The notes beneath the pieces are model-generated. The model was not told where the DNA came from. It saw only the letters and a list, made by a program, of their open reading frames with translations, and did no database searches. From contig OY843768.1 in the NCBI GenBank assembly GCA_963693095.2, positions 1,248,001 to 1,312,000 on the forward strand: a stretch of DNA of 64,000 bases, read 5' to 3'. The stretch is from Cenarchaeum sp. Lineage in GTDB: Archaea; Thermoproteota; Nitrososphaeria; Nitrososphaerales; Nitrosopumilaceae. The position numbers and the translations under genes are program-made. The first letter of the stretch is position 1. The number at the start of each line of letters is the position of its first letter. This document shows positions 1 through 64,000 of this stretch, one piece after another.

Positions 1-775
1 CTCCTCGTACATTGACTCATCGACGTCATGGTGGAGCGAGGCGAGGTTGCGCAGCGGCGCATACGTCCCGTCAGGCGTGAGGCGGTACACGCGGTACTCG
101 TCATCGAGCATGTACGTCACGTGGCGCGCGTCATAGTCGATTATCCCGTCAGCGTCATCATCGACGTGGCCCGCGAGGAGCGGGTATAGCGTTAGCGTGC
201 CGCCGTTGACCTCGATGCCGTGGCTCGGGTTTAGCGACTCGCCGGTGACGTGAACTCCGTGGTTGAAAAAGTTCTGCCACGAGTTGCGCCTGTCATCCCA
301 GACCATCGTCGAGACGACGTCAAACTCTAGTGGCTCGCGGAACGTGTGCGATATCGTGACAATGAGGCACTCGGCAGACGATCCTGGCATGCACTCGCCC
401 ACAACTGACTCTGCGCGCAGCGTCGTGATGTCAATGGCCGATGCCGGATCGTCAAGCGAGACTGTCGGCTCGCCGCTAAATGGCAGGCTTACCCTAATCT
501 CTGCCTGTGACTCTGAAAAGTGCTGCCCGCGCGTGAGGCCAAAGCCCAGGCCGACGTGGCGCACGTTCTGCGGTCCAGTGTCCTCAAAGACCTTGATGAC
601 AGCCGTGTTCTCCTGTCCCGTCTCCACCGTGATTAGCGGGAGCGGCGTGTAATAGTACTCGGCGTCTATCGTGTCGGCATTGTACGAGAATCCGCCTGCG
701 ACCCTGCGCACGCCGGTGCTGTCTATGCCTAGCGTCGGCGGCGTGCAGTCATCGCACCCGTCGCCTCCGCCGCCC
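1..775 (-). other. Thaumarchaeal-type conserved C-terminal domain (partial)
   Basis: GGGDGCDDCTPPTLGIDSTGVRRVAGGFSYN...YYTPLPLITVETGQEN...VFEDTGPQNVRH...CLIVTISHTFREPLEFDVVSTMVWDDRRNSWQNFFNHGVHVTGESLNP. Recognised from memory as resembling the C-termini of large Nitrosopumilus/Cenarchaeum surface proteins; not searched. Confidence 0.7.
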
Positions 776-2832
776 ACGCGTATGCCTTGCGAGCTGCCGC
801 CAAACTGCGTAAAGTGGGTCGTCCAGATGATAATGTCCCCGCCGTCGCGCACGTGGCACTCGGCTGCGAGTGCCTCTGTTTCGGCGTTGGCCAGGGTCGG
901 CGGCGTCTCGGCGTCAACGTCGCCGTCGCACTCGGATATCGCAGTAACTCGCAGGCGGTCCTCGCCGGCCACGTAGAGCGTGTCTCCGTCCTGGACTGCC
1001 TCCATGTAGAAGATGTGGTCTGACTCGGCCACGCCATCAAGCCTGATCAGGACAGGCTTTGAGAAGAGGACCGACTCGGCATCAGACCTCTTGCCCAGCG
1101 TGACTAGGGTCTCCGGCTCACTCGAGGTGATTGCGCGCGCTGCGCGCTCGTTGGCCGTCTGTGCTGCCTCGTCGGTGGCATCAAGTGCGCCGTGGTACGT
1201 CACGTCAGCAGGGCGGCGCGCGAGCTCGGCGAGGAGCGTGCCCGGCGAGACGCCCTCGTCTGTCATGCCGAGCGCGTTGATCACGGTCCCGCCAAATATC
1301 GTGACTTCAGAGCGCCCGAGGCGAATCGTGATGTCAGCGTCAATCGTGCTGTCATCGTCTGTCGTCATGGGATCGCCATCGTCCAAGAGGTCGTCGACTA
1401 GGAGCGTGACAGGCGCCCTGAGCCTGCCGCGATCATCAGGTGCGCTGATCGTGATGGGGAGCGCGCCGCTTGCCGGCACGACTAGAATGTCTGACTCGAT
1501 CTCCCCGTCCTCGTTGATCGTGACCTCTTGTGGCGCAAACGCGTTGCCGGCAAGGTCGGTGATGCCGGCCTCTATCGTGAATATGTACGTGCCCGGCTCT
1601 AGCGCGGGGTCGTACGTCGCAGTCGCGTCGCTTGCCGGAATCGGATCTTCACCCATAATTTGTTCCGGCCTGATCTCCAGCGCGACTGACGGGTCTGTGG
1701 CGCCATCTGGCGTAGAGTCGGCACTCGCAGAGACATCGCCCGTGCCGGTGACGTCCTCGGAGAAGGCGAACTGGACGGTATTTGATGACGTTCTCAGTAC
1801 GGCCTCGATGCTCGGCATGTTGACGTCCACGCGAACCGGCGGATCGTTGGTCTGGTCCTCTTCTGTGAACGTCGCCTCGTTGAGGATGCTCACGGCGTCA
1901 TAGGCTATGATGGTGAACTCTAGAGGCCCGTCGCGCGTCCTCGAGTCGGGCACGGCGATGTCAGCTGATGTGGCCGTCATGTCGCCGTTGCTCAGTGTCA
2001 TCGCCTCATTCTCCGCGTTTAGCGCCGTGATCCTCGGCGCCGCTCCAGCCGAGGACGGCTCGGAGAGCTCTAGCGTGACGCGTATTGCGTCACCCTCGCC
2101 GGCAATGTGCTCATAGGCTCCGGTCTTTGGCACCCTTGGCGTGGCGTCATCGAGGACCACTACTGTGAGCGTGACGATCTCTGGCGGCGCGCCGTCGGCG
2201 ACTCCGCGGACCGCCGTGCCGTCTGCCAGGGCGTTGGCCGCCGGTGAGGCGTCAGTAATATCAGATGACTCGCCTGCCGGCACACGGTATCCCACCGTCT
2301 GCGGGACAGCAGCCGTGTCAGCGGATCCCCATCCGGTCGCCGGCTTATAGTCTGATGGGAGCGTGAGCGTGAGCGTGAGGCCGTTTAGCGTGGCTGAGGC
2401 AAACGTTGTGCTTGCCCCGTCGAGCTCGGCGCTCGTGGGCGGGTCGGCGACCGAGTCATAGTGGAACCAGCGCGAGGCGTCAGGCCCGTCGTCGGCTGCG
2501 GTGACATCCTCGTCAAATGTCACCGTGAGCGTTCTCGAGCTCGCAGTGGCCGGCGTGAATAGCGGGGCCAGGCCGTCAGCAGCTATCACTGCGCGATCGG
2601 ATATGGGACGCATGTTGACCGTCGAGATTATGGGCGTCGCGCCGTCTGCCGTCGGCGCCCTGTACGCCACGAGAGGCATCGCGCCCGAGTTCGGCGCGAC
2701 GTATGCGAGGTATATCGTGTTGGGCTCGGGCTCGGCCCCATCTGAGCATATGTCGACCATGTTGACAAGCGCCTGTACCACGGGGTCTGCGCCGACCGTG
2801 CAGACTGCCGAGAGCGAGGCTGCAGCCGCGCC
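1..2832 (-). CDS. C-terminal continuation of the giant protein in a shifted frame, 3'-partial
   Basis: Hand translation: this frame is open from 2895 to 1 and reads GAAAASLSAVCTVGADPVVQALVN...ADGLAPLFTPATASSRTLTVTFDEDV...IAGEGDAIRVTLELSEP...ITDLAGNAF...WTTHFTQFG...CDDCTPPTLG...YEE, with the same domain types and codon style. It is absent from the ORF track, presumably because it has no in-window stop. Confidence 0.92.
799..1410 (-). other. ZU5/GAIN-like module with HFT motif, copy 2 (just before the C-terminal domain)
   Basis: ...FSKPVLIRL...IFYM...ECDGDVDAETPPTL...ECHVRDGGDIIIWTTHFTQFG, motif at 799-825. Confidence 0.6.
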
Positions 2833-5800
2833 GCGGTCCCGTCGGGATCCACGCCGATGAACCACTCGCCGGCAGCCGTCCTGCCCGCCGTGCTGTCATC
2901 GAGGACGATCCTGATGTACTCGCCAGAGGCTGCCCTGAACGTCGATGCCGTGAACGCGAGTATGTCCTGGAACATGACATTCACAAATGACGCGTTTGCC
3001 TCTAGCGTGTTGCCGCCGCCATCCTGCACGCTTGCGCGCGCGATGCTGACTGTGTGCGCCACGCCCTCGACTGCCGGCGGATCGACGGTGAGGACGACTA
3101 TGCTGTCTGACATGCCTGCCGTGGCGCCGGTGACGGTGAGTCCGGAGACTGTCAGGCCGGCGCGGTTCCTGATGCTGACATCCTCGTTGAACGTGATGTG
3201 GACCTCTGTTGCCGTGTCAAAGACTGCCGAGACTGCCTCTGGCGGGATGGCATCAGCGGCAGTCACGTCAGTCGTCGTCTCTAGCGCGTTGGCCATGTCG
3301 CCCTCCAGGGGCACGTCGGTGAGGCCGTTGGAAGGCATCGTAAAGCTCACAGTCGGCGTGGCGCCCGGTCCCCAGACGGGGAATCGAGCAACATTTGGAT
3401 CAACATAGCCGACATAGAACGGGCCGGTGAACGCAGATGACGCCAGTATCGTGTCGTCGTTCCTCTCAGTACTCATCGGTTGAGGCTCGTCAGCCACCGC
3501 GTTTACGGCCCGCCCTGCGCCATCTGGCGTCACCAGGTCAGATGACGGCACGTCAAGTGTCCACTCTGTCGCCGCCGTCGTGCCCTGGATGGGCTCGCTG
3601 AACGTCACGATGACGTGCGAGGCGTTGAACGTGCGCGCGACATACGTCGGCGGCGTGACGTCAGGCGCATAGTCTGAGGCAGAGCCGCGCTCGATGCTGT
3701 TGCCGTTGGCGTCAGTCACGCGCGTGGGCAGCGTGAGCGCGTACATTACGCGCTCTGTGGCCATGTCCGTCCTCAGCGTGAACGACTCGGCGTTAGCCAC
3801 ATAGTTGACCCTGAGCGAGCCGAGGCGCGGGTTTAGGCTGTTCGTTGGGAGCGTCGTGCCCAGGGAGCCGGCGTTGACAGGCTCGCTCATCGTGACTGTG
3901 ATCATGGTGAGGCTCGTGAACTCTATGGACTCGAGGCTCGGGCGTATGCGGTCCATTGCCGTGACCGTGACGGTGTCAAGCGCGTTGCCGGCTACGTCAA
4001 GGAGCACCGGCGGCGTGCGGGCAGTGAACTCGACTGCCGGCGTCGCCTCGCCGCCTGCAAGCGCGTTGGCCTGCGCGAGGTGCAGCGTGAACTCGTCCCT
4101 CAAGGATGTCGTCTGGTCGCCGACCTGCGCGGCATTGTCAGCAGCGAGGCTTGCTGCCTGCGTGCCGTCTACTGTCCAGTCCGTGTTTGACGTCGTTCCT
4201 GACACGTCCTCGCTAAAGGAGACGGTGAGGCTCTCGAGGCTCACCGTCTGGGCCGTGATCGTCGGCACCGTGCGGTCTATTGCGGGCCGCGTCACCGAGA
4301 GGGCCGTCTCGCGTATCTCGCTCATCGCGCCGCTCACCGCGCCGGTGGCCGACATTACAAAGGTAAAGTCAATGTCCGTCGTGCCGACCTCGACGGTGTA
4401 GCTCGCGGTCCACTCGTCTGTCATGCCGACGCGCGTCATCGTGACTGTATCAGCTGGGGCCGTCTTGCCCACAAAGAGGATCGTCGGCGGCTCGCTGGCG
4501 GACTCATCAAGCGTGACAGATACCCCGATCACGTCTCCGGCGCGCGCATGGCCTGTGTACGGCGCGGCGCGCGGTGTCGTGCCGTCAGACTCGAATACCG
4601 TGTACGATATCGCCGTCGCCATCGGCCCGTCAGTGGCCTCGGCCTCGATGCTCGCAGATACCGCGGCGCGCGCGTTGCCGGCCACGTCAGTGACGGCTGC
4701 AGGTATGGCGATCCTCCACGTGCCTGGCGTCGGCATCACCGTGAACGTTGCTGTCGCCGTGCGATCGCCGTCGTCGTGCGTAAAGGCCTGCCCTGTTGTG
4801 CTGCCGTTTGGCCTCGTGAGCGTTAGCGTGTCAGGTACGCCGTTGACCGGCTCGCTGAACGTGATCGTGAGCGTGCGGTCCGAAAAGGCCGCGTTCGCCG
4901 TCGGCGCGACGCCGTCAGCTGCGGTGACCTGCGCGCCAGAGGGCACGACGTTGCGGCCGGCGTCTGCGAGTCCCGTGCCCGTGTACCTGAGGACCGGCGC
5001 AAATGACGTGTCGGTGATCGTCGTGTACGTGATCGTCACGGTATTGCCCGAGACGTCTGCCAAGGAGATTGCGGCCGTCACGTCAGGCTCCAGCGTCGCG
5101 TCGATGGCGGTCCAGTCGCCTGCCTCAGTGGTTGCCGAGGACGGGAGCGACTCTGAAAGCGTGACTGTGAGCTCGCCTGTCGAGACCGTGGCCGCCGAGC
5201 TCAGGCTGGGCACGCTCGAGTCGACGGTGACGTTCGTGCCCGTCAGGTCGGCCTGCGTGAGCGCCGCCGTGTTGCCGGCAGTGTCGCGTATCGTCAGGCT
5301 GAACGCGAGCGTGCCGCTGGCGTCCGAGTCGAGTATAGTGCGCACGTACGAGTACGCGTTGGACGTGCCTGTGGCCACCGAGTCGGCGGCAGTTGACGTC
5401 CCAAAGAGCGCAATGTCGCCGACTGCCGTGAGGAGCGGCTCGCTGGCCGCGACGTTGACGCGGACGTCGTCATCGATGCCGGCGATCGTGCCCGATGCGG
5501 CGTCGCTGCCCTCGCCCTCGAGCCTCACAGTCGCAGTTACGGTCGCCGTCGGCCGTGCCGTGTCGATCAGGGGCAGCGTTACTGTCGTGCCCGAGGCCAG
5601 GCCGTTCATGTCCGTTATCCTCGCGACGTTGCCGTTGTTGCCGGTGACGAGTATGGAGATGTCCAGCGGGTCTGTGGCCGTGGCGCTGCCATGCTCTGCG
5701 TCCACGACATAATCGTGGCGCCACGTCGAGGCGTCAGCGTCGCCTGCGTCAGTCATGGCCGCCGACGTCGTGCCCCTGCCGGCCAGCGTTATCTGCGGCA

Positions 5801-8800
5801 CCGCAGTCACGTCGTCGTCGAGGTCGAGGGTTATGCGTATCGTGTCGCCTATTCCGGCCAGGTTGGCGTACGTGCCGGACTTGTCGGCCAGCGGCGAGCC
5901 GACCCTCACGGTGAACGTGAGCGTGGAGGCCTCTGGCGGGCTGTACGTCGCGTCCTCGGCGCTCGTGGTGAACGCGATGCCGGCCCTGTCGCGCAGCTCG
6001 GTCGGCAGCGTGACGGTGTGGACGACGTCGGCAGTCGCGCCGTCTACGAGCGTGAGTGTGATCGTGCGGGCCGTGGCGTCATAGTTTACCGGGTCTGTGG
6101 CCGCGAGCGGGACATCGTCCGGATCGGTGCCCGAGTCGGCACCGTCAGGCACAGTCACGTCATACGTGTAGCCCTCTATGGCAAAGTCGGCGCCGGCGAG
6201 TGGCTCAGACAGCGTGATGATGATCGTGTCAGCCTCGGTGAACGCCGCCGAGGAGATCGCCGGCGCCACGCGGTCTATTGTCGGCGGCATCGTCGAGGCC
6301 TCCGTCACCGTGCCCTCCGCACCCGTGTCGCCCGTGACAGTCGCGATGAACGTGAACGCGTTGCCTGTCGCTGCCGTGTCACCCGCGTCTGCCAGAACGG
6401 TGTACTCGGTCGACCAGTCCCTGGCGGTGCTGCCCTGCGTCATCATGACGGAGCTTGTGGAGCCCGCAAGGCGAACCGTGGGTGGCGTGGTGACAGTCTC
6501 GGAGAGCTCGAATGAGAGCACGATCACGTCACCGACGACGGCGTGGTTGTCGTACGGCGCTGTCTTTGCGTTGCCCGTGCTCTGGTCCTGCACCTCATAG
6601 GTGACTGTCGCCGTCGGCGCGTTGGTGCGAATGGCATCCACGGTCACCGTGGCGCGCGCGTTGTCAGAGGCGTCAGTGACCCTATCCGGTATCGTGACCT
6701 GCCACGTGCCGACTGCTATAGGCGTGCTGAGCGCTATTGTCGCAGTATTCGTGCCGTCGGTGTGGTCGACATTGCGCAGGACGGCCGAGCCGGTTGGCGG
6801 CCTGACGCTCAGCGTCGGCATTACGTTGTCGACCGGCTCGCTGAACGTTATGACTATCGAGTTGGCCACAAAGGCCGCCTCAGCCGTCGGGTTTATGCCG
6901 TCAGCGGCGGTGACGGGGCCGCCGCCAAGCGCGTTGCGCGCCGCATCAGCCGGCGCCCCAGAGGACGGCGCCGTGTACGTGACCTCTGGGCTGAACGACG
7001 TGTCCTCGATTCCCGTGTACGTGAGCGTCACGGTACTGCCCGAGACGTCTGCTGTGGAGATGGCGGCCGTCACGGCTGGATCCGTGTCAATTGCCGACCA
7101 GTGTCCGGCATCAGACGTTCCAGTGACTGCCTCGGAGAGCGTGACTGTGAGCGTCGTAGTCGATGCCGTTATCGCAGACACGATGGTCGGCGCGTCGGCA
7201 TCAACGGTGACGTTCGTGCCGTCCACGTCGGCCTGCGTGAGCGTCGCCGTGTTGCCGGCCCTGTCGCGCATCGTCAGGCTGAACGCGAGCGGGCCGTTGG
7301 CATCCGAGTCGAGTATCGTGCGCACGTACGAGTACGCGTTGGACGCGCCGGTATCCACCGAGTCGGCATCAGTCGACGTCCCAAAGAGCGCAATGTCGCC
7401 GACGGCCGTGACGAGCGGCTCGCTGGCCGCGACGTTGACGCGGACGACGTCGTCGATGCCGGCCAGCGTGACAGTGGACGAGTCTGTCGATGCGCCCTCG
7501 AGCCTCACCGTCGTGGTGAGCGACGAGGCCGCCGGTACCGTCCTGTCTATGGCCGGCCGGTCGACCACCAGCGTGCCCACGTGTCCGGTCGTGGCAGTTA
7601 TCGTGCCGGGGTTGTCACCGTCGGTGACCCTTATCGTAAAGTCCAGCTCGGCCGTCTCTGTCGTCGTGGTCGACACGGTGAGGTCATAGCGCCACGTCGT
7701 CGCGTCGCTGTCTGCCCTGTCGTCCATCGATATGCCTGTCGCGCCGGCTATGTCTATGGTCGGCGTGCCAGAGGCGTCCTCGTTGAGCGTGATGTCCAGG
7801 CGGATCGTGTCGTCGATGCCGGCAAAGCCTGCGGCGGCGCCAGTCTTTGCCGGAAGCGTGGCGGCACCGTCATGGACCGTGACGGATATCACCGTGGCCA
7901 TTGGCGGAATCGTGTCCCTCTTTGGCACCGTGACGTCGCTGTCGTCAGTCGCCGCGTCCCCGTCTGGGTTGGATATGGGCACGTACGCGTTAGTCGCCGT
8001 GTCCATGACTGCCGCATCGATGACGACCTTGTACGCCTCGTACGTGTCGTCTGCGCTCAGGCGGATCAAGACCATCGAGGCAGCAGAGTCCGAGGAGCCG
8101 GGCATGTATCTGACTCCGTCATCGTCGTATGTCGCGTCAAGTGTCAGCTCGGCCGAGCGCGTCGCAGGCTCGGTGAACCCATAAACCTCAAAGTTGGCCG
8201 CGACGACGGTGGACATGACAAGACCCTCATTGAACGTGAGCGTTATCGTGCGCGTCGTGTCATCGTGCGACGTGTTGGTGACTGTCGGCGCGACGGCGTC
8301 GACTGTCACGTTCGTGGCCGTCAGGTCGGTCTGCGTGAGCGTCGCCGTGTTGCCCGCAGTGTCAGTCATGGTCAGGCTGAACGCGAGTGGGCCGCTGGCG
8401 TCCGAGTCGAGTATCGTGCGATCGTACGTGTACAGGTTGGACCCGCCGTCCGTGACTGCGTCGGCGTTCACGCCGGTGCGGCCAAAGAAGACAATGTCAG
8501 TGGCGGCCGTGACGAGCTCCTCGCCGGCCGTGAGGCGCACGAGGACATCATCACCGATGGCCGCCACAGTGTTGGCTGCCGCGTCGGCGGACTCCCCTGA
8601 GAGCATTACGGCGGCGGTGAGCGCCGTGGACGTCGGCAGCACCGTGTCGATCTCGGGCAGCGTGACTGTCGTGCCCGAGGCCAGGCCGTTCATGTCCGTT
8701 ATCCTCGCGACGTTGCCGTTTGTGCCGGTGGCGACGATGAGGATGTCCAGCGGGGCCGACGTCGTGGTGCTTGCGTGCGTTGCTTCCACGACGTGGTCGT

Positions 8801-11800
8801 GTCTCCACGTCGAGGCATCAGCGTCGCCTGCGTTGGTCATGGCCACCGATGTCGTGCTCCTGCCTGCCAGCGTTATCTGCGGAGGCGCCGTCACGTCCTC
8901 GTCGAGGTCTAGGTCTATGCGTATCGTGTTGCCGATGCCGGCCAGGTTGGCGTTTGCGTCAGTCTTTGCGGCCAGCGGCGAGCCGGTCATCACGGTGAAC
9001 TCGAGCGTGGAGGCCGCTGGCGGGTCGTACGTCGCGTCATCTGTCCTCGTGGTGAACGCGATGCCTGCCCCGTCGACCAGCGCGGTCGGCAGCTCTACTG
9101 TGTAGGCCACGTCGGCAGTCGCGTCATCCTCGAGCGTTAGCGTGATCGTGAGGGCCGTGGAGTCATAGTTTACCGGGTTTGTGCTTGCCAGATCTATGAC
9201 GTCCCGATTGGCGTCCGCATCGTCCGGCTTGTTCGTGTTGTCAGGGGCAGTCAGGCCGTACGTGTATCCCTCTATGGTCGAGTCGGCTCCGGTGAGGACC
9301 TCAGAGAGCGTGATGACGATCGTGTCAGCCTCGGTGAACTCTGCTGAGGTTATCCTCGGCGCCACGCGGTCTATTGTCGGCGGCGTCGCCAGGGCCTCTG
9401 TCACAGGGCGCGTCGAGCCCGAGTTGCCCTCGATAGTCGCGGTGAACGTGAACGGGCTGCCGGCCGCTGCCGTGTCACCCGTGTCTGCTAGAACGGTGTA
9501 CGTCGCGCGCCACACGTCAGTCGAGCCGACCTGAACCATCGTGACGGGGTTTGTCGTCGCGCCCGCAAAGAGGACAGTCGGCGCCGTGGTGACGGACTCT
9601 GATAGCGTGAGCGAGAGCCTGATCATGTCGTCGACGCGCGCGTGGTTTGCGTACGGCGCGGTGCGCTGCGTTGTGCCGTCAGACTCGAATACCGCATAGG
9701 CTGCCGTCGCAGTCGGCGCCGCGCTGCGCTCGGCAGTGAGACTCGCCGATGCTGCGGCGCGCGCGTTGCCGACCACGTCGGTGACTGCTGGCGGTATGGT
9801 GACCGTCCACGTGCCGGCCTCTATGTCCAAGTCGGTGATGGAGCTTATTGTCACAGTCGTCGCGCCGTCGGTGTGGTCGGCCGTGCGCGAGACTGCCTCC
9901 GTTGTTGGTGGCTTTACGCTCAGCGTTGCCGGCACGTTGTAGACGTTCTCGTCGAACGTTATGACTATCGAGTTGCCCGAGAACACGGCGTCTGCTGTCG
10001 GCTCGACGCGGTCGATTATCGGTGCCGTGGCCGGATCGGCGTTGACGGTGCGCGTCGAGCCCGTGTCGCCCGTGAGCGTCGCGTCAAACGTGAGCCTGCC
10101 GTCTATGCCCGATGCGACAGTCGTCGTCTCTACCTCGTATGACCTCTGCCACTCGTTGGTGTCGCCGACGCGCACCATGTTGCCGCCTGTTGCCGTCCTG
10201 CCCACAAAGGTGACCCTCGGGGCAGTCTCGACGTTCTCGTCGAGCGTGAGCGAGAGGATGATCGTGTCGCCTGCGCGCGCGTGGTTCTGGTACGGCGAGG
10301 GCCTCGCGTTGCCGGTGTCCCGGTCCTGCACCTCGTAGGCGACTGTTGCCATGGGGGCCGCCCTGCGCTCGGCCATGACGCTAGTCGTGGCGCTCGGGTT
10401 GGTCGCCACGTCGGTGACTGTTGTCGGTATGGTGACTGTCCACGTGCCGACTGTTATCGTCGGGGTGAGGTCTATTCTCACAGTCGCCTCGCCGGTGTTG
10501 TGGCGTGGGGTCTCGGTCGTGGTCATGGGCGTGGTCGTAGGCTCCGTGACGCCCATTGTCGTCACGCCGGTGACAGGCTCGCTGAACGTTATGACGATAG
10601 AGTTGCCCGAAAAGGCCGCCGTGGCAGTCGGCGCGACGCCGTCAGTGGCGGGTTGCTGGCTGCCGGACACCAGGGCGTTGCGGCCGGCATCGACTATGCC
10701 CGTGCCCGTGTACTCTACTCTCGGCGCAAATGACGTGTCTGCGATCTTCGCGTACGTGAGAGTCACCGTGCTGCCCGAGACTACCGCCGAGGAGATCATT
10801 GCAGTCGTCGAGCCATCCACTGCAGACCACATGCCGGCTCCCGTGACTGCCTCAGATAGCGTGACTGTGAGCGTCGTGGTGGATGTAGTCGCGGCAGACA
10901 CTATGGTCGGCGCCGTGGTGTCGACTGTCACGCGCGCCCCCGCGTTGCCGTGCGTCAATGCGGAGGCCGCCGCGTTGCCGGCCCTGTCGCGGAACGTGAC
11001 GGTGAACTCGATATCGCCGTCGGTGTCATCCGCCACTATCGTGCGCACGTACGCGTACGCGTTGGTGCCGGTGCTCTCGACAGAGTCGGCGTCCTCTGCG
11101 GCTGAGCCAAAGAGATCAATGTCGGCGACCCGCGCGTCGAGCGCCTCGCTTGCCGTGAGCGTCACGCGAAGCTCGTCGCCGATGCCGGCCGTGGTGACTG
11201 TCGCAGAGTCAGACGATGCGTCCTCGAGTCTCACGCTAGTCGTCACCGTCGCCGTCGGCGCTGTCCTGTCTATGGTCGGCCGACTCGGGCTCAGCGTGCC
11301 CACGTGTCCGGTCGTCGCCGTTATCATGCCGGAGGTTGTGCCGTCGGTGACCGTTATCGTAAAGGCCAGCGCGCCCTCGGTCGTCGTGCCTGACACGTCG
11401 AGGTCATAGCGCCATGTCTTTGCGTCGCTGTCTTCACCGTCATCCATATTCTCGCCAGTCTCGCCGGCCACGTCTATGGTCGGCGTGCCAGAGGCGTCCT
11501 CGTCGAGCGTGATGTCCAGGCGGATCGTGTCGTCGATGCCGGCAAAGGTCGCATACTGGCCGGTCTTTGCCGTGCTCGCGCCCGGCGTGCCGTCGTGGAC
11601 GATGATGGATATCTCTGTTGCCCGCGGGGCAGTCGTGTCGTCCTTTTCGACGTCGATGTCGCTGTCGTCAATCAGGGGGTTGTCATCAGGGTTGACTATG
11701 GGCACGTACGGGTTCGCTTTTGTGTCCGTGACCGAGTCCGTTATGATGACCTTGTAGTCGTCATGGTCGTCGTCGGCGGCGAGCCTGATCGAGACCGTCG

Positions 11801-14800
11801 AGGTCTCAGAGGCCGAGTCGCCGGCCGTGTAGAGGACTCCGTCCGTGTCGTATGTCGTGTCGAGCGCCAGCGCAGATGCGGAGCGCGTATGGGCCGAATC
11901 GTCAAACCCGCGCACCTCAAAGTTGGCCGCCACTGCCGTGGACGCGAGAAGGCCCTCGCTGAACGTGAGCGTTATCTCGCGGTTTGTCTCAGCGTATGTC
12001 GCAGTCATCACGAACGGCGCGACCCCGTCAGTCGCCGTGACGTGCGGGGAGGCCGTGGCAGGCACGACGCCCGGCGCGCCAGAGGCCGTTATCGTTCCCA
12101 TCCCGTCATACTGCACGATAGGCGTGACGCCTGTGCCCATGGTTGGGTAGACGAGCGTTATCGTGTCAGACGGCGTGATCGACACGTCTCCCATGTCCAG
12201 CGTCGCCGACGGCGACGTGGCGGCCGTGTTGTGGGAGCCGGCCCGCAGCGAGGTTGGCTGTACCGAGCCCAGCATCCAGTCCGAGACGCTCGTCTCGCCG
12301 AGGGCCAGTGTGCCGCTGAACGTGACTGCCGTCGTCTCGCGGCTCGTAGTCTGTGCAGACATCACAGTCGGCGTGTTAATCGTCCCGCCCGTCGCCGGCG
12401 CAGTGATCGTGAACGTCGCTGCCGCTGCCAGCGCGTTTGGCGTGCTAGAGGCGTCAGTCACCGTTGTCGGGACCGTCAGCGTGTACCTCGCGTTGGCCGT
12501 CGCGTCGCTTGTCGTGACGTGGACCGTGTATGGCGCGGAGGATCCCATGTTTTCCGCCGAGGAGACCGTGAGGTCCGTGGCACCGCCCAGTCCCACGATG
12601 GTCAGGCCGGTCACGGTGTCAGTGTCAAGGGCCTCGCTGACTGTGAGGACTATGGTCGAGAGGACGCTAAACGCCGCCGAGGAGACCGTTGGCGCGGTGA
12701 GGTCGAGTATGGCGGTGACCGAGCGGCTCCCGGAGGCGACTGCGTTCATTGCCACGTCTGTGACTGCGGCGTCGATGGTGACTGCGTACATGGCAGACTG
12801 TGTAGGCGCGGTGTCCAGGGTAAGGGTCACGTGCGGGGTCGGCGCCGAGGAGGTCGGCGCGACATAGGCGGCGGTGAACGCCACGGCGTTGCTGTTGCTC
12901 ACGAGATCAAAGTTGGCCGTCAGGACGGTGTTGCTGTCGAGTGCCTCGCTGAAGGGTATCCATATGCGGTAGACTGTCGGGTCAGTCGCGTCGCGCCTGA
13001 ACTCTGTGCCGTCAATGACAGTCGGCGGCGTCTCGTCCCGTAATGAGCGCGTCGCGCTCGTATCCGTGGCCGCGAGGGGGTTGTTTGCGTCATCGAACAG
13101 GCCGAACGTGTTTGAGCCAACTGTCGTGCTGGGGAGCGTGACTGTGTGGGCCGTGTCGAGCGCCGAGTCCGAGGCCAGCGTGAGCGTGATTGTCGAGGTG
13201 GTGGCCTGCTCGGCATAGACGGCCGAGCCGGTGAGGGTCACGGTGCCGCTGGGGATCGTTGTGGGGTAGCTGGCAATGTCTGTCGGAACCTCCGCCAGGC
13301 TCACATCACCAGAGCGTTCTCCCGGCTCACGAGCCGTCATGTGTTCGCTGAACGTGATGGTGAGCTCGTCCGTATCGGTGAACATGGAGGACATGACCGT
13401 GGGGGCGGTCTTGTCGATGCGCACGCGGTATCCCGCGTTCGGCACAGCGACGCCGTCACCGTCAGTCGCCCCTGTCGTGAGATCCTCGTGCGTGAACGTC
13501 GCGGTGTTGCCTACGACATCGCGCACCGTGAGCTCGAACGTGACGAGACCCTCCGGCGATCCAGCTCCGACATGGTGTGAATAGTTGTAATACCCGAGAC
13601 CGGCGTCGACGGCACGCTGACCCGTCACCTCAAAGGCCGTGTCGGGGAAGAACCTGATGTCGGCGGGCGCAACGGTGTCGCCGGCGCCACCGGTAATACT
13701 GTCACCCAAGATGGGCCTGTTATCCACGTAGAGGGTCTCGGTGGGATCTATGCGCACCCACACGCCTTCAGTACTTTCACTGCTCAGGCCGGCCGGCGCA
13801 ATTGGCACTCTTGGATCCAGACTGTTCTCCCTTGTTCGCATAGTCAGCGAGTCGCCGACGTCGAGCGCCGGCGGCACGCCGTCTGCGGCGTCAACAGGGT
13901 CTGCCGGCACGGCAGTCGTGCCGGCCACCAGGGCGGCGGACGCCGGTGGCGTGTACGTGACTATTGGTACGGAGGCCGTGTTGGAGAGCTCTGCGTGCGT
14001 GATGAGCAGCGACGTGACGGCCGGGGTGGAGCCCAGCACCTGCATGACTGCCGGTGTCGAGCCATCAACTGGCGTCGCGGTGACCTGGTTCATCCCGTCG
14101 GCAGTCACCGTCGCGATGCTCGATATGGCAAGGCTCGCGGCGGCCTCGGGGGCCGCCTCGTTGAGCGCCCAGTCGGCCACGTCGAGCGTGCCGGTGAGGC
14201 TCCCGTCGTCAAACGTGACGAGCGTCGTGGTGGCCGTCCTTGTTCTGGCGTCAAGCGGCCAGTCGTACACTGCGGTAGCCGACATGATGCCACCTGTTTC
14301 AGGCTGGCTGTTAAAGTTCCTGACAGCGTGGTCGGGGTTAACCGTGTACACCCTGCCAGGCATGGTGTCAACGCTGCTGTCCAGCGTGAGCGTGTACGTG
14401 TCCGAGGACGTGCGCTCGGCGGACTCTACGGCCAGGCTGCCCCTCGGCGATGTCACCGTCCACTCGTCGTCTGTCGCATAGTTCGCGACGCCAGTCACGA
14501 ACACGACATCCTCGCTGAACGTGACTGTGATCGTGTGCTCACCCGCAAATGCGGCCGACGTGATCGTGGGATGCGTCGTGTCCCCTGCCATGGCCACCGT
14601 GCTGCCGGTCTGCACCCTGTTGGGCGTGTCCCCTTGGGGCACCACGTCGGTGAGGCCTCCGGTCGCCGGCTGCGTGTATGTCACCGTGGGCGTGTCAGTG
14701 AGCGCCAGGAATGGGTCGGTTTTGAGGGCACCGACATACAGCAGGCCGTCGAACTCGTGGGCGGCCAGTATGGTGGCGCTGCCCTTGAGGCGCGGAGCAT

Positions 14801-17800
14801 TGTTGCCCGCACCAGGATCCTGAGTCGCCGTGACCAGCGTCGGCGTGGTGGTGCCCGTCTTGACGATCGCCCAGTCTGCCACGGCGGTCATGCCCTGTAT
14901 GGGCTCGTCGAACTTTACTGCGACGTGTGTGGTGTTGAACACGCGCGCCGTGAACGTCGGCGCCGTGGTGTCAGTTTGCGTCGACGCCGTGTACGTCGCC
15001 GTCGTCATGGCGTCGGCGTCTATCGCGTTGGCCGCGGATGAGACGTCGGCTATCGCGTTGGCCGCGTGGATCGTGTGCTCCATGCCGGCGGCCACGCCGG
15101 TGGTGAGCTCCAGCGTGTACGTCGAGTCGTCCGTGCGCGCCGCCGAGTCCAGGCCGACGGGGGTGCTGCCGAGCTCCACCGACCAGCCGGCGTCTCCCAT
15201 AATGGTAGTCACGTTGGTCACGTCCTCGGTGAACGTGACTTCGATCATGTCTGCGGCCGTGAACCTGGCCGAGTCGATGGACGGGTCGATCATGTCGGCC
15301 GCTGTGACGTGGGGCGAGAGCGTCGTGGCGAGCGGGGTGCCGGCGGCGTTGTCCAGCGAGTTGGCGTTGGTGCCTGTCGGCCGCGTGTACGTCACTATCG
15401 GCGTCGCGTCGGCGTCCTGCGCGTTGAGCGACGCGAGCGTGAGCGTGAGCGTCATGGTTGCCGTCCCTATCGTGAGCGTCGTGCCGGCGTCTACTGGCGA
15501 GCCGCCTGCTGCCACCGAGGCCGGCGCCACGTTGGCGACCCTCCACTCGTCGGCGTCCGTCTCGCCGTCAAGCACCGCAGAGAACGTGACGATGACTGAC
15601 GTCGGCGTGTCAAGCGTCGCGCCCGTTATCGTCGGCGCCGGCGCCGTGTACTGCAATGTCCTCTCCACGGCCGCAAACGCGTTGTCGGCCAGGTCGAGGA
15701 TCGTGGCCGGCACCTTTACGAGATAGCCCCCGTTCGTGTCAGCGTTGACGTTTATGGTGACAGTCATGCCGCTCGCCGTTGCACCGTACGGCGTCAGGCT
15801 TCCGGACGGGGGCGTGACTGATATGTCGCCGGTGACCGTGACGGTCTCGCTGAACGTGAGGACGATGTCATTGCCCACAAACGCCGAGCTCACAAACGTC
15901 GGCGCGACGCGGTCGATCGTCGGCGGCGTCGTAGCCGACAGGGTCGTCTCGTCCACAGGGCGCGTCGAGCCCGAGGCAGCCGTCACCGTCGCGTCAAACG
16001 TGAACGCGCCCTCTATGGAGCCCGTAGTCTCGACGAGGTACGACGCGCGCCACTCGTTGATCCCGGTGACTTGGGTCATCGGTACTGCGTCAGCAGTGGC
16101 AGTCTTGCCCACAAAGAGAACGCTAACCGAGCTCGCCGCGCCGTCAAGCGTGATCGAGAGCCTGATCGTGTCACCGGCGCGCGCGTGCGAGGCGTACGGC
16201 GAAGCCCTCTCGGTGGTCGTTGTGCCCTCAAAGACCGTGTACGCCACGGCAGTCGCCATCGGCGCGGCAGTCGGCGTGTACGTCGCAGTCGCGTCAGTGG
16301 CAGCAAAGACGGAGCCGGTGGCAAGCGAGCCGGCGTTGCTGACGTACGCGTTGCCCCTGACGTCGGTGACTGACGTGGACGGCCTGATGACATAGAGGCC
16401 GTTTTCAGTCGCCGACTCGGCGAGGTTTAGCGCAATAGTCGTCGTGCCGGCCGTGTACTCTACAGGCGTCGTCGTGCCGAGCGCGAGAATGTCGCGCAGG
16501 CTGCCCGCATCAGAACCGTCCGGACCGCTGATCTCAAAGTTGGCCACCACGACGGTATCGGCGTCGAGGGCCTCGCTGGGCGTGAGCGTGATCGTGTCAG
16601 CATCAAGGAAGGCCGCCGTGAACGTCGGCGATGCCGCATCACCCAGTGCGCCTGCGCTCACCGTGGCTCCAGGCGCTGCAAGCACCGTCGTGTCGTCTCC
16701 GGTGCCCGATGAGAGAACCGGCGAGGACTGGCCGGTCGACCCGGTGTACGTGACTGACTCCCTTGCCGCCGTGCCGGCGTCTGCGTGGGTCAGCGTGAGC
16801 GTATAGTCGTCATCGAGCGTCTGCGTGGCTGCGCCATCAGGGGCGACTCCCGTGGCCGGCGCGCCGTTTACCGCCCACTCGGCCGCCACCGTTGTCCCGG
16901 AGACTGGCAGGCTGAACGTGACGAGGGTCTGCGTGGCTGACGTGCTTGCCGCGACGAACGTGAGTGGCGGCTCGGTCGTGGTGGCCCCAAACTGCGTCAT
17001 GTGGCGCGTCCAGATGATGACGTCGGTGCCGTCCTCAAAGTAACAGTCCTCGCCGGCGCCAAGCGTCGGCGCAGCCGTGAGCGTCACGCTGTCTGCGCAC
17101 TCTGGGACGGCGTTGACAACGTTGTCAGCGGCACCGGAGAGATAGAACGCGCGCATGGCGCCGGTGCTCGACGCATCGCCGGCTATGCGCAGCGATGCGG
17201 GCGCCGAGAGCGATATGCCCAATGACTCGCTGCCTACCTCCACGAGCGGGACCGAGGAGAGCGCGTCGCCGCGCGCGCCAAGTGCCCTTGCGGCCGCGTC
17301 AGACTCGATGATCGCCGTGATGGCGGCCGCTGCCGCAGTGTCCGCGTCAGTCGGCGACGTGGTTGGAGCCGAGTATGTCTCATCCTTGTCGAGTGCGGCG
17401 CGCTCCAGGAGGACCGCCTCGGGAGCGCTGCCAAACGTGAACGTCGTTGCCGACGCGATGACGAGCTCGGCGCCGTCAATTCTCGCAGTTATCGGCGCGT
17501 CGACTGTGTCAGGATCCGTGCCGGTTCCCTTCACGCCATCAAGACTGTCGAGGTTGAGCGTCAGGCCAGTCGCGCGTGGGGGCTCTATGGTCTCCAGCGT
17601 GTACGTGCCTGCCTGCAGTGCGGCCCGCATCGATATGCTCACTGATGTCGCCGACGTCGCCGACGTCGCCGTCGTCGAGGCGATCGTGTGGTACTGCTGT
17701 GCGCCGGCCGGTCCGACGATCCTAAAGGCCTGCGGACCTGCAGAGGTCGTGTCGATCGCCGACGTGAGCGTCGCGACGACTGTCTGCGCGCCAGACGGCG

Positions 17801-20800
17801 CGGCGGCCGTCAGCGTGGCAGTGCCGGCGGCGGCCACGTGGAACACGGCGGCCGAGTCGGCTGCCAGTGCGGCTCCGCGTATCGTGTCGCTGCCCGGCAC
17901 CGACGTGTCAGCCTGCCTGATCCCGTCAGCGGCCCTTGCCGTCACCAAGTACGAGCCCTCTGCGGTTATGGCAGCATCCATGCCCAGCGTCACCACGTTG
18001 CTCAACGAGCCATGGAGCGCGGCAGTGGCTATCCCCAGCGGCGCCGTGGACGGCGAGGGGCCGGTGACCTCAAAGGCCGAGGCGCCAACCGATGCCGGAT
18101 CGATGTCCTCGCTGAACAGGAGCCTCACGGTCATGCCGCCATCTGGCAGGTCCACGGCGATCAGCGCAAGCTCGTCCTCGCCTGCCACGTTAAAGGAGGC
18201 CGAGAGCGGCGCCATGGCGCGGCCCGAGGCCTCGCGCAGGCCATACGAGGCGTCCCTGGCGACGACTGTGGCCGCCGTGGCGTCATCGGGCACGATATAG
18301 ACGTCGGTGTCTATGCGGTCCGTGGCGACCGGGACTCCGGTGGCCTCCACGGTCGTTGAGCGTATGCCCGTTATGCTCACGTCGACGCTGCCAGAGAGCG
18401 TAGAGGCGACGAGTATCGCGCGGCCCGCAGTCGCCTCCACGGCGGCGGCCGCATACGCCCCAGTGCCGGCCGTGCGCATCTGGACTGACGGTGTGCCTGA
18501 CACGTCCTCGTTGAGGAGTATCGTGCGCGTCGAGGATGATGACTCAAAGACCGTCCTTACAGTCGGCGCGCCTGCTGCCGTGGCGTGGACCGCGGCAGTC
18601 GAGACGGCCGCACCATTGGCGCCGGCGATGTCGTGGCCTGCAGCAGTGCCCTGCTGGCTCGTGATCGGCGCGCCTGCCGCGTCAAACGTCGGCGGACCGC
18701 CCAGGGACGGCCGGTACGAGACGAGGGCGCTTGAGGTCTCTGTGAGCGCCTCGTGCGTGAGCGTCAGGACGGGCGACGTGCCCACCGCGGTCACGGTGAT
18801 GGCAGTGACGGCGCGGTCATCGGCGGCCGACGGTGTCGTGGCCGGACTCGCGCCGGCAATGTCCTCAACGACCCACTTTGCCTCGTCAAGATCAGTTGAC
18901 GTCGTGATCCTCGCATGGAGCGCGGCCTCAAACGCGACTGTCGTCTGCGTCGGCGATACTGTCACTGCCGTGTACGTGAGGGCCGCCGGCGGGGCGCTGT
19001 ACGTCGCCGAGACGGCGCGCGTGTTCTCGCCGGTGAGCGCCTGCGCGTTGCCTGCCAGGTCGGTGACTGTGGCCGCAGGAGTGAGCGTGTACGTCGCGCC
19101 GCCAGTCAGCGCCGAGTCCAGGACGATCGTGACGGTGGTGTACTGGGACGCGCCCGAGCCGACGCCAGAGTTGACCTCGGAGATGAGGATCGCCGCGTCG
19201 CCCGGCTCGGAGTTGTCGGCGATCAGCGTGACAGTCAGCGTGGCGCCTGCCGAGTCAACAGCGCTCACCGGCAGGCTTGCCCTGGTGAGCGTGGCAGGCG
19301 CGATCCGCTCGTCGAACATTATCCTGATCGCGTTGGGCGCCGATTCCGAGGACGGCGCTGCCACAAACGAGACTGTCGCTATAGTCGGCGCCGTGCGGTC
19401 TATCGTCGGCGGTGTCGGCGCCGAGTGGAGCCTGTCGAGGACCTGCTCGAACGTTGCGCTGCTCGGGTCTGTGTCCACCACGGGGCCTATCGGCACGCCA
19501 TTGTTCGCCGCGATGAGCGGCGCGGCGTGGCCAGAGGAGCCTGTGATCGTCGGGCCGGCAGACATGCCTTCGGGGTGCGGTATCTCAAACGTGAACGGCC
19601 CGTTGAGCAGGCCCGCGTTCTGCGCGGCAGTCTCGACTGTGTACGTCGTGGTCCACGTGTTGTCCCTGGCCGAGACTGCGCTCATCGGCACGCCGAGGGA
19701 CTCGTCAACGTTCGCAGTCACTGCGTCATCGGCTGTGACCTTGCCGACAAGGCGGACCTGCGGCGCCGGCGTGACTGCCTCGTTGAGCGTGACTGTCAGC
19801 CTAATGTCATCGCCGGCCTTTACGTACCACGCAGTCGGGTCATCCTCTGGATCCACGGCGACCTTTATGCCCGAGTCGTTCTCCTTTAGGACCGTGTACT
19901 CTATTGCAGTCGCCGCGCGACTTGGCGCCTCTAGGGTGACGTCGATGCTAGTGACCAGCTCGTCGCGCAGTTGCGTGACGCCAGTAACGCCGGCGATGCT
20001 CAGCGAGTACGCGCCGGGCGCGACTGGCGAGACGAGTGCGATGCCGACGGTGGGTGGCGGGACGCCAGAGTACCACGCATGCGATATGCCGACGACCGGA
20101 CCGGCATCAGTGCTGCTGACTCGCGGGCCGCGCAGCTCAAAGGTCGCGCCGGCGAGCGTGGAGGATGAGGAGGGCGCCAGCACGGTCTCGCCGTTGACAA
20201 CTGACGAGGTGACGCGCCGATAGCTGACCGAGGTGTCAGTCAGGCCAGTGCTATCTGCCGCATCAGGGGCGACGAGAACGCAGCGGAAGACAGAGACTCC
20301 CTGCTCTGTGGCAGTGCCGCACACCTCGGCGCCCACCATGTCGTCCAGGCCGGCGGCCCTGAGGCCAAAGGTGACGAGTAGGCTCGAGGGCGTCGTGAAC
20401 GCCACGGACTCGACTGGAGGCCTCATGTCGATCGGCGATATGCGCACCGTGTCAGCCGCGTCGTACGGGTTGGCGGGGCTCGCCGTGTCAGCCAGGCCGG
20501 TCATCGTTACGGTGTACTCGTCGGTATCTGGCAGCGGGCTTGCCAGCGTTAGCGTGATCGTCCGTCTATCGCCATCATACGAGACGGCAGTCGCGCGAGT
20601 GGCATGGAGCGGCACTGCCGGGCCGGCGTCGCTTGGGTTCACCCTCGGGCCGTTCACCACAAACGTTGCCATGTCCGTGCCGGCGACGCTCTCGTGGAAG
20701 GGTATCGAGATCTTGCCCTCTGAGGTGCGCATGGCATTGATGACGACCGGCGGCGCGCCGTCGACGGCGACTTGGCGCTCAGTCGTCACCGCCGTGCCAG

Positions 20801-23800
20801 ATGCGCCGACCAGGCAGGCCGCATCGCACTGCGCGTACGAGATGACCGGCGTGCCCGTGTTGATCAGCGGCGAGTGGACGATCGTCACCTGTGGCGAGGT
20901 GCCGGCCATCGTCAGAGTGGCAGATACCACGTTCCTCGCGGCGTCACTAGAGGAGCGGGCCTTGAGGTTACCATCCTCGTCAAATGAGGCCTCTGGCGGC
21001 GAGGCGGGGTTCCAGTTAAAGGTCCGGCTCACGGCCGAGGCCAGCGCCTCTCCGCCCGTGCTCGCGACTGTCGTGCTCGCGCTGATCGTGTACCTGTCGA
21101 CTGGGAGCGCGGGATCAAATGTGAGCCTCACGACTTGCGAGGCCGGCGAGTGCGACACTGTCGGCGTGAGCGCGGTGCCATCAGAGTCCGTGGCGGTGAT
21201 CGACGAGGCAGTCACCGTCGAGGAGTCCAGCGCTTCGCTAAACGCCACATCAATGACAGTCGTTGTACCCACAGTCGAGGGGGCCACCGAGGTGATGCGC
21301 AGTGCCAGCGGGGTCGTGCCGGCGATATCCTCGACTAGCCAGTGCGAGGCGTCGAGTGCGGCGCCGGCCTCGAGTGAGGAGTCCAGCATGGCGTCAAACG
21401 TGAGCACAGTCGTAGTCCTGGACACTGAGCGGGCATCATAGCCGAGCGAGCCGTATGTCGCGTCGTATGGCGAGGCCGCATACGCGTTGCCGGCGATGTC
21501 GGTGAGCGCACTCGTCGGCGTTATCGCGTACGTCGTGCCGTCGACTAGCGCGGCGGCAAGGACGATCGTGACAGTCGCGCCGTTGTGTAGGAGCGCCGAG
21601 TCGCCCTCCTCGGTGGCGTCATCGGCCACAAGGGCCACGTTCACCACAGACGCGCCGGTTCCCGTCGTCACGGTGAGGCTGGTGCGCGAGAGCGTGCCGG
21701 CCGCTATGGGCTCGCTAAACTCCACTACCAGCGCGTTTGCGCTCGCGGCGTTGACTGTCGTAAAGGTGACGTCCTCGATCACAGGTGCCGTCCGGTCTAT
21801 GGTCGGCAGACTCGCGCCGAGGAGCGCGGCGTCATCGTGGTCGGTGTCCACGCAGCCGTCGCGGTCTGCGGCCGCGTCATTCGCGTCAGTGCAGTCAGCT
21901 GACATGCGGAACGTGAACTGGCCGTCTGCTGCCGGCATTGGTGGGTCTGCGTCTGCGGCGCTCACCGTGAACGTTGTCGTCCACTCGCGCACATTCACGC
22001 CGGCAGTCATGGGCACGGCGCTGCCGCCAAAGGTGGTCGTCTCCACGTCGTTCACTGACGTGGTGGTGCCAAACGCGCGAATGACAGGCGCGCTGGCCGT
22101 CGTGTCCGCAAGCGTTGCGGTGATTACTATCTTGTCGCCGGCGCGCGCAAGCGAGGTCGCCTCGCCGGTCCTCGCCGCATCATTGGTGTCAGTCACCGTG
22201 ATCTCTATCGCCACTGCCCTGGGCTCTAGAGGCCCGAGCGTCACGGCCACATCACCGGCTTCGTACGCGCGCTCGGCGCGCGGTGGCGTGGCATTCGCGT
22301 CTGCGGCCTGCTTTGCGCCTGTGATCGCGACGGTGTACTCGCCGTCAGCGGCGTCTGCGTCGAGCCTTAGCGTCACGACCGAGTTGATCGGCGTGGGCGC
22401 CATGCCCGGAAGCGACTCTGTGACAAGGGTGTGCGAGACGGCCGATGCTGACAGGCTGCTGCCCTCCTGCAGGAGCGTGACTGCCGGACCGGCGTCACCC
22501 GAGTCGACCCTCGGGCCGCTCACCGCAAACGTCACGCCGTCAAGCGCGCCATCCGTGTTGACAAGAATGCCGCTGAACTCGAGGCGTAGCGTGTCTAGGG
22601 ACGTGAACGAGGAGGAGGAGACGTAAAAGTCCGTGCGCGGCGGCACAAAGTCGACGGGGCTGCGCGCGCTGATCGTGCCGGCGGCGTACACGTTGCTGTT
22701 CTCGTCGCTGATGCCGGTGAGCGTGACTGTATAGATGCCGTCGGCCACATCCGTGTTGAGCGTGAGCGTGACTGTGGGCGGCGGGCCGGCCGCATAGACG
22801 GCATTGGTGTCAGACTCGTCAATGCCGCCAGTGGCTAGGTCGTCCTGCCGGAGCGCGACTGTCGGGCCGTTGCCCGAGTCGTCCCTCGGGCCGTTCACGG
22901 CAAACGTCGCGCCCGTTATTGACGAGAGGGCCTCGCTGAACTTTATGCGTATAGTCGAGAACGTGTCATCGCCGACGACTAGCTCTGTGTCAAATGCCGC
23001 AGTCGCAGTCGGCGCAATGCCGTCAGCGGCGCGCACGCCAGTCGTGGTGAGCGGCACGTCACCGTCGCCGACAAGGTCGGCCTGCGTGCCGGGCACGTAC
23101 GTTATGAGCGGCGTCTGCGTGACTGTCAGCGGCGCGTGCGTGAGCGTGACTGTGGGCGTAGCGCCAGTCGTCGTGACTGCCGCAAGCGAGACGGTCCTCA
23201 GCGAGGCGGGCACGCGATCCTCGCCTTCCACCCTCACTGCGTCCTCGACGGTCCACTTTGTCTCGTCGAGGTCTGTTGACGTCGTGACTGCCGAGGCCAG
23301 CGCGCCGGCAAGCGTGAGGAGAGTGGTTGTCGTCGATGTTGCGCGCGCCGTGTAGTCCAGCGCCGTGTACGTCGCAGTGTCAGACTCGGTGGAGAGAACC
23401 CTGTTTGCCGTCGGCGTGACGAGGTCGTCGATCGTGTCTGCTGCGTTGATCGTGTACTCTGTGCCGGGCACCACGTCGGACACCGTGAGCGTGTACGTGG
23501 GGGAGGCAAACCCGACATTGCTCACCGTGAGGCTAGTGGAGCCGGCCGCCACGGACCAGCCGGTTCCCGCCGTCGTCGACGTGTCCTCGTCCACAGGCTC
23601 GGTGAACGTGACTACGATCGTGTCGGCCGCCGTGAACGTGGCGCTCATTATCGCCGGCCTCAGGGCGTCAGTGGCAAGTATCGTGGCCTCTGACGTCCCG
23701 GCGTCAAACGCTATGGCGTTGCCGGCCGAGTCGGCAAGGCCCGTGCCCCTGTACGTGACTGTCGGCGCAAATGACGTGTCGGCGATCGTCGCGTACGTGA

Positions 23801-26800
23801 GCGTCACCGTGTCGTCCGAGACGTCGACGGTGGAGATCGCAGCAGTCGTGGTACCGTCCACTGCAGACCACTCGGCGTTGACGCCGGCTCCAGTGACTGC
23901 CTCGGAGAGCGTTACCTCCAAGGTCTCTGTCGACGTCGTCGCAGCAGACTCAAGCGTCGGCGCCGTCGTGTCTGACGTCGAGCGCGTCGCAGTCACCGTC
24001 GCGTCGGACACGGCATTGCCATGAAGGTCACTGACTTGCGCATCGGGGGTGACCGTGTACACCCTGTTGAGGGCGGCGTCAGCGACCAGCGTGAGCGTGT
24101 ACTCGTCGGGAGCCGTTTGCGCGACGGATGCCACGTCCACGTTGCCCATAGGCGATGTCACCGTCCACCCGTCGTCCGTCGCGTACAACGAACCGACAGG
24201 AGCCATGGTGAACACGACATCCTCGCTAAACATGACTGTGATCATGCGGGCGCCCTCAAACGCGGCGGACGCGGCTGTCGGGCCCGTGCCGTCATTGACG
24301 GGGGCAACCGCTGAGCCAGTCAACAGCATGTTGGGCGTGTCGCCTGCTGTCACCACGTCGGTGAGGCCGCCGGATGAGGGCCTCGTGTACGTCACGGTCG
24401 GCGTCTCGGCGGGAGTCCAGGTGGGGTCATTGCCCTCCTGATCAATGGCGACTACCAGCAGGCCTGTGAACGGGGGGTCAGACGGTATAGTTGTGCTGCC
24501 ACGGTCAGCGGAGGTATGAGACCGGCCCAACGGAATCACCACGTTCACGGACCCCAGGTTCTGATCCGGCAGGGTGATGCTCCAGTCTGCCGCGGACGCC
24601 ATGCCCTGGATGGGCTCATCAAAGAGCACCACGGTGTGCGAGGCGTTGAACACGCGCGCCGTGAACGTCGGCGCCGTGGTGTCAGTTTGCGTTGATGCCA
24701 TGTACGTCGCCGTCGTCATGGCGCCGTCGTCTATCTCGTTGGCCGCGTCTGAGACGTCGGCTATCGCGTTGGCCGCGTGGATCGTGTGCTCCATGCCGGC
24801 GGCCACGCCGGTGGTGAGCTCCAGCGTGTACGTCGAGTCGGCCGTGCGCATCGCCGAGTCCAGGCCGACGGCGGTGCTGCCGAGCTCCACCGACCAGCCG
24901 GCGTCTCCCGTAATGGTAGTCACGTTGGTCACATCCTCGGTGAACGTGACTGTGATCGTGGTGGCGTCATCGAACATGGCGGTGAACGTCGGGGCGGCCT
25001 TGTCGGTGACTGCCGTCGCCGCAACCTCGCCGCTGACTGCCACGAACGCGTTGCCCGCCGTGTCGGCCAGCGGGTTCGTGCCGCGGGGGGTGTACGTGAC
25101 GCCCGCTGCGGTCAGGCCGCCAAGGTCGGTGCCTGCGCGCGCCGAGTCGAGCGTGATGTAGAGCACGTTGGTGGCCGCGGTGATCTCCAGGTCGCTAGTC
25201 ACGGCCGTCCCGTCCTCTGTTAGCGAGAGCGACTCGGGAGCCGAGTCGGCGACTGCCCACTCGCCAAACGCAGTCGTGCCGAGGACGTTCTCGACAAAGG
25301 TGATCTTTACGGTGCTCGCAGACGTGAGCTCGGCGCTAAAGGTCGGCGCGTCAGAGTCGACTGTCACGTTCGGGGTCACGTCGGCCTGCGTGAACGTTGC
25401 CGTGTTGCCCGCAGTGTCGCGTATAGTCAGGCTGAACGTGAGCGCGCCGCTGGCGTCCGAGGCGGCTATTGTGCGCACGTACGAGTACATGTTGTTGCCC
25501 GCGGCCGTGTCCACTGAGTCGGCGGGAGTCGACTCCCCAAAGAGCGCAATGTCACTGACTGCCGTGGTGAGCGCCTCGCCGGCATCCACGTTGACGCGGA
25601 CTTCATCGTCGATTCCGGCCAGCCTGACAGTGGTCGAGTCTGCCGTCGCGTCCTCGAGCCTCACAGTCGCAGTCACCGTCGCCGTCGGCGCGACGCCGTC
25701 AGCAGCCGTCACCGGCCCTGCGCCCAGCGCGTTGCGGGCCGAGTCGGCCAGGGTCGTGCCCGAGTACGTGACTATCGGCGCGAATGACGTGTCCACGATA
25801 TCCGTGTACGTGAGCGTGATCGTCGTCGTGCTGCCCGTGAAGGGGCTAACTGCGACGTTGGTGGCGCCGGCGACGGCCCAGTCGCCGTTGGGCGACGTTC
25901 CCGTGACGGCCTCGGAGAGCGTGACCTCCAGTGCCCCAGTCGACGTCGTCTCGGCGGACTCAAGCGTCGGCGCCGTGGCGTCGACTGTGACGCGCGCCGC
26001 CACCGTGGAGTGCGTCTCTGACACGGTCGCCTCGTTGCCTGCCCTGTCGCGCAACGTGATGCTGAACGCGAGCGCGCCATCGGCGTCACCCACCACTATC
26101 GTGCGCACGTACGCGTACGCGTTGGTGCCGGCGTCCTCGACAGAGTTGGCGTTCACCACGTTCTCGCCGGTCCGGCCAAAGAGCTCAATGTCCTCTTTGG
26201 CGGTGACGAGCTCCTCGCTGGCCGTGAGCGTCACACGCACGTCGTCGCCGATGCCGGCCACGGTGTCCACCGACGCGTCGGCGCCGTCGCCTGGGAGCCT
26301 CACGACCGTGGTGACCGACGAGGCCGTCGGCAGCGTGACGTCTATGGCCGGCCGGTGCACAGTCAGCGTGCCCGAGTGGCCGCTCGTCGGTGTTATCGTG
26401 CCCTCAGTCGTCCCGTCAGTCACCGTTATCGTAAAGTCCAGCTCGGCCGTCTCTGTCGTCGAGTCGCTCACGCCAAGGTCATAGTGCCACGTCATCTCGT
26501 TGCTGCCGCCGGTGTTCATCATGGACACAGAGTCGAGTCCGTTAATGACGATTGTCGGCGCCTCGGATGCGTCCTTGTTGAGTTCGATCGCGACGCGGAT
26601 CGTGTCGTCAATGCCGGCAAAGTCTGCAGCGGCGCCCATCTTTGCCGCAACCGTGTCCGGATCGCCGTCGTGAACGGTGACTGTTATCGCAGTCGCCATC
26701 GGCGCGGCGGCAGGCGCGTACGACACTGTCCTATCCACGGCCACAAGCGCGTTGCCGGCGAGGTCGAGGACCGTGGCAGGTATGCTTACGGCATAGTCCC

Positions 26801-29800
26801 CGTCCGTGTCGGCGTTAACGTCTACGCTGATATTCATGCCGCTCGCCGTCGCACCGTACGGCGTCAGGCTGCCGGACGGGGGCGTGACTGATATGTCGCC
26901 GGTGACCGTGACGGTCTCGCTGAACGTGAGGACGATGTCATTGCCCACAAACGCCGAGCTCACGAGCGTCGGCACCGTCACGTCTATGGCCGGCCGGCTG
27001 ACTGTCAGCGTGCCCGAGTGTCCGGCCGTCGCAGTTATCTCTCCCTCGTTCACGCCGTCAGTCGCAGTTATCGTAAAGTCCAGCGCGGCCGTCTCGGGCG
27101 TCGTGGCCGTCACCACAAGGTCATGGCGCCAGCTCGCCGCGCCAGCGGCGCCCGTGTTGATCATCGTGTGCGTCGCGCCGGCTACTGCTATCGTCGGCGC
27201 GCCGCCGGCCGGCTCGTTGAGCGTCAGGACTATGCGGACAGTGTCGCCGATGCCGGCAAAGTCTGCAGCGGCGCCTGTCTTTGCCGGAACCGTGGCGGCG
27301 CCGTCGTGGACGGTGACGGCTATGGCAGTCGCCAGAGGTGCGGACGTGTCGTCCCGCAGGACCGTGATGTCGTTGCTGTCAATCGTAGTGACTGGGGTGC
27401 TCACGGTGGAGTACGCGTTGCCGTCCGTGTCCGCGACGGAGCGCGTGAGGACGACCTTGTATGCGCTGCTCGAGTCAGTCGACACTAGCCTGAGCGAGAC
27501 TGTCGAGTCAGCCGAGTCCGCCGCGCCGGCCGTGTAGAGCACGCCGGCCGTGCCGTGCGAGGCGTCAAGCGGTAGTGCCGAGGTGCGGCCCACCGGCGGC
27601 GTGAACCCGTGAACCGCGATGTTGGCCGCCGTGGCCGTGTCGGGATCCAGGCCCTCGCCGAACGTGAGCGTTATCGTGTTAGTCGAGGCGTCAAGCACCG
27701 CGCCCTCCACGAGCGGCGCAATGCCGTCCTCCGCCGTGGCATCCAGCGGCGTGCCGACGGTGCCCATGGTGTTGGTCGCGCGGTCGGCCAGCGTTCCGGC
27801 CGAGCCAGACGGCCTGGTGTACGAGACTATCGGCTCGGCGCCAGTAGAGGCGAGGTCGGCGTGGACTAGGTACATATCCGACTCGCCGGTGCGCTCGAGT
27901 GTGGCCGTGCCTGCGCCGCCACGGGTGGCAGAAACGCCGGTAGCCTGCGAGCCGGAGACTGACCAGTCCGCCGCGCGCGCCATGCCCGTGACGGCCTCGC
28001 TGAACACGACCTCTGTGCGCGTCAGCTCGAGCGTCCTGGCCGTGAACGTCGGCGCCGTAAAGTCGCCCACCGGCGTCGAGGCCCCATCGGCCAGCGCGTT
28101 GTCGCTCTCGTCGACGATCGAGCCGACCCTGTCGTCGATCTGCGTCTCAAAGGTGATCATGACCGTGGCGGGGTCGATTTGGCTGAACGTGGGAGCGTCA
28201 TTAATGCGCTGGTCCCTTCTTGACGGCTCCTTCGGGACCAGCGTCACCCTGTCGCCTGCCCCCAGGTCTATGGCATAGCCGAGGGCCGACTCGACGGTGT
28301 ATGATCCCGACGAGGCCTCAAACGTTGCCAGGTTGCCTCCCGAGATGGTTCTGCCAGAGAACTCCCAGTCCCCGGCCATAGGCAGCTCCTTGCCAAACGC
28401 CAGCATGACCGGCTCGGAGAAGGTCACGATGTGGGTCTTGTCGTCGCGATCCTGCGTCGGCCTCTCGGCGATGAGCGTCGGCGCGACGCCGTCAGCCGCG
28501 TCTGCGCCGCCGTCGGCGACGTCGGCGCTCCCCTCGTCGAGGTCGCCGCCGGCATAGTCGACGCGCGGCGTGGCCGCCGTCGAGGAGAGCGGATCGTGCG
28601 TGATGAGGAGCTGCTCGGCGTTGGCGCCCGGCAGTATCTCCTGGGTGACCGGCGCGACGGTCGGGCCCGTGGTCGCAGGCGTCGCCGTGACTGACGTCTG
28701 GCCGTCGGCGACGACCGTGGATATGCTAGATATCACGAGCTCCGCGTCCGCGTCCGCGCCTCCCGTGTCGTCGTCAGTCACGGTCCAGTCGGCCACGTCG
28801 AGCGTGCCGGCGAGCGCGCCACCGTCAAAGGTGACGAGCGTCGTAGTCAGGCTCCTCGTGGTGGCCTCGAAGGGGGCAGGCGGCGTGTACGTCGCCCTCG
28901 CAGTGCTCGAGGCAAACGCGTTGCCGGCCCTGTCGGCCAGCGCGGTCGGCAGCGTGACTGCGTGCTCGGCGGCGGCGGCGTCGGCGGCCAGCGTGAGGGT
29001 GATCGTGCGGGCAGTCGCGTCATAGACGATGGGCCTCACCTGCGGGTTGGCTGCCAGGTCCTCTGTGGCCAGCGAGACGGTGTTGCCGCCGGCGCTCACG
29101 GTGAACGTATAGCCCTCCACCTGCGTAGGCGTGTTGAGGAGCGCCTCGTCTACCGTGATGACGAGCGTCCTGGCCGCCGTGAACGCCGCATTCGCCGTTG
29201 GCGCCGTGGTGTCTATGGTCGGCACGCTGACGGTGACTCCCGTGTCCAGGCCGGAGGCCTGCGTGATGCTCGCCGCGTTGGTCGCCGCGTCAGTGGCCGT
29301 GATCATGAACGTGAACGCCAAGTCGTCCGTCTCGGCCGTCGTGGACATTATGGTCATGTCGTGCTGCCACGTAAGGACGTCGTTGTCCCCGCCGTCGTTC
29401 ATGGCCTCGGCCGTGTCCGTCCTGTCCGTGCCGGGCACCCTTATCTGCGGCGCGGCGGCGACGGCCTCGTGGAGCGTGAGCACGAGGCGGACAGTCTCAT
29501 CGGCCATCGCGTGCAGCGCATAGTCGCCGGCCTTTAGCGTGGACAGGTCCAGCGTGTCGTCCGTGCCGGCGCCGTCCGTGTCAGTGTCGTCGTACACCTC
29601 GAATGCTATCGCAGTCGCCTTTGGCGGCTGGCCATAGTCGGCGAACCCAGGCACCCTCACGTTGCCGCTCACAGAGTTGCCGGCCGCGTCGTGTATATTG
29701 TCCACGTTCAGGATGTACTCTCCCGAAGTCACTGACGCGTCCAGCGTGAAGCGCAGGCCGCTGCCCGGCCCGTACTCGTCGCCGGCCGGATCGAACGGGT

Positions 29801-32800
29801 TGGGGGCCTGCGCCGTGTGGGCCGTTGGCTCGCCCGTGGTGACGGCGAGTGTGCCCCTGGTGGTGACCACCAGGCGATCGCCGCTCGGCAGCACGACTGC
29901 CCCGTCAAAGAGGATCTCGACGGTGTTGGGCGCCGTAAAGCTCGCCAGCTGCGGCCGCGGCGGCGCGCCGTCGGTGGCCGTGACGGGGCTTCCGGCCGTG
30001 GAAGCCACGAGGTTGCCGGCCCTGTCGGCCAGGAGCGCCTGCCCCTCGTCCAGATCGTCCACGGCCGGCCGCACGTACGAGACGTCCGGCGTCGAGTCCG
30101 TCGATGGGAGATTAGCGTGTAGGATCACCGTTTTCGTCCCGAGCGGCCCGATCGTGACTGCGTCCGATGGCGCCCCTGGGGGCACGCTCACGCCCGTGAC
30201 GTCGGGCGCGGCGCCCCCGTCCGAGATTGACCAGTCGTCCGCGCGCACCGTGCCCGTGAGAGGCTCCTCAAAGGCGAGCGCCGTGCGCCCCTGAGCCTGC
30301 GTCCTGGCCGTAAACACCGGCGGCGTGGTGTCCTCCACGGCAGACGAGGTCTCGTCGGCCAGCGCGTTGCCGGCCCTGTCGACTATCGAGCCGACCCTGT
30401 CGTCGGCCTGCGCGTCAAGGGTGAGCACTATCGTGTCAAGGGCAAGCGAGCCATAGCCGCCAAACCTCGGAGTGGTTGGCGTGACCGTGGCGGTGCGCGC
30501 CTGCAGGTCATAGGCGACAGAGGCGGTGGTGGCCTGAGTGTCCGCGCCGGCGCCGGGCGCCCTCCCGCTGAACGTCCAGTCGTCCTCTGTCGGCAGGGTC
30601 TTGTTTTCTGCCATCAAGACGGGCTCGGAGAAGGTCACGGTGTGGACAGGGCTAGCGACGCCGCTCAGCGGCCTCTCTACCGTGAACGTCGGCGGCGCGC
30701 CGTCAGTGGCCGCAGTGTCGCGCGTGGCCACCTCGGATGTACCCTCGGCGAGGAACCCGTCGGCCGGCCTGTCGTCAGGCTTTGTGTACGCGACTTGCGG
30801 CGTGGCCGCCGTCGAGGAGAGCGCATTGTGCGTGATGAGGAGCTGCGTGATGTCAGTGCTCGACAGGAGCGTCTGCGTGACTCCGTCATTGGCTCCCGTC
30901 ATAGTCTCGGGCGTCGTCGTGACCGACGTCTGCCCCGCCTCGACCACAGTCGCCACGCTCAATGTCGTCAGCGCCACGTTGTCCGCCGAGACGGCCGCGT
31001 CGTTCTCGGTGACCGTCCAGTCGTCCACGTCGAGCGTGCCGACGAGCGCAGCGCCGTTGAACGTGACGAGCGTCGTAGTCAGGCTAGCAGTGGCGGCCGT
31101 GAATGGAACCACTGCAACGGTCGCCGTGTACGTCGCGCCCGTTGATGCGCCGACGTCGATCCTGTTGGTCGAGTCGGCCACGTCTGTGATCGTGTCAGCG
31201 GCGTGGATCGTGTATGCCGTGGCCTCAGTTGCCTCGGTGCCGAGCTCTAGCGTGTACGTCGAGTCTGCCGTGCGCGAGGCCGACGTCACCGAGAGGACGC
31301 CTCCGTCATGGGTCACGCGCCAGCCATCATTAGTGTTGACCGTGCCCACGTCACTCACGTCCTCGCTGAACGTGACGCTGACCGTGTCAGCGTCGGTGAA
31401 CCGCGCGGACTCGATGGACGGCGCAACCATGTCAGCGGCCGTGATTCCATCACCGCTAGTCGATGCGAGCTTTTCTCCGGACCCGCTGACTAGCACGACA
31501 GTGGAGGGGATCCCGTCTGGGCGCCCGGGGTTTATGCCAAAGTTGGGCGGCTGCGTGTATGTCACCAGGGGCGTCGCGTCAGTCGCCTGGGCGACAGGCA
31601 GGACGAACGTGATGGACATGACGGGCAGCTGGAACGTGCCGGCAGTGATGTCGCCGGGTATGACCGGCGCCGTGCCGGCGACGGTCCAGTGGCTTGCAGC
31701 CGTTGAGCCGGTGACCGGCTCGGAGAATCTCACCGTGAGCGACGTCGGCGTGTCAAGCGTCGCCGTTATCGTCAGCGGCACGCCAAAGGGCATCGGCGTC
31801 CTCTCGGAGGCCGCGTGGGCCACAGGCGACGGGGCAATGTCAGTGAGGGCAGAGCCGACTGCAAGGTGGTATGTGCTGCCCGATGAGACAGGCGTGTCAA
31901 TGTCCACCGTGATGAAAGAGTTGAGGATGTGCGCGGCGTTTGAGGTGCGTGTAGGCGTGGAGCGCACTGGCGTGCCCGTGCCGGCTGCCACCTGCGTCCC
32001 GCCGGTCGCAGAGTCATGCAGCGTAAAGGCCGAGGCCGGAGGCGTGTTGACCGGCTCGCTAAAGGCGACTATGAGCGTGTCGGCATCAACAAAGCGCGCG
32101 TGCAGGATTTCCGGACCGAGGCCGTCGGCGGCGACATCAGTCCAGTCTGCAGCCTCGCCTGCGTACACTATGCGCGGCGTCGCATCAGTCGCCAGTGGCG
32201 CATCAATGTGCGCGCGGACCGTCTGCGCGCCTGATATATCGACGCTCGAGGAGGGCAGCGCGCCGCCAATGGAGACGCCAGAGGCCACGACACCGTCGAC
32301 GCGTATGTCTGATGCTGCCACGGTCGCTGTCCCCGTGAACGTGAACGCCATGTCCACTGCAGTAGTGCTCGCCGTCGTGGCCTCAAAGAGCGGCGTATAG
32401 GTGGCGCTCAGCGCAGGGCCAGAGTACGGCACAAACGCGGCGTTGGAGACGCTCGGGACGATGGTGTATGACCATCCGGCCACGGCGTCACCGGCGAGGG
32501 TGAGCGTGACGGCGCTCGTGTCGGCATTGTACGAGACGCCGGCCAGCTCCACGCCAGACGTGATCACGCCATCTGTGACACTGACTGCAAAGTTGTCCGG
32601 CCCGAGCGAGGCGCCGCCGGCCAGCGCGTCATCAAAGTCCACCAGTATCGCCCTTGTGCCCACAAATATCGTGGACTCGGCGACAGGTGCTGACGCGTCG
32701 CGCGTGATTGCGATCCTGACATCGCCGTACGCCACTGGCACAGACGCCTGGTCCGTGAGCGCACTAGTGGCCGCCAGGTGGTACACGCCCTCTGCGCTCA

Positions 32801-35800
32801 CCTGCGCGTTGAGATCAAGCGTGATGACTGACTCGGCTATGCCGCCGGCCGGAGACGAGCGCTCAGGCGTGCCCGTGGCCGCGGCGAGCTGCATCCCGCC
32901 CGTGGCCGCATCATGCAGCGCAAAGGCCGAGGCCGGAGGCGTGACTACTGCCTCGCTAAATGCGAGCTCTATCGTGTCATCATCAACAAAGCGCGCCGAG
33001 AGTACAGTCGGCGGCGCGCCGTCAGTCGCCGTGGCCGCGCTCGTCAGTACCGCCGCACCGGCAGTCAGGCCCGTGCCGTCATAGGTGACGCGCGGCGTCG
33101 CAGCAGTCGTGGGGAGCTCCCCGTGCGTGATGACTAGCTGCGTGGCCGCCGGACTCGACGGTATGGCCGGCGTGGCCGCATCACCGGCGCCCGTGGCAGT
33201 CTCTGGCGTCGCAGTCACAGAGCCGGCTGTTGCCACCGTGGAGACTGACGCCGTGCGCACAACGTCATCGCCGTCGGCCACGGTCCAGGCACCGGCATCA
33301 AGCGTGCCGCCAAGGGACTGCGTGAACGTGACGCGCGTCTGCGTCGCGCCTATCGTCTCGGCCGTAAACGCGGGGTCGCTGTACGTGACTGTGAGCCTCG
33401 ATGCGTCAAAGGCGTTTGGCGGGACTGCCAGGTCAGCCAGCGTGGATGGCACAAAGACTGTGTACGGGACCCCGGAGATCGTGTTGGCGATGCCTAGGCG
33501 AACCACCGAGGCCGACGCGCCGGCTGCCACCGAGGTGATCTCGAGCTCGTGGCCGGTGAACGGATCGGGCCTGACCTCCCAGCCAGTCGCCGGCCTCGTG
33601 ACTGGCTCGCTGAACGCAATGTCAATGTGCGTCGAGCCGACAAAGGCCGCCGAGACCAGGCTCGGGGGAGTGGTGTCATAGGCAACTCCCGTCGTGAGCG
33701 GAATCACGGCCCGTCCGGTGCTATCGACGTACAGCCTGTACTCGTCAGAGGCCCTGCTCACCGAGGTCTCTGGCGAGTAGCGGATCACGTGCGCCGTGTC
33801 TGAGCCGAGCGCATCAGAGTCCCGCAGGGTCAGCCGCATGGTCGTGGCGCCTTCGTCGGCACGCTCGCCGAACACGAGATCGGCGCCCTCAAAGCGCACC
33901 GTGCCCAAGGTGCCCGAAGAGCCCACCCTGGGCAGGTCGTCTGGCGTGTTGTCAACGATCCAGTGCTTGCCCGTGGCCACAAACGGCACAAACACGTTCG
34001 TGCTGTCGACAAGACTGCTCACGCCGTGATACTCCCCGTCGCCCGAGACGACAGCCTCGGTGAACGTGAGCTCGACTTGCGTGGGTGAGACGATGCGTGC
34101 CGTAAAGACCGGCTGCTCGTCAGTCGTGAACGTAAAGGGTATTGTCACGAGCGGATTGTTGTCGTCTAGTGACGCGTCGCCAACCGAAAAGAACTTTTTG
34201 AGTGATGTGGGAATCTCGACTGCATACGACGGCGGTGTCGCAAGGGCAGAGTGCGAGCCATCGACGTGTAGCGTTATCGTCGAGCCATCAGGCGTGCCGA
34301 CGTATGTCGTGACCCTTGCGTCAAAGGCCTCGCCGAGTGCCACGCCGCCGGGCAGGCCAGCGCGCACGGGCGCGACGCGCAGCGTGCCCCACCCGTCAAG
34401 CTGGCTCATGCTCGCCATGCCGGCAAGCGTTCGCATGTCCGGCACGTTGTTCCCGCCAAAGTGCAGGATTATCTGCGATGCCTCGCCGGTGCCGTCACGG
34501 CGCACAATGTCCACCGGCGGGCGAACGCTCTCAGTCGAGCCGGCAAACAGTCCGCCGTTGACGTTTGCTATCGTGGCGGGCAGCACGACAGAGTACCTGC
34601 GCACGTCTGCCCTGTCGGCAAGGTCCACTATGATCGTCATTGCGTCAGCGGGGTCGATGCGTGCTGCGTGTGCCGTCGTACCGCCTATGGCCGGCGTTAT
34701 CTCGAGTGTGGACGGGACTGAGGAGGCGAGAAGGTCGTCATCAAATGTCACGCGGAGCTCCTCGTACGCCGAAAAGTCCACGCCAGAGAGCCCGATGATG
34801 CCGTCAGTTGCTACCACCGAGGCCGCCGCCACGGGGTTGTTCGTGGGCACGTCGCCTGTGCCGGCAGTCAGCGCGTCGGCGAGATAGTTGGAGCTCGGCC
34901 GCACATAGCTGACCGTCGGCGTGGCATCCTCGCCAAATGGAGTGTCGACTGTGAGCGTATAGACCGTGCGCACAAGCTCGCCTGCCGGCGTCGTCGCGCC
35001 AGTGAGCGTCCTGTCAGTCGCGCTCACGGCGCCCGGCTTTGTGCCGTCGACTGTCCAGTGATCCACGTTCTGGTACGCGGCCTGGCCCGAGTTGTGGATG
35101 AGCTCGCTGAACGTGACGTCGATGCTAGTCGTGCTCATCGTGCGGGCCGTGAACGTCGGAGGCGCCTTGTCCTCGAGTGACACGGGCGTGGAGGTGCCGC
35201 CGAGCTGCGCCAGCGGGTTGCCATCACGATCAGTAAGAACGCGGTAATCGGCCAACGGCATGTGCACAACGCTTGACGCCGTGAGTCCCATGAGCGGGCC
35301 GCTGCCGTCAGGGTCGTCCAGGCTAGTCAGCGTGCGCGTCGCGCCAAGGCCAATGTTCGCCACTTGAGCAAAGTTGGTAAAGACATAGTCTCTATAGACA
35401 GGGTCGTCACGGATCCACCCGAAAGCAATCGAGGTCGAAGAGACGCCGTCGACCGACCAGTCGGGTGCAAGTGTGACATCACCCACTCTCTCGCTAAAGA
35501 TGACACGCACCGTGTCCGCAGACGTGAGCTGGGCACGGAACTCGGGCGGAGTCAAGCCCTCCACTGGAATCTGGACCCTCGAGCCGGCCGGATAGCTGTT
35601 GTTGCCGTCTGTGTCAGTCACGAGCGGCAAGATGACTTCATAGTCCACCCCCACTGCTGCCAGGATTTGCGTCTTTAGCGTGACTGTTGCGGTGTTTGCC
35701 GTCATGTCATTGATCCGCGAGGGTGTGACTGTGCCGAGGGCCTGGGCGTTCTGGCCCAGGAGCGTCACGGTAAAGTCGAGGCCCACGACGTCGTTGATCT

Positions 35801-38800
35801 GGTCGTCGTACACGATGGATATGCTGCGGGACGGGCCAAACCCTATGTACGTGATGATCGGTGCGGTCGTGTCAGCCGGTCCGACTCCGATCGCCGTGGT
35901 ACTGCTGGTGCCCCGCCCGGGGCCGCCGCCGGCAGCATCCAGTTGCGGGGACCTGATGGTGTATGTGGTGCCCTCTGTGGCATCATTCTCGGTAACTAGC
36001 GTGATCGTGAACGTGGACGTGTCGGCGTCCGCCGAGTATGTCGCAGTGACCGTGCCGAGGGAGGGGCTGACGGAGAACCCTGTGGAGCCGGGATCCTCCA
36101 CATCTATGTTGAGGGTGAGCACAATGCGCTTGGACGTCACAAAGTGCGCCCCGAGGATCTCTGGGAACACAATGACTGTCGAAACCGGAGAGATCGTGCC
36201 GGCAGCAGAGGAGACGCCGGCAAGGTTGGTTATTGGCGGGTATGACACCTCGTATGCGTCCCCTGTCCCGGCATTCTCCGTGGTGAGCAGGATAGTCGCG
36301 GCGTCTGTCATCTCGTCGTTGACTCTGATCGCCGAGACTGCGCCAAAGGCCTGCGCAGTGCCGCCCGGCAGCGACACGGTAAAGGCGAGTGTGGAGACGT
36401 CTGTGATGCGGTCGTCCACGTCGATCGTTATCGTGTATGGCGTGGTGCGCTCCACGTCAGAGAGAACCGGCGCCGTCGTGTCCATATATGTCGCCGAGAG
36501 CGTCACGGGGCTTTCGCTTCGCTCTTGGAGATCCCTTACGACAGGGTATCGGATCGTATAGGTCTGGCCAGCCGTCGCCGACGTGACCGTGGTGATGGTG
36601 AACGTGTCAGCCGCAGCCGAGTACGCCGCCGTGAGGCCGCCTAGGGCAGGCGTGACTATAAACGCCTGGATACTTGTGGGATCCCCGGCGACCGTTGCCG
36701 TTCTGACAAATCCGACGTCTCGTTCGATGAGATCCTCATTCACGTCGATCACTATCGTGTTGGCGTCAGTAAAGCGCGCGTTGGACGCACGCGCCGGCGT
36801 CGTGTCAGAGGCCAATGCGTCAGTGCGGCCAGCTGTCGCCGCATTGCCGTCCGTGTCAGTTATTGCCGGATATGACACATAGTACATGGGCGGGTCATCA
36901 AAGGAGACGGCGCTGGCGAGCTTGAGGGTGATCGTCGCCGTGTCTGTAGCGATGTCGTTCACGCGCGAGGCCGTGATCGTGTTGACTTGCACTAGCGGCA
37001 TGGCCGGTGAGCCCGGCGTGTTGTGCTCTAGCTGGAACGTTAGGCTCGCGACGTCCTCGATCCGGTCATCGACGTCTATCTCTATGAGATCCTGCGAGAT
37101 GAACCTCGCGTTTGATAGGACAGGCGGCACGGTGTCTGCCCTCGTGACCCCGAGATTGACGCCGCCGCGGTCGTGCGTGTTGCCGAGGAGGTCAGGCACT
37201 CGGGGGAAGAGAATCCGGTAGGGCGTGCCCTCGGCGGCTGCGATCGCAGTCACCAGCGTGATCGTCGCCGTGTCCGCGTCGCTGTCGTTCACGCGCGAGG
37301 CCGTGACTGTGCCAAGAGTGGTCGAGCCCGAGCGCACCCTGAACTCACTGCCCTCGACGGGGCCGATCTGCTCGTTGACGTCGATGACTATCGTGTTGGC
37401 GTCAGTAAAGCGCGCATTGTGGAATATCGGCGGTGACGTGTCACGCGAGGTCGCGGTGAGCTCGCCGGCGGCAAGCGTGTTGCCCACAACGTCAGAGATC
37501 GACGGGTACTCTATGACATAGGCAGTCTCACTAGTCGCAGCATCAGTCGTCCTCAGTATGATCTTGTCCCTGGCCGGATAATAGACGTATGACACGTCGC
37601 CGAGGCTGGTTGCGCGATCCGAGGCGAGCTCGACGGCAAAGACGAGCGCTCCCGTGTCGGCAATCTCCTCGCTCACGTCGATCTCGATCGTGCGCGAGTT
37701 GACAAATGTCGCGCCTGAGAGCGCAGGCAGCGTCGTGTCATACCTTGCGTCGATGCTAGCCGAATGGTCGTCGTCCTCTCCGTCCTCGGTGATGTCAGCA
37801 GACGCTATCCGATACGTCGTGCTCTCTGTCGCCGCAGCCACCGTGAGCGTTATCGTGTTGGTCGTGGCGTCAAATGACGGCAGCGTGCCAGTGCTCACGG
37901 TGAGCGTGTCTGTGAGGTCAGGCAGCGCGCTGACTGTGAACGTGCCTACCGGCGAGGCCGAGATCGCCTCGCTCGTCGTGATCTCTATGATCGTTGGGGA
38001 CGTGAATTGTGCCCCTGTGAACGTCGGCGGCGCCTCGTCAGTCAGCGTGGACGGCGAGGTCGGAATCGTGTTACCTGCCTCGTCCCTAAACGGTGAGCTC
38101 GCCGGCGGCGTGTAGACGATCGAGGCCGGCGTGAGCGCCGGTGATGACGTGAGGTCAGTGGCGCGCGAGGCACCAAGTGTGAGCACAATGCCGGAGGTAG
38201 ACGACACCGAGCCTATTGCCTGGCCTCCCACCGTCCAGTTCGCACTAGAGATCGAGCCGGTCACGGTTTCGCTAAAGTCCAGCGCTATGGTCGACGAGCT
38301 TGTGAGGCGCGCGCCAAAGATAAGCGGCGCGCCGTCAGTGGCCGCAGTGTCGCGCGTGGCGACATCCGAGGTGCCCTCGGCGAGGAACCCGCCGGCCGGC
38401 CTGTCGGCAGGCTTTGCGTACGCGACTTGCGGCGTGGCCGCCGTCGAGGAGAGCGCAGGGTGCGTGATGAGCAGGTGCTTGGCAGTCGAGGCGTCCGGTA
38501 TGGCAATCGGGGTGTCTGCCGTGGCCGCAGTCGTCGTCGCGGTGCCGTCGGCCTCAGCAGTCGCCACGCTCGACGGCGTGTGCTCCACGTTCATCGAGTC
38601 GGCCGTGTCGTTGTCCGTGACCGTCCAGTCGTCCACGTCGAGCGTGCCCTCGAGCGCGGCGCCGGTAAACGTGACGAGCGTAGTCGTGAGGCTCCTCGTG
38701 GCTGCCGTGAAGGGGCTCACCACGACGGGCGCCGTGTACGCCACCGTCTCGGCCACGGCCACAAGCGCGTTGCCGGCTAGGTCGAGGACCGTGGCAGGTA

Positions 38801-41800
38801 TGCTTACTGCATAGTCCCCGTCCGTGTCGGCGTTAACGTCGACGCTGATAGTCATGCCGCTCGCCGTCGCACCGTACGGCGTCGGGACTCCAGACGGCGG
38901 CGTGACCGATATGTCGCCGGTGACCGTGACGTTCTCGCTGAACGTGAGGACGATGTCATTGCCGTCAAACGCCGAGCTCACAAACGTCGGCGCAACCTTG
39001 TCCACGATGGGCACGTCATCGGCCGTGCTGCCCGTCGCAAAGCCCGACTCGGCCACCGCGCCTGACGCCGTCGTTATCGTGCCGGCCACCGTGCCGTCGG
39101 TGACCGATATCGAGAGGGCCATCGTGCCCTCGGGCGCCGAGACGCCCACGGACAGGTCGTACGTCCACTCATTCGGCTCCCCTGTGACGGCGTTCATGTC
39201 GATGTTCGTGACCCCGGCCCCGTTGAGGACGGGCCTCGCGGTGATCGCCTCGTTGAGCGTGAGCCGTATGCTCACGTCGTCGTTGAGCTTTGCGTAGAGC
39301 TCCGAGGCGCCGGACTTTGCCATGTCGGCAGTCACGAAGCCGTCGTACACCGTAAAGGACATCGCAGTCGCCAGCGGCGGCGCGTCATAGGTCGCCGTGG
39401 CCGCCGCGCCGGCGTACGCGTTGCCGGCCCTGTCGGTGACGGCCGCCAGCGCGACAGAGTACGACCCGCCCTCGACTGGGAGCGCCGTGACGGTGAGGAC
39501 TGCGTCCTGCGCGTCTGCGTCCCTCGGGCCGGGCGTGCCCGGCGCCGGCGGCGTGAGCTGCAGCGTGGCCGGAGAGACCACGTTCTCGCTGAACGTGATG
39601 ACAAGCGAGCGGCCCGAGAAGGCCGCGGACACTAGCGTCGGCGCCGTGCTGTCAATGGTGGGCAGCGCCGTAGGCGCGGCGCCCACGTGGCCGGCCGTCG
39701 GCGTTATAGGCATCGACGCGCCGGCGGCGTTGGCCGCAGTTATCGTAAAGTCCAGCTCGCCCTCGGGCGTCGTGTCCGAGACGGCGAGGTCATAGTGCCA
39801 CGTGCTCGCGTTGCCGTCTCCCCTGTCGTCCATCGAGGCGCCAGTCGTGCCGGCCACGTCTATGGTCGGCGTGTCCGAGACGTCCTCGTCGAGCGTGAGC
39901 AGGAGGCGGACCGTCTCGCCCTCTTTTGCGTGCAGCGCATAGTCGCCGCCCTTTAGCGTGTTGGTGCCCGGGGCCGACGTGTGGACCTCAAAGGAGATCG
40001 AGGCGGCCCTCGGCGGCGCGCCGAACTCGGCGCCTCCCGGCACGGCCGTGTTGGCAGTCAGGCCGTTCCCCCCCTCGTCGTCTATCCCGCTCAGGATCAG
40101 GGCGTACGTGCCCTCGGCCACACTGTCGCGCAGCTCGAAGCGCAGGCCGGTGTTCGGCCCGTGCTCGTCACCGGGCGGATCAAAGGGGTTGGGGGCCGCA
40201 TCCGTGGACACTGGCGCCGTGCCCGTGGTGACCTCGGCGCCGTTGGCGGTGACCGACAGGGGGAGGGTGGTGGGCCTCACGACTGCCTCGCTAAAGATGA
40301 CCTCTACGGCGTTGGCCGCCGTAAAGCTGCCCTCCACAGGGGCCGGCGGCGCGCCGTCGGTGGCGGTGACGGGGCTCATGCCAGTCGAGTCCACCGCGTT
40401 GCCGACCCTGTCGGCCAGGAGCGCCTGCCCCGTGGCCAGATCGCCCTCGGCCGGCCGCACGTACGAGACCTCCGGCGTCGAGGCCGTCGAGGGGAGATCG
40501 CCGTGGTGGAGGATCACCGTGAGCTCCCCGCGCGGCCCTGTCGTGTCTGCGCCCATTGGCGCCTCGCCGGGCAGGTTCACGCCCGTGACGGTGGGCGTGG
40601 AGCCCCCGTCCGAGACTGACCAGTCGGCCGCGCGCGCCGTGCCCACGATCGGCTCGGCGAATGTGAGCGCCGTGCGCCCCGGAGCCTGCGTCCTGGCCGT
40701 GAACGCCGGCGGCGTGGTGTCCTCCACGGCAGACGAGGTCCCGTCGGCCAGCGCGTTGCCGGCCGCGTCGACTAGCGAGCCGGCCCTGTCCGTCTCGCCG
40801 TCCGACGGGACGTCGAGCGTGAGCGTGATCGGCCTGTCCGCGTGGAAGATGTTATAGCTGGGGTCGAACCGTCCAACGCCCGCCGCGGGCACGACCGTGG
40901 CGGTGCCGGCGGCCAGGTCAACGGTGGCCGTCACGGCGCCCAGCGTGGCGTCGGCGGTGTCCCCGAGGTTCCTCCCGCTGAACGTCCAGTCGTCCTCATT
41001 CGGCAGCGTCTTGCCGGTGGCCATCGAGACGGTCTCGGAGAAGGTCACGGTGTGGACTGGGCTAGCGGTGCCGGTCAGCGGCCTCTCTACCGTAAACGTC
41101 GGCGGCGCGCCGTCAGTCACTGTCTCGGCCGTGGCCGTGTCGCCAGCAGAGGCCGCAAGGTGGAGCGTTGCAGAGTTTTGGATCGTGTTGGTGCCACTAG
41201 ACGGGCGCGTATAGACCACGTTCGCCGTGGTGATCGCAGTCAGGCCGCCGGTGCCGTCGGGGTCCTCCAGGCCCGTGGAGGGGCGCTCGATGAGCTCGAG
41301 GACGATCTCTGTGTCGCCAAAGGGCGAGGACGGCGTGACTGTGCTGACCACAGAGCCGCCGACGCGCCACTCAGTTGCCGCCGTCGCGCCAACGACTGGA
41401 TCGCTAAACGTGATCGTCACGGTGTCCGCCGAGGTCAGCTCGGCGTCAAACGTCGGCGCAGTCGTGTCCACCGCGAACGTTGCCGTCACGGAGGCGGTGG
41501 CAAGCGCGTTACCCGAGACGTCCTCTATATCCGTGGAGAGCTCAACAGAGTAGGTGCCGGCAGCCGGCGAGGAGATCGGGACTGTCACCCTAAATTCGCC
41601 GTCATTGTGGTTCACGGTCACGCCGCTAGTGGTGGACGCAGGCGTCGTGACCTGCAGGCTCGAGGGCATGTCGTTGACCGGCTCGCTGAACAGGATAAAG
41701 ATCTCGCTGCCAAAGAAGACGGCCCTGGCCGTCGGCGCGGTCAGGTCTATGGTCGGCACGGTGACGGTGACCCCAGTGTCCAGGCCGGAGGACTGCGTTA

Positions 41801-44800
41801 TGGTCGCATCGTTGCTCGCCGCGTCGGCGGCCATGATCGTGAACTCAAAGGCCGCCTCGCCCGAGGAGGACGTCACGGCCAGGTCGTGGCGCCATGTCGT
41901 GGCGGCGCTGTCGCCGGCGTCGCCCATCGGCGTCGCCGTCGGCGTCCTGCCCGCGCCGGGCACCACTATCGTCGGCGCGCCGGCGGCGTCCTCGTTGAGC
42001 GTCAGTATCAGGCGGATCGTGTCCCCGTCGCTGGCGAGCAGCCTGCTGTCGCCGGACTTTAGCGTGCCGGCATCCGGCGTGCCGTCGTACACCTCGAAGG
42101 CTATCGAGCTTGCGACTGGCGCCGTCGTGTCTGACGTCGAGCGCGTCGCAGTCACAGTCGCGCCGGACACGGTATTGCCATGAAGGTCACTGACTTGCGG
42201 GTCGGGGGTGACCGTGTACTCCCTGGCGGCGACGGCGTCAGCGGCCAGCGTGAGCGTGTACGCGTCGGGAGCCGTTTGCGCGACGGATGCCACGTCCACG
42301 TTGCCCATAGGCGATGTCACCGTCCACCCGTCGTCTGTCGCGTACCCCAGACCGGCAGGAGCCATGGTGAACACGACAACCTCGCTAAACATGACTGTGA
42401 TCATGCGGGCGCCCGCAAACGCGGCGGACGCGGCTGTCGGGCCCGTTTGGTCATTGGCGGAGGCGACCACGGTGGCGCTCTGCAGGCTGTTGGCCGTGCC
42501 GCCGGGCACCACGTCAGAGAGCCCGTCAGACGGCATCGTAAACCTCACCGTGGGGGTCTCCGTTATCGCCCACTTGAGATTATCGTTGTGGAGTTGCGTA
42601 AGCCCGACATACAGCAGGCCGGTGAACGGTGGGTCAGGCGGTATCGTGACGTCTCCCCTAGTACCACTAGTCGCTCCATTGTCCGTGGTCGCCGCCGCTG
42701 CCGCAGTCAGGGTCGTTTGGTCGGCGTCAAGCACGCCCACTGCCCACTCGGCGGCCATTGTCGTGCCCTGTATGGGCTCGTCGAACTTTACCACGACATG
42801 CGTGGTGTTGAACACGCGCGCCGTGAACGTCGGCGCCGTGGTGTCAGTCTGCGTCGATGCCGTGTACGTCGCCATCACCGTGGCGCCGTCGCCTATCTCG
42901 TTGGCCGGCACGGCAAGGTCGGCGATGTCGTCGGCCAGGTTGATCGTGTACTCCGTGCCGGACGTGGCCGCCGAGACGGTGAGCGTGTACTCGTCGTCTG
43001 TGTGGTCCACGCCTGACACGGCCAGGCCGGTCACAGACCAGTCGCCTGATGCCGAGGAGAAGCCGGTCTCGCCGGTCACGGTCTCGCTGAACTCCACGAT
43101 GATCGTCGTGGCGCCGTCGAACTCGGCCTCAAACGTCGGCGTCGCCCCGTCGGCTATCGCCGTGGCCTGCAGGGCGGTGCCGGAGGTGCCAAGGTCGTTG
43201 TCCGCGTTGTCCTCTATTGCCCCCTGGGACGGCGCCGTGTACGTGACGCCCGCGGCAGTCAGTCCGCCGAGGTCGGTGCTTGGGCGCGATGCGGCGAGCG
43301 TGATGTAGAGATCCTCGGTGTCGGCGAGCGTCACGGTGCTCACGCCCGTCGCGCCTTCAGTCAGCGAGAGCGACGCGGGGGCAGAGCCGGCCACTGCCCA
43401 CTCGCCAAACGCCGTCGAGCCGTCAACGTCCTCGCTAAAGGTGATCTTTACCGTGTCCGCAGACATTAGCTCTGCGCTAAACGTCGGCACAATGCCGTCA
43501 GCAGCACGCACGCCAGTCGTGATGAGCGGCGCGCCATTGGCGCCCTCAAGGTCGGCTGCGTCGCCGGGCACGTACGTTATGATCGGCGCCTGTGTCACCG
43601 TCAGCGGCGCGTGCGTGAGCGTGACTGTGGGCGCAGTGCCAGCCGCCGTGACTGCCGCAAGCGAGACGAGCCTCTGCGAGGCAGAGACGAACGGCTCTCC
43701 GTCGGCCCTCGCCGAGTCCTCGACGCGCCACTCCACCTCGTCGAGGTCAGTCGACGTCGTGACTGACGAGGCCAGCGCGCCGCCAAACGCGAGGACAGTG
43801 GTCATCGTCGACGTCGCGCGCGCCGTGTAGGCCAGCGGCGCAACGACCGTGTGCGTCTCAGAGGCGGCGGTGCCGGCGTACGCGTTGCCCACGGTGTCAG
43901 TCACCGTGGTAGCCGGCGTGACCGTGTACGTCGTGCCCTCGACGAGCGGGGAGTCAAGCGTGATGACGACCTGCGTGCGAGGCGCGTCAGTCCTCGACCT
44001 CAACGGAGCCTGGCCAATGAGCACGCCATCGTCTATGCCAGGCGTGCTCGTGTCGTCTGCGATGACACTTGCCGTTCCGGGCGACAGCATCACGGGGAGC
44101 GATGTCCTGGTGAGCGTCTGGCGATTCATGAATTCGTTGAACGTCAGCGTTATCGTCGAGCGCGTTGTCGACTCGTTCGTTTCGGTCGTTACAGGGTTGT
44201 CAAGAGGCGTGCCGAGCACGATGGTCTCAACAGTCGGCGCCGTCGTGTCGACTGTCACTGCCAGGGGCCGCGGCGCCTGGCTCGGCAGGCCCGTCGTGAC
44301 ATGCTCTATCCTCTCAGTCGGCATGCCCTGGTCAACTGTCGTCGCGACGTGCGAGACGACTGTGTCTGCGCCCACGTCTATCCAGAGCGACAGGAGGCCG
44401 TCGGGGTCTGTGGCCGCCACGGTGTGCGTGTTCGTGTACGTGTTGGGCAGCACGCCCAGGCTGCTACTGTCCAGGGCCATGGCAGTTGCCGTCGCGCCTG
44501 TCGTAAAGAGCCTGATCTGCGGCGCCGAGGCCGGCGTTGAGTCAAGCGTGATGCTGAACGTGACCTTGTAGCCCGGACCGACAAGAGTCGGCGGGATCGC
44601 GGGGGTGTCGCCGGCGGCGAGCGTGCGCAGCGTGAGTGACGTGGCGGACGGCACGATGGAGCCCATTATGCCGTCAGTTGCCATAACCGTCGCAACCCCC
44701 AGCTCGTTGGACGTGGGCGTCTCCGTGTCGCGCAGGCCCCTTGCCGGCGATGACGGGGGCGGGAGCGGAGCCGCATCAGATGCCGGTGCCGTGTATATCA

Positions 44801-47800
44801 CGCTCGGCGTATCATCAGCCCCGAGGGTTGGGCTGAGCTGCAGTGTCATCGAGGTGATCGGGTCGGCGATTCTCACGATCATCGGGCCCAGGACCAGCGG
44901 CGGTGGCTGTGCAATGCCTCCGACAAATCTCGGAATCATCGACGTCCTGGCGGGCACGCCGTCGACTGTCGTCGCCGTGATTCCCGTGGGCGTGGTGCCG
45001 CCGACGCTCCAGTCGACTGTAGCCGTTGCGCCATAGACCTGCTCGTCGAACGTTATCGTGACGTGGCCGGGCCTGACGGTCTCGGCGGTGAACGTTGGCG
45101 CCGTCATGTCAGCGGCGACCTTTGGCGTGACTAGCAGTGCATTGCCCGAGTATGCGTTGGAGTTTGCGTCCATTATCGTAGCCGGTGTCGCCACGGAGAG
45201 CTCGACTTCGGCAGTCGCGTCCCCGGCGAGCGTGATGGTGACTGTCGAGAAGGGCGCCGACGTGGCGTACATTGGAGTGGTTGTCTCGTGCAGTGGGACT
45301 GTCGCGCCGCCCTGTTCGTTCACCGTGATCGTGTACGTGCTCGGCAATGTGTCCTCATCGAGCGGCTCGCTGAACGTGATGACGATCACGTTGAGGCCAT
45401 CAATCGTGATCCGCGCAGTCGGCGGCGCCTTGTCCTCCGCCAATACCGTGACTGGCGTGCCGACGGTGCCCCGATCGGCGCTGCCGTCGTTCAGGACGGC
45501 GGTGCCAGACGGCCTGGTATACGACACTGTGGGCGTGGCCGCAGTGTGGGCCAGCGCGTCATCGCGGGCCAGGTGCAGCGTGATCGTTGCGGCATCCGTC
45601 AGCTCCTGCATGCCCGCAAGCGGGCTGCCGTCCCCGACTGTGATGCGATCAGGCGTCGCGGTGCCCACGCGCCACTCGGCCGGCGCAGTCATGCCCGTGA
45701 CCGCAGGCACAAACGTGACCAGTACATCCCTGTTTGATCTCGTCTCGGCCGTAAAGAAGACTGACGGGTCTGACACCATGGTAGACTCGGCGGCGAGAAC
45801 ATCGTTTGCCGGCGTGGCGAGATCGTCGATCGTGTCGGCGACATTGACGGTGTACGACGTGCCGGGTGCGGCACCCGAGCCCAGCGTGAGCGTGTACGTC
45901 GCCGGAGACGCAAAGGCGACGCCGGTCACGTCAAGGTCGCCTCCTGAGGCAGTCACGGTCCAGCCGGCAGTCCCTGAGGGGGAGACGTCAGTCACGGCCT
46001 CGCTAAAGGTCACAGTTATCATATTGTACTCGGTGAACGTGGCGCTCATTATCTCCGGCCCTAGGGCGTCAGTCGCAGCCACCGTGACCGCAGACGTCGC
46101 GGAGTCAAGCGCTATGGCGTTGCGGGCAGCGTCGACTATGTCCGTGCCCGTGTACTCTACTGTCGGCGCAAATGACGTGTCGGCGATCGTCGCGTAAGTG
46201 AGCGTCACCGTGCTGCCCGAAACGTCGACGCCGGAGATCATAGCCTCCGTCGCGCCGTCCTCTGCAGACCACTCGGTGGCGACGCCGGCTCCCGTGACGG
46301 CTTCTGAGAGCGTGACAGTCAGCATGCCCGTCGTCGCCGTGGCCGCCGAGGAGAGCGTCGGCGCGTCCGAGTCGACTGTCACGTTCGTGCCCTCCAGGTC
46401 AGCCTGCGTGTACGTCGCCTCGTTGCCCGCAGTGTCGCGTATCGTCAGGGTGAACATGAGCAGGCCGCCGGCATCCGAGTCGAGTATTTTGCGCGAGTAG
46501 AAGTAATCGCTGAGCGTGCCGTCGACCACCGGGCCGGTGATGAACACAAGGTCGGCGGCAGTCGTCGTCCCAAAGAGCGCAATGTCGCTGGATGCCGCGA
46601 CGAGCGGCTCGCTGGCATCCGCGTTGACGATGACGAAGTCATCGATGCCGGCAAGGGTGACAGTGGACGAGGCTGACTGATCGCCCTCGAGCCTCACGCT
46701 CGCAGTCAGCATCGCCGTCGGCGCGACGCGGTCGATCGTCGGCGGCGCCGTAGCCGACAGGGTCGCCTCGTCCACAGGGCGCGTCGAGCCCGAGGCGGCC
46801 GTCACCGTCGCGTCAAACGTGAACGCGCCGTCGATGGTGCCTGCAGACTCTACGACATACGTCGCGCGCCACTCGTTCGTGCTCCCGACGCGCGCCATGG
46901 CCACCGTGTTGGCGTCGTCTGCCATCGTGGCCGGATCGTCAGTCTTGCCCACAAAGAGCACGCTCACCGAGGTCGCCTCGCCGTCAAGCGTGATCGAGAG
47001 CCTGATCGTGTCGCCGGCGCGCGCGTGGTATGCGTACGGGTCAGGCCTCGCGTTGGCCGTGCTCCCGTCAAGGACCGTGTACGCCACGGCAGTCACCATC
47101 GGCGCGGGAGCCGCCGTGTACGTCGCGCTCGCCGTGGCGCCGTCGGCTATCGCGTTGGCCGTAGGCGTGGCCTTGTCCTTGATCGTGCCAGGCGCGCTGA
47201 CCGTGTACTCTACGCCGTCAGTCGCGGCAGAGACAGTGAGCGTGTACGTGTCGTCGTCGTCGTCGTCAAAGTCCACGGTCGACACCGAAAGGCCGCCGTC
47301 GACCGACCAGCCCGTGACAACCCTGGTCACGTCCTCCCTGAACTTCACGGTGATCGTCGTGGCGCCGTCGAACTCGGCGGTGAACGTCGGCGGCGCCTTG
47401 TCGGCGACTGCCGTGGCCGCAACCTCGTCGTTGACTGTCACAAACGCGTTGTTCGCCGTGTCGGCAAGCGCGCCCGTGCCGCGCGGGGTGTACGTGACGT
47501 CCGAGGCAGTCAGGCCGCCAAGGTCGGTGCTCGCGCGCGCCGAGTCGAGCGTGATGTAGAGCTCGCCGGTGGCCGTGGTGGTCTGCAGGTCGCCCGTCAC
47601 GGCCATCCCGTCCTCTGTCAGCGAGAGCGAATCGGCAGTCGAGCCGGCGACTGCCCACTCGCCAAACGCCGTCGTGCCGAGGACGTTCTCGGTAAAGGTG
47701 ATCCTTACGGTGCTAGCCGACGTGAGGCTTGCGCTGAACGTCGGCGCGTCAGAGTCGACCACGACGTTCGTGCCCGTCACGTCGGCCTGCGTGAGCGTCG

Positions 47801-50800
47801 TCTCGTTGCCTTCACTGTCGCTTATCGTCAGGGCAAACGCGAGTGGGCCGTTGGCGTCCGAGGCAGCTATCGTGCGCACGTACGAGTACATGTTGTTGCC
47901 CGCCGCAGTGTCCACCGAGTCGGCGTCAGTGGACGTCCCAAAGAGCGCAATGTCGCCGACGGCCGTGACTAGCGGCTCGCTGGCCACGACGTTGACGCGG
48001 ACGTCGTCGTCGATTCCGGCCGTTGTGACTGTCGCATGGTCAGCACCATCGCCCTCGAGCCTCACAGTCGCAGTCACCGTCGCCGTCGGGGCGATCTTGT
48101 CAGTAACGTGCTCTGCTGTCACCGTGTCGCCCGCATTGGTGGCGAGGTGGTTGTCCGCGCCGTCCTGGATCGTGTTGGTGCCCACCGTCGGGCGCGTGTA
48201 CGTGACGCCCGAGGCGTCCAGGCCGCCGAGGTCGGTGCCCGCGCGCGCCGAGGCGAGCGCGAGGACGACCTCCGTGGCCCTGGAGGGCGATGCCGGCACA
48301 ACCGAGTTGACAGTCGAGCCGGCCACTGCCCACTCGCCCTGCGCCGTCGTGCCGTCGACACGCTCGCTAAAGATGATCCTCACTGTGCTCGCCGAGGCCA
48401 GCTCGGCCTCAAACGTCGGCGGCGCGCCGTCGGCTGCCACCGCGTCGCCGAGCGTCACGGCGGTCCCGCCCTCGGTCAGGCCCGTCCCCCTGTACGAGAC
48501 CGTCGGCGTCGCCGCCGTCGAGATCTGCGTGTGCGTGATGAGGACCTGCGTGACTGCCGGCGACGCCCCGACCGTCACCGAGGCCACCGCCGCGCCGTGG
48601 GGCGTGCCGACCGTGTTCGACCTGACAGAGTCGGCGGGGTCAGTCGTGACGGTCTCCACGACCAGCGCGACCAGGCGCGTCCCCACGCCACCGCTCTCCA
48701 TGATGGACCAGTCGGCGACTGCGAGCGCGCCGCCCAGGTCGCCGCCGTCAAAGGTCACGAGCGTCGTAGTCGCGCTGCGCGTCTCGGCGGCAAACGGCGG
48801 CACGGCTGGCGCCGGCGTGACCGCCGCGCTCGTCGGCGAGGCCATCGGCACGCCGGCCGCGTCGTCCAGCGCGAGGGCGTCGGAGGCCATCGTGTACGTC
48901 AGCGTCGGGGCGCCCTGCGGGATCGGGATCGGGAACGGCGTCGTGAACGTCTGGCCGCCCTGCAGGGTCGGCGGCGTGAACGCCGAGGACGACCTGATGA
49001 CGACCCTGTCGGGCAGCGCGCCGTCCGCGGCGTCGCGGTAGACCATGTCGACTGCCGCCGTGGCCGTCCCCGTGTTCGTCTCGGCCGTCACGGCCCACTG
49101 CCCGTCTGCGCCGGCCGGCGTGGATGCAAAGTCCGCCATGTCCATCGCCTCGGACATGCGGGCCGTGTAGACGGTGTACAGCGCGCGCTCGTCGTTGTCT
49201 GTGACGCCGACGAGTGCCTCCTCGGCCTCTGTCGCGTCGTGGATCGTGAACGTCGGCGGCGCGCCGTCAGTCGCCTCGGCGCCGCCGTCGTCGACGCTGG
49301 TGCCGCTGGCGCCGCCCTCCCTGAGGTCGCCGCCGGCGTACGCGACGCTCGGCGTGGCCGCCGTCGAGGAGAGCGCGGGGTGCGTGATGAGCAGGTGCAT
49401 GGCAGTCGGGGAGCCCGGTATGGCAATCGGGGAGCCCGCCGTGGCCGCAGTCGCCGTCGCGGTGCCGTCGGCCGCAGCAGTCGCCACGCTCGATGGCGTG
49501 TGCGCCACGTCCGCCGAGCCGGTGTCGTTGTCCGTGACCGTCCAGTCCGTCACGTCGAGCGTGCCGGCCAGGTCGCCGCCGTCAAAGGCCACTAGCGTCG
49601 TAGTCAGGCTCCTCGTGGCGGCCTCGAAGGGCGCCGTGTACGTCGCGCTCGCCGTGGCGTCGTCGGCTATCTCGTTGGCCGTCAGCGTGGCCTTGTCCAT
49701 GATCCCGTCGGCCGCGTTTATCGTGTACTCTACGCCGTCAGTCGCGCCAGAGACGGTGAGCGTGTACGTCGCCGGAGCATCATAGTCGACGTCGGTCACG
49801 CTGAGGTTGCCATCCGTGGCAGTCACGGTCCAGCCTGTCGTCGCTGGCGAGACGTCAGTCACGTCCTCGCTGAACTCCACGGTGATCGTGGTGGCGTCAT
49901 CGAACGTGGCGGTGAACGTCGGCGGCGCACTGTCGGTGACTGCCGTGGCCGCAACCTCGTCGTTGACTGTCACAAACGCATTGTCCGCCGTGTCAACCAG
50001 CGCGCCCGTGCTGCGGGGGGTGTACGTGACGCCCGAGGCAGTCAGGCCGCCAAGGTCGGTGCTTGCGCGCTCCGAGGCGAGCGTGATGTAGAGCACGTTG
50101 GTGGCCGTGGTGGTCGACAGGTCTCCGGTCTCGTCCCCGCCGGTGGCCATCAGCGAGAGCGACTCGGGGGCAGAGCCGGCGACTTCCCACTCGCCAAACG
50201 CCGTCGTGCCCTCGACGTTCTCGGTAAAGGTGATCTCTACCGTGCTAGCCGACGTGAGGCTTGCGCTGAACGTCGGCGCGTCAGAGTCGACTGTCACGTT
50301 CGGGGTCACGTCGGCCTGCGTGAACGTTGCCGTGTTGCCCGCAGTGTCGCGTATAGTCAGGCTGAACGCGAGCGCGCCGCTGGCGTCCGAGGCGGCTATT
50401 GTGCGCACGTACGAGTACATATTGTTGCCCGCGGCCGTGTCCACCGAGTCGGCGGGAGTCGACTCCCCAAAGAGCGCAATGTCGCCGGCGGCCGTGGTGA
50501 GCGCCTCGCTGGCCGCCACGTTGACGCGGACTTCATCGTCGATTCCGGCCAGCCTGACAGTGGTCGAGTCTGCCGTCGCGTCCTCGAGCCTCACGCTCGC
50601 AGTCACTGTCGCCGTCGGCGCGACGCCGTCAGCAGCCGTCACCTGCCCTGCGCCCAGCGCGTTGCCGGCCGAGTCGGCCAGGGCCGTGCCCGAGTACGTG
50701 ACTATCGGCGCGAATGACGTGTCCGCGGTATCCGTGTACGTGAGCATGATCGTCGTCGTGCTGCCCGTGAAGGGGCTAACTGCGACGCCGGTGGCGTCGG

Positions 50801-53800
50801 CGACTGCCCAGTCGCCGTCGACGCTCGTTCCCGTGACGGCCTCTGACAGCGTGACCACCAGGGCCGCAGTCGACGTCGTCGCAGCGGACATGAGGGTCGG
50901 CGCGGCCCTGTCAATTATGGGCCGTGTCGGTGCGTCGTATGAGGGCACATGGCCCGCAGAGCCCGTCACGACTGTCATGTTTGGCGTGGGCATTGCCTCA
51001 TCAAACACGCTCATCATGAACTCAAACGGGCCGTCGGCAGGCTCGCCGGCTCCTGAGAGCACGAGATAGTCGACGGTCCAGCGCGTCTCGTCTCCGGCGG
51101 CCACGCGCGTCATTGTCACGGTGTTGGCGTCATCGGCCGTGGTGCCAGGATCGTCGGTCTTGCCGTCGAGGAGGATCGTCGGCGGCTCTACGGCATCCTG
51201 GTCGAGCGTGACTGTGAGGCGTATCGTGTCACCGGCGCGCGCATGGTTCGAGTACGGCGCTGCGCGCGCCGAGAGCGCCCCCATCGAGTCGGCCTCGAGG
51301 ACAGTGTACGAGATCGCCGTCGCGAGCGGAACCATCGTGTCGACTGTCACGGTGTCCACGAGGTCAGCTGCGGGGCTGTTGGATGCCGGTGAGGCATCAC
51401 CAATATCCGTGGTGGCCCTGAGCGTGTACTGCGCGTCAGCGGCGGCGAGCGGAAGCGTGAGCGCGACTGTCTCGGGGGAGCCGGCGACCGGGGCCACGGT
51501 GACGCCGGCCACGGGCGTCGTCCTGCCAGTAGACGTCGTGTCGCCGGCCTCCAGGTAGACTGTCGTGCCAGAGACCGTGGAGGCGTCAAGCGCCTCGCTG
51601 AACGTGGCGTGTATCGTTCGCGTCGGCAACTGCTGAAGCACGGACACTAGCGTCGGCGGCACGCTGTCGGCTACCATGACGGGGCTCTGCGGCGTGATTT
51701 CCGCAAGCTCGCGGGCGATCCTGTCAACCACGCGTCCGGCCGCAGAGGTGCCCGGGGCGTACTCTAGTGTCGGCTTTGCGCCAGTCGGAAGCGTCGCGTG
51801 CGACATTGTCATCACTTTGCCAGATATGGAGACAGAGCCTGTCGCCGCCTGCACACCGGCATTCTTTATGGCCCAGTGGCCTGCGCGCTCGGAGGCGGTC
51901 CCGCCGTTAAACCTCACTATCTCGCTGAATGTCACCGTTGTCGTAGTCGTCGACGTCATTGTGGCCGAGACGACTGTTGGGGGGTCGTGGTCCACTATTG
52001 GCCACAGTGCGGCAAAGCGCGCCTCATTAATGTCATCATTCCCACTGTCACCGACACATGCGTGAGCTCGCGTGTTTAGGTCCCTGGTGCAGTCGGTGCC
52101 TCGCGTGAACGTTACCTCGTTGCCCACCGGAATGTCAATCGTCGTAAACACTGGCACTAGCCGGCCCTCCGGGATGCCCGTGGTCACAGTCAGCGTGTGT
52201 GACCAGTTGTCGTTATCAGCATCATAAGAGAGTGGACGTGATGTGTCAGTACCAAAGTATTTGACCGTCGCAGACTCCATGGCGTATGGCTGATCAGCGC
52301 ACTGTGGATCTGGTAGACGGCAATTCGGAGCATCTGGGCCATTCGGCGTGTATGACAGTATCTCCGGCCGCACTAGCACAGTGTCTCCGGCCTTTACCAG
52401 CAGTGTGCCATAACCCACTGTCGGGTCTGCGTCCGCAAGGCGCGCCCTGCTCACGTCAAGATTGACGGTGTTTGCCTCAGGCGCAGCCCTGTCGAGCATG
52501 CGCTCACGTGGCACCTTTAGCTCCTCTGCGCCCACCCGCAGCGCATTGCCGGCCACGTCAGTCAGCGCAGTGCCCGTGTACTCGAGGGTGGCGCCATAGT
52601 CGACTTCGCGCTTGCCCTCATAGTAGCCGATCTGCGTGGAGGAGAGCTGCTTGGTTACAAGGGCAATCTCACTCAACGGGGATGACGGTGGTATAGAGAG
52701 CCTCAGCACGGGGTCGCTATCAGGCAGCAAGAATTCCCTGACATCCTTAAGACTATCTCCGCTCGGATCCTCCTCGTCACCGACAATCCACGAGCCAGCT
52801 CTCGTCGAGCCCGCCATGGGCTCGCTAAACTGCACGACCATCGAGGTCAGGCCCGTTATGTGAACCACGTCGATGACCGGCCGCACCCCGTCAGTCGCCT
52901 CGGCGCCGCCGGAGGCGACGTCAGAGGTGACCTCTGCGAGGAACCCGCCGGTCGGCTCGGTGCCGGGCTTTGCGTACGCGACTTGGGGCGTGGCGCCAGT
53001 CGAGGAGAGATCGTCGTGCGTGATGAGCAGGTGCGTGGCAGTCGGGGAGTCCGGTATGGTCGCAGTCGAGCCCACCGTGGCCACAGTCGCCGTCGCCGTG
53101 CCGTCGGCTCCGGCAGTCGCCACGCGCAATGTCGTCAGCGCCCCGTTGTCTGCCATGTCAGTCGCGTCGTTCTCGGTGACGGTCCAGTCACCCACGTCGA
53201 GCGTGCCGGCCAGGTCGCCGCCGTCAAAGGTGACGAGCGTCGTAGTCAGGCTCCTCGTGGCGGCCTCGAAGGGCGCAAGCGTGTACGTCGCGCTCGCAAT
53301 GCTTAAGGCAAGCGCGTTGCCGGCCAGGTCGGTGATCGTTATCGGCAGCTGCACGGCCCACGATCCTGCCAAGTTTGCCATGGCCTCCACGGTGAGGACG
53401 GCGCCCTCGGCGCTAGCGTCCCTAGACGCAGGGTTGCCGAGCCCAGTCGGCGGGGCGACAGTCACGGTGAACGTGTCCGGCGTCACGATCACCTCGTTGA
53501 ACGTGATCACAATCGAGGTGCCCCTAAAGAACGCCGGCGTCGCCGCATCAAGCGTCGGCGCAGTCCGGTCAACGGTGGGCAGCTCGACTGTGATGTCTCC
53601 GGCGTGACCGTCCGAAGCCGTTATCTGTCCGTCGATGCCGGCGGCATCCTCGACATCTATGGTAAAGTCAAACGGCGCAGCAGGCGACGTCTCGGGAGTC
53701 GTGGCCGACACGGCGAGGTCATAGTGCCACGTGCTCGCGTCGCTGCCGCCCGTGTTCACCATGGACTCGCCCGTGAGCCCGCCGACGTCGATCTCTGGCG

Positions 53801-56800
53801 TGCCAGAGGCATCCTCGCCGAGCGTGAGCAGGAGGCGGATCGTGTCGCCGGCCGCAGCATGGAGCCTCGAGGCGCCGGACTTTAGCGTTAACAGGTTCAG
53901 CGCGTCAGCGCCGCCCGTGTTGGTGTCATCGTACACCTCAAAGGATATCGCAGTAGCCCTCGGCGGCGCGTCATAGGTGCCCGTGGCGGCCGCGCCGGCG
54001 TACGCGTTGCCGGCCAGGTCAGTCAGCGTGGTCGGCAGCGCCACAGAGTACGCCCCCGACGCGCGTGTGGCATCGAGCACGGTGACGACCGCGCCGGCAG
54101 GCATGGTGTTCCTGTCCATCGCATCAGACGCGCCTGACGGCGGCGTGACTCGCAGCATGGCCGGAGAGACGACTGGCTCGCTGAACGTGAGGACGATCGA
54201 GTAGCCCGAGAAGGCAGTCGTCGTGAGCGTCGGCGCCGTGCGGTCTATGGTCGGCACGTCCGCCGTGCTGCCGCTGGCCATCGGGGTCTCCTGCGTTATG
54301 GGCTCAGGGTTGCCCTCCACTGTGATCGAGAACGTGAACGGCGCAGTGGGCGAAGTCTCGACTGTCGTGGTGCCCACGATGATGTCGTGGTGCCACGTCG
54401 TGTCCAGCGCGTCGCCATTGTTGCCCATCGTCGTCGCCGTCGGCGTCCTGCCCGTGCCGGGCACCGTCACTGACGGCGCGGCGGTGACGCCCTTGTCGAG
54501 CGTGAGCACGAGGCGGATCGTGTTGTCTGCCATCGCGTGGAGCTCCGAGGCGCCGGACTTTATCGTGGACAGGTTCAGCGTGTCGGCCGTTCCGGAGCCG
54601 TCAGTGTCGGTGTCGCCGTACACCGCAAAGGATATCACAGTCGCCATCGGCGGCGTGCTGAACTCGGCGCCTCCCGGCACGGCCGTGTTGGTGGCCAAGG
54701 GGTTGCCCACGCCCACCACGTCTTTTATCCCGCTCACGGCCAGGGCGTACGTGCCCTCGGCCACATGGGCGTCCAGCGTGAAGCGCAGGCCGGTGTTCGG
54801 CCCATAGCCCTCGTCGGCTGGGTCAAAGAGGTCGGCGTCGTCATCGACGCTGCCCGTGGTGACCTTTGTGCCGGCCATGGTGGAGACCGTCAGGCGCTCG
54901 ATGCCGCGGCCGGGATGCGCGACGGCCTCGTCAAAGAGGACCTCGACGGTGTCTGACGCCGTAAAGCGGCCCACCGCCGGAACCGGCGGCGCGCCGTCGG
55001 CGGCCGCGACTGGGCTGCCGACAGTGGAGCCCACGGGGTTGCCGGCCCTGTCGGCCAGGCGCTCCTGCTCCCCCACGAGCGTCGCCGAGTCGTCGTACAG
55101 GACGCCCGGCGTCGAGGCCGCCGACGGGAGGGCGTCGTGGTGGAGGATTATCCTGTCCGTCCCGGCCTGCGGGATCTCGACTGTGGCCGACGGCCCGTCG
55201 GAGCCCACGGTCACGTCATTGACTGTGATGCTGCCCCCGTCCGAGAGCGACCAGTCGTCCGCGCGCGCCGTGCCCACGAGCCGCTCGGCGAAGCGGATAT
55301 CCGTATGTGTCAGGCTCTGCGTCTCGGCCGTGAACGCCGGAGGCGTGGTGTCCTCCACGGCAGACGAGGTCCCGTCGGCCAGCGCGTTGGCCGCCGGCGA
55401 GGTGTCGGCTATCGAGTTCGCCCTGGCGTCCTCGCCGTCCGGCACGTTTAGCGTGAGCGTGATCGTGGCGAGGTCGAACGAGGTGGAGTAGCCGCCCCTG
55501 CTATCTGGCGCCGTGATCGTGGCGGTCTGCGCGCCCAGGTTATAGGCGACATTCGAGGCGGCCAGCGTGGCGTCGGCCGTGTCGGCGGCGTTCCTCCCCG
55601 AGAACGTCCAGTCGGCGGCCGTCGGGAGCGTCTTGCCTGTGGCCTGCGAGACGGGCTCGGAGAAGGTCACCGTGTGGACGGCGGTGAACAAGCTGTCCGT
55701 GGAGTCAGTCAGCGGCCTCTCTACCGTAAACGTCGGAGGCGCGCCGTCAGTGGCCGCAGTGTCGCGCGTGGCCACCTCGGATGTGCCCTCGGCGAGGAAC
55801 CCGCCAGTCGGCCTGTCGTCAGGCTTTGTGTACGCGACGTTCGGCGTGGCCGCCGTCGAGGAGAGCGCGTCGTGCGTGATGAGGAGCTGCTTTGCAGTCG
55901 AGGCGTCCGGTATCTCGGCCGCGGAGCCCACCGTGGCCGCAGTCGTCGTCGCGACGCCGCTGAGCGCAGTCGCCACTCTCGACGTCGTCAGCGCCACGTT
56001 GTCCGCCATGCTGGCCGCGTCGTTCTCGGTGACCGTCCAGTTCGTCACGTCAAGCGTGCCCGAGAGATCGCCGCCGGTAAAGGTCACGAGCGTCGTCGTG
56101 AGGCTCGCAGTGGCGGCCGTGAAGGGGCCAGCCGTGGCGGCGATGCCATCTGTTGCGATCGCCGACGCGCCGTCCGGAATCGGGTTGTTATTGGCATTGT
56201 CGAGTGACATTCTGCTGCCAAACAGCGCATCGGCGAGATAGTTGGAGGCGGGGCGGCTATAGGTGACCGTGGGCATGTCGTCCACGCCAAAGGTCGCCAC
56301 GGTGAGCGTAAAGACCGTGCGTATAACGCCGGCCTGCGTAACGTTGGCCGTGGTCAGGGCGCTTGGCGTGGCGCCGTCCACGTCCCAGTTCCCCACGACT
56401 CGCCAGGGGGCGTGATTATTGTGTGAACTCGTGTTGTGTATCGCCTCGGTGAACGTGACAGCTATCGTCGCCGTCGTCAACGTGCGCGCCGTGAACGTCG
56501 GCGGGGCCTTGTCGGTGACGGCCGTGGCAGATGTCGGGCTGCCGGCGGCGGCCGCAAGGCGGAGCTCTGCCGAGTTTCGGAGCGTGTCATCGCCCGTCGA
56601 CGGGCGCGTGTAGACCACGCTCGCCGCGGTGATCTCCGCCAGGTCGCCGTCACCGTCGGGGTCGGCCAGGCTGGTGTAGGGGCGCGCCGGGTCTAGCGTG
56701 AGGACGATCTCTGTGGCGTCAAAGGGCGAGGACGGCACCGCAGTCCTGACTGTCGAGCCGGCGACTGCCCACTCGGAGCCGGCAGTCACGCCAAAGACGG

Positions 56801-59800
56801 CCTCGTTGAACGTGATCCTCACGGTCTCCGCCGAGGTCAGCTCGGCGCTGAACGTCGGCGCAGTCGTGTCCGCCGCGTACGTGGCAGTCACCGGGGCGGC
56901 GGCGAGCCCGTTGTCCGAGGCGTCGTCTATGCCCGTGGGCAGCGCGACAGAGTACTCGCCGGCAGCCGGCGAGGAGATTGTGACTGTCGCCCTGTCGGTG
57001 CCGTCGGTGTGGTCTGCGTTCAGCGCGCCGCCGGGCGTGACGGCCAGCGTGGCCGGCACTCCGTTGACCGGCTCGCTGAACAGGATGACGATCGCGCTGC
57101 CCAAAAAGGCCGCCCTGGCCGTCGGCGGCGCGCCGTCGGCCACTGCCGTGGCCGTGGCCGTCATCCCGGCTGCGGCAAGGTCGTTGCCGGCGCCGTCGGC
57201 GAGCGTGTTGGACGCAGTCGCCGAGTCCGCCGCGGGGCGCGCATAGACCACGCTCGCCGTCGTGATCTCCTCGAGCGGGCCTGCACCGTCCGGGTCGGCC
57301 AGTGCCGTGCCCGCGCGCGAGGCCGACAGCGTGAGGACGATCTCGCCGGCCGAGGACGGCGAGGAGGGCGTGACCGCGCTGACTGTCGAGCCGGCGACTG
57401 TCCACTCGGCAGGCGCCGTCGTGCCGTCGACATCCTCGGTAAACGTGATCGTCACGGTGGTCGCAGACGTGAGGCTTGCGCTGAACGTCGGCGGAGTCGT
57501 GTCCGCCGGCGCCGCGTACGTCGTCATCACCGTGGCGCCCGAGGCGAACGCGTTGCCGGCGAGGTCGGCCAGGCCCGCCGGCAGCGTGACGGTGTGCTCG
57601 GCGGCGGCCGCGTCGGCGGCCAGCGTGAGGGTGATCGTGCGGGCCGCCGCGTCATAGACGATGGGCCTCACCGGCGTGTCGGCTGCCAGGTCCTCCGTGG
57701 CCAGCGAGACGGGGCTGCCGCCGGCGCTCACGGCGAACGTGTAGCCCTCCACCTGCGTCGGCGTGTTGAGGAGCGCCTCGCCCGCCGTGATGACGAGCGT
57801 CCTGGCCGCCGTGAACGCCGCAGTCGCCGTCGGCGCGGTCAGGTCTATGGCCGGCAGGGTGAACGTGAGGGCGGCGGACTCCGTTATGGTGCCCGTGTTG
57901 GGCGGCGTCGCCGCATCGGCCACGGCGATCGAGAACGTGAACGCCACGTCGTCCGTCTCGGCAGTCATGCTCGTCACTGCCATGTCGTGCACCCACGTCA
58001 GGCCGTTGGCCTCCGAGCCGGCCACCATCGGGGCAGCAACAGGCGTCCTGCCCGCGCCGGGCACCGTCACCATCGGCGCGCCGGGAACCGTCTCGTCGAG
58101 CGTGAGCTTTAGGCGGATCGTGTCCCCGTCGCTTGCGCGCAGCGCGCTCTCGCCGGACTTTAGCGTGCCGGTGCTCGCCGTGCCGTCGCCGTACACCTCG
58201 AAGGCTATCGAGGTTGCGGCCGGCGCGGCCGCGTCGTACGTCGCGGCCACCGTGGCGCCCGAGGCGAACGCGTTGCCGGCGAGGTCTTCCAGGCCCGCCG
58301 GCAGCGTGACTGTGTGCTCGGCGGCGGCCGCGTCGGCGGCCAGCGTGAGGGTGATCGTGCGGGCCGCCGCGTCATAGACGATGGGCCTCACCGGCGTGTC
58401 GGCTGCCAGGTCCTCCGTGGCCAGCGAGACGGCGCTGCCGCCGGCGCTCACGGCGAACGCATAGCCCTCCACCTGCGTCGGCGTGTTGAGGAGCGCCTCG
58501 CCCGCCGTGATGACGAGCGTCCTGGCCGCCGTGAACGCCGCCTCGGCCGTCGGCGCGGTCAGGTCTATGGTCGGCACGTCCGCCGTGCTGCCGCCGGCCA
58601 GCGGGGTCTCCTGCGTTATGGCCGCAGGGTTGCCCTCCACTGTGATCGAGAACGTGAACGGCGCAGTGGACGAAGTCTCGACAGTCGTGGAGCCCACGAT
58701 GATGTCGTGGTGCCACGTCGTGGTCAGCGCGTCGCCTGCGTTGCCCATCGGCGTCTCCGTAGGCGTCCTGCCCGTGCCGGGCACCGTCACTGACGGCGCG
58801 GCGGTGACGCCCTTGTCGAGCGTGAGCACGAGGCGGATCGTGTTGTCGGCCATCGCGTGGAGTTTCGAGTCGCCGGACTTTATCGTGGACAGCTCCAGCG
58901 TGTCACCCGTGCCAGAGCCGTCCGTGTCTGTGTCGCCGTACACCGCAAAGGATATCGCAGTCGCCATCGGCGGCGCAGCCGGCGTGTACGTCGCAGTGCC
59001 AGCCTCGCCGAAGAGAACCCTGTTTGCCGTCGGCGTGGCGAGGTCGTCGATCGTGTTGTCGACATTGACGGTGTATGTCCTGCCAGGCTCAGCGTTTGCG
59101 CCCAGCTCTAGCATGTACGTCGCTGGAGCCTCATAGTCGACGCCGGTCACGCCGAGGTTGCCCTCCGTGGCAGTCACGGTCCAGCCGGTCGTCCCTGAGG
59201 AGGAGACGTCAGTCACGGCCTCGCCAAAGGTCACAGATAACATGTTGGCCGCCGTGAACGTGGCGAGCTCTATCGTCGGCCTTAGGCCGTCAGTGGCGCG
59301 GACGTGGGGCTCAAGCGTCGAGAGCATGGCGTTGCCAAGCCCGTCGCCCAGGCGCACCTGTTCCGAAGCTAGCATAGTCGAGGCGTCGTACGAAAAGACC
59401 GGCGTCGAGCCCGTGGAGGCGAGCGTGGGGTGGAGGACATCGACGGAGGGAAGAGACGTCAGGGTGCGTATGGTCGCGGTGGTCGAGACGATGCTGCTGA
59501 TTGTCGCCGTGTTGCCGTTATCCGTGAGCGACCAGTCGGCCACGCGCATCGTGCCGCTGACGGGCTCGCTAAAGGTGATCCTCGAGCCATCCAGTCGCAC
59601 CGTCTCGACCGTGAACGTCGGCGGCGCCTTGTCGACAAGTGCCGTGGCCGTCCCCATGCCGCCTGCCGTCGAGGCAAGGTGGTTGTCCGCGCCGTCCTGG
59701 ATCGTGTTGGTGCCAGTCAACGGGCGCGTGTACGTGACGGCCGAGGCGTCCAGGGTGCCCAGGGCGGTGCTCCCACGAGCGGCGGCGAGCGTGATAAAGA

Positions 59801-62800
59801 GCTCGTCGGTGGCCGTGGTGATCGACAGGTCGCCGGTCTCGGCCCCGTCGGTAGCCGTCAGCGAGAGCGAGGCCGGCTGGACGCCGTCAAAGCTCCACTC
59901 GCCACGCGCCGTCGTGCCGTCGATGCGCTCGTCAAAGACGATCCTCACGGTGCTCGCAGACGTGAGCTCGGCGCTGAACGTTGGCGCCGTGTTGTCTACC
60001 ATCACGTAGCTCGCATTGGCGTCTATCGTGTTGGCCGTCGGCGTGACCTTGTCCATGATCCCGTCGGCGGCGTTTACCGTGTACTCGACGCCGAAAGTCG
60101 CGGTGGAGACGGTGAGCGTGTACGTGTCGTCGTCATCAAAGTCCACCATCGACACCGTGAGGCTGGCAGAGTCGGCCACCACTGACCAGCCGGTTCCAGC
60201 CATCGTCGACGTGTCCCTGCTCACAGGCTCGGTGAACGTGACAGATATCGTCGTCGCGTCGGTGAACGAGGCCGACTCGATGGACGGGGAGACCCCGTCG
60301 GCGGCCACGACGGGGCTGGCGCCCGTCGGGCGCAGGTCGACTCTGTCGGAGTCGAGCAGCTCGCCGGCGGCGGCCGTGTACGCCACGTTCGGCGTCGCGT
60401 CGTCGTCCTGCGCGTTGGCAGACGTCAGCGTGAGCGTGATCGTCTCGACTGCCGTCGTTATCGTGACCGTGCCGCCTGCCTCCGTCGCGCCGACGGCAGA
60501 GACGGACTCGACTGGCATGCCGTCGACTGTCCACTCGGAGGCCGCCGTGCTGCCGTCGAGCGCCTCGGAGAACCTGACGATGACTGACGTTGCCGTGTCG
60601 AGCGTCGCCGTGAACGTCGGCGCCGCGTTGTACGTCGCCATCTCGGTCTCGCCGGCGTCTATCGTGTTGGCCGTCGGCGTGACCTTGTCCATGATCCCGT
60701 TGGCCACGTTTATCGTGTACTCTACGCCGTCAGTCGCGGCTGAGACGGTGAGCGTGTACGTCGCCGGAGCCTCATAGCCGACGCCGGTCACGCCAAGGTT
60801 GCCCTCCGTGGCAGTCACGGTCCATTCGGCCGTCCCTGACGAGGAGACGTCAGTCACGTCCTCGGCGAACGTGACAGATATCGTCGTCGCGTCGGTGAAC
60901 GAGGCTGACTCTATGGACGGGGAGACCCCGTCGGTGGCCACGACGGGGCTGGCGCCCGTCGGGCGCAGGTCGACGTCATCGGAGTCGAGCAGCTCGCCGG
61001 CGGCGGCCGTGTACACCACGTTCGGCGTCGCGTCATCGTCCTGCGCGTTGGCAGACGCGAGTGTGAGCGTGATCGTCTCGACTGCAGTCGTTATCGTGAT
61101 CGCCGCGTCGTCGACCGTCGTGGACGTGCCGTCCGTGATGGACTCGGGCGCCTCGCCGGCGACGCTCCACTCCGTGCGCGCCGTGCTGCCGTCGAGCGCC
61201 TCGGAGAACCTGACTATGACTGACGTCGGCGTGTCAAGCGTAGCCGTGAACGTCGGCGGCGCGTTGTACGTCGCCGTCTCGGTCTCGCCGGCCGCTATCG
61301 TGTTGGGTGAATCGGCCTCGTCCATGATCGTGCCAGGCGCGCTGACCGTGTACTCTACACCATCAGTCGCGGCGGAGACGGTGAGCGTGTACGTGTCGCT
61401 GTCATCAAAGTCCGCCATCGACACCGAAAGGCCGCCGTTCACCGACCAGCCCGTGGTAACCTCGGTCACGTCCTCGGCGAACGTGACAGATATCGTCGTC
61501 GCGTCGGTGAACGAGGCTGACTCTATGGACGGCTTGATCTTGTCGGTGGCCACGACGGGGCTGGCGCCCGTCGGGCGCAGGTCGACGTCATTGGAGTCGA
61601 GCAGCTCGCCGGCGGCGGCCGTGTACGCCACGTTCGGCGTCGCGTCGTCGTCCTGCTCGTTGGCAGACGCGAGCGTGAGCGTGATCGTCTCGACTGCCGT
61701 CTCTATCGTGATCGCGCCGTCGCCGATCGTCGTCGACGTGCCGGCCGTGACGGACTCGGGCTCCTCACCGGCGACGGCCCACTCTGTGCGCGCCGTGCTG
61801 CCGTCGAGCGCCTCGGAGAACCTGACGGTTACTGACGTCGCCGTGTCAAGTGTCGCCGTGAACGTCGGCGCCGCGTTGTACGTCGCCATCTCGGTCTCGC
61901 CTGTGTCTATCGTGTTGGGCGTCGTGGCTCTGTCCATGATCCCGTTGGCCGCGTTTATCGTGTACTCTACGCCGTCAGTCGCGCCAGAGACGGTGAGCGT
62001 GTACGTCGCCGGAGCCTCATAGTCGACGTCGGTCACGCCAAGGTTGCCCTCCGTAGCAGTCACGGTCCATTCGGTCGTCCCTGACGAGGAGACGTCAGTC
62101 ACGTCCTCGCCAAAGGTCACCGATATCGTCGTCGCGTCGGTGAACGAGGCCGACTCGATGGACGGGGAGACCTCGTCGGCGGCCACGACTGGGCTGGCGC
62201 CCGTGGAGGCCAGCACGGCGCTATCAGCGTCGGCGATTAGCGGGGTTGCAGCCGGCACCGTGTACGCCACGTCCGGCGTCGCGTCGTCGTCCTGCGCGTT
62301 GGCAGACGCGAGTGTGAGCGTGATCGTCTCGACTGCAGTCGTTATCGTGATCGCCGCGTCGTCGACCGTCGTGGACGTGCCGTCCGTGATGGACTCGGGC
62401 GCCTCGCCGGCGACGCTCCACTCCATGCGCGCCGTGCTGCCCTTTAGATCCTCCGAAAAGGTCACAGTCACTGACGTCGGCGTGTCAAGCGTCGCCGACG
62501 CCACTGTCGGCACCACGCCGAGCGTCGCGCCACCAGGCACCCCCGTGGTCAGGCGCAGGCGGACGTCGCCATGGTCCACTATCCCGCTCACGGCAAAGAC
62601 ATAGTCGCCCCTGGGCACCGACGCGTTCAGCGTGAAGCGCAGGCCTGTGCCTGCGGCATAGCCCGCGTCGACTGGGTCAAAGACGTCAGCGGCGTTATCG
62701 ACGCTGCCCGTGGCGATCGCATTGGCCGAGAGCTGCCGAATCCCCGGCACGAAGACATGCAGGCGCTCGCCTGTAGGCTGCATGGCGGGATCGTCAAAGA

Positions 62801-63998: not shown

Positions 63999-64000
63999 AG

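Follow-up and report, generated by a model that had tools for sequence, protein, structure and literature searches.

The 64,000-nt stretch of DNA analysed here, hereafter the window, lies within one protein-coding gene of 76.6 kb that is read from the minus strand. Two minus-strand frames fill the window, one open over 2628..63998 (20,456 codons, open at the 5' edge) and the other over 1..2865 (955 codons, open at the 3' edge), and together they give the ~21,300 codons with one frameshift that an earlier note on this DNA had claimed. Over the whole genome, the main frame runs stop to stop for 24,633 codons (window 2631..76529, minus strand) and the downstream frame for 1,061 codons (window -287..2895, minus strand); values below 1 or above 64000 lie outside the window, and C1 stands for genome contig coordinates. 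From the ATG at window 76268 to the final stop at window ~-290 (C1:1247710-1247712), the gene measures 76,559 nt, or ~25,519 codons with the frame break read through. The same note had proposed one gene longer than 64 kb, and this is borne out by the frames and by the orthologue of an independently assembled relative, which is 95% identical, colinear at both ends, and has an uninterrupted frame of 25,697 codons (25,609 aa from the ATG); the single giant gene therefore stood, but its extent had been understated, as it is ~20% longer than the window shows. Chance cannot produce such a frame, because other frames of such sequence have stops every few tens of codons. The window holds 24 further ORFs of 300 aa or more, all on the plus strand and none longer than 685 aa, and since a Pfam scan of six of them gave zero family matches, these ORFs look like antisense compositional artefacts. 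Neither tRNA genes nor Rfam families were found in the window. The features of the locus, listed from the 5' end of the gene, are the following.

Window 76284-76348 (C1:1324284-1324348), minus strand: promoter, outside the window, with a TATA-like box and a C7 A5 T G18 element
Window 64001-76268 (C1:1312001-1324268), minus strand: 5' part of the main frame, outside the window, with the likely ATG, the putative signal peptide MAQLSQSRLPSMGIAMLAALMLLAGLGGSDAAAQ and the first ~4,090 residues of repeats
2631..63998, minus strand: in-window part of the main frame (ORF analysis; repeat HMM; Pfam: Big_5, weak CopC, one SWM_repeat)
53311..55751, minus strand: one copy of the largest internal DNA duplication (2,449 bp, 97.2% identity), the other copy being at window 64624-67061, just outside
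19866..20441, minus strand: 192-residue segment with no match, even weak, to the repeat HMM or the C-terminal module
16986..17852, minus strand: internal non-Ig insert, a second, diverged version of the sub-domain that opens the C-terminal module (202 aa aligned at 31.7% identity, E 8.5e-15)
2833..2835, minus strand: frame break, one G missing on the coding strand (GGGACC-GCGG against GGGACCGGCGG in the orthologue)
2631..2832, minus strand: out-of-frame tail of the main frame past the break, ~68 codons of Arg/Ser/Pro-rich nonsense, with a stop at 2628-2630
1513..2592, minus strand: last three Ig-like domains (downstream frame residues 102-461; HMM E 1.3e-16 to 5.5e-06; Big_5 22.5 bits)
799..1515, minus strand: first sub-domain of the C-terminal module (module residues 1-239), beta-rich with one helix (AF2 pLDDT ~75-88 over residues 60-240)
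1..798, minus strand: in-window part of the core and helical tail of the C-terminal module (residues 240-601), which runs on to window -287

In the case of the repeat body, an iterated HMM identified 188 domains, 185 in the main frame and three in the downstream frame, and ~205 are likely. The presence of an Ig-like body agrees with what had been proposed before. Within the window fall 153 + 3 domains, compared with the ~190 estimated then. The domains are 90-130 aa long, mostly 30-40% identical to each other, and spaced at a median of 116.5 aa in the main frame; 19 of the 21 internal gaps between them match the repeat HMM weakly (E 3e-06 to 3.1). A scan for Big_5 (PF13205), also suggested at the time, placed six of the seven protein pieces above the curated cut-off of 23.6 bits (49.2, 74.5, 116, 37, 154.7 and 73.5 bits), with the 965-aa downstream-frame piece just below it at 22.5 bits. 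Individually significant stretches number 23, and divergence keeps the majority of the 188 domains below significance when each is taken alone. The suggested likeness to the repeats of SwmB proved weak, being limited to one SWM_repeat (PF13753) stretch (31.8 bits, cut-off 27) in one of the seven pieces and none elsewhere. When the repeat profile was compared with all PDB sequences (E <= 0.01), five matches were obtained, namely 2ra1, two CopC and two Sap entries, the best being the S-layer protein 2ra1 (E 3.8e-7) and Bacillus anthracis Sap (8rw9/8rwf, E 3.6e-3); none of the five was a thaumarchaeal S-layer protein, in a copy of the PDB that may lack such an entry. These comparisons support a repeat unit that would be a diverged Big_5-type Ig-like beta-sandwich. 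Nothing enzymatic emerged from the Pfam scan of all seven pieces.

The protein ends in a C-terminal module of ~600 aa (601 residues) that caps nine giant paralogues in the genome and has no family match in Pfam or NCBIfam. The insert at 16986..17852 also matches positions 7-210 of the module profile (E 6.6e-18). The core of the module, ~360 aa in length, is marked by the motifs CxxC-TPPTLG, EYYYTP(L/Y)PL, GQHF, HTFRxPL, and WDxxRNxWQN(F/Y)(F/Y)NHG, all of which are present in this gene, and has 813 representatives in a public library (E <= 0.001). It is common on hundreds of small thaumarchaeal secreted proteins, and was found in 40 of the 121 genomes searched and 14 of 27 genera (Nitrosopumilaceae); because small secreted proteins of many Nitrosopumilaceae carry it, the core is not specific to host-associated life. 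The module is full-length in all four other genomes of the genus. As judged from its sequence, it probably represents a new, as yet undescribed thaumarchaeal family.

Structural modelling of the core by AF2 gave a mean pLDDT of 84.7 and predicted an Ig-like beta-sandwich plus two long helices; the model of the whole 601-aa module, built on a 17-row alignment, was poor (pLDDT 60.5), and its Foldseek hits were meaningless (TM <= 0.15). For the core, the top Foldseek matches were the glycan-binding regions of SrpA (5eq3) and Hsa (6x3q) (E 7.6e-5, probability 1.0), and the lectin domains of the adhesins FmlH and CfaE were also among the matches. The fold match to SrpA and Hsa is a weak one, with TM-scores of 0.2-0.36 and an rmsd of ~14 A, and the VIA Z for the core (~8 to 8.6) is at the background level of the tool, no better than that of generic V-set Ig domains. 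The C-terminal profile matched nothing below E 0.7 among PDB sequences, the ESM Atlas search gave no lead (best feature score 0.76, to an unnamed cluster), and a two-copy complex prediction of core and tail, run without controls, scored 0.00, which speaks neither for nor against pairing.

With the break read through, the protein has ~25,519 residues, a mass of ~2.59 MDa, and a pI of ~4.05. It is rich in Thr (16%) and Ala (15%) and contains little Lys (0.6%) and Cys (0.1%), and 2,959 Asp+Glu precede the break versus 937 Lys+Arg. N-glycosylation sequons are depleted 3-fold (49 vs 155 +/- 11.5 in shuffles). A signal-like hydrophobic segment at residues 8-32, the sole one in the protein, is followed by an Ala-Ala-Ala-Gln motif, and both the start and the hydrophobic N-terminus are kept in the orthologue; cleavage of the signal peptide was assessed by eye. 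Extension of the contig in both directions, a check proposed before this analysis, thus located the start, the signal peptide and the stop, but not the C-terminal membrane anchor that was also sought: no 19-mer in the last 1,061 residues has a mean Kyte-Doolittle value >1.6, and the end is an acidic tail. Archaeosortase-sorted proteins of the PGF-CTERM / PEF-CTERM type carry a C-terminal motif followed by a hydrophobic transmembrane helix; here there is no C-terminal hydrophobic segment and no match in NCBIfam. A type I-secreted RTX giant adhesin was also considered and set aside, as no RTX (HemolysinCabind) repeat was found in the seven pieces or the C-terminal module at E <= 0.01 or <= 1, and the protein has an N-terminal signal instead.

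The genome that harbours the gene is ~2.0 Mb in size and nearly complete. Its 16S scores 1457.6 bits with the archaeal model vs 1098.5 with the bacterial one, and its AmoA scores 389 bits; the marker genes recommended earlier for classification therefore confirm the guess of an archaeal origin, and the genus is shared with Cenarchaeum sp. The host is a Cenarchaeum-type ammonia-oxidising archaeon (Nitrososphaerota), and it is only the genus name of its relatives that suggests a host-symbiont interface. The acidic, Lys-poor composition could have pointed to a halophile, an origin we rejected in view of this thaumarchaeal host and of the ordinary ORFs of the genome, which are not so acidic (crude values: D 5.5%, E 5.6%, K 3.2%, R 7.9%).

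Comparison with the orthologue revealed how unevenly the gene evolves. The two genes are colinear for 13.4 kb at the beginning and 14 kb at the end and share start, end, and the upstream neighbours up1 and up2, while colinearity across the middle 49 kb is only patchy; blocks with an identity of at least 85% cover 66% of the gene. Three repeat blocks gave dN/dS values of 0.58-0.63, the C-terminal module 0.29. The body evolves fast, its middle is reshuffled, and it shares cassettes with a paralogue, whereas the C-terminal module is constrained; part of the poor colinearity of the middle might nonetheless reflect assembly choices in one of the two genomes. The upstream ORFs up1, up2 and up3 are multi-copy elsewhere (C1 1.90-1.95 Mb) and are not neighbours of the other giant genes; as they also match no family in Pfam or NCBIfam, they lend no support to the idea of a dedicated export or assembly system.

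The family defined by the C-terminal module comprises nine loci and makes up ~18-19% of the genome. A neighbouring giant gene, which is split, would have ~30,800 codons if it is one gene, and it is possible that the family includes the largest archaeal proteins yet seen. Where other genomes of the genus are fragmented, the family could be traced only as frame pieces of 99-2,317 codons, and the protein homologue search, limited to 1,053-3,005 aa and hence blind to giant relatives, returned 21 unnamed or "hypothetical" proteins. Upstream of the ATG of our gene, at ~16-29 nt, lies an AT-rich TATA-like box, ATTATGCTTATAAC, and the G18 tract of the C7 A5 T G18 element is at C1:1324331-1324348. This arrangement of a poly-G tract followed by a TATA box recurs in five other giant family genes (G14-G21 over the set of six) and in the orthologue (G19), and such variable tracts are possible phase-variation switches.

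The frame break deserves separate consideration, as the copy in the window, as assembled, is broken and would lack the C-terminal module. The alignment to the orthologue around the break is identical at 1138 of 1202 positions with a single gap. Programmed frameshifting was rejected, since the sequence at the break (GGGACCGCGG) is not of the slippery kind and the orthologue, with its one additional G, is simply open across this point. We believe that the missing G is probably either an assembly consensus error or a very recent lesion, and that the intact state is the functional one. There is, however, some chance, clearly the smaller one, that the loss of the G is real and that the gene is a fresh pseudogene in this strain, in which case its product would stop at 24,546 residues, short of the last three Ig domains and of the C-terminal module, or no useful product would be made. 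The break is, in fact, present in the assembled sequence, and its context is only a GG dinucleotide rather than a long homopolymer; elsewhere in this genome a -1 type shift within a domain splits another giant gene, as would be expected if giant genes were being lost, and the C-terminal module has only four matches in the relative vs nine loci ending with it here (11 matches, including two partial copies that are internal). Yet the orthologue agrees base for base with the ~370 nt that precede the break, and the 1,041 codons downstream are still open, 84-90% identical to the orthologue, and include the C-terminal module with its dN/dS of 0.29, so that any lesion must be very recent. Moreover, each of the three poly-G tracts that can be compared falls exactly one base short of its counterpart in the relative (G18/G19, G16/G17, G18/G19), which is the pattern that systematic under-calling of G runs by the assembly would give. 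The extra base is present in contigs of the public runs X1, X2 and X4 (X6 has no cover there), but because the runs tested carry the relative's allele at 40 of the 40 listed variant sites, they do not test the strain of the window; at most 0.68 of the sampled words were present in any one public run. Among the 14 runs listed there was none from RNA. In the related population, indels in the gene occur as compensating pairs or triplets.

As a whole, the data are best explained by an intact giant gene whose product is exported as an adhesive fibre or tether, a reading that we regard as probable and that draws its adhesive component, the most likely role, from analogy with giant Ig-repeat adhesins. 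Export would occur by the Sec pathway, followed by cleavage of the signal peptide. The mature protein might then form an acidic rod- or thread-like fibre, largely unglycosylated at Asn, that could reach ~0.8 micrometres in length, with the conserved C-terminal module either holding it at the cell envelope or binding a ligand. What such a fibre would most likely attach its cell to is a surface, a neighbouring cell, or the extracellular matrix of a host sponge; the diversity of domains among the paralogues may offer varied binding surfaces, and the poly-G tracts upstream of the promoters may turn single family members on or off.

Less likely, in our opinion, is that these acidic threads and their paralogues form a protective or ion-concentrating coat, that is, a hydrated polyanionic layer outside the S-layer that shields the cell as halomucin might, or adds to the ammonium-concentrating effect proposed for the acidic thaumarchaeal S-layer. 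The low pI and the excess of acidic residues would suit such a layer, as would an N-terminal signal with no anchor, and the share of the genome taken by the family, ~18-19%, is suggestive of a structural product made in bulk. Precedents can be found in halomucin, for which a water-rich capsule was proposed (PMC1544339), and in Moeller et al. (PMC6790972), where the concentration of ammonium by acidic S-layer proteins is discussed and an expanded S-layer set in C. symbiosum is described. However, the body consists of folded Ig-like domains and not of mucin-like low-complexity stretches, sequons are depleted as would not be expected of a glycan-carrying mucin, and a fast, cassette-shuffling body combined with variable promoter tracts fits interaction surfaces better than a bulk polyanion. 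We would consider it unlikely that the Ig-like array serves as a decoy, mimicking animal surface proteins so that sponge cells miss the archaeon or do not phagocytose it, with no part in attachment. Relatives of the family occur mainly in Cenarchaeum and other thaumarchaeal MAGs, the body evolves fast, and such roles are among those proposed for eukaryote-like and surface proteins of sponge symbionts (PMC6697440, PMC7848895), but Big_5-type domains are prokaryotic modules of the S-layer and adhesin type, not of the animal Ig-superfamily. Finally, a false joining of several shorter repeat-protein genes by the assembler is very improbable. In its favour, the gene is repetitive (an internal duplication of 2.45 kb at 97% identity, and 2.0 kb in common with another giant gene at 95.9%), its middle is not colinear with the orthologue, and the public read contigs over the region (listed pieces mostly of 200-1,050 bp, too short for contiguity, with many "joints" with short sides of 20-56 nt that were left aside) show short-read assemblers struggling there. 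Against it, most repeats are just 30-40% identical in protein, only seven internal DNA repeats of at least 150 bp in the whole gene reach 90% identity, the separately assembled orthologue is nearly equal in length (25,609 vs ~25,519 aa) with the same borders and neighbours, and the interior of the gene holds no signal peptide, stop or C-terminal module that would betray an old border between genes, with the exception of one partial sub-domain copy.

The protein would be of a known kind, the giant Ig-repeat surface proteins, and what is new within the literature searched is its size, its archaeal host, the C-terminal module, and the promoter tracts. Our full-text search found no description of giant genes in Cenarchaeum or Thaumarchaeota, although the 2006 C. 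symbiosum genome paper and supplementary tables, which lay outside the search, may list such proteins; the survey in the West-Roberts 2023 preprint, as far as its account of archaea goes, has few archaeal proteins >10,000 aa and zero from Thaumarchaeota. Metagenome assemblies tend to lose giant genes or to break them up, and here a near-complete genome carries one whose orthologue is intact in a second genome. The finding is also a warning that gene callers and short-read MAGs miss most of the biology of giant genes. For a chemolithoautotroph that grows slowly, giving nearly a fifth of the chromosome to one family is a very large investment, which suggests that adaptation in this lineage takes place mainly at the cell surface. 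Three handles are now available for further work: the undescribed C-terminal module, widespread in Nitrosopumilaceae; the fast-evolving, cassette-exchanging repeat body; and the poly-G promoter tracts, which could be the first clear contingency loci in archaea. We would offer only as a speculation that megadalton Ig fibres encoded on ~18% of a 2-Mb genome and bearing undescribed C-terminal caps are switched by stochastic slippage at the G14-G21 tracts and, through cassette exchange among paralogues, present a variable surface at the host interface; if true, this would amount to phase variation of archaeal surface structures, analogous to the contingency loci of bacterial pathogens.

Among known systems, SiiE, LapA and MpIBP are giant bacterial BIg-repeat adhesins, of a type that carries RTX repeats and a C-terminal signal, leaves the cell by type I secretion, and is held in an outer membrane. 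Our protein resembles them in its long tandem Ig-like extender, its distinct C-terminal non-repeat module, and its extracellular, acidic and Cys-poor character as predicted here, and differs from them in having a Sec-type N-terminal signal and no RTX, in belonging to an archaeon that has no outer membrane, in being 3-10 times longer, and in its unrelated C-terminal module. SwmB of marine Synechococcus (~10,800 aa, SWM_repeat PF13753) is likewise a giant cell-surface repeat protein of a marine microbe built on a single domain type; the repeat here, however, is Big_5-like, with one SWM_repeat stretch among ~188 domains and no link to motility. The S-layer proteins 2ra1 and Bacillus anthracis Sap are the nearest solved sequence relatives of the repeat unit, but have few domains and form lattices, in contrast to the ~200 domains in a row seen here. 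With the siglec-like regions of SrpA and Hsa, the modelled core would share a V-set-like beta-sandwich placed at the functional tip of a long fibre, although there is no sequence similarity and the TM-scores are just 0.2-0.36. Halomucin (Hmu1) of Haloquadratum walsbyi, a secreted protein of 9,159 aa that in 2006 was termed the largest archaeal protein, is described as mucin-like, with glycosylation and sulfation domains (PMC1544339). As far as that description goes, our protein is ~2.8 times longer, carries Big_5-type domains and is depleted in N-glycosylation sequons, while both are giant, acidic, secreted archaeal proteins with an N-terminal signal, a proposed extracellular layer, and smaller paralogues in the same genome. 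Lastly, the Chlorobium epibiont of "Chlorochromatium aggregatum" is mentioned in the West-Roberts 2023 preprint with a 36,805-aa protein and related giant ones; these are bacterial and probably have different domains, but they too are giant genes in the small genome of an obligately associated symbiont, and are thought to mediate cell-cell contact.

A single gene on the minus strand fills the window, where G+C stays at 63-69% throughout. Its main frame runs from 63998 down to 2631 (20,456 codons, open at the 5' edge), and a second, downstream frame on the same strand is open from 2865 (stop-to-stop 2895) past base 1; the earlier note, which gave no strand, was thus correct in describing one frame with one frameshift, open at both edges. 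All 24 remaining ORFs of 300 aa or more in the window lie on the plus strand and do not exceed 685 aa, and because none of the six that were scanned matched Pfam, they look like antisense ORFs of the sort expected opposite a GCN/ACN/GTN/GAC-rich gene. Neither a tRNA nor an Rfam family was found in the window. The window corresponds to C1:1248001-1312000 of its genome (2,003,945 bp in two contigs, 99.55% complete). Extending the gene both ways there, as had been proposed, yielded a start, a signal-like segment and a stop, but no membrane anchor. The main features are as follows, positions outside 1-64000 being flanking genome positions.

Window 2631-76529, minus strand: main frame, stop to stop, 24,633 codons
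Window 76268, minus strand: likely start ATG (codon 87), the first ATG with a signal-like segment after it
Window -287, minus strand: end of the downstream frame, 1,061 codons
Window 16986-17852, minus strand: copy of the first sub-domain of the C-terminal module, in an internal gap between repeats
L003:12530-15988 = C1:1324533-1327988, minus strand: up1, up2 and up3 (377, 338 and 370 aa), three ORFs directly upstream of the giant gene

Read from this ATG, the protein begins MAQLSQSRLPSMGIAMLAALMLLAGLGGSDAAAQ, and its N-terminal segment is the sole strongly hydrophobic signal-like segment of the whole chain; the downstream frame has no hydrophobic C-terminal segment. From ATG to final stop the gene measures 76,559 nt, with 24,478 codons before the frame break and 1,041 after it (about 25,519), and the predicted product has a mass of about 2.59 MDa and a pI of about 4.05. 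The archaeal origin of this DNA, previously called probable, is confirmed by the 16S gene (1457.6 bits with the archaeal model vs 1098.5 with the bacterial one), by an archaeal AmoA in the genome (389 bits), by the closest relatives of the C-terminal domain, which are records titled Cenarchaeum sp., Thaumarchaeota archaeon and Nitrosarchaeum sp., and by the record bearing the orthologue, which belongs to the same genus. NCBI taxonomy places Cenarchaeum within Nitrososphaerota, and a topoisomerase VI subunit A gene lies near the giant gene. The basis for a sponge association is solely what the genus Cenarchaeum is known for (excerpt of PMC6790972).

The body of the protein is a long series of Ig-like repeats. 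Pfam Big_5 was matched in all seven pieces of the protein (six scoring above the cut-off of 23.6 bits, the seventh 22.5 bits), with 23 individually significant stretches; the expected likeness to SwmB, in contrast, came down to a single SWM_repeat stretch (31.8 bits), the other Pfam matches being weak ones to CopC, and no enzymatic Pfam domain was found in the seven pieces. A repeat HMM iterated on the protein itself converged on 102 positions and detected 185 + 3 domains, 156 of them inside the window; their median spacing is 116.5 aa, and 85% of the main frame is covered. The consensus, D..aPT...i.vtFSE.V...tltL...g..Yt...i.D.AGN, is that of Big_5, and the repeat profile identified the S-layer protein 2ra1 (E 3.8e-7), Sap and CopC as solved relatives. 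Internal gaps of 60 aa or more number 21, and because 19 of them weakly match the repeat HMM (E 3e-06 to 3.1), several of them forming a sub-type of their own, a fair estimate would be ~205 beta-sandwich domains in all; the gap at window 19866-20441 has no match, even weak, to the repeat HMM or the C-terminal module. The composition is rich in Thr (16.3%), Ala (15.0%) and Asp (8.1%), with 0.6% Lys and 0.1% Cys. Many archaeal surface proteins are N-glycosylated, and it is unexpected for such a protein that N-X-S/T sequons before the break are depleted about 3-fold (49 observed vs 155 +/- 11.5 in 50 shuffles), a depletion that may be partly due to Asn held in the conserved GN motif.

The last 601 residues, which we refer to as the C-terminal module, matched no Pfam or NCBIfam model. 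Nine giant frames of this genome end with it, at 48-76% identity, and it is full-length in all four other genomes of the genus. Giant-gene families do, in fact, extend beyond this genus, because two genomes of other genera carry several: G062 has 11 module copies capping frames of 1,846-9,068 codons, and G020 has giant frames of 5,130-8,617 codons ending in the module or its core. This ~360-aa conserved core occurs in 40 of 121 family genomes (14 of 27 genera), mostly on 260-640-aa proteins with N-terminal hydrophobic segments, such as the signal-bearing homologues of 259-636 aa at L033, L034, L035 and L036 (in G112, G031, G014 and G021, respectively); copies are in tandem in G021, and the 259-aa homologue also bears an NCBIfam WING-49 domain. 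A library of 1.84 billion proteins held 813 core representatives at E <= 0.001. Conserved motifs of the module include CDDCTPPTLG, EYYYTPLPLITVETG, GQHF, HTFREPL, WDDRRNSWQNFFNHG, GESLNP and DxDGDGxYDYDxRHVTYMLD.

A confident AlphaFold2 model of the core, built from a 55-row alignment (pLDDT 84.7, and >90 over residues 20-200), consists of a beta-sandwich followed by two long helices. Its top Foldseek matches were the glycan-binding regions of the adhesins SrpA and Hsa (TM 0.2-0.36), and a Foldseek-independent search returned V-set Ig domains and carbohydrate-binding modules at Z 7.5-8.6, the common background level of that tool. The modelled fold and the structure-search matches point to an Ig-like beta-sandwich with a putative ligand-binding role. 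The dN/dS ratio is 0.29 for the module and 0.58-0.63 for the body. Because of this strong conservation, and of the occurrence of the core on small secreted proteins of other family genomes, we favour a general role at the envelope of thaumarchaea, namely anchoring, at least as much as the binding of a host-specific ligand.

The analysis shows a Sec-type N-terminus, an all-beta modular body that evolves fast and recombines, a conserved C-terminal module, no membrane anchor, and a large paralogous family. We propose that the signal peptide would be cleaved after AAA (as judged by eye), and that the chain, at ~4 nm per Ig-like domain, would extend to roughly 0.8 micrometres, with the C-terminal module fixing the fibre to the envelope or binding a target, and the fibre serving as the cell's tether to matrix, host or neighbouring cells. 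Chief among the rivals to such a tether is a polyanionic coat that would protect the cell or concentrate cations.

Whether tether or coat, the gene is one of many. Frames of at least 1,500 codons number 22 and together take up 19.5% of the genome; the share is about 18.5% once three are set aside, an antisense artefact and two Lys-rich frames whose composition differs. Family frames are T/A/D-rich and Lys-poor and range from 3,062 to 16,166 codons; the nine that end with the module include the window's gene. Examples on the same contig, and the six poly-G tracts found at family members, are:

C1:50437-83904, 337113-385487, 493137-508940, 515953-608165: family frames
C1:756958-775962, 1348731-1362071, 1545613-1563813, 1644576-1655069: further family frames
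C1:515953-564450 and 564210-608165, plus strand: adjacent overlapping giant frames, 16,166 + 14,652 codons
C1:337054-337067, 493170-493190, 515985-515998, 766200-766215, 776010-776027: poly-G tracts
C1:1324331-1324348 (window-equivalent 76331-76348, outside the window): poly-G tract of the window's gene

Judging from the sequence, the overlapping pair is probably one ~30,800-codon gene split by a -1 break, which lies inside a single Ig domain near 564318-564354, and if so it would be longer than the window's gene. The 1.6-Mb genome of the relative, the same-genus organism with an intact orthologue (L006), has 4 module matches, and this genome, at 2.0 Mb, has 9 loci ending with the module (11 matches, two being internal partial copies); much of the difference in genome size may be giant genes. 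We also observed a 1,701-codon secreted-protein frame at C1:1277-6379, at 7518-12620 and again, cut off, at 1971240-1976240 at the contig's very end, which may reflect a tandem array running through the point of circularisation, or else a contig end that the assembly left unresolved.

Long homopolymer tracts number only 15 in the whole genome. Six of these are poly-G (G14-G21, coding strand), and at six family members such a tract precedes the signal-peptide ATG by 33-102 nt and directly precedes a TTATATAC-type (TATA-like) box, itself ~22-32 nt from the ATG. By chance about 0.01 of 15 tracts would be expected in such positions; g3064 and g3062, a recently duplicated pair, do not count as independent cases. 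At the three loci that can be compared, the relative has the tracts too, each exactly one base longer. Promoter-tract phase variation in bacteria has this layout, and by analogy the tracts may be phase-variation or G-quadruplex elements, or partly homopolymer bias of the assembly. Further upstream, up1, up2 and up3 had no hit in Pfam or NCBIfam. Identity between up1 and up3 is about 30%, and the three ORFs are members of multi-copy families at C1:1.90-1.95 Mb. They are flanked by two near-copies of a ~80-nt element (C-run, A-run, G-run, CGxGATCAGGGCCTGATCG) and may be a mobile or repeated cassette; the orthologue, too, is preceded by up1 and up2.

The frame break comes down to one G, missing at 2833-2835 relative to the orthologue, and is the single gap in 1,202 nt of 95% identity, ~370 nt upstream of it being identical. 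In the relative the gene is continuous: its open frame has 25,697 codons and, counted from the MAQLS start that both genes share, encodes 25,609 aa. Three public runs, drawn from two studies, have contigs with the extra base at full depth (a fourth run has no cover there); these runs sample the relative's lineage and not the window's strain, because all 40 variants listed for them are the relative's allele. The 1,041 codons after the break, which remain open and match the orthologue at 84-90% identity, and the low dN/dS of the module argue that the loss is recent or artefactual, and the G-tracts one base short at three of three loci hint at under-calling of G-runs. That the loss is a real lesion in this strain is suggested by the sequence context, which is GG alone, and by a second giant gene of this genome, in which a domain is interrupted by a -1 break of this kind; we consider this possible, if rather unlikely.

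That the frame is an assembly mis-join of shorter genes is very improbable, as the independently assembled orthologue, of near-equal length, is one open frame with the same start, end and upstream neighbours, and the single giant gene of the earlier note is thereby supported. The repeats have diverged, matching one another at a median identity of 32-44%, and at the DNA level only seven internal repeats in the whole gene are 150 bp or longer with 90% identity or more (the largest 2,449 bp, 97.2%). Colinearity between the two orthologues holds for the initial 13.4 kb (88% identity), the final 14 kb (91-93%) and 7.6 kb in the centre (94%). Blocks at least 85% identical make up 66% of the gene, and the remainder of its middle part has been reshuffled or has diverged. 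Gene positions 23364-25385 and 27341-28896 (from the ATG) are also common to another giant gene, at C1:546060-548081 and 561890-563433 (2,025 bp at 95.9% and 1,562 bp at 91.2%), which suggests cassette movement or gene conversion between paralogues.

Giant Ig-repeat surface proteins are an already known kind, and the sequences described here are already in public records as unnamed or "hypothetical" entries. New within the full texts and passages covered are the size for an archaeon, the C-terminal module and the promoter tracts. The occurrence of such giants in Thaumarchaeota is likewise new within that literature, as the portions covered of a giant-gene survey (West-Roberts 2023 preprint), of a huge-protein survey and of the sponge-thaumarchaeon papers make no mention of giant proteins in this group. 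Halomucin was called "the largest archaeal protein" in 2006 (PMC1544339); the protein described here is 2.8 times its size.

Follow-up and report, generated by a model that had tools for sequence, protein, structure and literature searches.

Two GAIN/ZU5-like domains may divide a giant archaeal fibre protein into three noncovalently joined pieces

We analysed a 64,000-nucleotide stretch of a Cenarchaeum sp. genome (the window), which appears to hold most of a gene for a secreted Ig-like repeat fibre of ~25,500 aa in an ammonia-oxidising archaeon. The giant open reading frame (ORF) starts outside the window, with a methionine and a putative signal peptide at genome C1:~1324268; it is open to the right end of the window and has 4,177 further codons past it. 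Matches to the Big_5 family occur in every 4,000-aa piece of the giant ORF (E 2e-35 to 2e-8). KD19 exceeds 1.8 in one window only, that of the N-terminal hydrophobic signal, and by eye the N-terminus resembles a cleavable signal peptide ending in Ala-Ala-Ala. We found no functional link between the fibre and its neighbouring genes, which are topoisomerase VI A, a plastocyanin-like protein, TPR, prephenate dehydratase, and unknowns.

As assembled, the two motifs considered below lie in different frames, the giant frame covering 2628-63998 and a downstream frame covering 1-2865. Compared with two paralogues, the window has a 1-nt gap at about 2833/2834, and the contigs of all four public runs (two studies) carry an extra C behind 2833 at full depth; these runs are perhaps from the same sample as the genome assembly, and their contigs show several base differences from the window. 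The same-genus orthologue is one open frame of 25,697 codons, and a paralogue in this genome holds both modules within a single 14,652-codon frame. Because the public-run contigs carry the extra base and the same-genus orthologue is continuous, we treat the gene as one ORF: read with the extra base behind 2833, a single ORF of 25,519 aa spans both modules. The original prediction placed both motifs in one polypeptide, which does not hold for the two frames as assembled and does hold once the base from the four runs is included. The out-of-frame tail at 2628..2833 is probably not translated in the true gene. In the second frame, a Big_5 match at residues 345-444 falls below the cut-off (E 1.9e-4), and about 20-40 residues lie between the end of a Big_5-like repeat and the terminal module.

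Two homologous modules, A (internal) and B (terminal), occur in the giant ORF (about 200 aa aligned, 30% identity, BLASTP E 3e-14), and an HMM search found no further copies in it. Both end in W-T-x-H-[F/M]-T-Q-F-G on the minus strand, exactly where the motif had been noticed by reading the sequence: W-T-R-H-M-T-Q-F-G at 17012-16986 and W-T-T-H-F-T-Q-F-G at 825-799. The alignment also bears out the earlier observation that both cysteines and the residues W, T, H, T, Q, F, and G are kept between the modules, and neither Cys column varies among the 30 aligned sequences. A six-frame search of the complete genome (2.0 Mb, 4.0 million codons) gave 10 occurrences of the pattern W-x2-H-[FLM]-[TS]-x-[FYW]; because nine of these occurrences fall in module copies, the motif is not there by chance. 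Nine of the ten module copies in the genome match W-x2-H-[FLM]-T-x-F, and the tenth reads H-F-T-D-V.

A Pfam scan of both modules found no family at E <= 10, including ZU5 (PF00791) and GPS (PF01825), and an NCBIfam scan matched no family. Searched against PDB sequences, the module profile retrieved only chance rows to ice-binding proteins (E at least 0.28). The source name of two homologues raised the idea that the module is the PGF-pre-PGF domain (TIGR04213). We rejected it: TIGR04213 matches a separate domain downstream of H-F-T in DPANN homologues (residues 714-848 of P0026, with the motif at 675-686), and it gave no match to the two modules in the window.

Strong homologous domains, 56 in 52 proteins, come from Thaumarchaeota, DPANN archaea, Patescibacteria, and Bacillota. 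All 56 retain His and Thr/Ser (48 FT, 4 LT, 3 FS, and 1 HFT without a following aromatic residue), and the His/Thr motif is present in none of 25 degenerate repeats (25 domain matches in 4 proteins). Thaumarchaeal copies carry an inserted helix of ~45 aa, seen in both the alignment and the model. In Bacillota and Patescibacteria proteins, the domain precedes SLH, PG-binding, or LysM anchors. Profile A2 matches a Paenibacillaceae LRR-SLH protein (E 2.6e-25), and the Paenibacillaceae domain retrieves 58 proteins, many with SLH and one with Metallophos, 5'-nucleotidase, and SLH. The last architecture is the one reported for Microbial Autoproteolysis INducing (MAIN) domains, such as that of B. subtilis YfkN, in the preprint of Brogan and Rudner (bioRxiv 10.64898/2026.05.12.724683, May 2026). 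Our profile search established homology of the module to the Bacillota surface-protein domain.

The internal module is absent from the same-genus orthologue, so the internal joint is dispensable. A 2,400-aa segment that carries this module shares 79% identity with a paralogue, and nothing in the same-genus orthologue matches it at >=60% identity.

Table 1. Features of the fibre gene, in window coordinates unless marked as genome coordinates.
Feature	Positions	Strand	Detail or basis
Giant ORF, window part: Ig-like (Big_5) repeat fibre	2834..63998	minus	No stop codon
Module A, internal, GAIN/ZU5-like (MAIN-type)	16974..17618	minus	215 aa as aligned; HMM E 2.6e-40 and 2.5e-39
Conserved cysteines, module A	17043..17099	minus	Codons 17097-17099 and 17043-17045
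H-M-T of module A	16995..17003	minus	Homologous to H206-F207-T208 of the modelled module
Predicted scissile bond, module A	Between Met (16998-17000) and Thr (16995-16997)	minus	
Frameshift site	2833..2834	.	One base missing from the assembly, by comparison with paralogues and public-run contigs
Out-of-frame tail of the giant frame	2628..2833	minus	Arg/Ser-rich; stop at 2628-2630
Fibre continuation in the second frame	1432..2833	minus	Includes the Big_5-like repeat
Module B, terminal, GAIN/ZU5-like (MAIN-type)	787..1431	minus	215 aa, sequence modelled; HMM E 1.2e-50
Conserved cysteines, module B	856..930	minus	C168 at 928-930, C192 at 856-858
H206-F207-T208 of module B	808..816	minus	Model, motif position
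Predicted scissile bond, module B	Between Phe (811-813) and Thr (808-810)		In the turn that joins the final two beta-strands
Predicted C-terminal fragment	1..807, on to genome C1:1247713	minus	366 aa, 270 in the window

We modelled module B with AlphaFold2. A single-sequence model was useless (pLDDT 35) and was replaced by one built from a 30-sequence alignment (pLDDT 91.6, pTM 0.88). Foldseek returned no PDB row at E <= 0.001 (all E at least 0.067), and its weak top rows were ZU5/GAIN families. An exhaustive structural aligner, run after these weak rows, gave 13 rows with Z >= 5.2, 12 of which are by title ankyrin/UNC5b ZU5 (Z 7.8-6.0) or adhesion-GPCR GAIN (Z 7.5-5.2), a range of 5-8 that unrelated beta-sandwiches can also reach, with Z below 8 alone not decisive. 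The GAIN matches included CD97 (Z 7.5), BAI3 (6.8), Gpr126 (6.4), CELSR1 (6.3), and latrophilin-3 (5.7), with alignments of 123-141 residues at rmsd 3.7-4.6; FIIND (CARD8, NLRP1) and the Nup98 autoproteolytic domain ranked lower (Z 4.6-3.2).

Nine aligner rows stop at the Phe of H-F-T (model residue 207), and eight of the chains are GAIN, FIIND, or Nup98 fragments. Chains that end there are 5kvm_A (to 382), 6x6c_E (to 1212), 1ko6_A (to 863), 7qu8_A (to 249), 8hc0_A (to 566), 6v55_A (to 827), 8vti_A (to 854), and 7crv_C (to 187). Residues 382, 1212, and 863 belong to GPR56, NLRP1, and Nup98, respectively, each aligned up to model residue 207, and GPR56 is cut at H381-L382/T383 according to PMC13123842. 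In the model, H206-F207-T208 lies between strands 199-207 and 209-213, the strand after the predicted cut is short (about 5 residues), one inserted helix only is seen, and the helical subdomain A is not present. The model supports module B as a beta-sandwich like GAIN subdomain B and places the motif in the turn that leads into the final strand. The original prediction had expected a ZU5/GAIN-like fold and had named an unrelated fold and poor conservation of His and Thr among homologues as outcomes that would speak against it; we looked for both and found neither.

The predicted C-terminal fragment consists, in order, of the last strand (T-Q-F-G-G), a Gly-rich linker, the motif C-x2-C-T-P-P-T-L-G, and a conserved domain of ~340 aa. 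This domain is conserved at 50-94% in nine giant ORFs of the genome and in same-genus genomes, and it has no relative in Pfam, NCBIfam, PDB sequences, or the ESM Atlas, where the best score was 0.85, to unnamed clusters. The C-terminal 340 aa contain no known anchor family or motif, and the fragment contains no TM-like segment (highest KD19 1.14). The nine giant ORFs with this domain take up about 263 kb (13%) of the 2.0-Mb genome, and the system is therefore clearly important to the organism. Common to nine giant paralogues, the C-terminal domain is the most likely candidate for holding the fibre on the cell envelope.

Taken together, the directly computed homology, fold, motif position, conservation, and single ORF lead us to infer cleavage, stable association, release by force, and an anchoring role. 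We consider it likely that the fibre carries two autoproteolytic MAIN-type domains of the GAIN/ZU5 superfamily and cuts itself into three noncovalently joined, force-releasable pieces. Put simply, the giant protein probably divides itself into three parts that stay clipped together until they are pulled apart. One candidate autoproteolytic domain is internal (H-M-T), and the other would act just before the conserved C-terminal domain (H-F-T). In each folded domain, the His would activate the Thr hydroxyl, the Thr would attack the carbonyl of the preceding Phe or Met, and the N-to-O acyl shift would yield an ester that is then hydrolysed by water. Each cut would fall in the tight turn that leads into the last beta-strand (T-Q-F-G-G/A). 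This strand would stay hydrogen-bonded in the sandwich and so keep the pieces together noncovalently; a pull on the fibre could draw the strand out and free the distal parts. Because the strand left after the cut would be only ~5 residues long, the pieces are less sure to stay associated than those of GAIN domains.

The predicted pieces measure 19,757, 5,396, and 366 aa. The distal part agrees with the original estimate of more than 15,000 aa and reaches its full size with the 4,177 codons past the window, and the expected middle piece of ~5,400 aa and the terminal piece follow only if the frameshift is taken as an assembly error.

Cleavage might instead serve constitutive maturation or release, with no force-triggered fuse; for example, the fibre might be shed into the matrix, or the C-terminal domain might be freed from a fibre held at its other end. 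The shortness of the retained strand and the lack of an anchor motif or TM segment in the C-terminal fragment are consistent with this, as is the proposal of Zhang et al. (2012) that ZU5 cleavage frees filamentous toxins at the surface (PMC3482391). However, YfkN fragments stay together until denatured in the experiments described in the preprint (10.64898/2026.05.12.724683), the N-terminus looks like a cleavable signal peptide with no other anchor visible, and the C-terminal domain is conserved over nine paralogues with differing fibres, as expected of a common anchor. We judge constitutive release unlikely, though deserving of some weight.

It is improbable that the modules share the ZU5/GAIN fold without being cleaved, as structural or ligand-binding sandwiches in which H-x-T is kept for folding. 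The best structural matches do include ankyrin ZU5 domains, which are not known to be self-cleaving, and some relatives that share the fold but lack His/Thr occur as repeated structural units (the 25 degenerate domain matches). In addition, the MAIN domains assayed experimentally are all bacterial (10.64898/2026.05.12.724683), cleavage of the archaeal members being a prediction. Nevertheless, an H-x-T/S motif kept in 56 of 56 domains across archaea and bacteria and wholly lost in the degenerate repeats fits a catalytic motif better than a folding motif, and nearly all the bacterial MAIN domains assayed in the same preprint were cleaved.

Very improbable is a frameshift at about 2833 that is real in the strain, such that a 24,500-aa product ends early, the downstream frame is a remnant, and the giant polypeptide includes neither the terminal module nor the C-terminal domain: the two frames and the stop at 2628-2630 in the assembly as given favour it, but it is opposed by the full-depth base in all four runs, the continuous orthologue and paralogue, and a downstream frame that lacks both a start signal and a signal peptide and is still well conserved (82% DNA identity to a paralogue).

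Building on the preferred reading of a self-cutting fibre held together until pulled, we tentatively suggest a more specific and rather doubtful model, a serial mechanical fuse. The three-piece chain would have two strand-in-sandwich joints, the internal one derived from recombination between giant paralogues, and movable break points could set how much is shed under load. The C-terminal domain, starting at C-x2-C-T-P-P-T-L-G, would add a new type of envelope anchor in archaea, common to fibres that make up 13% of the genome. Because the internal joint would have been brought in by recombination, break points could move along archaeal fibres.

Should the cuts take place, a protein among the largest predicted in archaea would consist of three noncovalently joined pieces with built-in break points, the idea of mechanical release by GAIN/MAIN domains would reach ammonia-oxidising archaea, and the fibre would offer a naturally occurring pair of serial joints for testing force thresholds. 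The C-terminal domain would then be a candidate for how these archaea keep fibres as long as 25,000 aa attached to an S-layer-type envelope. Three features are new: the pairing of a terminal with an internal domain, the size of the protein, and the ~340-aa C-terminal domain without a family. The surprise is limited because the principle has been in print since a 2012 prediction and 2026 experiments; the fibre is a striking new example and no new principle. Likewise, the archaeal parallel to adhesion-GPCR shedding that the original prediction proposed is supported by our computations, but the May 2026 preprint had already drawn it for bacterial and archaeal MAIN domains (10.64898/2026.05.12.724683).

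Among known systems, SEA and bacterial SEAL domains share beta-sheet autoproteolysis, noncovalent fragment association, and a mechanical release model with our proposal, whereas their fold and motif are different (PMC10556640). The C-terminal autoproteolytic domain of Nup98 resembles what is predicted for the modules in its H-F-S type cut at the domain end and in the short tail left in a groove, and the last residue of Nup98 chain 1ko6_A, 863, aligns with model residue 207; however, the structural score is weak (Z 3.2-3.4), and Nup98 belongs to nuclear-pore biology.

The GAIN/GPS domains of adhesion GPCRs (CD97, BAI3, GPR56, latrophilin) share the subdomain B fold, an H-L/M-T type motif whose scissile bond coincides in the structure with the one predicted here, a pair of cysteines close to the site, and a large adhesive ectodomain. 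In contrast to GAIN, the archaeal module has no helical subdomain A because an Ig-like repeat lies directly against it, no 7TM region follows it, it gives no Pfam GPS match, and its retained strand would be shorter. The ZU5 domains of ankyrin and UNC5b provide the best structural matches and likewise have H-F-S/T at the C-terminal edge. ZU5 domains are autoproteolytic in PIDD and in the FIIND of NLRP1/CARD8. Unlike ZU5 domains, the modules give no Pfam ZU5 sequence match and belong to an extracellular rather than a cytoplasmic protein. Zhang et al. united ZU5, GPS, and Nup98, noted related domains in large bacterial surface proteins, and predicted ZU5 autoproteolysis in such proteins; they describe a C-x-H thiol active site, whereas the conserved triad here is H-x-T (PMC3482391).

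MAIN domains were shown to be cut between F and S at HFS, with cleavage lost in S-to-A and rescued by S-to-T mutants and with fragments that co-purify (10.64898/2026.05.12.724683). In contrast to MAIN domains, the modules described here occur in an archaeal ammonia oxidiser, have Thr rather than Ser as the predicted nucleophile, contain the thaumarchaeal helix insertion, and have two invariant cysteines (the words 'cysteine' and 'disulfide' are absent from the main text of the preprint). The protein has 25,519 aa, compared to a mean of 158 kDa in the preprint, with a second, internal copy 5,396 aa upstream in the giant fibre, and its C-terminal region is a domain without a family match, not a sortase, SLH, or wall-binding anchor. 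Both systems share a GAIN_B-like beta-sandwich whose last strand follows a turn with H-hydrophobic-S/T, in large proteins ordered as signal peptide, adhesion domains, this domain, and a C-terminal region, and for both a releasable ectodomain has been proposed.

On the minus strand, one open frame fills nearly all of the window (66% G+C) and remains open at its right end, and a second frame lies downstream of it. The approximately 200 residues preceding the motif in one frame are homologous to those in the other (30% identity across 202 aligned columns; BLASTP E 3e-14). Both cysteines and the W, T, H, T, Q, F, and G are kept between the internal module (A) and the terminal module (B), which confirms the original prediction that such a module occurs twice, with its two motifs at the minus-strand positions listed in the table. 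As a control for chance, we searched for W-x2-H-[FLM]-[TS]-x-[FYW] in the six-frame translation of the whole genome (2.0 Mb in two contigs, 4.0 million codons, with the window at C1:1248001-1312000). The pattern occurred 10 times, and nine of these occurrences were copies of the module.

Positions of the modules, motifs, and giant frames (window positions unless C1 or L001, a locus covering the C-terminal region of the gene, is stated)
Feature	Position	Strand	Remark
Giant frame of the window	2628-63998	minus	ninth giant frame = gene of the window
Downstream frame	1-2865	minus	
W-T-R-H-M-T-Q-F-G	17012-16986	minus	giant frame
W-T-T-H-F-T-Q-F-G	825-799	minus	downstream frame
Frameshift site	2833-2834		1 base fewer than in two paralogues and in the contigs of four public runs
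C-terminal domain	L001:1213-2265		window 1-765 plus 288 bases to the left
Giant frame	C1:50437-83904		C-terminal domain present; no recognisable H-x-T module
Giant frame	C1:337113-385487		
Giant frame	C1:564210-608165		
Giant frame	C1:756958-766149		
Giant frame	C1:766777-775962		
Giant frame	C1:1348731-1362071		
Giant frame	C1:1545613-1563813		
Giant frame	C1:1644576-1655069		

Several observations indicate that the true gene has no break. Beyond the window, the giant frame extends 4,177 codons to a Met, after which comes a hydrophobic signal sequence, the sole strongly hydrophobic 19-residue stretch of the whole protein; its final 69 codons are Arg/Ser-rich and have an out-of-frame appearance. 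Alignment with two paralogues places one missing base at about 2833/2834. Contigs of four of four public runs (two studies) have one additional C behind position 2833, in each case at full depth (254.6/254.6, 759.7/759.7, 100.8/100.8, and 3.48/3.48), with the caveat that these contigs may stem from the source sample and that several of their bases differ from the window. With the base added, the frame runs uninterrupted for 25,519 aa from the Met. The orthologue in G004, a complete genome of the same genus, is a single 25,697-codon frame and shares its N-terminus, and a paralogue in the genome of the window has internal H-M-T and terminal H-F-T modules within one 14,652-codon frame. Because the extra base, the restored frame, the orthologue, and the paralogue agree, we attribute the frameshift to an error in the assembly or to a lesion specific to the strain. 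Cleavage of the continuous protein at both modules is predicted to yield pieces of 19,757 aa (counting the signal peptide), 5,396 aa, and 366 aa, in line with the distal part of >15,000 aa, middle part of ~5,400 aa, and terminal domain originally proposed.

The window and the public-run contigs disagree at 12 listed positions between 2619 and 3333, in several cases at full depth (e.g., 2728, 2795, 3117, and 3127), so that the runs represent a strain or consensus slightly different from that of the window.

The module was unmatched in Pfam and NCBIfam. Searching 1.84 billion representative proteins with a profile returned 27 of them at E <= 0.001, and word-seeded searches extended the set of homologues further. 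These are surface proteins from DPANN archaea, Thaumarchaeota, Patescibacteria, and Bacillota that carry PG-binding, LysM, SLH, aBig_2, or PGF-pre-PGF regions, and they have in common the C-terminal signature C ... C ... D-G-x-D-[LIM]-[IV]-I-W-T-x-H-F-T-x-F. We built an HMM from a 30-sequence alignment and ran it on 56 fetched proteins, obtaining 81 domain matches, of which 56 were strong (E < 1e-20) and 25 weak. H-x-T/S is kept in all 56 strong matches (48 FT, 4 LT, 3 FS, and a single HFT without the aromatic residue two places on), as expected if these residues serve in self-cleavage. The weak matches are confined to four proteins that repeat the fold, and none of the 25 keeps the His or the Thr. 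This split is the pattern that a catalytic motif would show.

In the homologues P0004, P0005, P0011, and P0024, the C-terminal half of the same fold is repeated in 4 to 9 copies per protein, with the cysteine and D-x-[IV]-I kept and the His and Thr lost; these repeats look like a non-catalytic offshoot. In two DPANN homologues, P0026 and P0023, a PGF-pre-PGF domain (TIGR04213) comes after the H-F-T domain; an archaeosortase-type anchor would then correspond to the sortase and SLH anchors of bacteria.

A single-sequence model of the module had a pLDDT of 35, and an alignment-based model of module B had a pLDDT of 91.6 and a pTM of 0.88. The latter predicts a beta-sandwich with one inserted helix (residues 88 to 103), in which strand 199-207 ends in H206-F207, T208 lies at the turn, and the last strand spans 209-213. 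Foldseek returned no significant row for this model; its best weak rows were ankyrin ZU5, CD97, BAI3, and UNC5b. An exhaustive structural aligner, run against 48,161 chains, matched the model to ankyrin ZU5 (Z 7.8, 7.7, and 7.4), to UNC5b (6.0), to the GAIN domains of CD97 (7.5 and 7.4), BAI3 (6.8), Gpr126 (6.4), CELSR1 (6.3), latrophilin-3 (5.7), GPR97 (5.4), and GPR56 (5.2), to the FIIND of CARD8 and NLRP1 (4.6 to 4.2), and to Nup98 (3.4 to 3.2). By entry title, 12 of the 13 rows at Z >= 5.2 are ZU5 or GAIN, consistent with the ZU5/GAIN-like fold first proposed; the aligner warns that Z < 8 can reflect a common arrangement, so the weight rests on the consistent list and on the alignment register.

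Nine rows stop at model residue 207, and eight of the nine chains are fragments of GAIN, FIIND, or Nup98 whose own last residues are 382 (GPR56), 249, 566, 827, 854, 1212 (NLRP1), 187, and 863 (Nup98). Chains that run past the site align up to model residue 214-215. NLRP1 and Nup98 are cut at F1212/S1213 and F863/S864, respectively. The cleavage site of GPR56 is H381-L382/T383 (PMC13123842). Because fragments ending at their cleavage sites align to residue 207, the model places the Phe of H-F-T at the P1 position of known self-cleaving relatives. As far as computation reaches, these data support the interpretation of the protein as a self-cleaving adhesin.

By analogy with GAIN and MAIN (Microbial Autoproteolysis INducing) domains, the Thr hydroxyl, activated by the His, would attack the carbonyl of the preceding residue, and the N-to-O acyl shift would give an ester that is hydrolysed by water. 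The new C-terminus would end in H-F (or H-M) and the new N-terminus would begin with T-Q-F-G. With the last strand kept in the sheet, the fragments would stay associated until pulled apart or denatured. In the model, the strand retained after the predicted cut is only ~5 residues long, and the fragments may therefore be held less tightly than those of GAIN.

A distance of 5,396 aa separates the internal module from the terminal one downstream of it, and two strong copies also occur in four other proteins among the matches (P0006, P0012, P0016, and P0028). A block of ~2,400 aa that includes the internal module (window ~16,300-23,500; residues 17,684 to 20,087 of the full frame) shares 79% identity with residues 6,698 to 9,096 of the 14,652-codon paralogue, far more than the flanking repeats do. 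The G004 orthologue (loci L016-L019, G004:C1:1045001-1125000) is collinear with the gene of the window, at 69 to 88% identity in blocks, and lacks the internal-module segment, with no counterpart of the block at >=60% identity. The paralogue identity and the missing counterpart suggest that recent gene conversion or other recombination between giant genes brought in the internal joint, which appears dispensable because the orthologue has the terminal module only.

The genome encodes an archaeal AmoA (E 3e-117), so the host is an ammonia-oxidising archaeon; one homologue, at 48% identity, carries the source label Thaumarchaeota. This genome contains 10 module copies in nine giant frames, the shortest 3,062 and the longest about 25,600 codons, which total 263 kb, or 13% of the genome. 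Their common cassette consists of the module, a Gly-rich linker, C-x2-C-T-P-P-T-L-G, and a conserved domain of ~340 aa that begins with this motif and is directly preceded by eight of the module copies. Among 24 other genomes from the same family, 13 contain the module; it was not found in 16 genomes from other families of the order.

In the C-terminal fragment, we found no membrane segment (maximum KD19 1.14) and no match to a known family. We infer that it probably serves as an anchor, because it is the sole part common to paralogues with very different fibres and because MAIN proteins are anchored at their C-terminus (bioRxiv 10.64898/2026.05.12.724683). Other genera of the family also have the first ~180 aa of its domain, either closing frames that reach 8,617 codons or in short frames of 262 to 400 codons; the last ~160 aa, which contain helical L-x-R-L-x-E-R-I-A-x-E-I-N-L-A-E-L-A-M repeats, are limited to the genus.

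Zhang et al. (2012) placed ZU5, GPS, and the Nup98 domain in a single superfamily; they pointed to ZU5 domains in large surface proteins of bacteria and suggested that such proteins generally undergo autoproteolytic processing (PMC3482391). The preprint of Brogan and Rudner describes GAIN-like MAIN domains in ~15,000 bacterial and archaeal proteins and proposes shear-triggered release; B. subtilis YfkN is cut between F and S of HFS, S1346A abolishes the cut, Thr rescues it, and the fragments co-purify (bioRxiv 10.64898/2026.05.12.724683). The parallel with adhesion-GPCR shedding drawn in the original prediction has thus already appeared in print for microbes. The main text of that preprint does not contain the terms "tandem," "two MAIN," "multiple MAIN," "cysteine," or "disulfide." Thaumarchaeal copies of the module have a helical insert of ~45 aa, and the cysteine pair is invariant in the alignment. 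What is particular to the protein of the window is a C-terminal domain of no known family, the helical insert and the cysteine pair, the very large size, and an internal copy that probably arrived by recent recombination.
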